Origin: Dubosiella newyorkensis
GTDB lineage: Bacteria > Bacillota_I > Bacilli_A > Erysipelotrichales > Erysipelotrichaceae
Length of the DNA: 32,000 nucleotides
Assembly (NCBI RefSeq): GCF_001945605.1
Contig: NZ_MPKA01000058.1
Coordinates: forward strand, 30,001-62,000
Direction: 5' to 3'
In this document: positions 1 to 32,000 of the stretch, in pieces
How the letters are laid out: each line of letters opens with the position of its first letter
Numbering within the stretch: the first letter of the stretch is position 1
Translations under genes and position numbers: made by a program
The notes under the pieces: generated by a model
What the model was told of the DNA's origin: nothing
Databases searched by the model: none
What the model saw: the letters and a program-made list of their open reading frames with translations, nothing else

Positions 1-2
1 GA

Positions 3-611
3 CATCTTCAAAACAATTTCAACCACCACCGCATGGAATCGGTGCTGGATTCGATCATATTGAAAGTCAAGAAAAACACCACGATCAAGGATTTTTATAC
101 GCCTGCGATCGCGAATTGTTCCTTGTCAGAATCTAGAGCGATCGCTAGAGTCTATATTCCTGCGATCACCTCGATCTTCAATACAAAAATCGAACCCCAT
201 ATGATCAAAGAAACACTCGACAATTGGCATTTTATTCAAAAGGCGGAATATGATCCTAGCGGCCATAAGTTGAGTTCACTGAAAAAGATAGAAAAGGGGC
301 TTCGGAAAAAGAATATGGCTAGTGGTCTGATCGTTCCAAATGTTCCGGAAGATAATTATGATGTGTGCAATCTGCTGCATAGAGCTTGGAGTCATCCTTG
401 CGATGCTTCTTTAGTTTATACAAAATCTTTTTTTGATTTGTATGAGGAAGCGATGAAGAAAGCTTTGGATGCGATCGCTCTCTTTCTAAAAGCGGTGCAA
501 GATCCGAAAAACAAAGAGGAGTTTTTAGAGTTTTTAGGGGATCGCAACTATAATACAGGAATAAAGAATCCACCAGAAATGAAAAATTTCGATGTATGCG
601 ATTTCTTTTAG
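3..611 (+). CDS. hypothetical protein, 5'-truncated by the window edge (C-terminal ~200 aa)
   Basis: Frame 3 is open from nt 3, with no stop before the ATG at 33. It ends at TAG 609-611 and is followed by a hairpin terminator. I do not recognise the family. Confidence 0.5.
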   Translation, partial: HLQNNFNHHRMESVLDSIILKVKKNTTIKDFYTPAIANCSLSESRAIARVYIPAITSIFNTKIEPHMIKETLDNWHFIQKAEYDPSGHKLSSLKKIEKGLRKKNMASGLIVPNVPEDNYDVCNLLHRAWSHPCDASLVYTKSFFDLYEEAMKKALDAIALFLKAVQDPKNKEEFLEFLGDRNYNTGIKNPPEMKNFDVCDFF

Positions 612-633
612 AGCGTGTAAACGCTCTTTTTTT
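610..633 (+). terminator. rho-independent terminator
   Basis: Stem AGAGCGT, loop gtaa, stem ACGCTCT, then T6. Confidence 0.8.
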
Positions 634-710
634 CTTGAAACTTTTACTATAGACCGATGAAACAATTTTCAGTATAATGATTTGGTAACACAAAAAAGAG
701 AGGTGACTTG

Positions 711-1550
711 ATGTATACAATTTTAAAAAAAGAGATCTTGAATCCTACAGTCACAAAAATGGTGATTCAAGCTCCCAATGTCGCTAAAAGAGCGAAAGCA
801 GGCCAATTCATCATTCTTCGTGTCGATGAGCAAGGGGAAAGGATCCCTCTTACGATCGCGGATGCCGATCCTGAAACTGGAGAAGTGAGTATCATTTACC
901 AAATCGTTGGAAAAACGACGATGGCTTTAAATCAAAAACAAGAAGGCGAAGCTCTTCAAGATTTTGTAGGACCACTTGGTCAGCCTAGCGAGATCGAAGG
1001 CGAGAGAGTTTGTGTGATTGGTGGCGGAGTCGGATGTGCCATTGCCTATCCGACCGCGAAAGCGTTCCATCATGCGGGCAGTGAAGTGAGCACGATCGTC
1101 GGTTTTAGAAACCAAGATCTCGTGATCTTGGAAGACGAGTTCAAAGAAGTATCCGATCACTATTATTTAATGTCGGATGATGGAAGTGTTGGGGAAAAAG
1201 GTCTTGTGACCAACAAGCTGGAAGAGTTGATCCAAAATGGGGTTCAATTTGACAAAGTGATCGCGATCGGTCCTGTGATCATGATGAAGTTTGTTTGCGA
1301 AGTCACAAAAAAGTACAACATTCCTACCGTTGTTTCAATGAATCCGATCATGATCGATGGAACAGGCATGTGCGGAGGCTGTCGCTTGAAGGTAGGCGAT
1401 GAAATCAAGTTCGCTTGTGTCGATGGTCCTGATTTTGATGGTCATCTTGTTGATTTTGACGAAGCGATGTCTCGGAATCGCGCGTATGCCTCTTTCGAGA
1501 AGCATGAACGTGATGAATTTTGTAATCTTTTGAATCAGGAGGTTCATTAA
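711..1550 (+). CDS. nfnA: NfnA/SudB-like FAD/NAD(P)-binding oxidoreductase small subunit (PyrK-like, with [2Fe-2S] site)
   Basis: RBS GAGAGG lies 7 nt upstream of ATG 711; the track's TTG at 708 is less likely. Motifs: RIPLTIAD (FAD), GGGVGCA (NAD), and C-terminal CGGCRLK...FAC Cys cluster. The 279-aa size and immediate pairing with a GltD-like subunit fit NfnA. Confidence 0.7.
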   Translation: MYTILKKEILNPTVTKMVIQAPNVAKRAKAGQFIILRVDEQGERIPLTIADADPETGEVSIIYQIVGKTTMALNQKQEGEALQDFVGPLGQPSEIEGERVCVIGGGVGCAIAYPTAKAFHHAGSEVSTIVGFRNQDLVILEDEFKEVSDHYYLMSDDGSVGEKGLVTNKLEELIQNGVQFDKVIAIGPVIMMKFVCEVTKKYNIPTVVSMNPIMIDGTGMCGGCRLKVGDEIKFACVDGPDFDGHLVDFDEAMSRNRAYASFEKHERDEFCNLLNQEVH

Positions 1551-1551
1551 T

Positions 1552-2943
1552 ATGCCAAATATGTCTCCAAAAAAAGTCGAGATGCCCGTTCAAGAACCAG
1601 AGGTGCGGATCCAGAACTTCGAAGAAGTCGCGATCGGGTATACACCAGAAATGGCGAAAGAAGAAGCAGAACGCTGTCTTCATTGCGCTCACAAGCCATG
1701 TGTGCAAGGATGTCCGGTCAATGTCAATATTCCTGATTTCATCCAACAAGTCAAAGAAGGGGATCTTGAGGAAGCGTATCGTATTATCTCCTTAACTTCT
1801 TCTTTGCCTGCGGTTTGCGGACGTGTATGTCCTCAAGAGAGCCAATGTGAAAAATATTGTGTTCGGGGCATCAAGACAGAAGCGGTCGCGATCGGACGTT
1901 TAGAGCGCTTCGTGGCGGATACGCATCGAAAAGAAAATGACGCGCCTTTAGAGCGTCCTATTTCCAATGGTCATAAGGTCGCTGTCGTAGGTGCTGGGCC
2001 TGCTGGTTTAACGGCTGCTGGCGATCTTGCCAAAATGGGCTATGAAGTGACTGTTTTTGAAGCACTGCATGTCGCTGGGGGCGTTTTAATGTATGGAATT
2101 CCAGAATTTCGTCTTCCTAAAGAGATCGTTCAAGCCGAGATCAAACACCTTGAAGAACTTGGTGTCGATATCGTGACAAATTTTGTGGTGGGAAGAAGCG
2201 ATACGATCGATTCTTTGATCGATGATGGCTTTGAAGCGATTTTTATTGGTTCAGGGGCAGGCCTGCCGAACTTTATGAATATGCCTGGCGAGAATTTAAA
2301 GGGCGTGTATTCGGCTAATGAATTTTTGACACGGATCAATTTGATGAAAGCGTATGTTCCAGGTTCGCCGACGCCGATCCAAAATCCAAAAAGAACAGTC
2401 GTGATCGGCGGGGGAAATGTGGCGATGGATGCGGCTCGATGCGCCCGTCGTCTCGGTTCGGAAGTCCATATCGTGTATCGTCGTTCTCTTGAAGAGCTTC
2501 CGGCAAGAAAAGAAGAAGTCGAGCACGCAATGGAGGAAGGCATTATTTTTGATTTATTATGCAACCCAGTTCAAGTGATCGGTGACGAGGAAGGCTGGGT
2601 CAAACAAGTAGAATGCGTTCGTATGGAACTTGGAGAACCGGATGCTTCTGGTCGAAGAAGACCGATCGAGATTGCCAACAGTAATTTTTTGATCGATGCG
2701 GATTGTATGATCATGGCGATCGGAACTTCTCCAAATCCGCTCATTCGTCATACTACTCAAGGACTCGAGGTCAATCGTCGTGGATGTTTGATCGTCGATG
2801 ACCAAGAAATGACGAGTCGTGAAGGGATCTATGCAGGAGGAGACGCGGTGACTGGCGCTGCGACTGTGATTTCTGCAATGGGAGCTGGCAAGAAAGGCGC
2901 TCAATCGATCGACGCCTATATCAAGGCTCGTTCGAATTCATAA
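1552..2943 (+). CDS. nfnB: NfnB/SudA-like subunit (GltD-type NADPH oxidoreductase with 2x[4Fe-4S] and FAD)
   Basis: Cys clusters CLHCAHKPCVQGCP and CGRVCPQESQCEKYC. Rossmann motifs VAVVGAGPAGLTAAGDLA and VIGGGNVAMD. The ATG lies 1 nt after the nfnA stop, with AGGAGG upstream. Confidence 0.75.
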   Translation: MPNMSPKKVEMPVQEPEVRIQNFEEVAIGYTPEMAKEEAERCLHCAHKPCVQGCPVNVNIPDFIQQVKEGDLEEAYRIISLTSSLPAVCGRVCPQESQCEKYCVRGIKTEAVAIGRLERFVADTHRKENDAPLERPISNGHKVAVVGAGPAGLTAAGDLAKMGYEVTVFEALHVAGGVLMYGIPEFRLPKEIVQAEIKHLEELGVDIVTNFVVGRSDTIDSLIDDGFEAIFIGSGAGLPNFMNMPGENLKGVYSANEFLTRINLMKAYVPGSPTPIQNPKRTVVIGGGNVAMDAARCARRLGSEVHIVYRRSLEELPARKEEVEHAMEEGIIFDLLCNPVQVIGDEEGWVKQVECVRMELGEPDASGRRRPIEIANSNFLIDADCMIMAIGTSPNPLIRHTTQGLEVNRRGCLIVDDQEMTSREGIYAGGDAVTGAATVISAMGAGKKGAQSIDAYIKARSNS

Positions 2944-2955
2944 TTTCATCTCGAA

Positions 2956-2988
2956 AGCATGTTCTTGATGTTGGAACATGCTTTTTTT
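2956..2988 (+). terminator. rho-independent terminator of the nfnAB unit
   Basis: Stem AGCATGTTC, 9-nt loop, stem GAACATGCT, then T7. Confidence 0.85.
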
Positions 2989-3009
2989 GTTTTTTGACAA
3001 TTGTAAGGG

Positions 3010-3038
3010 TTTACATCTAAAGAGGGAAGTTGTATTAT
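3010..3038 (+). promoter_or_regulatory. sigma-A-like promoter (TTTACA-17-TATTAT, TG just upstream of -10)
   Basis: -35 TTTACA at 3010-3015. -10 TATTAT at 3033-3038, preceded by TG at 3031-3032. Confidence 0.5.
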
Positions 3039-3044
3039 AGAGGC

Positions 3045-3170
3045 GGATAAAGTTGAGAAAAGGCTCAGTCTCAACCTCTCACATACATACATCCTTCCTT
3101 AAGTATGTGAGTTTATTTATTCATATCGATTCCTTTCGATACAGAAAGAAAGCACTGCGGTGCTTTTTTT
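3045..3170 (+). ncRNA. candidate ~125-nt structured small RNA (or efp leader) with its own promoter and terminator
   Basis: Three hairpins at 3052-3075, 3078-3111 (9-bp stem) and 3124-3141. Terminator AAAGCAC-tgcg-GTGCTTT plus T-run at 3149-3170. No ORF longer than 7 aa. I recognise no known RNA family. Confidence 0.35.
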
Positions 3171-3232
3171 CTTGAGTTGACAAATGAAAGACAATTCACT
3201 ACATTTATAATGTACTTAAAGGAGATTAGAGA

Positions 3233-3793
3233 ATGATTAACTCGAATGATTTAAAACCAGGTCAAACGATCAATGTAGATGGCGATATTTATGTCGTATT
3301 GGATATTTCACAAAATAAAACAGCACGTTCGGCCATGGTCGTAAAAGCGAAAGTGCGTAATTTGCGTACAGGAAGCAACGTTGAGCTTTCTTGGGGCGGG
3401 GGCGAAAAGGTCGAGCCTGCAATGATCGAGAAAAAAGAAATGCAGTATTTGTACGATACGGATGATGCGATGGTGTTCATGGACAACGAAACGTATGAAC
3501 AAGTCGAGATCCCGATGGATCGTCTAGAATGGGAACGCAAATTCGTAAAAGCAAACGATAATGTCAATATTTCGAGCTATGATGGCGAGATCATTGGTAT
3601 TTCTTTGCCAGATAAAGCCGTTTTGCAGGTGACTGAATGCGAACCAGCGGTCAAAGGGGACACGGCTACGAACGCTTCTAAAAACGCTACGCTTGAAACT
3701 GGTTTAGAAGTACGAGTTCCATTATTCATCGAAGAGGGCGAAATGATCGTCATCAATACGAGTGATGGAAAGTATTCTGGACGCGCAAAATAA
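3233..3793 (+). CDS. efp: translation elongation factor P
   Basis: 186 aa with AGGAG RBS. Full-length resemblance to EF-P: N-terminal DLKPGQ, MQYLY, VKGDTA, VPLFIEEGE.I.INT..G.Y..RAK. The tip-loop residue 32 is Arg (codon cgt 3326-3328). Confidence 0.93.
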   Translation: MINSNDLKPGQTINVDGDIYVVLDISQNKTARSAMVVKAKVRNLRTGSNVELSWGGGEKVEPAMIEKKEMQYLYDTDDAMVFMDNETYEQVEIPMDRLEWERKFVKANDNVNISSYDGEIIGISLPDKAVLQVTECEPAVKGDTATNASKNATLETGLEVRVPLFIEEGEMIVINTSDGKYSGRAK

Positions 3794-3802
3794 TAACAAT
3801 TC

Positions 3803-3834
3803 AGATGCAGTCCTCCTGCATCTTTTTCTTTTCG
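3803..3834 (+). terminator. rho-independent terminator of efp
   Basis: Stem AGATGCAG, loop tcctc, stem CTGCATCT, then TTTTTCTTTT. Confidence 0.8.
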
Positions 3835-3895
3835 TCAACTTTAACTCTAAATTTTATTCGTGTATAATAGTAAAGATTACTTAAGGGAGGTCATT

Positions 3896-4804
3896 ATGGC
3901 TCAATTATCAAGAACCAAAAAATATCAACCGTTGAGAGACCAACTGGATGAAGAAACAACTGCTGCACAAAGCGCTCCGGTACGTCCTAGACTCTCAAGG
4001 GTCCAAAACCATTCATTATCGCATGCAAATAAACCGCTTCATTCGCACGAAGAAGAAAACGCGCTTTCGAGCAAATCCAACGAATTTCAAACAAGTCCGG
4101 TCATGGATGAGCTTCTTGGCGAAGTGAAACAATATAATATTGATAACGGAACCCGAATCACAGACGATACGCAAATTAACATCCTTCGTCAGCTAGACCA
4201 GCCGCAAGGATCTCAAAAGCGTACCGCGCATTTCGTGGAAATGGAAGATGATGACGAGGATGAAGGCGGAACGACGATGAAGCTTCCAAAAGGCTTGAAA
4301 GACGAAGCCGCGATGGCTTCTTTGATGCCTTCGAATCAAAAGCTGACTCGTATCAATCCCGTTCGGGTAAAAGAAGTCGAACTGGAAAGCGTCAAGATCG
4401 AACCAGAAGAAAAAGAACCAGCCACGGAGCGTATCGTTCTTTCGAGCAACGATATTTTGGCGGATGACAAAGCGGATACCGATCAGCTGACTGTCTTGAC
4501 GACAAAACAGCATACTGTTGAAGAATTCAATGAGGAACCAGTCGTTCAAAAACCAAGAAAAACAAATTCTAAAAAGAAAAAGAAATCTTCTCGTCCGGCC
4601 AAGAAAGAAAAAGCGATCGTTGAGGACGAAATGCCTAGCGCCAAAATGCGGATGCGAGCGGAGGATTTTGAGAATGATCTTCCAGAGAAGACATCGAAAA
4701 AATCGAATACGATCATGAATATCGTCTTGATCGTCTTGATCGTCTTGTTGATCGTCTCGATCTTCATGACATTCTACTTTATTCGAGGCATGGGAGTTCT
4801 TTAA
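3896..4804 (+). CDS. low-complexity, charged protein with a single C-terminal transmembrane anchor, unknown function
   Basis: ATG 3896 has RBS AAGGGAGG (3883-3890). The track start at 3860 lies inside a TATAAT box (3863-3868). About 270 aa are E/K/D/Q/T-rich with a KKKKK tract. The C-terminus is NIVLIVLIVLLIVSIFMTFYFI. Confidence 0.7.
   Translation: MAQLSRTKKYQPLRDQLDEETTAAQSAPVRPRLSRVQNHSLSHANKPLHSHEEENALSSKSNEFQTSPVMDELLGEVKQYNIDNGTRITDDTQINILRQLDQPQGSQKRTAHFVEMEDDDEDEGGTTMKLPKGLKDEAAMASLMPSNQKLTRINPVRVKEVELESVKIEPEEKEPATERIVLSSNDILADDKADTDQLTVLTTKQHTVEEFNEEPVVQKPRKTNSKKKKKSSRPAKKEKAIVEDEMPSAKMRMRAEDFENDLPEKTSKKSNTIMNIVLIVLIVLLIVSIFMTFYFIRGMGVL
4721..4768 (+). repeat. in-frame 9-bp tandem repeat (ATCGTCTTG x3 perfect, plus 2 degenerate copies) encoding the TM helix
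   Basis: Perfect copies at 4721-4729, 4730-4738 and 4739-4747. Degenerate copies at 4751-4759 and 4760-4768. The repeat translates as IVL IVL IVL. Confidence 0.9.
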
Positions 4805-5460
4805 TGCATAAGATCAATGTTGCGATCGATGGCCCCAGCGGTGTAGGAAAAAGCAGCGTTTCTGATCGTCTTGCGCAAGACAATCAAATGATTCATCTCG
4901 ATACAGGGGCTATGTATCGCTGTGTCGCTCTTGCTTTAAAGGAAAATGGAGTAAGCTTGCGTGATCACGAGGCCGTTGAACATGTATTGAATACTTTGAA
5001 GATCCGCTTCGAGGGATCGAAGGTCTTTTTGAATGGCCAAGATGTCTCGGAAAAGATCCGGACAAACGCGATCTCGAATTTCACTTCGAAAGTGTCTTCG
5101 CTTCCTGAAGTACGGAAAAAGATGGTCGCTTTGCAGCAAGAGATCACTAAAGATAAAAATTATATCGTCGATGGGCGTGATATTGGAACAACTGTTCTTC
5201 CAAACGCGGAAGTGAAGATCTTTTTGACCGCTTCTCCAAAGGCACGAGCGCAGCGTCGATATGATGAATATATGATGAAGGGGATCGAATGCGATTATGA
5301 AACGATATATCAAGATATCGTAGCCCGCGACTACCAAGATTCGCATCGCGAGATTTCGCCGCTGTGCGCCAGTGAAGACGCCTATCAGCTCGATACTTCG
5401 GATATGACGATCAATGAAGTCGTAGAGGTGATTCAGGAGATAATGGATAAAAAGCTCTAG
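4804..5460 (+). CDS. cmk: cytidylate kinase
   Basis: P-loop IAIDGPSGVGKSS, plus DTGAMYR and DGRDIGT. The ATG overlaps the previous stop (TAATG). Confidence 0.93.
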   Translation: MHKINVAIDGPSGVGKSSVSDRLAQDNQMIHLDTGAMYRCVALALKENGVSLRDHEAVEHVLNTLKIRFEGSKVFLNGQDVSEKIRTNAISNFTSKVSSLPEVRKKMVALQQEITKDKNYIVDGRDIGTTVLPNAEVKIFLTASPKARAQRRYDEYMMKGIECDYETIYQDIVARDYQDSHREISPLCASEDAYQLDTSDMTINEVVEVIQEIMDKKL

Positions 5461-5475
5461 GAAAGGAGCATAAAA

Positions 5476-6780
5476 ATGATACGTGGAACTATTGCGTTGG
5501 TGGGACGCCCTAATGTTGGAAAATCGACAATTTTCAATCGCTTGATCGGACAAAGAAAGAGTATCGTGGAAGATACGCCTGGAGTAACGCGCGATCGGAT
5601 CTATGGGATCCTTGATTGGCTCACTTTACAGTATCGATTGATCGATACGGGCGGGATCCAAATCGAAGATCAGCCGTTCAGTGAAGAAATCAATATGCAA
5701 GTCGAGATCGCGATCGAAGAAGCGAATGTGATCGTCATGATCGTTTCTGCCAAAGAAGGGATCACAAGCGATGATGTGGCAATCGCGCGCAAACTCAAGA
5801 AATCGAATAAACCGATCATCCTGGCAGTGAATAAAGCGGATAATGAATCGCTTCGCATGAATATTTATGAATTTTATGAGCTTGGCTTGGGCGATCCGAT
5901 CCCGATCAGCGGAGCTCATGGTTTAGGCTTGGGTGATTTGATGGATATCGCGGTTAAAGATATGCCAGATCAAAAGATCCCCGATTACGAAGGGATTACC
6001 TCGTTTTGTGTCATTGGCCGTCCAAACGTTGGAAAAAGCTCGCTTGTGAACGCGATCTTGAAAGAGGATCGTGTCATTGTCAGCGATGTACAAGGTACGA
6101 CAAGAGATGCGATCGATACTCCTTTTAAATTTAATGATAAAGAATATATGATCATTGATACTGCGGGTATCCGAAAGCGCGGAAAGATTTATGAGAATAT
6201 TGAAAAGTATTCGATCCTTCGTGCCCAAAGCGCTATCGAGAGAGCGAATGTCGTTCTCGTTTTGATCGATGGCGAACTTGGGATCCGGGAACAAGATAAG
6301 CACGTGGCAGGTCTTGCTCACGAAGCTGGAAAAGGTGTGATCATCGTTTACAATAAATGGGATACGGTCGAAAAAGACGATAAAACAATGAATAAGATCA
6401 CAAAAGAGATCCGGGCTCATTTTAAATATTTAGATTATGCGCCAATCGCTTTCGTATCCGCCAAAACGAGATCTAAAGTCAATCAATTGATCCCTCTGAT
6501 CGATACGGTCCACGATTACTGCACGATGCGGATCGCTACGAATGTTTTGAACGATGTCATATTGGACGCCCAAATGATGAATCCTCCAAAACCTCACAAC
6601 GGCAGACAGCTTAAAATCTTATATTCTTCGCAAGTGGCCGTAGAACCACCAACCTTCGTGCTCTTTGTCAATGATCCGGAATTGTTCCATTTCTCGTATA
6701 AGCGTTATCTTGAAAATAAATTGAGAGAAGCGTTCGGATTCGTAGGAACTCCATTGCATATCATGGTGCGCAAAAAATAG
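5476..6780 (+). CDS. der: ribosome-biogenesis GTPase Der (EngA)
   Basis: Two tandem GTPase domains: GRPNVGKST twice, DTGG and DTAG, NKAD and NKWD. There is a KH-like C-terminus. RBS is AAGGAG. Confidence 0.95.
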   Translation: MIRGTIALVGRPNVGKSTIFNRLIGQRKSIVEDTPGVTRDRIYGILDWLTLQYRLIDTGGIQIEDQPFSEEINMQVEIAIEEANVIVMIVSAKEGITSDDVAIARKLKKSNKPIILAVNKADNESLRMNIYEFYELGLGDPIPISGAHGLGLGDLMDIAVKDMPDQKIPDYEGITSFCVIGRPNVGKSSLVNAILKEDRVIVSDVQGTTRDAIDTPFKFNDKEYMIIDTAGIRKRGKIYENIEKYSILRAQSAIERANVVLVLIDGELGIREQDKHVAGLAHEAGKGVIIVYNKWDTVEKDDKTMNKITKEIRAHFKYLDYAPIAFVSAKTRSKVNQLIPLIDTVHDYCTMRIATNVLNDVILDAQMMNPPKPHNGRQLKILYSSQVAVEPPTFVLFVNDPELFHFSYKRYLENKLREAFGFVGTPLHIMVRKK

Positions 6781-6792
6781 AAAGTGATAGAT

Positions 6793-7788
6793 ATGAAAAT
6801 AGTTGTTATTGGGAGCGGAAGTTGGGGAACTGCGCTTGCCCAAACTTTAGCGGATAATAATCAGGATGTTCTGCTCTATGGTGTTGATCAAAATGAGATC
6901 GAAAATATCAACGAGCATCATCGAAATGAGAAATATTTCAAAGGGGTCGATCTAAATCCTGACTTGAAAGCGACAAACGATATTCACTGCGTCAAGGATG
7001 CGGATATGATCGTTTTGGCGGTTCCAACGATCGCGATCGAGCCTATCTGTAAACAGATCGATCCGCTTCTTGAAAAGAAAGCGATCATTGTCAACGTTTC
7101 TAAAGGCTTTCAACCTGGAACAAATGAAAGAATGTCTGAAGTGATCCGTCGAACGATTTCGAAGGATCATCTTTCCAGTGTTGTTTCTTTGATCGGTCCT
7201 AGTCATGCCGAAGAAGTCGTGTTACGGCAGCTCACTTCGATCGATGCGATCTCTTTAAAGGAAGAGGATGCAAAAGCTGTTCAGGAGCTGTTTTCGAATC
7301 ATTATATGCGGATCTATACCGGAAACGACGAGATCGGAAGCGAATTAGGGGCTGCGATCAAAAATGTCATGGCGATCGCTTCTGGGATCTTGGCTGGTCT
7401 AGGGTATGGAGATAATACGCGCGCGGCTTTGATCACTCGCGGCTTGCAGGAAATGATTCGGTATGGAACGCATTTTGGCGGAAAACCGCAAACATTTATT
7501 GGACTTACGGGCATTGGCGATCTAATCGTCACTTGCTCGAGCGTACATTCTCGTAATTTTCAGGCAGGATATCAAATTGGAAAAGAAAATACAGTTGAAA
7601 ACTTTTTAAAAAATAATAAAAAAACAGTAGAGGGTGTACGGACAGCGAAGATCGTTCACGATGTGGCAAAAGAAAATGGGATCGATATGCCGATTTGCGA
7701 AGAAGTGTATCAAATCTTATACGAAGGCAAGAAGCCTGAACATTGTGCGAATGATCTCATGATCCGTAAATTGAAGGCGGAATTTTAA
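6793..7788 (+). CDS. gpsA: NAD(P)H-dependent glycerol-3-phosphate dehydrogenase
   Basis: MKIVVIGSGSWGTALA Rossmann N-terminus, plus GPSHAEEV and KNV.AIA.G. ATG 6793 is preferred to the GTG at 6784. Confidence 0.9.
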   Translation: MKIVVIGSGSWGTALAQTLADNNQDVLLYGVDQNEIENINEHHRNEKYFKGVDLNPDLKATNDIHCVKDADMIVLAVPTIAIEPICKQIDPLLEKKAIIVNVSKGFQPGTNERMSEVIRRTISKDHLSSVVSLIGPSHAEEVVLRQLTSIDAISLKEEDAKAVQELFSNHYMRIYTGNDEIGSELGAAIKNVMAIASGILAGLGYGDNTRAALITRGLQEMIRYGTHFGGKPQTFIGLTGIGDLIVTCSSVHSRNFQAGYQIGKENTVENFLKNNKKTVEGVRTAKIVHDVAKENGIDMPICEEVYQILYEGKKPEHCANDLMIRKLKAEF

Positions 7789-7789
7789 T

Positions 7790-8083
7790 ATGGCTAAATA
7801 TGTTACTAAAGATTCTCTTGCTCAAAAACTTGCGCAAGATACGACATTAAGAAAAAAAGAAGCGATCAAGATCATCGACATCATTTTTAATGAAATGAGT
7901 GACGCGCTTGCGGAAGAGGGTCTTGTCGATATTACTGGTTTTGGTAAGTTTGTGATTTTTGATCGTAAAGCTAGAATGGGTATCAATCCTGTCACGAAAG
8001 AGAGAATGGAAATTCCAGCCAGCAAACTTCCAAAATTTAAACCATCGCAGACATTGAAGAATAAATGCAATCGCAAAGATTAA
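7790..8083 (+). CDS. hup: HU-family DNA-binding protein
   Basis: 97 aa with GFGKF....RKAR.G.NP.T.E...IPA beta-arm motif. The ATG lies 1 nt after the gpsA stop. Confidence 0.88.
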   Translation: MAKYVTKDSLAQKLAQDTTLRKKEAIKIIDIIFNEMSDALAEEGLVDITGFGKFVIFDRKARMGINPVTKERMEIPASKLPKFKPSQTLKNKCNRKD

Positions 8084-8104
8084 GGAATGTCCTTAATCTT
8101 TTTT
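8079..8104 (+). terminator. rho-independent terminator after hup
   Basis: Stem ATTAAGGA, loop atg, stem TCCTTAAT, then CTTTTTT. Confidence 0.8.
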
Positions 8105-8118
8105 AGGAGGTAGATATT

Positions 8119-8649
8119 ATGAAAACGATTTATCTTGCTGGCGGCTGTTTTTGGGGTGTGGAGCATTTCTTTTCTCAGTTTGAAGGAATAGAGGAGACTG
8201 GGGTCGGATATGCAAATTCGATCATCGCCAACCCTAGCTATGAACAAGTGGTTTCGAAAAGCACGCAAGCAACCGAATGTGTAAAGATTGAGTACGATCC
8301 GAACACGATTTCTTTGATCCAGATCCTTTATGCCTATTTTCAAATCATCGATCCAACTTCGCTTAATAAGCAAGGCAACGATATAGGGACCAATTATCGC
8401 ACAGGTATTTATACTACGGATCCTAAAGAACTTGAAACGATCGAGTCCTTTGTCAAGAAGGCTCAAAAATTTTATTCAAAACCGATCGTGATCGAAGTAG
8501 AGAAATTGACTAATTTCTATCCAGCGGAGGCGTATCATCAAGATTATTTGCTCAAAAATCCTTATGGGTATTGTCATATTTCACCGATGATGATGCATGA
8601 TTTTCAATTACCGGATACAAGGAAGATCTTAGCGAAGCTAGATGATTAA
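8119..8649 (+). CDS. msrA: peptide-methionine (S)-S-oxide reductase
   Basis: N-terminal GGCFWG active-site motif, plus YHQ.YL. RBS is AGGAGG. Confidence 0.92.
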   Translation: MKTIYLAGGCFWGVEHFFSQFEGIEETGVGYANSIIANPSYEQVVSKSTQATECVKIEYDPNTISLIQILYAYFQIIDPTSLNKQGNDIGTNYRTGIYTTDPKELETIESFVKKAQKFYSKPIVIEVEKLTNFYPAEAYHQDYLLKNPYGYCHISPMMMHDFQLPDTRKILAKLDD

Positions 8650-8666
8650 AAGAAAGAAGACGAATT

Positions 8667-9467
8667 ATGAAGAAGCTATTTGCGATCCTATTATGTATAG
8701 GAATGGTGGCGGGCATGCTTATGGGAGGATATATGATGATCACTTCTTTGCAGGATCCAACACCCACAACAACAGAAAAAAAAGAAAGCGGGAAATCGGA
8801 GCCTATTTATACGACCCGAGAAAAAGCGTATGCGGATCTCAACTCGAGCTTATCGCAAGATGAAGTGAAGAAGCGAGTGAAGATGAATTTGGATAAAGAA
8901 CCTTTTACGAGTGCAAGCGAAGTCAAGGATCCGAATTCATATACGGTTTTAGTCAACGCGTACTCGAAACTTCCTGCTGAATATATGCCAGAAGATCTAG
9001 AGCCTGTTTCTTCAATAGACCCAAACTATCCTGTTGGTTTAAGAAAAGAGTCAGCGCAGGCTTTTGAGGCTCTTGTACAAGAAGCCAAAGTGCGTGGTTT
9101 TGATCTTCAGGCAACAAATGGGTTTATTTCCAATGAAAATATTGGCATGATCCAAGAGGATCTGAAGAAAGAGCAGGGGGACATGGTGGATGATTATGTA
9201 TTACTGCGCCCTTGTTTTTCGGAGTATCAAACTGGTCTTGCGGTAGATATTGCGATCAATGGTTCTTCTGATTTTGCCAAGGACGATCCAAATTATACGT
9301 GGTTATGCGAACGGTTAGCCGATCATGGCTTTATCCTTCGCTATCCAGAAGGGAAAGAAGAGTATACGCTAGTTCCTTCGATGCCGACTCATTTACGTTA
9401 TGTTGGTCCGGAAACAGCACGCCGACTGGCACAAAATCATGAAACTTTAGAAGAAAACTTGGGATAA
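8667..9467 (+). CDS. membrane-anchored LdcB/VanY (M15B)-like protein with degenerated catalytic motifs
   Basis: N-terminal TM segment LFAILLCIGMVAGMLMGGYMMI. Family-typical C-terminal half (FILRYPEGKE...THLRYVG). However, it has NGFIS where SGYRS is expected, SEYQTGLAVD where SxHxxGxAxD is expected, and MPTH where ExxH is expected. Confidence 0.7.
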   Translation: MKKLFAILLCIGMVAGMLMGGYMMITSLQDPTPTTTEKKESGKSEPIYTTREKAYADLNSSLSQDEVKKRVKMNLDKEPFTSASEVKDPNSYTVLVNAYSKLPAEYMPEDLEPVSSIDPNYPVGLRKESAQAFEALVQEAKVRGFDLQATNGFISNENIGMIQEDLKKEQGDMVDDYVLLRPCFSEYQTGLAVDIAINGSSDFAKDDPNYTWLCERLADHGFILRYPEGKEEYTLVPSMPTHLRYVGPETARRLAQNHETLEENLG

Positions 9468-9596
9468 GTCCGAGTTTTTTTTAAATTATTTTTATATTTT
9501 AACATAATTTAGCGTAATTCCGTTATAATGGGAGTAGAAGTTTCATTGAAAGTTAAATTGGGAATTCATGATTGCAGAAAGGAATGGGGGAAAAAC

Positions 9597-10823
9597 ATGA
9601 CTGGTGAGCAGTTATTGATTGAATTCACGAAGGAAAATTTTGCGAAAAAGGTTTATCGGATCCAAGAAAATGTCTATTATTTTGTTGGATTCGGCAACAG
9701 CAATGTTACAGCGATCATAGGAGATTCATCGATCATTTTGGTCGATACTCTGGATTGTGATCTCTTTGCGAAAGATCTAAAAAAGGAGTTGGAATCGATT
9801 ACTACAAAACCTGTAGAAACGATCATCTACACTCATCGATGTCCAGATCATATGGGTGGAGCGGGAGTTTTTAAGGATACTGTAAAAGAGGTGATCGCTT
9901 TTGATAAACTGACTGAAGATTTGAAGTACTATGACAAACTTGAAGATATTATCAATATGCGAAAGGTTTTCGCTAGAGGCTATGGATTGTCGGACATCGA
10001 TGCCATCACGCATGGAATGGGTCCTCGTGAAGGTTTTATCAAGGAGGGGGCGCAACGTGCTTTTCTTGAGCCGACAACGATTTATACAGGAAAGTCTGTC
10101 GAACGTCGAATTGATGGGATTCCGTTCAAATTGATCCGGATGCCGGGGGAAACAAAAGATTCGATTTCGATTTTGCTGCCTGAATCAAACATCATGATGG
10201 TGGGGGATAATTATTATGGTGTTTTTCCAAATATGTATAGTGTTCGTGGATCCTCGTATCGAGATGTAGCGAATTGGATCGACGTGATCGATTCGATCTT
10301 AGCGCTAGATCCAGAAGTCGTGCTTCCAGGACATACGAATCCGCTCATTGGAAAAGCGGAAGTGCAAAAGAATTTGAAGAACTTCCGAGACGCACTGGAA
10401 TATGTTTTGATGAAGACATTGGAATGCATGAACAATGGTTTATCGATGAATGAATGCGCCGAAGCGGTAAAGCTGCCAGATCATTTGCAAACTCCTTTTT
10501 TAGGAGAATACTTCTCATTGGTCGAATGGGCTGTCAAAGCGATCTATACTGGATATCTAGGGTGGTTTGATGGAACTGTCAGCAAATTGATGCCAACAAG
10601 CGATGAAGAGTATCGAGAAACGATGCTTTCTTTGATTGGCGAGGATCTGCTTCGCGCAAAGATCAAGGAATGTATCTTTTTAGAAAACTATCAGATGGCA
10701 TTGCAGCTGAACTGGTTTTTACAGGATGATCAATTGGAAAAGATCGCGCTGAAAGGAAGAGCGACTCAAGTAGCGAACGCGAACGCCAGGCATTATTTTC
10801 TAGCACGTGCGAATGAACTATAA
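9597..10823 (+). CDS. MBL-fold hydrolase related to SdsA1-type alkyl/aryl-sulfatases (MBL plus dimerisation domain, no SCP2 domain)
   Basis: ATG 9597 is preceded by GGGGG. The track start at 9528 overlaps a TATAAT box (9524-9529). The metal motif reads THRCPDHMGG. YTGYLGWFDGTVSKLMP resembles the start of the alkyl-sulfatase dimerisation domain. Confidence 0.6.
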   Translation: MTGEQLLIEFTKENFAKKVYRIQENVYYFVGFGNSNVTAIIGDSSIILVDTLDCDLFAKDLKKELESITTKPVETIIYTHRCPDHMGGAGVFKDTVKEVIAFDKLTEDLKYYDKLEDIINMRKVFARGYGLSDIDAITHGMGPREGFIKEGAQRAFLEPTTIYTGKSVERRIDGIPFKLIRMPGETKDSISILLPESNIMMVGDNYYGVFPNMYSVRGSSYRDVANWIDVIDSILALDPEVVLPGHTNPLIGKAEVQKNLKNFRDALEYVLMKTLECMNNGLSMNECAEAVKLPDHLQTPFLGEYFSLVEWAVKAIYTGYLGWFDGTVSKLMPTSDEEYRETMLSLIGEDLLRAKIKECIFLENYQMALQLNWFLQDDQLEKIALKGRATQVANANARHYFLARANEL

Positions 10824-10849
10824 ACGGCAAACTTGCCGTTTTTCTTTTG
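10823..10849 (+). terminator. rho-independent terminator
   Basis: Stem ACGGCA, loop aact, stem TGCCGT, then TTTTCTTTT. Confidence 0.75.
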
Positions 10850-10943
10850 GTCAACTACTTCGCATAATGTATATTATGTAGTAAATAATATTTATTATTT
10901 ACACAGAATAAAGGTTATACGCAGTTTCAATTTCCAAATAAAA

Positions 10944-10967
10944 AAGAAGATCTCTCCAGATCTTCTT
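10944..10967 (-). terminator. rho-independent terminator of the lipoprotein gene
   Basis: Stem AAGAAGATCT, loop ctcc, stem AGATCTTCTT. On the minus strand it is followed by TTTTTTATTT. It overlaps the stop codon. Confidence 0.75.
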
Positions 10968-11889
10968 AGTATTTCACATTGATTTCTTGCGAATAACCTA
11001 ATGGTGCCGAATTCAAATCGATCGTGATCGCTTTCGGATTATAGCTTGCGAAATTTGGGATCGCATGTTCGAATGTAAAATTGATCGTACATGTCAGTTC
11101 TTGGTTTTCCGTCAAATAAAAACATTCATATCCAGTGACCGCGCCATTGATCGTTTCGATCTTAGGCTGCATATCGTTCGTCTTAAAATCAATACCCTTG
11201 ATTTGTTCAAGATCCATCTCCGCAAAATTTCCTCGATCTTTGTATTGATTCAAATCGATACCTTTTAGTGTCGCGACTGGCGAAATATAAGGCACGACAA
11301 GTGGTTTATTGGTCTTATTGATATATGTGATCTTTAAACCGCGGACCACAGAATTTCCATTTTCAAAGGAATACTTCATTTTCGAGGAATCTACATCAAA
11401 TTCAAAAGTCTTGTCTTCGTATAACGTAAATTGATCACTCGTTGAATAGTTAACGTTTTTATCACTGATATTCCTTAAATCAATGGATTTGAACGATAAA
11501 AATTGCTTATTCTTTGGAAAATAGATCCCCATGTCCTTTTGGTTGTTGTTCGGATAACCTACATACCCATAGACAAATGTAGAACGATCGGGGGCAAGAC
11601 TTTGCGTGATCGTAGTTTGTTGACGATCGATCGCATGAACATCATGATTCTCGCCATCCGTTACATTATACGATAATTCGGAAATGCTATAATTCGACTT
11701 CGAATTATTTGTCAAACTCGCTAAAAAATAATAATACACTGTATTCGTTGAATCGTTAGTTACACGCACAGCATCCAACAATTCAAAATCCACACCATCT
11801 TTGACTTCGACCTTTCCTTCCCCTTTTGAACAGGCTGAAAGAGAAAGCATAAGCACGAAAGCCAAAAGAAGCTTCCAAAATTTCTTCAT
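10966..11889 (-). CDS. lipoprotein of unknown function
   Basis: The signal peptide MKKFWKLLLAFVLMLSLSAC has a lipobox (LSAC). The mature part is N/S/T/Y-rich and beta-strand-like. I recognise no catalytic motif. Confidence 0.7.
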   Translation of the reverse strand: MKKFWKLLLAFVLMLSLSACSKGEGKVEVKDGVDFELLDAVRVTNDSTNTVYYYFLASLTNNSKSNYSISELSYNVTDGENHDVHAIDRQQTTITQSLAPDRSTFVYGYVGYPNNNQKDMGIYFPKNKQFLSFKSIDLRNISDKNVNYSTSDQFTLYEDKTFEFDVDSSKMKYSFENGNSVVRGLKITYINKTNKPLVVPYISPVATLKGIDLNQYKDRGNFAEMDLEQIKGIDFKTNDMQPKIETINGAVTGYECFYLTENQELTCTINFTFEHAIPNFASYNPKAITIDLNSAPLGYSQEINVKY

Positions 11890-11940
11890 ATTTACTATCA
11901 CCCACTCAATAGTAACAGAAAAAACTTAGGAAGCCAATAC

Positions 11941-12789
11941 TTACAAAGAATCGATCTGGATCGCTTGAATACTGACGCATCCAGGACCGCCTTGCGCGAT
12001 AAAAACAGGTGTCAATTCCACGATTTCAATACGCGCGTTCTCAAAAGCGTTCTCTAGCAGCGCTTTCGCTTTCTGCGCATCGTCAAAATTATCGGCATGA
12101 CCAATATAAAACCGATAGTCCACGCTAACTCCTTGCTCTTTCATCGAAGCGATGATTTTAGAGACAGATTTTTTGAATGTACGATCGATGCTGAAAATTT
12201 CTAGCGCTTGTCCATCCGCTGTTTTTTTCATTACCGGAATGAGCTTTAAAAAGCTGCCCACTTTCGCTTCTAGATTTTTGATCCGTCCTCCCCTTTTCAA
12301 ATAATCAAAATCTCTAGGAATCAAAAATGATCGATCCGTTTGCGATGCCTGATCCAATACCGATACGATCTCTTCGATCGTTTTTCCTTTTTTTGCTTGA
12401 TCAAACGCAAGATCAACAAGGGCGCGTTGAGGTCCACATAAAGTCATCGAATTGTATACAGTAACAGGATATACAGTATCGATCTGCTCATTAGCCATCA
12501 AAGCAGAATCATACGTTCCCGACAAGCCTTGCGCCATTGTGATGTCTAAAACGGCACCCAGTTTGGATAATTGCTCATAGAGGTCGATCTTTTCTCCAAT
12601 CGAGGGTTGTGAAGAAGAAGGAACTGCTCCGTTTTTGATTTCCTCCAGCAGTCCGTTTCCATCGATTTCCACAAGATCTCGTTTTGAGATTCCATTATAA
12701 AGCACATGAAGCGGAACTACGTGGAAGCCTAATTCCTTAGCTTGTTCGGGTGTATATAAAGAAGAAGTATCCGTAATAATTGATAGCAT
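11941..12789 (-). CDS. DegV-family (FakB-like) fatty-acid-binding protein
   Basis: N-terminal IITDTSS, plus SSSQPS.GE and FLIP.DFDYLKRGGR motifs. 282 aa. Confidence 0.88.
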   Translation of the reverse strand: MLSIITDTSSLYTPEQAKELGFHVVPLHVLYNGISKRDLVEIDGNGLLEEIKNGAVPSSSQPSIGEKIDLYEQLSKLGAVLDITMAQGLSGTYDSALMANEQIDTVYPVTVYNSMTLCGPQRALVDLAFDQAKKGKTIEEIVSVLDQASQTDRSFLIPRDFDYLKRGGRIKNLEAKVGSFLKLIPVMKKTADGQALEIFSIDRTFKKSVSKIIASMKEQGVSVDYRFYIGHADNFDDAQKAKALLENAFENARIEIVELTPVFIAQGGPGCVSIQAIQIDSL

Positions 12790-12810
12790 AAATGCCCCTT
12801 TCTATGCATC

Positions 12811-12838
12811 ATTATAGATTCATAGTTTTAAATGTCAA
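12811..12838 (-). promoter_or_regulatory. consensus sigma-A promoter for degV (TTGACA-16-TATAAT)
   Basis: On the minus strand, TTGACA is at 12838-12833 and TATAAT at 12816-12811. The RBS AAGGGG and ATG 12789 follow. Confidence 0.75.
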
Positions 12839-12843
12839 TATAC

Positions 12844-12882
12844 CTAGTTTTAGAAACTAGATTGTTGCATTCTAGAAACTAT
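12844..12882. promoter_or_regulatory. operator-like repeats in the degV/DUF1836 divergent region
   Basis: Inverted repeat CTAGTTT-tag-AAACTAG at 12844-12860. TAGAAACTA is repeated directly at 12851-12859 and 12873-12881, 22 bp apart. TTCTAGAA palindrome at 12870-12877. Confidence 0.45.
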
Positions 12883-12896
12883 GTTACTATGAGACT

Positions 12897-13409
12897 ATGC
12901 AAGAAATATATCAAAAAATCCAAAAAATAAAACTTCCGCTATGGGAAGATTTTCCCAATATGGATCTCTATGTCGACCAAGTCGTATCGTATATCAATCA
13001 AACGTTATCGTTTCTAGATTTGGAGGGCAAAGAGATGGTCATTACCAAAAGTATGGTCAACAACTATGTAAAGCATTCTATGGTTCCTCAGCCAATCAAA
13101 AAATATTATAAACCTTATCACGTCGGATATTTGATCGTCGTCTGTATATTAAAGTGCTGCTTTTCGTTAAAAGATATTTCTAAAATGATCAACATTTATC
13201 GAAATATGAAAGACGATCATATTGAGCTCCACTATAATCGTTTCATTTCGATCTTCGAAAAAAATTTGAAAGAAATATTTTTGAGCAATACGCTTCCAAA
13301 CCTGACGTACGAATCGCCCTCTCCTGAACAGCAGCTCATGGAATCTGCGATCCGTACGGTCGTCTATAAAATTTATAGTCAATCATTGCTTCACTCCATG
13401 AGCGAGTGA
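12897..13409 (+). CDS. DUF1836-family protein (putative MerR-like HTH)
   Basis: Motifs I associate with DUF1836: DLYVDQVVSYI and ITKSMVNNYVKH..VP.PIKK.Y. 170 aa. There is no SD. TACTAT (12885-12890) ends 6 nt before the ATG. Confidence 0.65.
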   Translation: MQEIYQKIQKIKLPLWEDFPNMDLYVDQVVSYINQTLSFLDLEGKEMVITKSMVNNYVKHSMVPQPIKKYYKPYHVGYLIVVCILKCCFSLKDISKMINIYRNMKDDHIELHYNRFISIFEKNLKEIFLSNTLPNLTYESPSPEQQLMESAIRTVVYKIYSQSLLHSMSE

Positions 13410-13421
13410 ATTTATTTTAAA

Positions 13422-13457
13422 AGTAAAACGATTTAGTTATTCGTTTTACTTTTTTTT
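13422..13457. terminator. bidirectional terminator between DUF1836 (+) and degV (-)
   Basis: Stem AGTAAAACGA, 9-nt loop, stem TCGTTTTACT. It is flanked by T8 on the plus strand and an A/T-run on the other side. Confidence 0.8.
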
Positions 13458-13481
13458 ACAAAAAAATAGATGATCTCTCAC

Positions 13482-14345
13482 CTATTCTTGAACGATTTTA
13501 ATTGCCTGTACCGCTAAACACTTTGGCCCTCCTTGCGTAATAAAAGCCGGTGAAAGGGGCATGACAACGATCTTAGATTGCGGAAATTGCTGTTTAAAAT
13601 ACGATTCCGCTTTCAAAGCATCGTCAATATTATTCGCATGCGAAATAAAAATATAGTATCCTTCTCCAACACCTTTTTCCTTCATATATTCCGCCATCTT
13701 GGTATAGGCTTTCTTCATCGTCCTAGCTAAAGTAAAGTTTTCCAAATGCGATTCATCGCTGTCTTTCTTCTTTCTTCGGATCATGACAGGAAGTAGTTTC
13801 AGTATACCGCCCAAAACAGCTTCAAAGGAAGAAACACGACCACCGCGCTTTAAAAACGAAAAATCTTGCGGAATCAAAAAAGAAACTTCGGTTTGGATCG
13901 AGCTCGAAAGCATCGCTAAGATCGAGTCTACACTTTTTCCTTCCTTCGCCATCGTATACGCTTGATCGACCATCGCGCGCATCGGACCAGCTAACGTTTG
14001 TGAATTGACCACATACACCATTTCCGGATGCTCGCATTCTTCTTTTGCCAAAACAGCCGATTGATAAGCTCCCGAAAGTCCGCTCGCGATCGTGATATCG
14101 ATCACCGTATCCCCTTGGTTGGTCAACGAATTATACAGATCGATCCTCTCTCCGACACTTGGAAGAGAAGTGGAAGGAACTTTTTTTTCATCGATCATTT
14201 TAAGCAGCTCTGTGCTCGAGATCGTATCGTAATCTCGATAACTTTTATGGTCAACAATAATATTTAATGGAATAACATACAAGCCTTTATTCTTTGCGTC
14301 AATTTGAGAATATAAAGTGCCAGAATCCGAAATGATTTGAATCAT
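13482..14345 (-). CDS. DegV-family (FakB-like) fatty-acid-binding protein, second copy
   Basis: Start at ATG 14345 (MIQIISDSGTLY), with RBS AAGAGG 8 nt upstream. The track's 29-aa N-terminal extension is unsupported. Motifs: STSLPS.GE and FLIPQDFSFLKRGGR. Confidence 0.85.
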   Translation of the reverse strand: MIQIISDSGTLYSQIDAKNKGLYVIPLNIIVDHKSYRDYDTISSTELLKMIDEKKVPSTSLPSVGERIDLYNSLTNQGDTVIDITIASGLSGAYQSAVLAKEECEHPEMVYVVNSQTLAGPMRAMVDQAYTMAKEGKSVDSILAMLSSSIQTEVSFLIPQDFSFLKRGGRVSSFEAVLGGILKLLPVMIRRKKKDSDESHLENFTLARTMKKAYTKMAEYMKEKGVGEGYYIFISHANNIDDALKAESYFKQQFPQSKIVVMPLSPAFITQGGPKCLAVQAIKIVQE

Positions 14346-14387
14346 ACGCACAACCTCTTTTCTTTCTTTAAGTATAACGTACTCGAT

Positions 14388-14399
14388 AGCGATATCGCT
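14388..14399. promoter_or_regulatory. perfect 12-bp palindrome AGCGATATCGCT upstream of the second degV
   Basis: Read directly from the sequence. It lies 43-54 nt upstream of ATG 14345, between the gatD terminator and the degV RBS. Confidence 0.35.
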
Positions 14400-14411
14400 C
14401 TCAAATGCTAA

Positions 14412-14442
14412 TAAAAAGAAGAGATCGTACAAGACCTCTTCT
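14412..14442 (-). terminator. rho-independent terminator of gatD-murT
   Basis: Minus strand: stem AGAAGAG, 12-nt loop, stem CTCTTCT, then TTTTT. It overlaps the gatD stop. Confidence 0.7.
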
Positions 14443-15190
14443 ATTCTTGAATTTCTAGCTTTTTAAATATAGCTTCTCGAGCTAAATTTTCCCAATGATC
14501 ACTCAAAGGCGCAAGATCCTCAAACCGAAAATCCGGATCTCTTTTTTTCAACGCTTTATAAATGACAAAATCAGCGACTTCCGGATTTTTAGGAAGCAAA
14601 GGACCGTGTAAATACGTCCCTAAGATCTTTCCATCATAAAAACCTTCTTGCCCCGCATCAAAGCTATTGCCATATCCTTTGATCACTGCGCCAAGCGGAT
14701 GTTCTACCCCTAAAGTTTGGCCGCCGTGATTTTCAAAGCCTACGATTTTTGTCTTTCTGCCATCCAGAACGGCTTCGATCACGACATTCCCGATACAGCG
14801 AGATCCTTCCTTCCCCGTATCGGTATAATAAGAATAGAAACCAAGTCCAGGGATCTTAGAATGATCTGCGGCCTCATAATATTTTCCAAACAATTGATAT
14901 CCGCCACAGATCAATAAAACAAAAGTGTTCTCATCCATCGCTTTTTGAATATTCTCTTTTCGGCTTAGAAGGTCAGGAATCAGCGACATTTGCTCCTTAT
15001 CTGCGCCTCCTCCTAAAAAGATCAAATCATAATCGCTTAGATCCGCTTCTTGACCGATCCCGATCGTATGCAATATAAAATCGATCCCTCGATCTTCGCA
15101 GCGTTTCTTCAACACCATCATGTTTCCTTTATCGCCATATAGATCCATGATATCATGATACATCCATGCGACTTTCATTACTCGATTCAT
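14441..15190 (-). CDS. gatD: lipid II isoglutaminyl synthase, glutamine amidotransferase subunit GatD
   Basis: CobQ-type GATase: LLICGGYQLFG (nucleophile Cys) and GFENHGG. The ATGA overlap with the murT stop gives the classic murT-gatD pair. Confidence 0.85.
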   Translation of the reverse strand: MNRVMKVAWMYHDIMDLYGDKGNMMVLKKRCEDRGIDFILHTIGIGQEADLSDYDLIFLGGGADKEQMSLIPDLLSRKENIQKAMDENTFVLLICGGYQLFGKYYEAADHSKIPGLGFYSYYTDTGKEGSRCIGNVVIEAVLDGRKTKIVGFENHGGQTLGVEHPLGAVIKGYGNSFDAGQEGFYDGKILGTYLHGPLLPKNPEVADFVIYKALKKRDPDFRFEDLAPLSDHWENLAREAIFKKLEIQE

Positions 15191-16503
15191 AACCCCAGCT
15201 CCTTTTTGATCGCGGTGCGACTTGGAAGAAGCGCTGTATAGGTCGCGATCACGTAGAGTTTATCGTGATCATTTCCAATTTCTTGGAGCGCTTCTTCGAT
15301 GGTTTCTTTCGTTTCGAGCACACCTTGATACCCTCCATAATATAAACGGAGCGCCATATCGGTTCCTCTCGTTCCGGTTGTGACGATCTTTTTTGTATTT
15401 TTGCTCATGAGCTTTTCAAAATACGTATCATAGATCCAACTAATATCGATACCATCTTGTTCTTTATCATTGAGCACGATGACGATTAAACGATCCGCAG
15501 GATCGTGTTCGATCACCTTCATGACTTCATTGGCTCCTGTAGGATTCTTGATCAAGTTTAAAACGACTTCTCGACCATCTTTGATAAATTTCTCGTTTCT
15601 TCCTTTTGGCTGCGGAGCGTTAGCGAATACTTGACGCACAACATCAAACCCGATACAAAAGACTTCCGCCACCGCAATGATCGCCGCACAATTATACATC
15701 GAATACATGCCTTGATAAGGATCCTTGAACTTTTCTTGATGAAAGTAAAAAGTGTGATCTTCTAGATCGATATCATGAAGTTCTACATTCAAGATCGGTG
15801 TTCTAAAATGACATTTCGCACAATGGAACGATCCAATATGCGAATATTGATAATAAGAATATTCAAGACGATTCCCACAAACAGGACAAAATTTACCTTC
15901 GCTTGCTTCATTGGTCGTCTCTTGCGAATATTTGTTTCGGCCTAAACCAAAATAGACGACATTGGCTTTTGGAGCTTTGAGCGCTAAACGCACGACGTTT
16001 GGATCATTCCCGTTCAAGATGAGCGTTTGGTCATAATTCGGAAGCACCTTTTCTATGCTTTCGATCAATTGCTCCATTTCTCGCGCACGGTCGAGCTGGT
16101 CGCGAAAGAAATTATTGACGACAAAAGCACTCACAGGAAGATTAGGCAAAATATATTTCACATTCAGCTCATCAACTTCAAGAACGACAACATCTGCCTG
16201 GACAACCCCCTGCAAGTTGGCGTTCGCTAATAATGTGGTCGCGATCCCTTCTCGTAAATTATCTCCTCTTCGATTGGATACGACCTTCTTTCCAGCGCGT
16301 TCAAAAAGATCCGCGATCATATTGGCAGTGCTCGTTTTTCCATTCGTCCCTGTCACAACGATGACAGGCCCTTTAAAAGTTAGTTTTTTGAATATATCTG
16401 GATCGAACTTCAAGCCAAGCTGACCAGGAAGAGAGCCACCTCGACCGATCTTTTGCAAAAGATAGGCGCTTGACTTCGTTGTTAAAATCGATAAAAATCG
16501 CAT
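15187..16503 (-). CDS. murT: lipid II isoglutaminyl synthase, Mur-ligase-like subunit MurT
   Basis: Mur ligase P-loop VTGTNGKTST. Cys4 ribbon CPVCG...CAKC. RBS AGGAG before ATG 16503. Confidence 0.88.
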   Translation of the reverse strand: MRFLSILTTKSSAYLLQKIGRGGSLPGQLGLKFDPDIFKKLTFKGPVIVVTGTNGKTSTANMIADLFERAGKKVVSNRRGDNLREGIATTLLANANLQGVVQADVVVLEVDELNVKYILPNLPVSAFVVNNFFRDQLDRAREMEQLIESIEKVLPNYDQTLILNGNDPNVVRLALKAPKANVVYFGLGRNKYSQETTNEASEGKFCPVCGNRLEYSYYQYSHIGSFHCAKCHFRTPILNVELHDIDLEDHTFYFHQEKFKDPYQGMYSMYNCAAIIAVAEVFCIGFDVVRQVFANAPQPKGRNEKFIKDGREVVLNLIKNPTGANEVMKVIEHDPADRLIVIVLNDKEQDGIDISWIYDTYFEKLMSKNTKKIVTTGTRGTDMALRLYYGGYQGVLETKETIEEALQEIGNDHDKLYVIATYTALLPSRTAIKKELGL

Positions 16504-16559
16504 ATCGAACTCCTTTCATCTGAAAAATTATACCACAAACTGCTTCTTCAAAAGACAAA

Positions 16560-16589
16560 TTGCGTTTTTTACAACAATTCGGGTATAAT
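16560..16589 (+). promoter_or_regulatory. sigma-A-like promoter of purC (TTGCGT-18-TATAAT)
   Basis: -35 at 16560-16565 and -10 at 16584-16589. The track's start at 16588 sits inside the -10 box. Confidence 0.55.
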
Positions 16590-16617
16590 GTCAAAGAAAG
16601 AAAATGGAGGAAAATCA

Positions 16618-17331
16618 ATGGAACAACTGGATATGATCTATGAAGGAAAAGCGAAAAAAGTCTACGCGACAGACGATGCGAATGTCGTGATCGTAGACTA
16701 TAAAGACGATGCGACAGCCTTCAATGGTCTAAAAAAAGGAACGATCGTCGGTAAAGGAGCTATCAACAACCGCATGAGCAATTTCTTGATGAAAAAGCTC
16801 GAAGAAGCGGGCATTCCAACGCATTTAATCTCAGAAATCGATACGAATAAAACGTATGTGAAAAAAGTAGATATCATCCCTCTTGAAGTGATCATCCGCA
16901 ACAAAGCGGCTGGATCATTCTCGAAACGCCTTGGGATCCAAGAAGGAACCCCACTCAAGTGCTCGACGCTCGAATTCTCTTATAAAGATGATGAACTTGG
17001 TGATCCTCTCATCAATGATTATATGGCGATCGCGATCGGCGCGGCAACAAAAGAGGAGATCGACACGATCTCAAAATACGCGTTTCAGATCAACGATTAT
17101 CTCAAAGCGTTCTTTAAAGAAATCGGCATCGAGCTGATCGACTTTAAATTGGAGTTTGGAAAAACAAGCGATGGAACAATCGTGCTTGCCGACGAGATCT
17201 CGCCAGACACTTGCCGCTATTGGGATATCGAAACAGGAGAACATCTCGATAAAGACCGTTTCCGCAGAGATCTAGGCGATCCTGAAGGCGCTTATAAAGA
17301 AGTATTCAAAAGACTAGGATTTGGAGAATAA
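16618..17331 (+). CDS. purC: SAICAR synthetase
   Basis: ATG 16618 has GGAGG 7 nt upstream. Motifs: YEGKAKKVY and LADEISPDTCRYWD. Confidence 0.93.
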   Translation: MEQLDMIYEGKAKKVYATDDANVVIVDYKDDATAFNGLKKGTIVGKGAINNRMSNFLMKKLEEAGIPTHLISEIDTNKTYVKKVDIIPLEVIIRNKAAGSFSKRLGIQEGTPLKCSTLEFSYKDDELGDPLINDYMAIAIGAATKEEIDTISKYAFQINDYLKAFFKEIGIELIDFKLEFGKTSDGTIVLADEISPDTCRYWDIETGEHLDKDRFRRDLGDPEGAYKEVFKRLGFGE

Positions 17332-17332
17332 C

Positions 17333-18769
17333 ATGAGCGATACATCCATTTATATTTCACCTCTTTCCCAACGCTACGCCTCAAAAGAAATGAAAGAGTT
17401 GTTTTCCAACGATAAAAAATTCAAAACATGGAGACGGCTTTGGATCGCTCTAGCCCAAGCCGAACAAGAACTAGGACTCGATATCAGCGATGAACAGATC
17501 CAAGAACTTATCGATCACAAAGACGATATCAACTATGAAGTGGCTCAAGAAAGAGAAAAGATCGTCCGCCATGACGTGATGTCCCATGTCTATGCCTATG
17601 GCGTTCAAGCCCCAAAAGCAAAGGGAATCATCCATTTAGGCGCGACAAGCTGCTATGTTGGAGACAATACCGATTTGATCATCATGCATGAAGGTCTAGA
17701 GCTGATCAAGAAAAAACTCGTCAATGTCTTGGCGGCCCTTGAACATTTCGCTCTCGAATACAAAGACCTGCCTTGCTTAGCCTTTACCCACTTTCAGCCA
17801 GCGCAACCAACAACAGTCGGCAAACGAGCGGCTCTTTGGGCGCAGGACCTATTGATGGATTATGAAGAAATCGAGTATTTATTGTCCCATAAACGTCTAT
17901 TAGGACAAAAAGGAACGACTGGGACCCAAGCTAGTTTTATGGAGCTTTTTGATGGAGACGCATCCAAAGCCAAAGAGATCGATCGCATCATTTGCGATAA
18001 GCTCGGATATAAAGACTACTTCCCTGTATCTGGACAAACTTATACTCGGAAATACGATACCCGTGTTCTACAAGCGTTAGTGGGAATTGCCCAAAGCGCT
18101 CATAAATTCAGCAATGATATTCGTCTTCTCCAGCATATGAAGGAGATCGAAGAACCTTTCGAAAAAGGACAGATCGGATCTTCGGCCATGGCGTATAAAC
18201 GCAATCCAATGCGTTCGGAACGAATGGCTGCGTTGGCCAACTATGTGATCTGCGACGCGATGAATCCGGCTTTGACCGCTAGCACGCAATGGTTCGAGAG
18301 AACGTTGGATGATTCAGCAAACAAGCGGATCAGTATCCCGGAAGCTTTTTTAGCGATCGATGGAATACTCGACCTTTATTTAAATATTACAGATGGACTT
18401 GTCGTCTATCCAAAAGTGATCGAATCCGACCTATTGAAAGAACTTCCTTTCATGGCAACAGAAAATATCATGATGGACGCCGTCAAGGCAGGAGGCGATC
18501 GTCAAGAACTGCATGAAGCGATCCGCGAGCATTCTATGGAAGCCGCTAAACGGATCAAGCAAGAAGGTAAAGAAAACGACTTGATCGATCGGATCGCGAA
18601 CGATCCACGTTTCATGATGAGCAAAGAAGAGATCATGAAGATCATGGAACCTAAAAACTTCGTTGGAAGAGCGCCGCAACAAACAAAAGAATTCTTTAAA
18701 GACTATATCGATCCAGTCCTTGAAGCCAATCGTGACGATCTAGGCTTGCAGGCAGAAATCAATATTTAA
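17333..18769 (+). CDS. purB: adenylosuccinate lyase
   Basis: ATG 17333 has GGAG 6 nt upstream. N-terminal PLSQRYASKEM. Fumarate-lyase signature GSSAMAYKRNP. Confidence 0.93.
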   Translation: MSDTSIYISPLSQRYASKEMKELFSNDKKFKTWRRLWIALAQAEQELGLDISDEQIQELIDHKDDINYEVAQEREKIVRHDVMSHVYAYGVQAPKAKGIIHLGATSCYVGDNTDLIIMHEGLELIKKKLVNVLAALEHFALEYKDLPCLAFTHFQPAQPTTVGKRAALWAQDLLMDYEEIEYLLSHKRLLGQKGTTGTQASFMELFDGDASKAKEIDRIICDKLGYKDYFPVSGQTYTRKYDTRVLQALVGIAQSAHKFSNDIRLLQHMKEIEEPFEKGQIGSSAMAYKRNPMRSERMAALANYVICDAMNPALTASTQWFERTLDDSANKRISIPEAFLAIDGILDLYLNITDGLVVYPKVIESDLLKELPFMATENIMMDAVKAGGDRQELHEAIREHSMEAAKRIKQEGKENDLIDRIANDPRFMMSKEEIMKIMEPKNFVGRAPQQTKEFFKDYIDPVLEANRDDLGLQAEINI

Positions 18770-18788
18770 TCGTTTTTAAAGAAACAGT

Positions 18789-18817
18789 TTGACAGAATGG
18801 AAAAAAGGCCATAAAAT
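18789..18817 (+). promoter_or_regulatory. near-consensus sigma-A promoter (TTGACA-17-TAAAAT) with no ORF behind it
   Basis: -35 at 18789-18794 and -10 at 18812-18817. Confidence 0.5.
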
Positions 18818-18821
18818 TGAA

Positions 18822-18914
18822 TTGTAAATACAAGATGTATTTACAATGATTTACGGCTTTACCTACAAAAGAATGAAATAAAAAGAAGGATTCAGCCGTA
18901 TTCCTTCTTTTTTT
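18822..18914 (+). ncRNA. candidate ~90-nt small RNA (or a purB 3'-UTR element)
   Basis: Perfect 10-bp hairpin TTGTAAATAC-aagat-GTATTTACAA at 18822-18846, next to the predicted TSS. It ends at the 18883-18914 terminator. The longest ORF is 11 aa and has no SD. Confidence 0.3.
18883..18914. terminator. bidirectional rho-independent terminator
   Basis: Stem AAGAAGGA, 11-nt loop, stem TCCTTCTT. An A-run lies upstream and T7 downstream. Confidence 0.75.
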
Positions 18915-19031
18915 ACAAATTTTTGCCTTGCGTGGATAAATGTAAAGCGAAAGAAATTATAGTGGAATAAACCCCCTATTCTACATAAATTTCTCGTATT
19001 CAAAATACATCTTTACATTTATTATTTGTGT

Positions 19032-19058
19032 GCGGTATCATTCGATACCGCTTTTTTT
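19032..19058 (+). terminator. plus-strand intrinsic terminator overlapping the larB stop codon
   Basis: Stem GCGGTATC, loop attc, stem GATACCGC, then T7 on the plus strand only. On the minus strand the hairpin is followed by ACACAAAT. Confidence 0.6.
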
Positions 19059-19715
19059 ATTGGCAAGCGAATTGATCGAATGAGCCATATAGCCGCCACC
19101 AAATCCATTATCGATATTCACGACGCTCACTCCATTCGAACAAGAATTCAACATTGACAAAAGGGCGGACAAACCATGAAAATTAGCGCCGTAGCCCACA
19201 GAAGTAGGAACCGCGATGATCGGAGCCTCCACTAAACCTCCAATAACGCTCGCCAAAGCCCCTTCCATACCCGCGACCACAACTAAAACATTCGCATGCC
19301 GGATTTGATCGAGCTTTGAAAATAGACGATGGATCCCAGCCACGCCCACATCAGAGATCAAATCGACATCATTGCCTAGAAAACGGGCAATATCGACCGC
19401 CTCCATAGCTACTGGCAAATCGGAAGTGCCTGCGCACACGACAACGATTTTGCCTGAGTTGATCAAAGTCTCGTCTTCTTTCCAGTAAAACGTTTTAGAT
19501 AATTCGTTATATGTAAATTTAGGAAATATATTCTTTAAAACATTCGCTTTTTCTTGTGAAACTCTCGATATAAAGATCTCCTTTTGATCATGTTGAAACA
19601 TATCATCAATGATGTGCTCGATCTGTTCCACATTTTTTCCTTCTCCATAAATAATTTCTGAAACACCTGTTCTTTTTTGGCGCTCATAATCGATCATAAA
19701 TTCATCCACGATCAT
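19038..19715 (-). CDS. larB: nickel-pincer cofactor biosynthesis protein LarB (PurE-like NaAD carboxylase/hydrolase)
   Basis: Motifs: RTGVSEIIYGEGK, GTSDLPVA.EA, DVGVAGIHRL, AGMEGALASV, VPTSVGYG, NIDNGFG. The exact start is uncertain: ATG 19715, GTG 19709 or ATG 19697. Confidence 0.8.
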   Translation of the reverse strand: MIVDEFMIDYERQKRTGVSEIIYGEGKNVEQIEHIIDDMFQHDQKEIFISRVSQEKANVLKNIFPKFTYNELSKTFYWKEDETLINSGKIVVVCAGTSDLPVAMEAVDIARFLGNDVDLISDVGVAGIHRLFSKLDQIRHANVLVVVAGMEGALASVIGGLVEAPIIAVPTSVGYGANFHGLSALLSMLNSCSNGVSVVNIDNGFGGGYMAHSINSLANKKSGIE

Positions 19716-20475
19716 ATCCTCCTTTTTTGAGTCCTTCTAAGTCAAAGGTCACATATCGGTATCCTAGCGCTTTGATTGCTTGGATCAATTTGGGTTCCAT
19801 AATCACTCTCTCTATATTCTTTAGATCAGTTTCGATTCGAGCAAGCTCTCCATGATCGCGCAAACGAACATCCTCGATCCCGGCTTGATGTAGAAGATCC
19901 TCTCCAGATTCGACTTTTTTTAATAAAGCAGGATCAAGAAGACGTTCATAGTCGAATCGAGAAGCAAGACAAGCGTTGGCTGGACGAGACGCGGAAGTTA
20001 AACCATACTGCTTAGAATATGAACGGATCTCTTTTTTGCTCAACCTTGACAAAGGAGAGACGATTCCTAATTCTTGGCATGCTTTTTGTCCAGGACGAAA
20101 TTCTTTTTGATCATCTTGATTTTGACCATCTAAAACGACAAAAAAACCTCGCTTTTCACTTTCTTCTAGAACGGCTGCCATGATTTTCTTTTTACACGAA
20201 TAACAACGATCTCGAGTATTGTGTTGAAAATCAGGGATGGAAAATACATCCATATCTAAGACCAAATGATCTTGCGCTTTCATTTGGTCTAGCGCGCATT
20301 CCTGATCTCGATTGGGAACCATACAACCTTTTACAAAGATAGGTAAAACGTTTTCCTTACCTAACACCTCATTACAGATCGCTAAAAGAAAGTTTGAATC
20401 GCATCCGCCACTATACGCGATCGCAACCTTTTTATAGGCTGCGATCGATTGTTTTAATTCATCAAGTTGATTCAT
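19702..20475 (-). CDS. larE: LarE-type ATP-dependent sulfur transferase (PP-loop ATP pyrophosphatase)
   Basis: PP-loop AYSGGCDS. It has ANACLASRF, the position of the sacrificial Cys in Lactiplantibacillus LarE, plus CYSC at residues 91-94. It overlaps larB by 14 nt. Confidence 0.8.
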   Translation of the reverse strand: MNQLDELKQSIAAYKKVAIAYSGGCDSNFLLAICNEVLGKENVLPIFVKGCMVPNRDQECALDQMKAQDHLVLDMDVFSIPDFQHNTRDRCYSCKKKIMAAVLEESEKRGFFVVLDGQNQDDQKEFRPGQKACQELGIVSPLSRLSKKEIRSYSKQYGLTSASRPANACLASRFDYERLLDPALLKKVESGEDLLHQAGIEDVRLRDHGELARIETDLKNIERVIMEPKLIQAIKALGYRYVTFDLEGLKKGGYDRG

Positions 20476-21383
20476 TGAAGTCCTCCATTTTGAAATCCTT
20501 GGTAAAAAAGCTCGATCGTATCCGCCATTCTAGACCCGGGAAGCACATTTTCCAATGAAACCGGCACAAAACGATTTTGTTGCACCGCCTCGAGCTGTGA
20601 TAGAGCGGGATCCGATTTGATCGTTTCGATCTTCTCTTCCAAAGAAGGGACGTCGTAATCATGGATCACGATCACATCCACATCTCGATGCAGAATTTCT
20701 TCTGGACTGATCGTGATCCAAGCTCGATCTTGAAGATCATGAAAAATATTTCGTCCACCAGCTTTTTCGATGAGTCGTGATTCAAAATTCGAGCCACTCG
20801 CGCTTTTTACTCCTCCAGCTTCGCTATCGTAGACAAGAACGTTCATAGGTTCCTTATTTTTTAGTTGATCCTCGATTTTTTGGATCCGATCCTTTTGATC
20901 TTGGATTAGAGCATCGGCTTTTTCCTCGATTTGAAATCGTTTCCCTAATTCTTCGATTTCCTCAAACTCTTCTTCGATTGTTTGTGCATCATTGATCATC
21001 GCCTTGATCCCAAATTGCTCCAACTCATCGAGTCGGATCCCTTCTTCTCCAAATTCCCAATCGATCCCATATATAAAATCCGCCCCACTGCCCATGACCG
21101 CTTCTCGAGTCGCACTTCCATACGTCAGCTGCGGAATCGAAGCATACTCTTCTTTATAACGTTCTAAGGGACCTCGAGAATGATTGTTTAAAGTCGAGCC
21201 AATGACACGATCCTGTAATCCTAATGCACAAAATAGCTCTGTACAATTCGGACCAAAAGTTAAAACGCGCTCTGGGATCGAGGATACGTCTTGATTTTGA
21301 ACTGGAGAAGGCGCACATCCTGTGATCAATAAACCGAACACAACACTAAATTTTGTAAATTTACTCTTTAATCTCAAATTCAT
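20472..21383 (-). CDS. ABC transporter substrate-binding lipoprotein (class III, FhuD/BtuF/CeuE-like)
   Basis: Lipobox LITGC. About 300 aa, matching the periplasmic binding protein family that pairs with FecCD permeases. ATGA overlaps occur on both sides. Confidence 0.7.
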   Translation of the reverse strand: MNLRLKSKFTKFSVVFGLLITGCAPSPVQNQDVSSIPERVLTFGPNCTELFCALGLQDRVIGSTLNNHSRGPLERYKEEYASIPQLTYGSATREAVMGSGADFIYGIDWEFGEEGIRLDELEQFGIKAMINDAQTIEEEFEEIEELGKRFQIEEKADALIQDQKDRIQKIEDQLKNKEPMNVLVYDSEAGGVKSASGSNFESRLIEKAGGRNIFHDLQDRAWITISPEEILHRDVDVIVIHDYDVPSLEEKIETIKSDPALSQLEAVQQNRFVPVSLENVLPGSRMADTIELFYQGFQNGGLQ

Positions 21384-22147
21384 ACATTCTCTCTTTCTTC
21401 TAAATAGATCACAGCTGGTTTTTTTGTTTGCGGATGAGGAACGATCAAACTCGGAACATGAAAGATCTTTTGGATCATTTCTTGTGTGATCACCTCTTCC
21501 ACGCTTCCTTCTTGTATGATCTTCCCTTCGTTCATCACATACAATCGATCACAATACATGCTCGCAATATTCAAGTCATGGATCGCCGCGATTACTGTCT
21601 TGCCTAACGACTTGACAAGCTGAAAGACTTGGATCTGATAATAGATATCTAAATGATTGGTCGGTTCGTCAAGAAGAAGGATCGGAGTATCTTGGGCAAT
21701 CGCCCTTGCTAATAAAACACGCTGTTTCTCCCCACCAGAAAGAGCGGAAAAGCTTTTTTCACACAAGGACTCGATCCCAACTTGCTTGAGAGCGAATTCA
21801 ATTTTGGCATTTCGAACTGGATCGTGCGAGCTTTCTCGATATGGAGTTCGTCCCATTTCGACCATCTCGTACACTGTATAATCGTAGGCGCATTCGTGAT
21901 GCTGGCTCAAAACGCCCATCAAGAGGGCCGACTCTCGGTATGAATATGTAGAAAGCTCTTTTTGCGCCAACACGATCGACCCTTCATCTGGTTCCAGTTC
22001 CCGATATAGGTTTTTTAAAAAAGTCGACTTTCCAGAACCATTTGGGCCGATCAAACCTATGAATTCACCTGAGCGGATCGTAATTGAAAGTTTTTTTAAT
22101 CCATGTCCGCATGGATAGGTATAATCTAGATTCTTGACTTCGATCAT
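21380..22147 (-). CDS. ABC transporter ATP-binding protein (FecE/FhuC-like)
   Basis: Walker A GPNGSGKST, signature LSGGEKQR, Walker B LLLDEPT, H-loop AIHD. Confidence 0.9.
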   Translation of the reverse strand: MIEVKNLDYTYPCGHGLKKLSITIRSGEFIGLIGPNGSGKSTFLKNLYRELEPDEGSIVLAQKELSTYSYRESALLMGVLSQHHECAYDYTVYEMVEMGRTPYRESSHDPVRNAKIEFALKQVGIESLCEKSFSALSGGEKQRVLLARAIAQDTPILLLDEPTNHLDIYYQIQVFQLVKSLGKTVIAAIHDLNIASMYCDRLYVMNEGKIIQEGSVEEVITQEMIQKIFHVPSLIVPHPQTKKPAVIYLEERENV

Positions 22148-23127
22148 TTGCTCCTCCGTTTTTTATGCTTAAGCATACCAATGAAGATGGGTCCTCCAAT
22201 GATCGCTGTCAACACGCCGATCGGCACTTCTTCCGGAGCGAATAGACAACGAGCCAGTACATCGGTCCAAATAACCAAGATCGCTCCGATTAAAGCCGAA
22301 AACGGGAGTACATATTGATGTTTCGAGCCAACAAGCATTCGCGCAAAATGAGGGCACATCAATCCAACAAAGCCGATCGTGCCACTCAACGCGACACTCA
22401 CCCCAGCTAATAAAGAGGCGATCACGATCAAAACGATCTGCATTTTCTTGACCGAGACACCAAGCGTTTTCGCTTGCGCTTCTCCCAAACTCATCAAATC
22501 AAGCTGACGATGAAATAAATATAAAAGCAGCATACAACCCATCAAAACGACCAAAGGCAGCCCTAAGTAATCCCATCTTGCGCCTGTTAGCGATCCAGAC
22601 AACCAAAAAGTTGCGTTATGGAGTCCAAGTGCATTCGGAGCAAGCAGCGTGATCAAACGAGTCAACCCATCCATGATCATCGAGACCGCTACACCAGAAA
22701 GAAGAAGAGTCGATATTTGAACAGTCCCTTTGGATACGCTAATTGAAAATACGAGCAAGATCGCAGACATCGCTCCCATAAAGGCGCTCAGCGGCAAACG
22801 GAAGACCCCTAAAAAAGCGAAGACGTCAAAAAGAAGATCCAAAGTCGCAAAAGCGCCCGCTCCTGAGGAAATCCCTAATAAGAACGGATCGGCGAGTTCG
22901 TTTCGTACCAAAACTTGCATAACGACTCCGCAAACCGATAAAGAAGCGCCTATAAGCGCTCCTAGCAGAACTCGAGGAATCCGAAGCATGAAGATCAGAT
23001 CATTGCTAGCTGGATGCAAGATGGATCTTAAAATATCTTGAAAGGAATATAGACTTGCGCCTAAGCACGGAGCGATCCATATAGAAGCCATACAAAGAAC
23101 AAGAAGCAAGATTCCTCTTTTTTTCAT
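22144..23127 (-). CDS. ABC transporter permease, FecCD/BtuC family (type II importer)
   Basis: About 10 hydrophobic segments and a FecCD-typical G-rich C-terminal half. ATG 23127 has AAGGAG 7 nt upstream. The track start at 23157 lies inside the ppk1 terminator hairpin. Confidence 0.85.
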   Translation of the reverse strand: MKKRGILLLVLCMASIWIAPCLGASLYSFQDILRSILHPASNDLIFMLRIPRVLLGALIGASLSVCGVVMQVLVRNELADPFLLGISSGAGAFATLDLLFDVFAFLGVFRLPLSAFMGAMSAILLVFSISVSKGTVQISTLLLSGVAVSMIMDGLTRLITLLAPNALGLHNATFWLSGSLTGARWDYLGLPLVVLMGCMLLLYLFHRQLDLMSLGEAQAKTLGVSVKKMQIVLIVIASLLAGVSVALSGTIGFVGLMCPHFARMLVGSKHQYVLPFSALIGAILVIWTDVLARCLFAPEEVPIGVLTAIIGGPIFIGMLKHKKRRSK

Positions 23128-23140
23128 AATTCTTCTCCTT

Positions 23141-23168
23141 AAAAAAAGAGTGATCATACACTCTTTTT
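23141..23168 (-). terminator. rho-independent terminator of ppk1, abutting the permease RBS
   Basis: Minus strand: stem AGAGTG, loop tatgat, stem CACTCT, then T7. Confidence 0.7.
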
Positions 23169-23201
23169 AAATCTTATCATTAAAGTATAGTCTAGTGACA
23201 A

Positions 23202-25319
23202 CTATTTCTTTTTTAGGAAGCGACGCAACCAACTCGTAAACGTAGGACTGGTTTTTTCAGGAATATAATTTTGATTTTTCGCCCATTCGATCTCCTCTTC
23301 TTGTGAATCGTATCGGCCATTTTCTCCAACATCGATCGTTTTATACGTTCCATCGCTTTGCAACTCTCTTCGCTTGGTATTGTCTTTGAGAAGTCTTTGG
23401 TAATAATCGATCACTTCTTGTTTAAGCGCTGGATCCAAGATCGGAACAGCGACCTCGACTCGACGTTCCGTATTTCTAGACATAAAGTCAGCCGAAGCGA
23501 TATAGACCTTGCATGCGTTGAGCGGACCAAAAATATAGATCCGGGAGTGTTCTAGGAATCGTCCTACGATCGAAAAGATCTTCACGTTTTCCGTATAACC
23601 AGGAACCTGCGGCAAAATACAGCAGATCCCTCGAACGATCAAAATGATCTTTACACCGCTTTGACTCGCCTCAGAGATCTTTTGAATGATATCGATATCT
23701 GTGATGGAATTGATCTTAAACAACGCTTGGGCATCAAGTCCTTGTTTGGCACGTTCGATTTGTTCATCCAATTGTTCCATGACTGTTTTTTTCAAAGAAA
23801 CTGGCGAAACGAGAAGGTTTTCATATTTACCGAAAACATTTGACATGAGCATATTCTGGAAAAAAGCGACCGCGTCTTGTCCAATTTCATTTCTTGCGCT
23901 CATATAACAATAATCGGTATATTGTCTCGCTGTCTTTTCATTATAGTTCCCTGTTCCGATCTGGGTGATCCACCGAGTTTCGCGTTTTGTTTTGTAGGTG
24001 ATCAAGCAGATCTTCGAATGTACTTTATATTGTTCGAAGCCATAGATCACATTGCATCCAGCTTCTTCAAGCCATTCGGCGGCTTTAATGTTGTTGTCTT
24101 CATCAAATCGAGCTCTTAGCTCCATAAGCACAGTGACTTCTTTCCCATTGTCCAAAGCGCGAATCAAATATTCGAGCACTTTGCTTGGCGAAGCCAGACG
24201 GTAGATCGTGATCTTGATCGAGACGACATTGGGATCCACAGCCGCTTCTTTTAGAAGTTTTAAGAAGATCCCGACATCTTGATATGGATAATTGAGCAAA
24301 ATATCGTGATGCAGGATCTGTGGGATCAATGGACGGCTAGGATCGTAGCGCTTTGAGCCCTGCGATTCGAAAGGCGGATAGGTCAAAGTGGAACGGAGTG
24401 CGTCTGGCGCTTTCGCGATCAAAGAAAACACATATTTCAGATCCAATGGGATCTTTGAAAGAAAGACTTGCGACTTGCTGATGTTCAAGTGCTCGCATAA
24501 ATAGTTCAAAGAGCTAGGATGGATATCCCGATAGATCTCTAAACGTAAAGGGGCGAGCCTTGGACGTTTCTTCAATACTTTTTTTACATAGTTGCGATAG
24601 TCCTCATCCTCTGGCGATTCTTCGTTCAACGAGATATCCGCGTTTCGGGTGACTCGAATCGTCGTTTTATTGATCACACTCGATTGGGTAAAGATCCGGT
24701 CGACATTATGATAGATGACTTGTTCTAGGAGCAAAAAATTGTTTTCCATATCCGGGATCGGATAGATGCGTTCCAAATATACTGGGATCGGGATGATGCC
24801 ATATTTTTTGACATCCTTTTCCATCAGTTCGATAAAGATATAAAGCTGTTTATTGTTCAAATGTGGAAATGGATGATGAAAATCCATGATCTGCGGGGAT
24901 AGAAGCGGCAAGATCTCGTCTTCAAAGTATCGGGTAAAATATTTTTTTTGCTTTTTGCTCAATGATTTCCATGAGACATTCGACATTTGCAGATCGAGCA
25001 TCGTTTTATTGAGCTCTTTGTAGATCGTATCGCGCATCGCATATAATTCACGTGTTTGCTCATAGATCGCGGACAATTGTTCTTGAGAATTCATTCCCGT
25101 CCTCTGGTCGATCTTCTTGGGATCGTACAATTCCATATCTTTCAAAGAGCCCACACGCACCATAAAAAACTCATCGAGATTGCTCGTAAAGATCGCTAAA
25201 AATTTCAATCTCTCAAAGATAGGAACGCTAGGATCAGCGGCCTCTTCTAAGACGCGCTGGTTGAATCGAAGCCATGATAATTCTCGATTCTGCATATATG
25301 GATATAGGTGTTCCTGCAT
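23202..25319 (-). CDS. ppk1: polyphosphate kinase 1
   Basis: 705 aa. N-terminal NRELSWL.FN.RVL.EA. Two PLD-like HKD-type motifs (VHSKICLI, RFLEHSRIYIF). Confidence 0.93.
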   Translation of the reverse strand: MQEHLYPYMQNRELSWLRFNQRVLEEAADPSVPIFERLKFLAIFTSNLDEFFMVRVGSLKDMELYDPKKIDQRTGMNSQEQLSAIYEQTRELYAMRDTIYKELNKTMLDLQMSNVSWKSLSKKQKKYFTRYFEDEILPLLSPQIMDFHHPFPHLNNKQLYIFIELMEKDVKKYGIIPIPVYLERIYPIPDMENNFLLLEQVIYHNVDRIFTQSSVINKTTIRVTRNADISLNEESPEDEDYRNYVKKVLKKRPRLAPLRLEIYRDIHPSSLNYLCEHLNISKSQVFLSKIPLDLKYVFSLIAKAPDALRSTLTYPPFESQGSKRYDPSRPLIPQILHHDILLNYPYQDVGIFLKLLKEAAVDPNVVSIKITIYRLASPSKVLEYLIRALDNGKEVTVLMELRARFDEDNNIKAAEWLEEAGCNVIYGFEQYKVHSKICLITYKTKRETRWITQIGTGNYNEKTARQYTDYCYMSARNEIGQDAVAFFQNMLMSNVFGKYENLLVSPVSLKKTVMEQLDEQIERAKQGLDAQALFKINSITDIDIIQKISEASQSGVKIILIVRGICCILPQVPGYTENVKIFSIVGRFLEHSRIYIFGPLNACKVYIASADFMSRNTERRVEVAVPILDPALKQEVIDYYQRLLKDNTKRRELQSDGTYKTIDVGENGRYDSQEEEIEWAKNQNYIPEKTSPTFTSWLRRFLKKK

Positions 25320-25353
25320 AATAACTCACTCCAAATTCATTGATTTCAATCTA

Positions 25354-25362
25354 ATTATAGCA
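25354..25362 (-). promoter_or_regulatory. extended -10 promoter of ppk1 (TGCTATAAT)
   Basis: The minus strand reads TGCTATAAT. GGAG and ATG 25319 follow about 30 nt downstream. Confidence 0.5.
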
Positions 25363-25451
25363 TGCTTCTACAAAAATGCCTTTTGAATGAAACCGACAAT
25401 TTAAACTTATTTGGTTACATTTTATGGAATATGTAATTTATTGTCACACTT

Positions 25452-25482
25452 ACAGACACTGCTTTTTTTGGTCTGTTATAAT
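25452..25482 (+). promoter_or_regulatory. extended -10 promoter of tetR (TGTTATAAT) overlapped by inverted repeat ACAGAC-N13-GTCTGT
   Basis: TG at 25474-25475 and TATAAT at 25477-25482. The IR arms at 25452-25457 and 25471-25476 are a possible TetR operator. Confidence 0.45.
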
Positions 25483-25548
25483 ATAGATATTGCACAGCAC
25501 AGCAAAATTCGTCGTTTTACACTAGCACACTCATAGAAAGGGGTGCCA

Positions 25549-26103
25549 ATGGTTAAAAAGAAAAAATCCAGCCAGTTTCTTAGAAGTTGTATCTTTGAGG
25601 CACTCATGATTTTGCTGCAGCAAAAAAGATATGAAGAGATCACTGTTTCAGAGATTGCTAACAAAGCCGGCGTATCTCGAATGACCTATTATAGGACTTA
25701 CTCTTCTAAAGAAGATATCGTGATCCAGCATTTTAAAGAAAAGCTTCAAGAGATCACAGAGATCGACCCGGCTATCGGAAAGAAACCTCGCATTGAATGG
25801 TATCGAGTTTTGTTAGAATTTGTTTATGAAGATCGCATGCTGATCGAAAAGATCCTTGAAACCCCTGAACTTTCCAAGGCAAGCAATTCCTTCTTGTTTG
25901 AAACGGTCCAAAAGTTTACGCGGAAATACGATCACGCCGATGTCGATGATCCTAAAACGCTTTATGAGCTCACCTATAAAACAGGAAGTTTGACGTCTTT
26001 GATTTCACGATGGGTCCGCAACGGATGCAAAGAATCTGTAGATCAAATCTTAGATTGGATCCGAATCTACGAAAACGATCCTTGTCTAACTATGCATGAT
26101 TAA
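25549..26103 (+). CDS. TetR/AcrR-family transcriptional regulator
   Basis: N-terminal HTH ITVSEIANKAGVSRMTYYRTY. ATG 25549 lies 5 nt after GGGG. Confidence 0.85.
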   Translation: MVKKKKSSQFLRSCIFEALMILLQQKRYEEITVSEIANKAGVSRMTYYRTYSSKEDIVIQHFKEKLQEITEIDPAIGKKPRIEWYRVLLEFVYEDRMLIEKILETPELSKASNSFLFETVQKFTRKYDHADVDDPKTLYELTYKTGSLTSLISRWVRNGCKESVDQILDWIRIYENDPCLTMHD

Positions 26104-26124
26104 GACCGGAAACGGTCTTTTTTT
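26103..26124 (+). terminator. rho-independent terminator of tetR
   Basis: Stem AGACCG, loop gaaa, stem CGGTCT, then T7. Confidence 0.8.
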
Positions 26125-26401
26125 ATCGGTTTCTCCAATATGGCAAATTTCTTAAATAATCAGAATAATATTTTCTCGACTCCTCTTCATCCATCCCTTC
26201 TCTTGGCAGATTCAATACAAGAAAATCAAGCATCTGCTCAAAATCTTGATACACAAAATTCCCATTGTCCAAACACCATTGACAATACCTAGAATCTATT
26301 TCTCCTTCATTCGTTTTAGACATGATCGAATATTCGAGCGGGATTCCACAATACTCGCAATATCGAATTTCTTTGGATTTCAAAAGCGCATCCACACTCA
26401 C
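26123..26401 (-). CDS. zinc-ribbon protein (CxxC...CxxC), probably the C-terminal part of a split XRE-Zn-ribbon regulator
   Basis: It contains YCEYCG and YCQWC. It uses a GTG start in a GTGA overlap with the upstream HTH ORF. Its first residues, (V)SVDALL, look like the last helix of an HTH_3 domain. Confidence 0.6.
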   Translation of the reverse strand: MSVDALLKSKEIRYCEYCGIPLEYSIMSKTNEGEIDSRYCQWCLDNGNFVYQDFEQMLDFLVLNLPREGMDEEESRKYYSDYLRNLPYWRNR

Positions 26402-26565
26402 TCCAAAATATGCGATAAGTTCAACAACAAATCAGGATCCGGTATCGTTTCATCATTTTCCCAGCGAGAGATCGCCTGTCTAGTGATACATAGTTTTTCC
26501 GCTAAGCTATTTTGACTTAATAAAGAAACTTCGCGAAGTGATTTTATCATTGTTCCAGTGCTCAT
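26398..26565 (-). CDS. XRE-family HTH fragment (55 aa; below the ORF-track cutoff)
   Basis: My own translation is MSTGTMIKSLREVSLLSQNSLAEKLCITRQAISRWENDETIPDPDLLLNLSHILE*. It carries the canonical SQ..LA..L.ITRQAIS.WE motif. RBS GAGGA lies 6 nt upstream. Confidence 0.65.
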   Translation of the reverse strand: MSTGTMIKSLREVSLLSQNSLAEKLCITRQAISRWENDETIPDPDLLLNLSHILE

Positions 26566-26603
26566 AGTTTTTCCTCATCCCTATGTTTTCAGTATGCCCA
26601 TAC

Positions 26604-26635
26604 AAAAAAAAAAGAAACAAGCAACTGTTTGTTTC
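26604..26635 (-). terminator. rho-independent terminator ending the recN-to-ygjP operon
   Basis: Minus strand: stem GAAACAA, 8-nt loop, stem TTGTTTC, then T10. Confidence 0.8.
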
Positions 26636-26638
26636 CTC

Positions 26639-27259
26639 TTAGAGCAGCGGAAGATGAAGATTCTTAAACTCTTTCATCCTCTCGTCATAATCATCCAACC
26701 GCAAATATAAACGCTCATAAAATGCCTTTGAATGATTCGCTTCTTCAAGATGCGTCAATTCATGAACATAGATCGCCTCTCTTGCTTTTTTTGAAACGAA
26801 AGCGAGCTTAATATTCAACGCAATGATGTTTTTCATAGGCGTGCAGCTTCCCCACTTCGATCGATAGTGACCAAAACGAAGCTCGACATAAGGAAAACCA
26901 AATTTTTTTCGTGTCTCCTCAAATTCTTGGCGCAGTCTTGGTCGAGCAAAATGCGCTATAAACGAAAGCCAGCTTTGCGGATCATAAAAAAGAGTGTCGT
27001 CCTTGATCCAGCTTTGATCCGCAAAACAGACATGATACGATCGATCGAACAAGAAGACCGTATCTCCTTCTTTAACTTTCGATTCTCTCTTTTCTTGGAT
27101 CCAGGAAGCGTTTGCCTGTAGAAAGGCTTCGATCGTTTTTTCATCGACAAACAACGGAACGCTTAAGAAAAAACGGCCCTCTTTATACGAGAGGACCATT
27201 CTTTTATTCCGCTTGCTGGAAACGATCTTTAGATCAGGACAAATCGGAAATGATTTCAT
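26639..27259 (-). CDS. YgjP-like (DUF45 / M48-type) zinc metallohydrolase
   Basis: HELTHLEEANHS (HExxH...H). N-terminal KIVSSKRNKRMVLSYKEG...LSVP is typical of the family. It overlaps the mrp 3' end by 26 nt. Confidence 0.75.
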   Translation of the reverse strand: MKSFPICPDLKIVSSKRNKRMVLSYKEGRFFLSVPLFVDEKTIEAFLQANASWIQEKRESKVKEGDTVFLFDRSYHVCFADQSWIKDDTLFYDPQSWLSFIAHFARPRLRQEFEETRKKFGFPYVELRFGHYRSKWGSCTPMKNIIALNIKLAFVSKKAREAIYVHELTHLEEANHSKAFYERLYLRLDDYDERMKEFKNLHLPLL

Positions 27260-28073
27260 CAGCCACTTCGTTCATGATCGAAAGCGTATGTTCTTGATTT
27301 TTAAGATCATACGTTTCATATTGATGGACATTGCGAATGAGATCAAGCATCGGAAGTTTCGCGTAGATCTTCGTATGACTCTCTTGTTCGAATTGATCGA
27401 GTTCCTCTTGATCATAGAATTTGATCTGTTCATGACAATATGGACATTCTAAGTAAGCCATATTTTCAATGACCCCTAAAACACGAACATGCATTTCATC
27501 GCACATTTTGATTGCTTTTGTAACGATCATGCTGACCATTGGCTGTGGAGTTGAAACCATCAAAACCGCTTCAACTGGCAACTCCTGCAAAATTGTCAAA
27601 GCGACATCCCCCGTTCCAGGAGGCATATCGATCAATAAGTAATCAAGATCTTCCCACAAAACATCTGTATAAAACTGCTTGACAACATTTCCTACGATCG
27701 GCCCTCTCCAGATGACAGGATCATTTTCATTTTCTAGCATATAGTTGAGGGAAACGATCTTGATCCCATCCACATCGACAGGGATCACTTCATTTTCTCT
27801 TGTCGCATAGGCTTGCTCGTTTTGAGCATCCATCAAGCGAGGAATCGAAGGACCCGTAATATCGGCATCCATGATCCCGACTTTATAGCCCTTCTTCGAA
27901 AGGGCGCGGGCAAGAAGAACGGTGATAGTCGATTTGCCGACGCCCCCCTTTCCTGAAAGTACCGCCACAATGTGTTTGATCTTGTTTTTTGGATTCGGCT
28001 GGACCGAACACATTGAAGCGTCCTTTGAACAATTCCCTTGACTAGGACATCCTTCACATGACATATTATTCAT
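27234..28073 (-). CDS. Mrp/NBP35/ApbC-family Fe-S cluster carrier ATPase
   Basis: Deviant Walker A LSGKGGVGKST, plus the CPYC motif. There is an extra N-terminal Cys cluster CEGCPSQGNCSKDASMC. The start is ATG 28073 or ATG 28064. Confidence 0.85.
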   Translation of the reverse strand: MNNMSCEGCPSQGNCSKDASMCSVQPNPKNKIKHIVAVLSGKGGVGKSTITVLLARALSKKGYKVGIMDADITGPSIPRLMDAQNEQAYATRENEVIPVDVDGIKIVSLNYMLENENDPVIWRGPIVGNVVKQFYTDVLWEDLDYLLIDMPPGTGDVALTILQELPVEAVLMVSTPQPMVSMIVTKAIKMCDEMHVRVLGVIENMAYLECPYCHEQIKFYDQEELDQFEQESHTKIYAKLPMLDLIRNVHQYETYDLKNQEHTLSIMNEVADEIISDLS

Positions 28074-28978
28074 TCTCCTTCCTTGTCTAAGTCTGGAAAA
28101 TAGGAATCATACGCACGACTTAGACGCTCGTTTTGAATATGCGTATAGATTTGTGTCGTTCGAATATCGCTATGCCCTAAAAGCTCCTGAACACTTCTGA
28201 GATCCGCGTTTCCATCTAGAAGATGGCTCGCGAACGAATGCCGGAAACTATGAGCCGAAATACGAGGATCAAAACCGAGCTCGATCACTTTGCGCTTGAT
28301 CATAGAATGAACAAATTGCCTAGTGATCGCTTTCCCTTTCGGATTCACCAATAAGAGTGAGCTATTTGACGTATTCCATATCGAACGGCATTGCTTTAAA
28401 TATAAACCAAGCTGCTCCTTGCAAGCAAGAGCCATCGGAACGATCCTCTCCTTGTCTCCTTTTCCATGCTTGACCAATACGATCCTTTCCTGCAGACGGA
28501 TATCGTTGACCTGCAGCGCACAAAGCTCTGATACACGCAATCCGCAGCTATACAACATAAGAAGAATCGTTTTCTCATAGATCCCCTCCAAATCAGAAGG
28601 AAAAGAATCGAGAAGCATTTTGATCTGCTCCACGCTTAAATAGACCGGCAAATGCTTCGAAGCAGAAAAGCCTTTATAGCTCCGCGTAGGATTTGGCAAA
28701 GAAGCATCCTCCAAAGAAGCTTGTTTATGAAATGAGCGGATCGAACTGAGCGCTCTCGAACAGCTCGCTTTGGCATGATTTCGCTGGTACTGATCAAAAA
28801 ACGCGTCCAGATCCAAGATCGAGATCTCTTCGATCTTCGTCTTTCCTCGCTCTAAAAGAAAAGAAGTATACGCTTGAAGATCGCTCATATACGCTTCGAC
28901 TGTCTTGATCGATTTGTTTTCTACCGCTTTTAAGTAGATTTCAAAGCTTTCTAACGCTTCTTCGATTCTCATATCCAC
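28070..28978 (-). CDS. xerD: tyrosine site-specific recombinase, XerD-like
   Basis: RHSFASHLL...LLGHSDIRTTQIYTH carries the R-H-R-Y catalytic set. The N-terminal SAM-like domain reads YL.....S..T...Y..DL. I cannot separate XerC from XerD by eye. Confidence 0.7.
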   Translation of the reverse strand: MDMRIEEALESFEIYLKAVENKSIKTVEAYMSDLQAYTSFLLERGKTKIEEISILDLDAFFDQYQRNHAKASCSRALSSIRSFHKQASLEDASLPNPTRSYKGFSASKHLPVYLSVEQIKMLLDSFPSDLEGIYEKTILLMLYSCGLRVSELCALQVNDIRLQERIVLVKHGKGDKERIVPMALACKEQLGLYLKQCRSIWNTSNSSLLLVNPKGKAITRQFVHSMIKRKVIELGFDPRISAHSFRHSFASHLLDGNADLRSVQELLGHSDIRTTQIYTHIQNERLSRAYDSYFPDLDKEGE

Positions 28979-29655
28979 ACGCTTTCTTGAACGATCGCCT
29001 TCGTATTTCCCTCTTTGATGAATTCCACAAGCAGCGCTTTGGCTTGATGATCCCGCGAATCAAAAGCGAGCTGCATCCGTTTTAAAGAAAGCGAATGCTT
29101 CATCCCTAAGGACAAGATCTCTTGGATCCGATCCGGACGATGGACCAAATAAAACCGGCCCTTTGATTTCAAAAGACGGCTCGCATGAAAGATCCAGTCT
29201 TCCAGTCCTCCATTAAACTCGAAGCGGCCAAGCGTTCTATGGTTGATCTTCGTATTCGGATGCAGCTCCTTCATTTCAAAAAAAGGAGGATTGCTGATGA
29301 CGACATCCACAAGAGCATGCTCGACTTCTTGTATCGGAGATAGGATCAGCTCTACGGGAGCTTCGATCCAGCGATCCGCATTGATTTGAGCGATCTGTAA
29401 AGGTTGTGCAAGGCGATCCACCCCGATCAAACGCTTCGGCTTGAATTGATCGGCATATACTAAAAGCACGCCATTATTACAGCCAATCTCGAGCACGCTT
29501 TCTCCTTTTTTGATCTGCATGAACTGAGCCAATAGTCGAGTATCTGTATTGAAACGAAAATGCGCCGGGTGCTGATACACAAGAATATTTTTAGAAATGA
29601 AATAATCAAGGGCGAGCTCGACACCATCAACAACTGGCCTTTCATTTGGGTTCAT
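28969..29655 (-). CDS. N6-adenine-type SAM methyltransferase, TrmN6/YfiC-like
   Basis: Motif I VLEIGCNNG and motif IV VISNPPFF. N-terminal FRFNTDTRLLA. Confidence 0.7.
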   Translation of the reverse strand: MNPNERPVVDGVELALDYFISKNILVYQHPAHFRFNTDTRLLAQFMQIKKGESVLEIGCNNGVLLVYADQFKPKRLIGVDRLAQPLQIAQINADRWIEAPVELILSPIQEVEHALVDVVISNPPFFEMKELHPNTKINHRTLGRFEFNGGLEDWIFHASRLLKSKGRFYLVHRPDRIQEILSLGMKHSLSLKRMQLAFDSRDHQAKALLVEFIKEGNTKAIVQESVWI

Positions 29656-30835
29656 CGCTTCTATCCACTCCTTTTTCTTTTCGCTTCAAAAGATCGGAAG
29701 CGCTCATAAATACATGGCCTGGCATCGCTTTATTGAGTTGGATCAATATATCCTGCGTTGTGTTGATCGGCTTTTCAAATATCGTCGGCTGCTCTACGAT
29801 AGCCGATTCATTTTTTAAAGAGCCAACGCTAATGCCAATGTGCCGATAGCCGACCTCCTCGAAATTCTCTTCGACAAGGGCTTGGATCGTTTCATAAATG
29901 AGAGCGAAATCATTTGTGTCTTGTTTTAAGGTGATCGAGCGCATTTGATTGTGAAACTCTGTATCTCGAAGAACAAGCGAGATCAAACGCCCTTTTTGAT
30001 GCTTCCGCTTCATCCGAAGCGAAAGCTCTTGGGCTAACTCACGTGCACGCATTAGCACTTCTTCTTCTGTAAAAAGATCTACGGGATATGTCTTGGAGAG
30101 CGATACGCTTTTATGGCTTGTTGAAAAATTCAGTTTCGCGCTCGATAGACCTCGCGCCTTTTGGATCAAAGAGTATCCATTTTTTCCTAAAAGACGCATG
30201 ATCTTGTTTTCATTTTCAGGATCCGCGATATCTTTGATCAGATGAATTCCATTTTTTTCTAAAAGCGGCACACTTTTTTTTCCGATCCCGATCATTTTAT
30301 CGATCGTAAGCGGCCAAAGCTTGTTTGGGATCTCGGATTTCCGGATCACCGTGATCCCATTGGGCTTTCTCATATCGCTTGCCATCTTGGCTAAAAATCG
30401 ATTGGGGGCGACGCCGATCGAGCAGGTCAGACCCGTTTCTTCTTTGAGTCCTTGTTGAATCTGGACCGCCATATCCAAAGGTCGTTTATATTTTTTGATT
30501 TCTTCGCTCACATCCAAAAAACATTCATCGATCGAAACCGGTTCAAGTTTATCGCTGTAACGACGCAGGTAATTAAAAAACGCATTAGAAAGCGAACGAT
30601 AATACGGATAGTCGCCAGGAATGATGATCAACTCGGGACACTTTTCTTTCGCCATGAAGACAGGCATAGCCGAATGGACTCCATATTCTCTTGCGATATA
30701 ATTGGCTGTCGATAAAACACCTCTCGAAGATAGCGAGCCGATCGCGATCGGTTTTCCTTTATACTCAGGATGCCGGATCTCTTCCGCGCTGGCAAAAAAA
30801 GCGTTCAGATCGATATGAAAAAGCACTTTAGCCAT
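29642..30835 (-). CDS. dinB: DNA polymerase IV (Y-family)
   Basis: Motifs: FHIDLNAFFASAE, SIDECFLDV, IGVAPN.FLAK.ASD..KPNG. Confidence 0.92.
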   Translation of the reverse strand: MAKVLFHIDLNAFFASAEEIRHPEYKGKPIAIGSLSSRGVLSTANYIAREYGVHSAMPVFMAKEKCPELIIIPGDYPYYRSLSNAFFNYLRRYSDKLEPVSIDECFLDVSEEIKKYKRPLDMAVQIQQGLKEETGLTCSIGVAPNRFLAKMASDMRKPNGITVIRKSEIPNKLWPLTIDKMIGIGKKSVPLLEKNGIHLIKDIADPENENKIMRLLGKNGYSLIQKARGLSSAKLNFSTSHKSVSLSKTYPVDLFTEEEVLMRARELAQELSLRMKRKHQKGRLISLVLRDTEFHNQMRSITLKQDTNDFALIYETIQALVEENFEEVGYRHIGISVGSLKNESAIVEQPTIFEKPINTTQDILIQLNKAMPGHVFMSASDLLKRKEKGVDRSDEPK

Positions 30836-32000
30836 TTTGAACCGACCTTCTAAGCTCCTTCATACTTTGAATCCCGCTTTCACTCGCCTCTCCATTGGCC
30901 ATTGTGGCGAGCTCGATCAAGCGCTCGTTTTCATCGATCGCTTTGATCTGGGTCGTGGTTTTTTCATCTTCCTGCACTTTTTTTACAAGATAGTGGGTAT
31001 CGGCCCAAACTGCGACCGAAGCCAAATGGGTTATACATAAAACTTGATGTTCTTTCGCGATCGTGTGCATTTTATTTCCCATAGCCAACGCGACTTTTCC
31101 AGAAACACCTGTGTCGATCTCATCGAAAATGATCGTGTCGATTCCTTCGCGGGTCTGGAAGACCGTTTTTAGTGCAAGCATGAGACGCGACAATTCTCCG
31201 CCGCTCGCGGATTGTTTTAGAGTGGAAAAAGGTTGTCCAGGATTCATAGAGACCATGAAATGGATCGCGTCGATCCCATTTTTTGAAGCTTTTTTCTCTT
31301 CTCGATCGATTCTGAATCGCGCGTTGGAAAGCATAAGATCTTGGCAATGCGCTTCGATTTCATGGCTTAGCTTCTCGAACACGCTTTGTCTTTTTTGAGA
31401 TAAGGCTTGCGCGAGAATATCGTATTGTTTTTTGGCCTGCGTATAGTTGGCTTCTAGTTTTTCGAACAGATCCTGCCGATGGATGATCCGGTCGATCTTT
31501 TCTTCGAATTCGACTTCCTTTTCTTTGAACGTTCGATAGCTGCCTCCATATTTTCGAAACAGCTTTTTGATCTTGTATTCGCGTTCTTGCAGCTGATCGA
31601 GATCATCCCCTTCGTGAAGGATGTCCTCTTTCTTTTCGCTTAATTGTTCGCTTAGAGCTTGAAGCTGATAATAATGATTTTGTAGCTGATCGGCTTGCTC
31701 ATCAAAAGAGCCGTTTTTATGAAGCTGTTTGTAACTCGAATATAAGCCATCTAAAATCCCATTGTCTTTCGTTAGGGTATAGATCGTTTCAGAGAGATCC
31801 TCAATGTTCTGCTGGCTTTTTGAGAGTTCTTTGATCTTGTCTTGAAGCGTTTCGAGCTCCCCTTCTTCGATCGCCGCGTTTTGAATCTCATTGAGCGCGT
31901 TGGTCAAGTATTCCAGCTCATCATCGGAATACGTTTCATTTTTCGCTTTTTCAAGTTCTTTTTCATGACGATGCATTACTTGATACGCTTGCGCTGTTTC
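30828..32000 (-). CDS. recN: DNA repair protein RecN, C-terminal ~390 aa (5' end beyond the window)
   Basis: The frame stays open past the internal Met at 31976 to nt 32000. It has a coiled-coil region, the SMC-type signature ASGGELSR, and Walker B IIFDEIDTGVSG. Confidence 0.9.
   Translation of the reverse strand, partial: ETAQAYQVMHRHEKELEKAKNETYSDDELEYLTNALNEIQNAAIEEGELETLQDKIKELSKSQQNIEDLSETIYTLTKDNGILDGLYSSYKQLHKNGSFDEQADQLQNHYYQLQALSEQLSEKKEDILHEGDDLDQLQEREYKIKKLFRKYGGSYRTFKEKEVEFEEKIDRIIHRQDLFEKLEANYTQAKKQYDILAQALSQKRQSVFEKLSHEIEAHCQDLMLSNARFRIDREEKKASKNGIDAIHFMVSMNPGQPFSTLKQSASGGELSRLMLALKTVFQTREGIDTIIFDEIDTGVSGKVALAMGNKMHTIAKEHQVLCITHLASVAVWADTHYLVKKVQEDEKTTTQIKAIDENERLIELATMANGEASESGIQSMKELRRSVQNG

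Follow-up and report, generated by a model that had tools for sequence, protein, structure and literature searches.

Why does a bacterium of the mouse gut write the word GATC so densely into its genes? Dam/DpnII/MboI/Sau3AI-family enzymes act on this word, which recurs throughout a stretch of 32,000 bp (the window; 41.9% GC) from Dubosiella newyorkensis, a gut commensal of the family Erysipelotrichaceae whose Bacillota affiliation a preliminary description had guessed correctly. We propose, with moderate confidence, that the palindrome GATC is subject, chromosome-wide in this species, to a weak and pervasive pressure at the DNA level that is specific to this word and probably linked to GATC methylation. 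If so, an unexplained pressure favours, rather than avoids, a classic methylation and restriction site, and no prior description of such GATC enrichment was found in the literature.

Size of the excess and identity of the enriched word

The window holds one GATC per about 58 bp (Table 1), and the block counts of the preliminary description proved exact (13 in 5461-5820, 18 in 20461-21120, 11 in 23401-23760 and 11 in 30001-30360). Observed/expected (O/E) ratios are 4.66 under a zero-order model, 2.32 under a dinucleotide Markov model and 1.50 under a maximal-order Markov model, the last being over-conservative because 51% of GAT and 53% of ATC trinucleotides sit within GATC; under all background models tried, GATC ranks first among over-represented tetramers. 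A synonymous shuffle within genes that kept protein sequence and codon usage failed to reproduce the density: it reached 304.8±11.5 sites, at most 337, whereas the genes have 548 (z=21), so the claim of an excess far above base and codon composition holds. The over-representation is 1.8-fold relative to this shuffle and 4.5-fold in the main frame relative to context-free codon usage. Among all 256 tetramers compared with the shuffle, GATC is the lone extreme outlier (z=20), followed by CGAT (13) and TCGA (7.7). Beyond the window, DNA of the species is equally dense (877 GATC in 49.3 kb, O/E 4.78).

Table 1. Features of the window discussed in the text
Feature	Coordinates	Strand	Observation
Window-wide GATC enrichment	1..32000		552 sites; 546-548 within protein-coding genes, varying with gene model
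GCGATCGC octamer, one of six	105..112		count fits GATC plus independent flanks; no HIP1-type element
Largest spacer, upstream of efp	2944..3232		0 GATC, 34% GC
der and gpsA, densest genes	5476..7788	+	1 GATC per 40 bp; Ile 10-11%; realised X-Ile fraction 0.62-0.65
Spacer between convergent purB and larB	18770..19037		0 GATC, 29% GC
ppk1	23202..25319	-	43 GATC; G|ATC in 35/44 X-Ile dipeptides; highest realised fraction, 0.80
Divergent spacer, ppk1 / tetR-family gene	25320..25605		0 GATC, 33% GC
Small gene pair, HTH_3 (55 aa) and Zn-ribbon (90 aa)	26123..26565	-	lowest GATC density among coding DNA
SAM methyltransferase, 228 aa, NPPF motif, predicted TrmN6/TrmM type	28969..29655	-	motif, Pfam and PDB matches, NCBI name

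That base composition, the amino acids encoded and codon usage (GAT and ATC being common) would ordinarily produce the excess, or that it is an assembly or library artefact, is hardly credible and is refuted by the shuffle shortfall, the tetramer outlier rank and codon usage in contexts unable to form GATC: protein sequence and codon usage alone do yield 305 sites against 119 from base composition, and the maximal-order ratio is modest, but the shuffle remains 243 sites short, the GATC effect itself inflates codon usage (ATC is 87% after G and 50% otherwise), and more than 20 independent assemblies (NCBI, ENA, Logan) carry identical or near-identical sites, so the excess is no assembly artefact.

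What is enriched is the tetramer by itself. The preliminary description had likened the pattern to HIP1, and the positions that it gave for GCGATCGC (105, 138 and 471) are correct; three further copies lie at 7372, 17026 and 20417. A HIP1-type highly iterated palindrome, either GCGATCGC or CGATCG, as in cyanobacteria, would agree with the three octamers in the first 500 bp and with zero-order O/E ratios of 11.7 for CGATCG and 26 for GCGATCGC. However, independent flanks predict 62.0 CGATCG and 3.7 GCGATCGC, and the maximal-order Markov model predicts 62 and 5.3; the observed counts are 61 and 6, and every NGATCN hexamer agrees with the Markov expectation. With no octamer or hexamer surplus beyond their sub-words, such an element is refuted for the window and extremely improbable as an explanation, and the HIP1 likeness is incidental. 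The two patterns are alike in that a GATC-containing palindrome is in excess, mostly inside genes via codon choice; they differ in that HIP1 is an 8-mer of cyanobacteria at about 1 per kb with quasi-periodic spacing, whereas the gaps between the much denser 4-mers of this Bacillota species are near-geometric. A HIP1-type genome would be expected to encode GATC- and CGATCG-specific solitary methyltransferases (a DmtA-type and a CGATCG-specific enzyme); neither was found in the 49 kb of D. newyorkensis that were read. In the literature, HIP1 is over-represented genome-wide and tied to solitary methyltransferases, with selection and repair-ratchet models competing to explain it (PMC4390886, PMC5861425), and HIP1-bearing cyanobacteria tend toward under-represented bare GATC (PMC4390886).

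Codon routes and distribution over genes and spacers

GATC is built almost entirely in two coding phases, as had been described: 383 sites are nnG|ATC, 152 are GAT|Cnn and 13 are nGA|TCn. With codon usage taken solely from contexts unable to form GATC, 346 nnG|ATC are observed against 76 expected. Of eligible X-Ile dipeptides, 60% take this form against 13% expected, and about two thirds of the positions where the protein permits GATC carry one. The context dependence reported at synonymous sites is borne out on both sides of the codon junction: four-fold codons end in G in 80% of cases before ATC and in 24-29% elsewhere, and ATC makes up 87% of Ile codons after G and 43-62% otherwise. Odds ratios are 5.3 for third-position G before ATC, 7.0 for ATC after such a G, and 3.1 for C-starting Leu and Arg codons after GAT, where these two amino acids favour C as first base. 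Furthermore, nnG|ATC is raised after every one of the 11 amino acids with a G-ending codon, its realised share being 44-78% where background third-position G stands at 13-39%. That one word is favoured in two reading frames and after 11 of 11 eligible amino acids speaks for a nucleotide word rather than a tRNA pair. Ile and Asp contents nearly equal those of orthologues in GATC-poor relatives, in agreement with the earlier claim of a DNA-word constraint without an amino-acid effect. Enrichment is lacking in nGA|TCn (13 sites, 16.8 expected), where GGA and CGA before TCn have odds ratios of 1.0 and 0.7.

The effect is uniform over genes. The realised X-Ile fraction is homogeneous across 34 genes (0.60 overall; chi2 p=0.42), and the high density of der and gpsA tracks their Ile content, their realised fraction matching that of other genes. 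EF-P (3/5) and HU (2/5), the two highly expressed genes available, are not higher than the overall value; with the homogeneous fraction, this indicates that the effect is not expression-linked. Spacing is random, with a gap coefficient of variation of 1.05-1.09, and no periodicity was found up to 120 bp under a null that keeps potential sites.

GATC had been called absent from intergenic spacers, which is right for the three largest and wrong overall: the curated spacers (2,417 bp) hold 6 sites where their 31% GC predicts 7.0 (ratio 0.85, CI 0.31-1.86), whereas genes reach 4.8-fold. Spacers are thus neither depleted nor enriched and stand at compositional expectation. The HTH_3 gene within 26123..26565 had fallen under "spacer" in the first gene model. 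Spacers are also under strong constraint: nucleotide diversity (pi) is 0.0072 there and 0.0262 at wobble sites; since spacers are about 3.6-fold less diverse, a weak force is expected to be invisible there, and likewise in amino-acid composition. The unenriched spacers, with their upper bound of 1.86, and the unenriched nGA|TCn frame both count against a pressure at the DNA level.

Relatives and candidate enzymes

Across other Erysipelotrichaceae, GATC ranges from strong avoidance (O/E 0.25) to enrichment (3.8), and the realised fraction spans 0.00 to 0.64 when the same three housekeeping proteins are compared across the family. Anaerorhabdus and Solobacterium (O/E 0.25-0.7) have fewer sites than a codon-aware expectation, as in restriction-site avoidance, which is not the case for GATC in the window. 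The avoiding sister lineages use identical codon routes with the opposite sign (odds ratios 0.16-0.35), and in their genomes the inner positions of the word again respond less than the outer ones. Avoiding a restriction site, as these relatives do, is an effect at the level of DNA; as the mirror image of such avoidance, the enrichment in D. newyorkensis supports DNA-level pressure. Apart from sign, the difference lies in non-coding DNA, where avoiders show as strong an effect as in their coding DNA (0.50 and 0.65, respectively), unlike the spacers of Dubosiella. In other GATC-rich relatives, ORF-free DNA, crudely defined, is about 2.4-fold enriched.

The preliminary description had found no methyltransferase in the window that explains the pattern. 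One is in fact encoded there (28969-29655), but it is of a tRNA m6A37 type and does not explain the sites. Its NPPF motif occupies residues 122-125, Pfam MTS matches at 1.5e-11, and the PDB entries 7wm5, 7wm6 and 3lpm match over the full length (E about 1e-25). NCBI names the product tRNA1(Val) (adenine(37)-N6)-methyltransferase, although it scores under the NCBIfam TrmN equivalog cut-off. A length close to 230-250 aa, a single Rossmann methyltransferase domain with NPPF and without a DNA target-recognition domain, and homology to solved TrmM-type structures identify a TrmN6/TrmM-type enzyme with a predicted role in tRNA m6A37 methylation, and the enzyme was rejected as a GATC DNA methyltransferase. 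In the 49 kb of D. newyorkensis examined, we found no GATC methyltransferase, no Dam homologue and no gene resembling MutH, SeqA, DpnI/II or Vsr; phmmer with E. coli Dam likewise gave no match among the ORFs in about 1.2 Mb of loci, the window included. C>T changes do not concentrate at GATC (9/379, background about 6.5%), which argues against unrepaired 5mC. GATC-specific m6A methyltransferases are on record for the sister group Mollicutes (PMC9465063).

Forces that could maintain the sites

Within D. newyorkensis, sites are being lost too rarely and gained too often. With SNPs that lie in recombinant haplotype blocks and are polarised by allele frequency only, GATC-destroying synonymous changes number 12 against 34.0 expected from a mutation-type-matched background (P=1e-5) and GATC-creating ones 10 against 3.5 (P=0.003). 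Counts are stable from strain to strain (280-291 per 17.9 kb). The polymorphism is strand-asymmetric, which a purely symmetric DNA-level force fails to predict unless codon-level selection is added.

Could a pure context-dependent mutation or repair bias, without benefit to the cell, leave GATC as a neutral by-product? Candidates would be a very-short-patch-like repair of T:G to C:G in the GATT/GATC context or a methyl-directed ratchet (Elhai, for HIP), and such a model is already published (PMC4390886). One position fits it: on the coding strand, G|ATT has 6 T>C changes where 0.75 are expected, and G|ATC has 0 C>T where 13.8 are expected. Uniformity over genes and random spacing are also what a function-blind process predicts. 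However, the symmetric position shows no suppression of G>A (9 seen and 10.6 expected on the other strand, with A>G 2 against 1.07; these are small numbers of linked SNPs), and the three non-G neighbours are equally depleted relative to the shuffle (AATC 0.68, CATC 0.62, TATC 0.68; compare GATT 0.85, GATA 0.93, GATG 1.02). By an equilibrium argument, a transition-only bias would leave C and T about half as frequent as G, whereas at four-fold sites preceding ATC the shares are A.07, C.06, T.07 and G.80, the transition neighbour being no rarer than the transversion neighbours. The unenriched spacers and the 49 kb without a Vsr-like gene also speak against such a bias, which we regard as improbable. 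In the Vsr/Dcm system of E. coli, a repair bias at a methylated palindrome makes CCWGG more frequent and its deamination product rarer. Dubosiella shows something similar at G|ATY, where T>C is in excess and C>T in deficit, but the equal depletion of transversion neighbours, the unsuppressed G>A and the far larger effect depart from that system.

A preference of the ribosome or mRNA machinery for G before Ile AUC and for C after Asp GAU, with the DNA palindrome as by-product, is possible though unlikely. It would account for the restriction to coding sequence in D. newyorkensis and for the frame dependence, including the flat nGA|TCn frame. In addition, within the species G|ATC hardly varies at its coding-strand C (1/199 polymorphic) but does so at its G (11/180), the realised fraction is lower over codons 1-30 (0.45 compared with 0.62), and other codon-junction biases of 1.7-2.0-fold exist in these genes. 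Such a preference is, however, hard to reconcile with a favoured word that is exactly the commonest restriction and methylation palindrome and is avoided by relatives, whose inner positions share the weaker response. Two unrelated frames, all 11 eligible amino acids and many different P-site tRNAs are involved; third-position G is at 80% before ATC and 41% before ATT, yet one tRNA reads both. Translational codon-pair bias should be stronger in highly expressed genes and confined to particular tRNA pairs in a single frame; neither was observed, and the ORF-free DNA of GATC-rich relatives, by the crude measure, is enriched. The pattern shares with codon-pair (dicodon) bias a preference for certain adjacent codons (nnG-ATC), but it is much stronger and independent of the preceding amino acid or tRNA.

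A weak DNA-level pressure specific to GATC would, by comparison, show just where sequence is nearly free to vary: mainly at third-position G in the codon that precedes Ile and at third-position C in Ile-ATC itself, and secondarily at GAT|C and at the first base of Leu and Arg codons after GAT. The likeliest agent would be a DNA methyltransferase that recognises GATC, is encoded in another part of the genome and acts with no cognate restriction enzyme, and dense sites may be favoured by selection or by a selection-like repair or conversion bias. No GATC methyltransferase was located in 49 kb of the species, so both this agent and the benefit are inferences. Methylation alone would not be a sufficient cause, since Dam-bearing γ-proteobacteria are not known to show such an excess: E. 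coli has about 1 GATC per 243 bp, and γ-proteobacterial GATC is near random expectation save for local clusters at oriC. Moreover, methyl-directed mismatch repair is not known from Bacillota. What Dubosiella shares with the Dam/MutH/SeqA systems is the recognised word; in γ-proteobacteria, Dam is a solitary methyltransferase with roles in repair, replication timing and regulation, and GATC sites in regulatory regions are special (PMC4752239).

USS/DUS and Chi are likewise short words made frequent, mostly in genes, by a process that acts on DNA and not on the proteins encoded. With lengths of 5-12 nt, a non-palindromic or strand-oriented form and about one copy per kb, they differ from the GATC of Dubosiella, a 4-mer that has almost no power to tell self from foreign DNA.

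GATC excess and its codon context

The window (32,000 bp, 41.9% GC) contains 552 GATC sites, one per 58 bp, where base composition predicts 118.5. Among the 256 tetramers GATC ranks first by observed/expected ratio (O/E) whether the model is zero-order (4.66), dinucleotide Markov (2.32) or maximal-order Markov (1.50). The last value lies on the limit of 1-1.5 within which the preliminary description would have seen no excess, but this model is over-conservative because it conditions on the GAT and ATC counts, half of which lie inside GATC. We called 34 genes, and 35 using public gene calls, so that 94% of the window is coding. Coding sequence holds 548 GATC sites, which fall in the phases nnG|ATC (383), GAT|Cnn (152) and nGA|TCn (13), where the bar marks a codon boundary. 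Shuffling synonymous codons within each gene, with protein and codon usage kept, gives only 304.8±11.5 sites (maximum 337; z=21); shuffling codon order gives 239, and uniform or N3-weighted synonymous choice gives 168-169. These three shuffles, together with codon usage estimated only from contexts unable to form GATC (context-free codon usage), reject an artefact of composition or codon usage. Since neither the Markov models nor the codon shuffle account for the density, the excess first noticed by reading the sequence stands; the site counts reported for four blocks (13, 18, 11 and 11) are also exact. The genes carrying it are, by Pfam and NCBIfam, ordinary housekeeping genes (efp, cmk, der, gpsA, hup, msrA, murT/gatD, purC/purB), along with larB/larE, an iron-type ABC transporter, ppk1, an xerD-like gene, dinB and recN, and scans of the window with Rfam and for tRNAs gave no matches.

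The enriched unit is the bare tetramer. Over all tetramers, the synonymous shuffle leaves GATC as the sole extreme outlier (z=20), followed by CGAT (z=13) and TCGA (z=7.7), and 16 of 16 NGATCN hexamers fit Markov expectations. The octamer GCGATCGC, known as HIP1 from cyanobacteria, occurs at 105, 138 and 471, as first described, and again at 7372, 17026 and 20417. These 6 copies compare with 3.7-5.3 expected, and CGATCG is found 61 times where independent C-before and G-after frequencies predict 62.0. Spacing between GATC sites matches random, with neither helical nor longer periodicity, which also rules out a phased array. The pattern is therefore rejected as a member of the HIP1 family, whose defining octamer excess and periodicity are both absent here. 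In cyanobacteria, moreover, bare GATC outside HIP1 is generally under-represented (PMC4390886), whereas in the window it is enriched.

Other short-word biases are present in the window. CpG is over-represented (O/E 1.36), and TCGA, mostly as nTC|GAn, is 2.8 times its expectation from base composition and 1.32 times that of the synonymous shuffle. The C|GAT junction is enriched 1.72-fold with or without a following C, and thus represents a second codon-junction bias separate from that on GATC. Long antisense ORFs (up to 205 aa) are numerous opposite real genes (example in the table); they may be a side effect of the codon-pair and palindrome bias, which would reduce the frequency of antisense stop codons.

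At the codon level the dependence on context is very strong: G ends 80% of four-fold codons before ATC, 41% before ATT and 24-29% elsewhere; Lys is written AAG in 83% of cases before ATC versus 29% otherwise, and Ile is written ATC in 87% of cases after G versus 43-62% otherwise. Of 575 eligible dipeptides with any residue before Ile (X-Ile), 346 (60%) take the form G|ATC, where context-free codon usage predicts 76 (4.5-fold), and the excess is present whichever of the 11 amino acids precedes Ile. In the second frame, codons starting with C are preferred after GAT for both Leu (75% vs 52% otherwise) and Arg (97% vs 74%). The nGA|TCn frame is unenriched (13 vs 16.8 expected). Altogether, 545 of the 809 GATC positions permitted by the proteins (67%) are filled.

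The fraction of eligible X-Ile dipeptides written G|ATC (realised fraction) is equal across all genes (chi2 p=0.42), EF-P and HU being no higher than the rest, so per-gene GATC density merely tracks Ile and Asp content. No heterogeneity related to expression or horizontal transfer was found across the window genes. Along genes the realised fraction is flat except in the first 30 codons (0.45 vs 0.62). An amino-acid-level drive is ruled out by three orthologues in which X-Ile density is uncorrelated with GATC O/E (rho -0.10); Asp followed by L, R, P, H or Q shows only a weak trend, confounded by GC. Among the coding DNA of the window, GATC is sparsest in a two-gene HTH_3 and Zn-ribbon_2 cassette, which may represent a toxin-antitoxin-like module or a recent acquisition.

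Coordinates of individual features (window positions unless stated)
Feature	Position	Strand	Description
Recombinant haplotype block	734-1265		shared by three strains; three GATC losses
Linked double change	1040/1043		CATT>GATC, in the same block
Antisense ORF	4936-5553	-	opposite a real gene
Intergenic GATC pair	10949, 10959		10 bp apart; between convergent genes ending at 10823 and 10966
HTH_3/Zn-ribbon_2 cassette	26123-26565	-	Xre-type HTH_3 (55 aa), then directly Zn-ribbon_2 protein (90 aa)
NPPF methyltransferase	28969-29655	-	228 aa; between dinB and xerD-like recombinase
WYL/DUF2779 genes	5627-8080 of L081 (locus on the same contig)		0.4-2.8 kb upstream of window position 1; WYL/WCX-domain regulator (315 aa), then DUF2779 protein (498 aa)

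Intergenic DNA and related bacteria

The preliminary description held that GATC is absent from spacers. The three largest spacers indeed contain none, but curated D. newyorkensis intergenic DNA as a whole (2,417 bp, 31.5% GC) has 6 sites against 7.0 expected (ratio 0.85, 95% CI 0.31-1.86), and is thus neither depleted nor enriched as genes are (4.8-fold). Curation with public same-species gene calls placed a 55-aa HTH gene in one supposed spacer and identified the first ORF as the end of a phospholipase C gene. Within the species, nucleotide diversity (pi) is 0.0072 in spacers, 0.0051 at codon position 1 and 0.0262 at codon position 3, so that constraint on spacers nearly equals that on replacement sites. 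Under such constraint a weak force would become visible solely at wobble positions, which explains much of the lack of enrichment in spacers and, by the same logic, why amino-acid composition is barely shifted. Two of the few intergenic sites form a close pair that may be part of a terminator hairpin. In nine loci of Psychrobacillus, as ordinary Bacillota, GATC stands at about 0.3 of the zero-order expectation in ORF-free DNA versus 0.8 in coding DNA; an expectation for spacers based simply on composition may therefore be set too high.

A contig of MAG GCA_948596625.1 matches the window at 100% identity, and NCBI assigns the proteins to Dubosiella newyorkensis. GATC is just as dense in the 17 kb flanking the window (877 sites over the 49.3 kb of window and flanks, O/E 4.78). 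Relatives were compared through 80 der-centred loci from other species, with crude gene calls (longest ORFs). GATC O/E is 0.25-0.7 in Anaerorhabdus, Solobacterium, Erysipelothrix and Psychrobacillus, and 2.6-3.8 in Firmicutes bacterium M10-2, Erysipelotrichaceae OPF54 and some Solobacterium/Bulleidia MAGs; in Cmk, Der and GpsA, the share of X-Ile dipeptides that take the form G|ATC spans 0.00-0.64. Odds ratios at the outer positions of the word (G and C) are 3.1-7.0 in the window, 2.8-3.1 in pooled GATC-rich relatives and 0.16-0.35 in GATC-poor relatives, and at the inner positions (A and T) 0.7-1.9, 1.3-1.9 and 0.15-0.61, respectively. As the key control, and subject to the crude gene calls, GATC-poor relatives shun the word by way of the very codon routes through which the window accumulates it. 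Restriction-site avoidance is a DNA-level effect and the window is its mirror image, including the weaker response at inner positions; the objection that an unenriched nGA|TCn frame speaks against a DNA-level force is thereby largely removed.

Strong avoidance (O/E 0.25-0.7) is seen at eight Anaerorhabdus/Solobacterium loci; in one of them (L066) none of 234 X-Ile dipeptides is written G|ATC, where 14 would be expected. Such avoidance implies that restriction systems cutting GATC are active in these lineages, or formerly were. Five loci from independent GATC-rich lineages (OPF54; Solobacterium/Bulleidia and rumen MAGs) reach O/E 2.9-3.8 by the same codon routes. ORF-free DNA of GATC-rich relatives appears about 2.4-fold enriched, unlike D. 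newyorkensis spacers, a value that carries little weight given the crude gene calls.

Polymorphism and competing explanations

Ten to thirteen conspecific contigs, 0.7-1.7% different, carry equal numbers of GATC (280-291 per 17.9 kb), with 272 of 301 sites invariant. Relative to mutation-type-matched background rates from the same alignment, with polarity taken from allele frequency, synonymous third-position losses are deficient (12 vs 34.0 expected, P=1.3e-5) and GATC-creating changes are in excess (10 vs 3.5, P=0.003), the SNPs being linked in recombinant haplotype blocks. Within these limits of polarity and linkage, the pressure on GATC is acting now. Turnover of sites travels with recombination tracts, as in one block shared by three strains (see the table).

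A further caveat is the asymmetry of the signal: on the coding strand, C>T at G|ATC is seen 0 times against 13.8 expected and T>C at G|ATT 6 times against 0.75, while G>A at the symmetric position of G|ATC is near expectation (9 vs 10.6). This asymmetry is the best single argument for rival explanations, and may be due to codon-level selection in which ATC is favoured and G-ending codons generally are not. Together with the coding-only pattern and the frame bias, it fits a translation- or mRNA-level codon-context preference. However, the bias follows all 11 amino acids, extends to a second frame and shows no dependence on expression, and GATC-poor relatives display its mirror image, so we consider such a preference unlikely. 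Slightly less probable still is a context-dependent bias of mutation or repair that is neutral, either VSP-like or a ratchet of the Elhai type: the spectrum of T>C and C>T changes agrees with it, but CATC and TATC show the same degree of depletion as AATC, G>A is unsuppressed and spacers are unenriched. C>T changes are not concentrated at GATC, which speaks against unrepaired 5-methylcytosine there. Pairing of GAUC in mRNA with GAUC in the 3' tail of 16S rRNA was considered, but the preferred flanks (C before, G after) fail to extend it.

The reading we prefer, at about an even chance, is a weak, pervasive, GATC-specific pressure at the DNA level, most plausibly tied to a solitary GATC methyltransferase encoded elsewhere in the genome. 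GATC would then be methylated, and either selection or a selection-like bias of repair or conversion would favour its density, dense GATC presumably being of benefit to the cell.

Significance and search for a GATC enzyme

In bacterial genomes, short restriction palindromes are as a rule either avoided or neutral, and the window shows the reverse of restriction-site avoidance. Words driven to high frequency are few (HIP1, USS/DUS, Chi, KOPS) and each has led to a specific molecular machine; in Dam-bearing enterobacteria GATC occurs at roughly random frequency. Like HIP1, USS and Chi, GATC is here a short word pushed to high frequency within genes. The commonest methylation and restriction tetramer occurs once per ~56-58 bp, at ~67% of protein-allowed positions, and is near zero in sister lineages. 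No account of a GATC excess in Erysipelotrichaceae, or in any other Bacillota, turned up in our literature search. The statistical support is unusually strong and the sign flip within the family offers a clean comparative handle; agent and function are inferred.

If a GATC methyltransferase is the cause, D. newyorkensis would provide a natural system for the role of dense adenine methylation in a Bacillota, a gauge of genome-wide word pressure (odds ratios of 5-7 for each wobble site across all genes) and a handle on how such pressure competes with codon usage. It is also possible, though doubtful, that D. newyorkensis and, independently, some Solobacterium/Bulleidia-like lineages have an undescribed genome-wide system selecting (methylated) GATC density itself, the family flipping between avoiding and hoarding the word according to the GATC enzymes carried. 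GATC would then be a tetranucleotide counterpart of HIP1, USS or Chi, filling about two thirds of synonymous opportunities, with possible roles in self-marking for defence, strand or self discrimination in repair and recombination, or chromosome handling. In practice, D. newyorkensis DNA would give ~60-bp fragments with Sau3AI, with MboI/DpnII if unmethylated and with DpnI if methylated, which affects Hi-C, restriction-based metagenomics, cloning and transformation, and the extreme tetranucleotide signature affects binning.

GATC m6A methyltransferases are documented in Mollicutes, the sister group (PMC9465063). Searches for a Dam-like gene with phmmer and motif scans gave no match over all fetched loci, a combined Dam and DpnM profile run against 5.8 billion proteins matched only pneumococcal DpnM among the matches listed, and the 49 kb of D. 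newyorkensis read contain no GATC methyltransferase. The NPPF methyltransferase, the only gene of the window with a methyltransferase fold and part of an apparent recN-dinB-MTase-xerD-mrp operon, is excluded as the GATC enzyme: the structures it matches best are of the TrmM/TrmN6 type, and its NCBI name is tRNA1(Val) m6A37 methyltransferase, although it falls far under the NCBIfam TrmN equivalog cut-off, and its match to the PADLOC 'mad2' model is limited to the catalytic core. Upstream of the window lie genes for a WYL/WCX-domain regulator and for a DUF2779 protein with faint similarity to Cas4-like nucleases; WYL regulators often govern defence or DNA-damage genes.

Follow-up and report, generated by a model that had tools for sequence, protein, structure and literature searches.

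The window analysed here, a 32 kb stretch of DNA from Dubosiella newyorkensis (a gut bacterium of the mouse), carries five minus-strand genes which follow one another, in the ORF listing, in the order FecCD permease, ATPase, lipoprotein binding protein, LarE and LarB (Table 1). Their coordinates give overlaps of 4, 4, 4 and 14 nt at the successive junctions from the permease through to LarB, so that the five genes are tightly coupled, as originally predicted; the LarE/LarB overlap shrinks to 8 nt with the LarB start that some gene callers choose, which gives 223 aa.

Table 1. Positions of the operon genes and of the flanking features within the window
Feature	Position	Strand	Match or basis
FecCD-family permease of a type II (BtuCD-like) ABC importer, 327 aa	22144..23127	-	Pfam FecCD, 303 bits
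ABC ATPase, 255 aa; start overlaps permease stop by 4 nt	21380..22147	-	Pfam ABC_tran, 117 bits
Lipoprotein substrate-binding protein, class III, Peripla_BP_2, 303 aa	20472..21383	-	Pfam, 76 bits
LarE, ATP-dependent sulfur insertase of nickel-pincer cofactor synthesis	19702..20475	-	TIGR00268
LarB, NaAD carboxylase/hydrolase of nickel-pincer cofactor synthesis	19038..19715	-	NF033503
Leader, ppk stop to permease start	23128..23201	-	Read from sequence
Leader TTGTCA	23201-23196	-	
Leader TG-n-TAAGAT	23179-23171	-	
Leader hairpin AAAAAGAGTG/CACTCTTTTT	23168-23143	-	
Leader AAGGAG	23139-23134	-	
GC-rich hairpin over larB stop codon; T-run on plus strand only	19032..19051		
Hairpin flanked by A-run and T-run, between convergent purB and larB	18885..18907		

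The importer and its flanks

The first three genes together encode a complete type II ABC importer trio, and their Pfam matches (FecCD, ABC_tran and Peripla_BP_2) agree with the earlier assignment of the transporter to the BtuCD/FecCD type and not to the ECF/CbiMNQO type; no CbiM, CbiN or CbiQ domain is found in the window ORFs. In the ORF listing the permease runs from 22144 to 23157, and the ATG at 23127, which lies 7 nt past AAGGAG, is likely to be its true start; public gene calls also give a permease of 327 aa. In the NCBIfam search the permease scores under the cut-off of every named permease, and the top matches of the ATPase are heme, corrinoid and FecE-type ATPases, all under cut-off.

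The leader of a sister lineage, L092, has a layout matching that of Dubosiella: TTGTCC, TGCTAAAAT, a hairpin with a T-run and AAGGAG. Comparison of the leaders by eye revealed no recognisable NikR operator near the Dubosiella operon and no evident shared operator, and a domain search of the window ORFs found no nikR gene in the 32 kb.

At the other end, the predicted plus-strand terminator is present as the hairpin over the larB stop codon, with its T-run. The homologous hairpin of L092 lies just past the larB stop and has its T-run on the operon strand, terminating larB there. The second hairpin, between purB and larB, whose counterpart in L092 is AAAAAAAAGAAGGATGTTCGGCCTCCTTCTTTTT, is probably a bidirectional terminator common to both genes, ending the operon. 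The sRNA-like region also proposed past larB is not borne out: Rfam finds none in the whole window, and the spacer holds this terminator-like hairpin.

The binding protein and its relatives

The binding protein, whose lipobox reads LITGC in the translation, belongs to one orthologous family of Bacillota proteins, 51-64% identical; 84 positions are invariant among the 28 sequences aligned, and the Dubosiella member is some 25 residues shorter than its relatives. Its AlphaFold model (pLDDT 87.9) has the two-lobe class III fold, with a TM of 0.82 against 4n01; the solved structures closest to it, 4n01 and 4mlz, share 24-26% identity with it, 26% being the maximum. No named NCBIfam binder model reaches its cut-off with this protein: the best match, to a putative F420-0 binder, reaches 110 bits where 392 are required, and those to EitA, BtuF and IsdE score 76, 60 and 59 bits against 640, 234 and 299. 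Heme and B12 binders are its closest functionally named relatives, by sequence and by fold, and the family appears in databases as an iron-complex or generic binding protein.

This database label and these relatives would suit an importer with an ordinary type II substrate (a ferric siderophore, heme or a corrinoid), brought next to larE-larB by an accidental fusion of operons. We consider this improbable. The locus shares fold and transporter class with BtuCD-BtuF and with the heme importers (ShuT, HmuT, IsdE), but its scores against BtuF, IsdE and EitA fall far under the curated family cut-offs, and Rfam finds no cobalamin riboswitch in the whole window. Nor does the binding protein cluster tightly with iron-siderophore or B12 binders; it is distant from every characterised binder, and its adjacency to lar genes recurs in several lineages, on no fewer than four distinct branches of the tree of binding proteins. 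The other recurring neighbours of the family are nickel-specific, and thus indicate nickel.

Nickel import by a transporter of this architecture has been demonstrated experimentally in Helicobacter, where NiuBDE supplies urease and NiuB recognises Ni-(L-His)2 (PMC5140060). The NiuBDE (CeuE/FecDE) systems of H. pylori and H. mustelae likewise combine a FecCD permease, an ATPase and a Peripla_BP_2 binder; the binders, however, are not orthologous, and the Bacillota protein is a lipoprotein. H. pylori CeuE gave no match with the binding protein or with the family profile (PDB, E up to 1), and in structural alignments NiuB/CeuE rank 19-24 at 14-16% identity, no closer than the heme and B12 binders, so that we rejected NiuB/CeuE orthology. 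The Helicobacter parallel drawn in the original prediction therefore stands as to mechanism and falls as to orthology. In a limited literature search we found no report of a link between NiuBDE and lar genes.

Genomic neighbours and the imported substrate

We surveyed the neighbourhoods of the orthologous transporter at 80 species-level loci. Urease operons adjoin it at seven of the 80: in four Enterococcus species the transporter stands at the end of ureABCEFGD plus a urea transporter, and in three Halobacillus species urease is encoded near it. CooT is encoded directly downstream in four Clostridia and, besides these, in Desulfolucanica, where a gene for a CooC-like ATPase follows too. Five Bacillaceae and relatives have nikR upstream of the permease; it is directly divergent in four of them, and in the fifth it stands one ORF farther upstream. 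The lar genes adjoin the transporter at six of the 80 loci, in addition to the window itself and two contigs from metagenomes. At some 55 of the 80, none of the neighbours is related to nickel, and many of these loci lie in plain housekeeping synteny.

In the binding-protein tree these contexts are interleaved and track taxonomy: the Streptococcus protein, which is lar-linked, groups as sister to those of Enterococcus, which are urease-linked, and the lar-linked Bacillus protein falls among those linked to NikR. This suggests one function, to which different nickel systems have become attached in each lineage. Since urease, CooT, NikR and lar neighbours have only nickel in common, their recurrence in many unrelated Bacillota lends good support to the earlier suggestion that the transporter may import nickel. 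By comparative genomics nickel is the most likely substrate of the importer, on the strength of nickel-related neighbours in about 20 other Bacillota, and we predict that the binding-protein family binds nickel or a nickel chelate.

It had also been suggested that the importer scavenges a pyridinium precursor or the finished cofactor and not the metal. Binding proteins of this class typically take large organic cofactors, and the top NCBIfam match is indeed to a putative cofactor (F420-0) binder, although far under its cut-off. We nevertheless hold scavenging to be highly improbable, as it would be needless where a full LarBCE set adjoins the transporter, and would leave unexplained those orthologues which lie inside urease operons, before CooT or after nikR; urease, CooT and NikR have nickel alone in common and are unrelated to the pincer cofactor.

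A nickel substrate, which the family's recurrent urease, CooT, NikR and Lar neighbours support, would assign a probable function to a widespread Bacillota ABC importer now labelled as iron-complex or generic. In enterococci and halobacilli such a family would supply urease, in Clostridia the maturation of CO dehydrogenase, and in gut Erysipelotrichales, Clostridia, one Bacillus and one Streptococcus the synthesis of the pincer cofactor. It would also extend type II ABC nickel import beyond Helicobacter NiuBDE, to a binder lineage unrelated by sequence.

LarE, LarB and the place of larC

Both lar genes are full-length, with catalytic motifs kept and scores far over the equivalog cut-offs. LarB matches NF033503 with 295.1 bits (cut-off 175) over model positions 1-208 of 209; seven other LarB proteins in our alignment share its C-terminal block NSCSNGVSVVNIDNGFG, which includes a cysteine that, by the L. 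plantarum enzyme, we take to be the catalytic one. The same alignment shows that some 35 N-terminal residues present in relatives are absent from Dubosiella LarB. LarE matches TIGR00268 with 240.4 bits (cut-off 150) and has the PP-loop SGGCDS, CYSC and the Cys in ANACLASRF. A CXXC-C motif marks the [4Fe-4S]-dependent LarE subclass (PMC9283937), and the Dubosiella protein, being of this type, is predicted to bind a [4Fe-4S] cluster, whereas L. plantarum LarE has a single sacrificial cysteine.

The placing of lar genes beside a nickel transporter has a precedent in Lactiplantibacillus plantarum, where larABCDE accompany larR(MN)QO. As in that species, the Dubosiella pincer genes are physically linked to a dedicated uptake system, predicted to be for nickel, and LarB and LarE are orthologous (NCBIfam equivalogs). 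Lar genes with a nickel transporter are a known theme, but the importer type differs: the L. plantarum transporter is of the ECF/CbiMNQO type, and Dubosiella has a type II ABC importer whose binding protein is a lipoprotein. The L. plantarum locus also has larA and larC, and the Dubosiella locus has neither. Their predicted non-adjacency was confirmed across the 32 kb, since no other window ORF of at least 100 aa matches Ni_insertion (LarC) or Lar_N (LarA) and, when six LarC proteins were compared with the window by tblastn, the best E was 0.36. A LarC homology search returned, among the matches listed, only closer relatives of the query. Because the established pathway requires LarC, we infer a larC gene in a part of the Dubosiella genome beyond the window.

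The lar-linked relatives bear on this point. The larC gene is present at six of the other seven lar-linked loci and absent from that of L092; in Stoquefichus, Ornithomonoglobus, a Clostridia MAG and the metagenome contig L095, the order is permease, ATPase, binding protein, LarE and LarB, with LarC immediately after. L092 has the same five genes with overlaps of 4-8 nt, with LarB and LarE intact and no larC at the locus. Compared with Dubosiella, its LarB is 73%, its LarE 57%, its binding protein 63% and its transporter genes 62-66% identical. This similar divergence of lar and transporter genes, with all five kept, indicates that LarB and LarE are under selection.

Such retention also bears on whether larE-larB might be a decaying remnant, left after loss of larC from an ancestral permease-ATPase-binding protein-larE-larB-larC operon. 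The ancestral-looking arrangement of Stoquefichus and L095 does have larC, and the shortened LarB and binding protein of Dubosiella could be read as signs of decay; but both lar genes are full-length with their motifs kept, genes and overlaps persist in L092 across this divergence, and the many Dubosiella strain variants are all full-length. We therefore think decay most improbable.

We consider it likely that the operon combines nickel acquisition with cofactor-precursor synthesis, with a type II importer for Ni(II) and with LarC encoded elsewhere in the genome. The permease, ATPase and lipoprotein binding protein would form a BtuCD-F-type importer which brings in Ni(II), probably bound in a small chelate, since all characterised Peripla_BP_2 binders, NiuB included, to our knowledge bind chelates. 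From the same message LarB would turn NaAD into P2CMN, which LarE (predicted to be [4Fe-4S]-dependent) would thiolate to P2TMN; LarC would then insert nickel, giving the nickel-pincer nucleotide for a client enzyme encoded outside the window. Dubosiella newyorkensis, a much-studied mouse commensal, would thus be a likely user of the nickel-pincer cofactor.

Alternatively, in line with the earlier suggestion that the LarB/LarE product is used without LarC, Dubosiella and its sister might lack LarC, and P2TMN might be metallated otherwise (by the imported nickel complex or an unrelated insertase) or be used as a non-canonical form. Two lineages with proteins 57-73% identical have no larC in the operon, both with LarB and LarE intact and translationally coupled to the importer. 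We know of no LarC-independent nickel insertion, however; larC is present at all the other lar-linked loci but L092, and a 32 kb window is uninformative on a genome of >2 Mb, so that we judge this reading unlikely. Recent work describes variant pincer cofactors (NPAD) as well as new client folds (PMC13524815), which suggests that the pathway is less uniform than once believed. That a working pincer-type cofactor is made from LarB, LarE and imported nickel in the lack of any LarC, or that P2TMN has some other role, seems to us quite unlikely; if true, the importer would be the sole nickel-handling partner.

In Candidatus Stoquefichus massiliensis and L095 the genes run: aldo-keto reductase with a ferredoxin domain, DUF3842, permease, ATPase, binding protein, LarE, LarB and LarC. 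Their binding proteins are 57-60% identical to that of Dubosiella, with the same five-gene order and tight junctions; they differ in having larC directly after larB, DUF3842 before the permease and the aldo-keto reductase upstream, all three of which the Dubosiella locus lacks. The aldo-keto reductase superfamily was recently shown to include pincer-cofactor enzymes, and new client families are now being found via lar gene neighbourhoods (PMC13524815); in such searches the transporter could offer one more anchor.

The five-gene unit of Dubosiella

Dubosiella newyorkensis is a member of the Erysipelotrichaceae from the mouse gut; its LarB, LarE and binding protein are identical in sequence to those of the window, and its lar-transporter locus is present in many assemblies, with unchanged flanks. 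The ORFs, their overlaps and the Pfam and NCBIfam matches (see table) confirm the original prediction of five consecutive, coupled minus-strand genes in which larE and larB are joined to a FecCD importer. By their coordinates the genes overlap, along the unit, by 4, 4, 4 and 14 nt, and the unit is translationally coupled; the transporter is a type II importer, and LarB and LarE are bona fide members of their families. For the permease the most likely start is the ATG at 23127, because AAGGAG lies 7 nt before it and the earlier ATG sits in a hairpin loop; public gene calls also give a permease of 327 aa, in agreement with this start.

The LarE of Dubosiella carries a CXXC-C motif; in Thermotoga LarE this motif binds a [4Fe-4S] cluster, and the enzyme is thereby catalytic and not sacrificial (PMC9283937). 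About 35 N-terminal residues of LarB, present in the proteins of Stoquefichus, Ornithomonoglobus, a Clostridia MAG and a Bacillus MAG, are missing from LarB both in Dubosiella and in the sister-lineage contig L092.

Features of the Dubosiella window and of related loci (each related locus in its own coordinates)
Feature	Position	Strand	Basis or remark
Permease (ORF)	22144–23157	minus	ORF listing; Pfam FecCD 303 bits
ATPase	21380–22147	minus	Pfam ABC_tran 117 bits
Binding protein	20472–21383	minus	Pfam Peripla_BP_2 76 bits; lipobox LITGC
LarE	19702–20475	minus	NCBIfam equivalog model 240 bits, cut-off 150
LarB	19038–19715	minus	NCBIfam equivalog model 295 bits, cut-off 175
ppk1	23202–25319	minus	directly upstream of the unit
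ppk-permease spacer	23128–23201	minus	
Hairpin	19032–19051	plus	overlaps larB stop codon
Inverted repeat	18822–18846		perfect, 10 bp; TTGTAAATAC-N5-GTATTTACAA
Promoter-like element	18789–18817	plus	TTGACA-17-TAAAAT
L092, ppk1 region	4268–7305		preceded by ppx
L092, ppk-permease spacer	7306–7386		
L092, larB	10813–11469		
L092, larB hairpin	~11475–11500		GC-rich
L012, aldo-keto reductase	6367–7491		
L095, aldo-keto reductase region	2572–4555		
L012, DUF3842	7675–8085		
L075, DUF3842	7553–8041		
L095, DUF3842	4622–5020		
L026, DUF3842	2925–3350		
L091, DUF3842			
L010, NikABCDE-like system and methyltransferase	1512–7689		SBP_bac_5/Opp-type

Neighbours of the orthologous transporter

A search with the family alignment against one genome per species gave 80 transporter loci, in which ORFs were called and clustered, and the recurrent and adjacent clusters annotated. 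A nickel-specific neighbour of one of four kinds (urease, CooT, NikR or Lar) is present in 22 of them. In four species of Enterococcus the transporter forms the tail of a same-strand run of ureABCEFGD, a urea transporter, permease, ATPase and binding protein, and in three species of Halobacillus urease genes lie just upstream of the transporter on the opposite strand. In four Clostridia, as well as in Desulfolucanica intricata, cooT, which encodes a nickel chaperone, comes immediately after the binding-protein gene; D. intricata also has a CooC-like ATPase after cooT. Five Bacillaceae and relatives have nikR upstream of the permease on the opposite strand, directly divergent from it in four and one ORF further off in the fifth (locus L019).

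The adjacency of larB and larE to a Peripla_BP_2/FecCD importer, for which a survey of relatives had been proposed, recurs: lar genes adjoin the transporter in six of the 80 species-level loci. The order permease, ATPase, binding protein, LarE, LarB, LarC is found in Stoquefichus massiliensis (L012), Ornithomonoglobus (L075), a Clostridia MAG (L084) and the metagenome contig L095; in Stoquefichus larC starts one base past larB, and LarC can be read for only its first 220 residues, up to a masked stretch. The transporter follows a LarA-like gene, a short-chain dehydrogenase, LarE, LarB and a split LarC in a Bacillus MAG (L070), while in Streptococcus plurextorum (L087) LarB, a split LarC and a LacI regulator precede the transporter and LarE lies a few genes after it. 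In Stoquefichus and L095 the DUF3842-transporter-larEBC run is preceded by the gene of an aldo-keto reductase that has a 4Fe-4S ferredoxin domain at its C-terminus. In these relatives the reductase is a candidate client, since a 2026 report found that aldo-keto reductases adjoining LarBCE include pincer-cofactor enzymes (PMC13524815). In L095 a DUF362 protein is also encoded upstream, by the reductase.

When the binding proteins are placed on a neighbour-joining tree, the nickel contexts are interleaved and track taxonomy: the lar-linked protein of S. plurextorum branches as sister to the Enterococcus proteins linked to urease, and the lar-linked one of Bacillus falls among NikR-linked ones. 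Because the four kinds of neighbour share nickel alone, and because their contexts are interleaved on the tree, the simplest reading is that a single orthologous importer, with a single substrate, has been recruited by several nickel systems. At most of the other loci there is housekeeping synteny or there are unrelated genes; a general nickel importer would be expected to show this, but it adds no support. These urease, CooT, NikR and Lar neighbours of orthologous transporters give good support to the hypothesis that the Dubosiella importer supplies nickel.

Several other genes recur beside the transporter. CsoR/RcnR-family repressors adjoin it in several Clostridia (L016, L056, L046 and L033) and are divergent from it in two Proteocatella MAGs. 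We excluded these possible nickel sensors as nickel evidence, since at least one, at locus L057, lies by a P-type ATPase and may respond to copper. A DUF3842 protein of 130–160 aa is encoded next to the transporter at five loci (see table): in three lar-linked loci its gene immediately precedes that of the permease, and in L026 it separates the binding-protein gene from cooT; no such gene occurs at the Dubosiella locus. It may be an unrecognised nickel-handling partner. Class I SAM-dependent methyltransferases (Methyltransf_11/25 type), of several sequence clusters, adjoin the transporter in about ten loci (L014, L020, L021, L024, L035, L037, L048, L080, L086 and L010). In the last of these, from D. 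intricata, a NikABCDE-like ABC system and the methyltransferase adjoin the FecCD-type transporter and cooT on the upstream side, so that two different putative nickel importers lie side by side.

The binding protein and a proposed route for nickel

Homologues of the binding protein number in the hundreds, at 51–64% identity, in Enterococcus, Bacillaceae, Paenibacillus, Clostridia and others. Across an alignment of 28 of them 84 positions are invariant, including the blocks NHSRG, GADFIYGIDWEFG, VYDS, IHDYD and LE(S/N)xLPGxR. Among the invariant residues, H68, R70, Y105, D108, W109, Y185, D186, H241, Y243, D244, E278 and R285 are predicted to ligate the substrate. The Dubosiella protein is without a segment of about 25 residues, at residues ~30–36 after the lipobox, whose consensus DNYGRxVxI is kept in 27 of 27 aligned orthologues, L092 included.

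All scores against curated families were under the cut-off (F420-0 binder, 110 versus 392 bits; EitA, 76 versus 640; BtuF, 60 versus 234; IsdE, 59 versus 299), and the top matches among solved structures, 4n01 and 4mlz at 24–26% identity, are both uncharacterised structural-genomics proteins. Among solved structures no sequence match to Helicobacter CeuE/NiuB was obtained, not even when the family profile was run at E values up to 1; by fold CeuE/NiuB ranked 19–24 with 14–16% identity. From these low scores and distant structures we conclude that the protein clusters with no characterised binder; the tight grouping that would have spoken against the original prediction was found neither by NCBIfam nor by structures or fold.

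Chelates are the ligands of the Peripla_BP_2 class of binding proteins, which is one reason to think that nickel is probably taken up as a small chelate. The other, by analogy, is that NiuB, of the Helicobacter nickel importer NiuBDE, binds Ni-(His)2 (PMC5140060). We propose that the importer would bring in nickel, probably as such a chelate, for the cofactor route; going by the established pathway, LarB would convert NaAD to P2CMN, LarE would make P2TMN, and a LarC encoded elsewhere would insert nickel for a client enzyme absent from the window.

The arrangement resembles that of L. plantarum, where lar genes are also linked to a nickel transporter, although that one is of the ECF type; it likewise resembles the FecCD-type nickel importer NiuBDE, but the Dubosiella binding protein is not an orthologue of NiuB. 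In the literature searched, the Bacillota binding-protein family is nowhere described as part of a FecCD-type nickel transporter and there is no account of lar genes fused to a FecCD-type importer, neither of which is proof of novelty.

The larC-less unit and its borders

The other 29 window ORFs scanned contain neither the Ni_insertion domain of LarC nor the Lar_N domain of LarA, and six LarC proteins gave no tblastn match to the window, which bears out the earlier statement that it holds neither gene. The nearest relative found, contig L092, the counterpart of L095 in a different lineage, has a binding protein 63% identical and the same synteny: ppk, permease, ATPase, binding protein, LarE and LarB, with overlaps of 4–8 nt, then convergent purB-purC. 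Its locus also lacks larC. Since identities between the two are 57–73% (LarB 73%, LarE 57%, transporter genes 62–66%) and the PP-loop, the CXXC-C cysteines and the LarB C-terminal block are intact in both, the comparison indicates that the larC-less unit is old and under selection, and not a fresh deletion. Neither a larC remnant nor one of a 129-aa gene of L092 was found in the Dubosiella larB-purB spacer.

The readable N-terminal 220 residues of Stoquefichus LarC were searched against 5.8 billion proteins. The best 120 of 6816 matches were all at least 65% identical to the query, their abundant clusters being proteins of Faecalibacillus, Thomasclavelia and metagenomes; a Dubosiella LarC, expected at 50–60%, would fall below these 120. 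A LarC-free pathway in Dubosiella would be the more striking reading, and is unlikely. The absence of larA is not unusual, because LarA homologues are rare in Erysipelotrichia (1 of 14 genomes; PMC11770544 supplement) and the biosynthesis genes are reported to occur without LarA in hundreds of prokaryotes (PMC13524815). Dubosiella is not named in the supplementary tables of the LarA taxonomy paper (PMC11770544).

Between ppk and the permease both lineages share one layout: a -35-like TTGTC(A/C) and, 19 nt on, an extended -10 TGnTAAnAT, followed by a hairpin ending in a T-run and by the ribosome-binding site AAGGAG before the ATG. This hairpin could serve to terminate ppk, as a leader attenuator of the lar-transporter operon, or as both. 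No shared operator was evident by eye in the nikR-permease intergenic regions and the Dubosiella leader. The ppk1 adjacency occurs in none of the other 80 transporter loci; it may reflect no more than synteny, or else it may connect polyphosphate with the handling of metals.

At the other border, a hairpin at the larB stop and then one flanked by A and T runs end the operon in both lineages. In L092 the first terminates larB, with its T-run on the operon strand; in Dubosiella it lies inside the end of larB, whose product has six more residues than in L092, and only the opposite strand carries the T-run. An sRNA-like region, suggested to follow larB, gained no support, as an Rfam scan for riboswitches and sRNAs matched no RNA family in the whole window. 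Just downstream of purB lies a perfect inverted repeat, preceded by a promoter-like element (see table), and a 19-nt stretch of the purB-larB spacer is 95% identical in L092.
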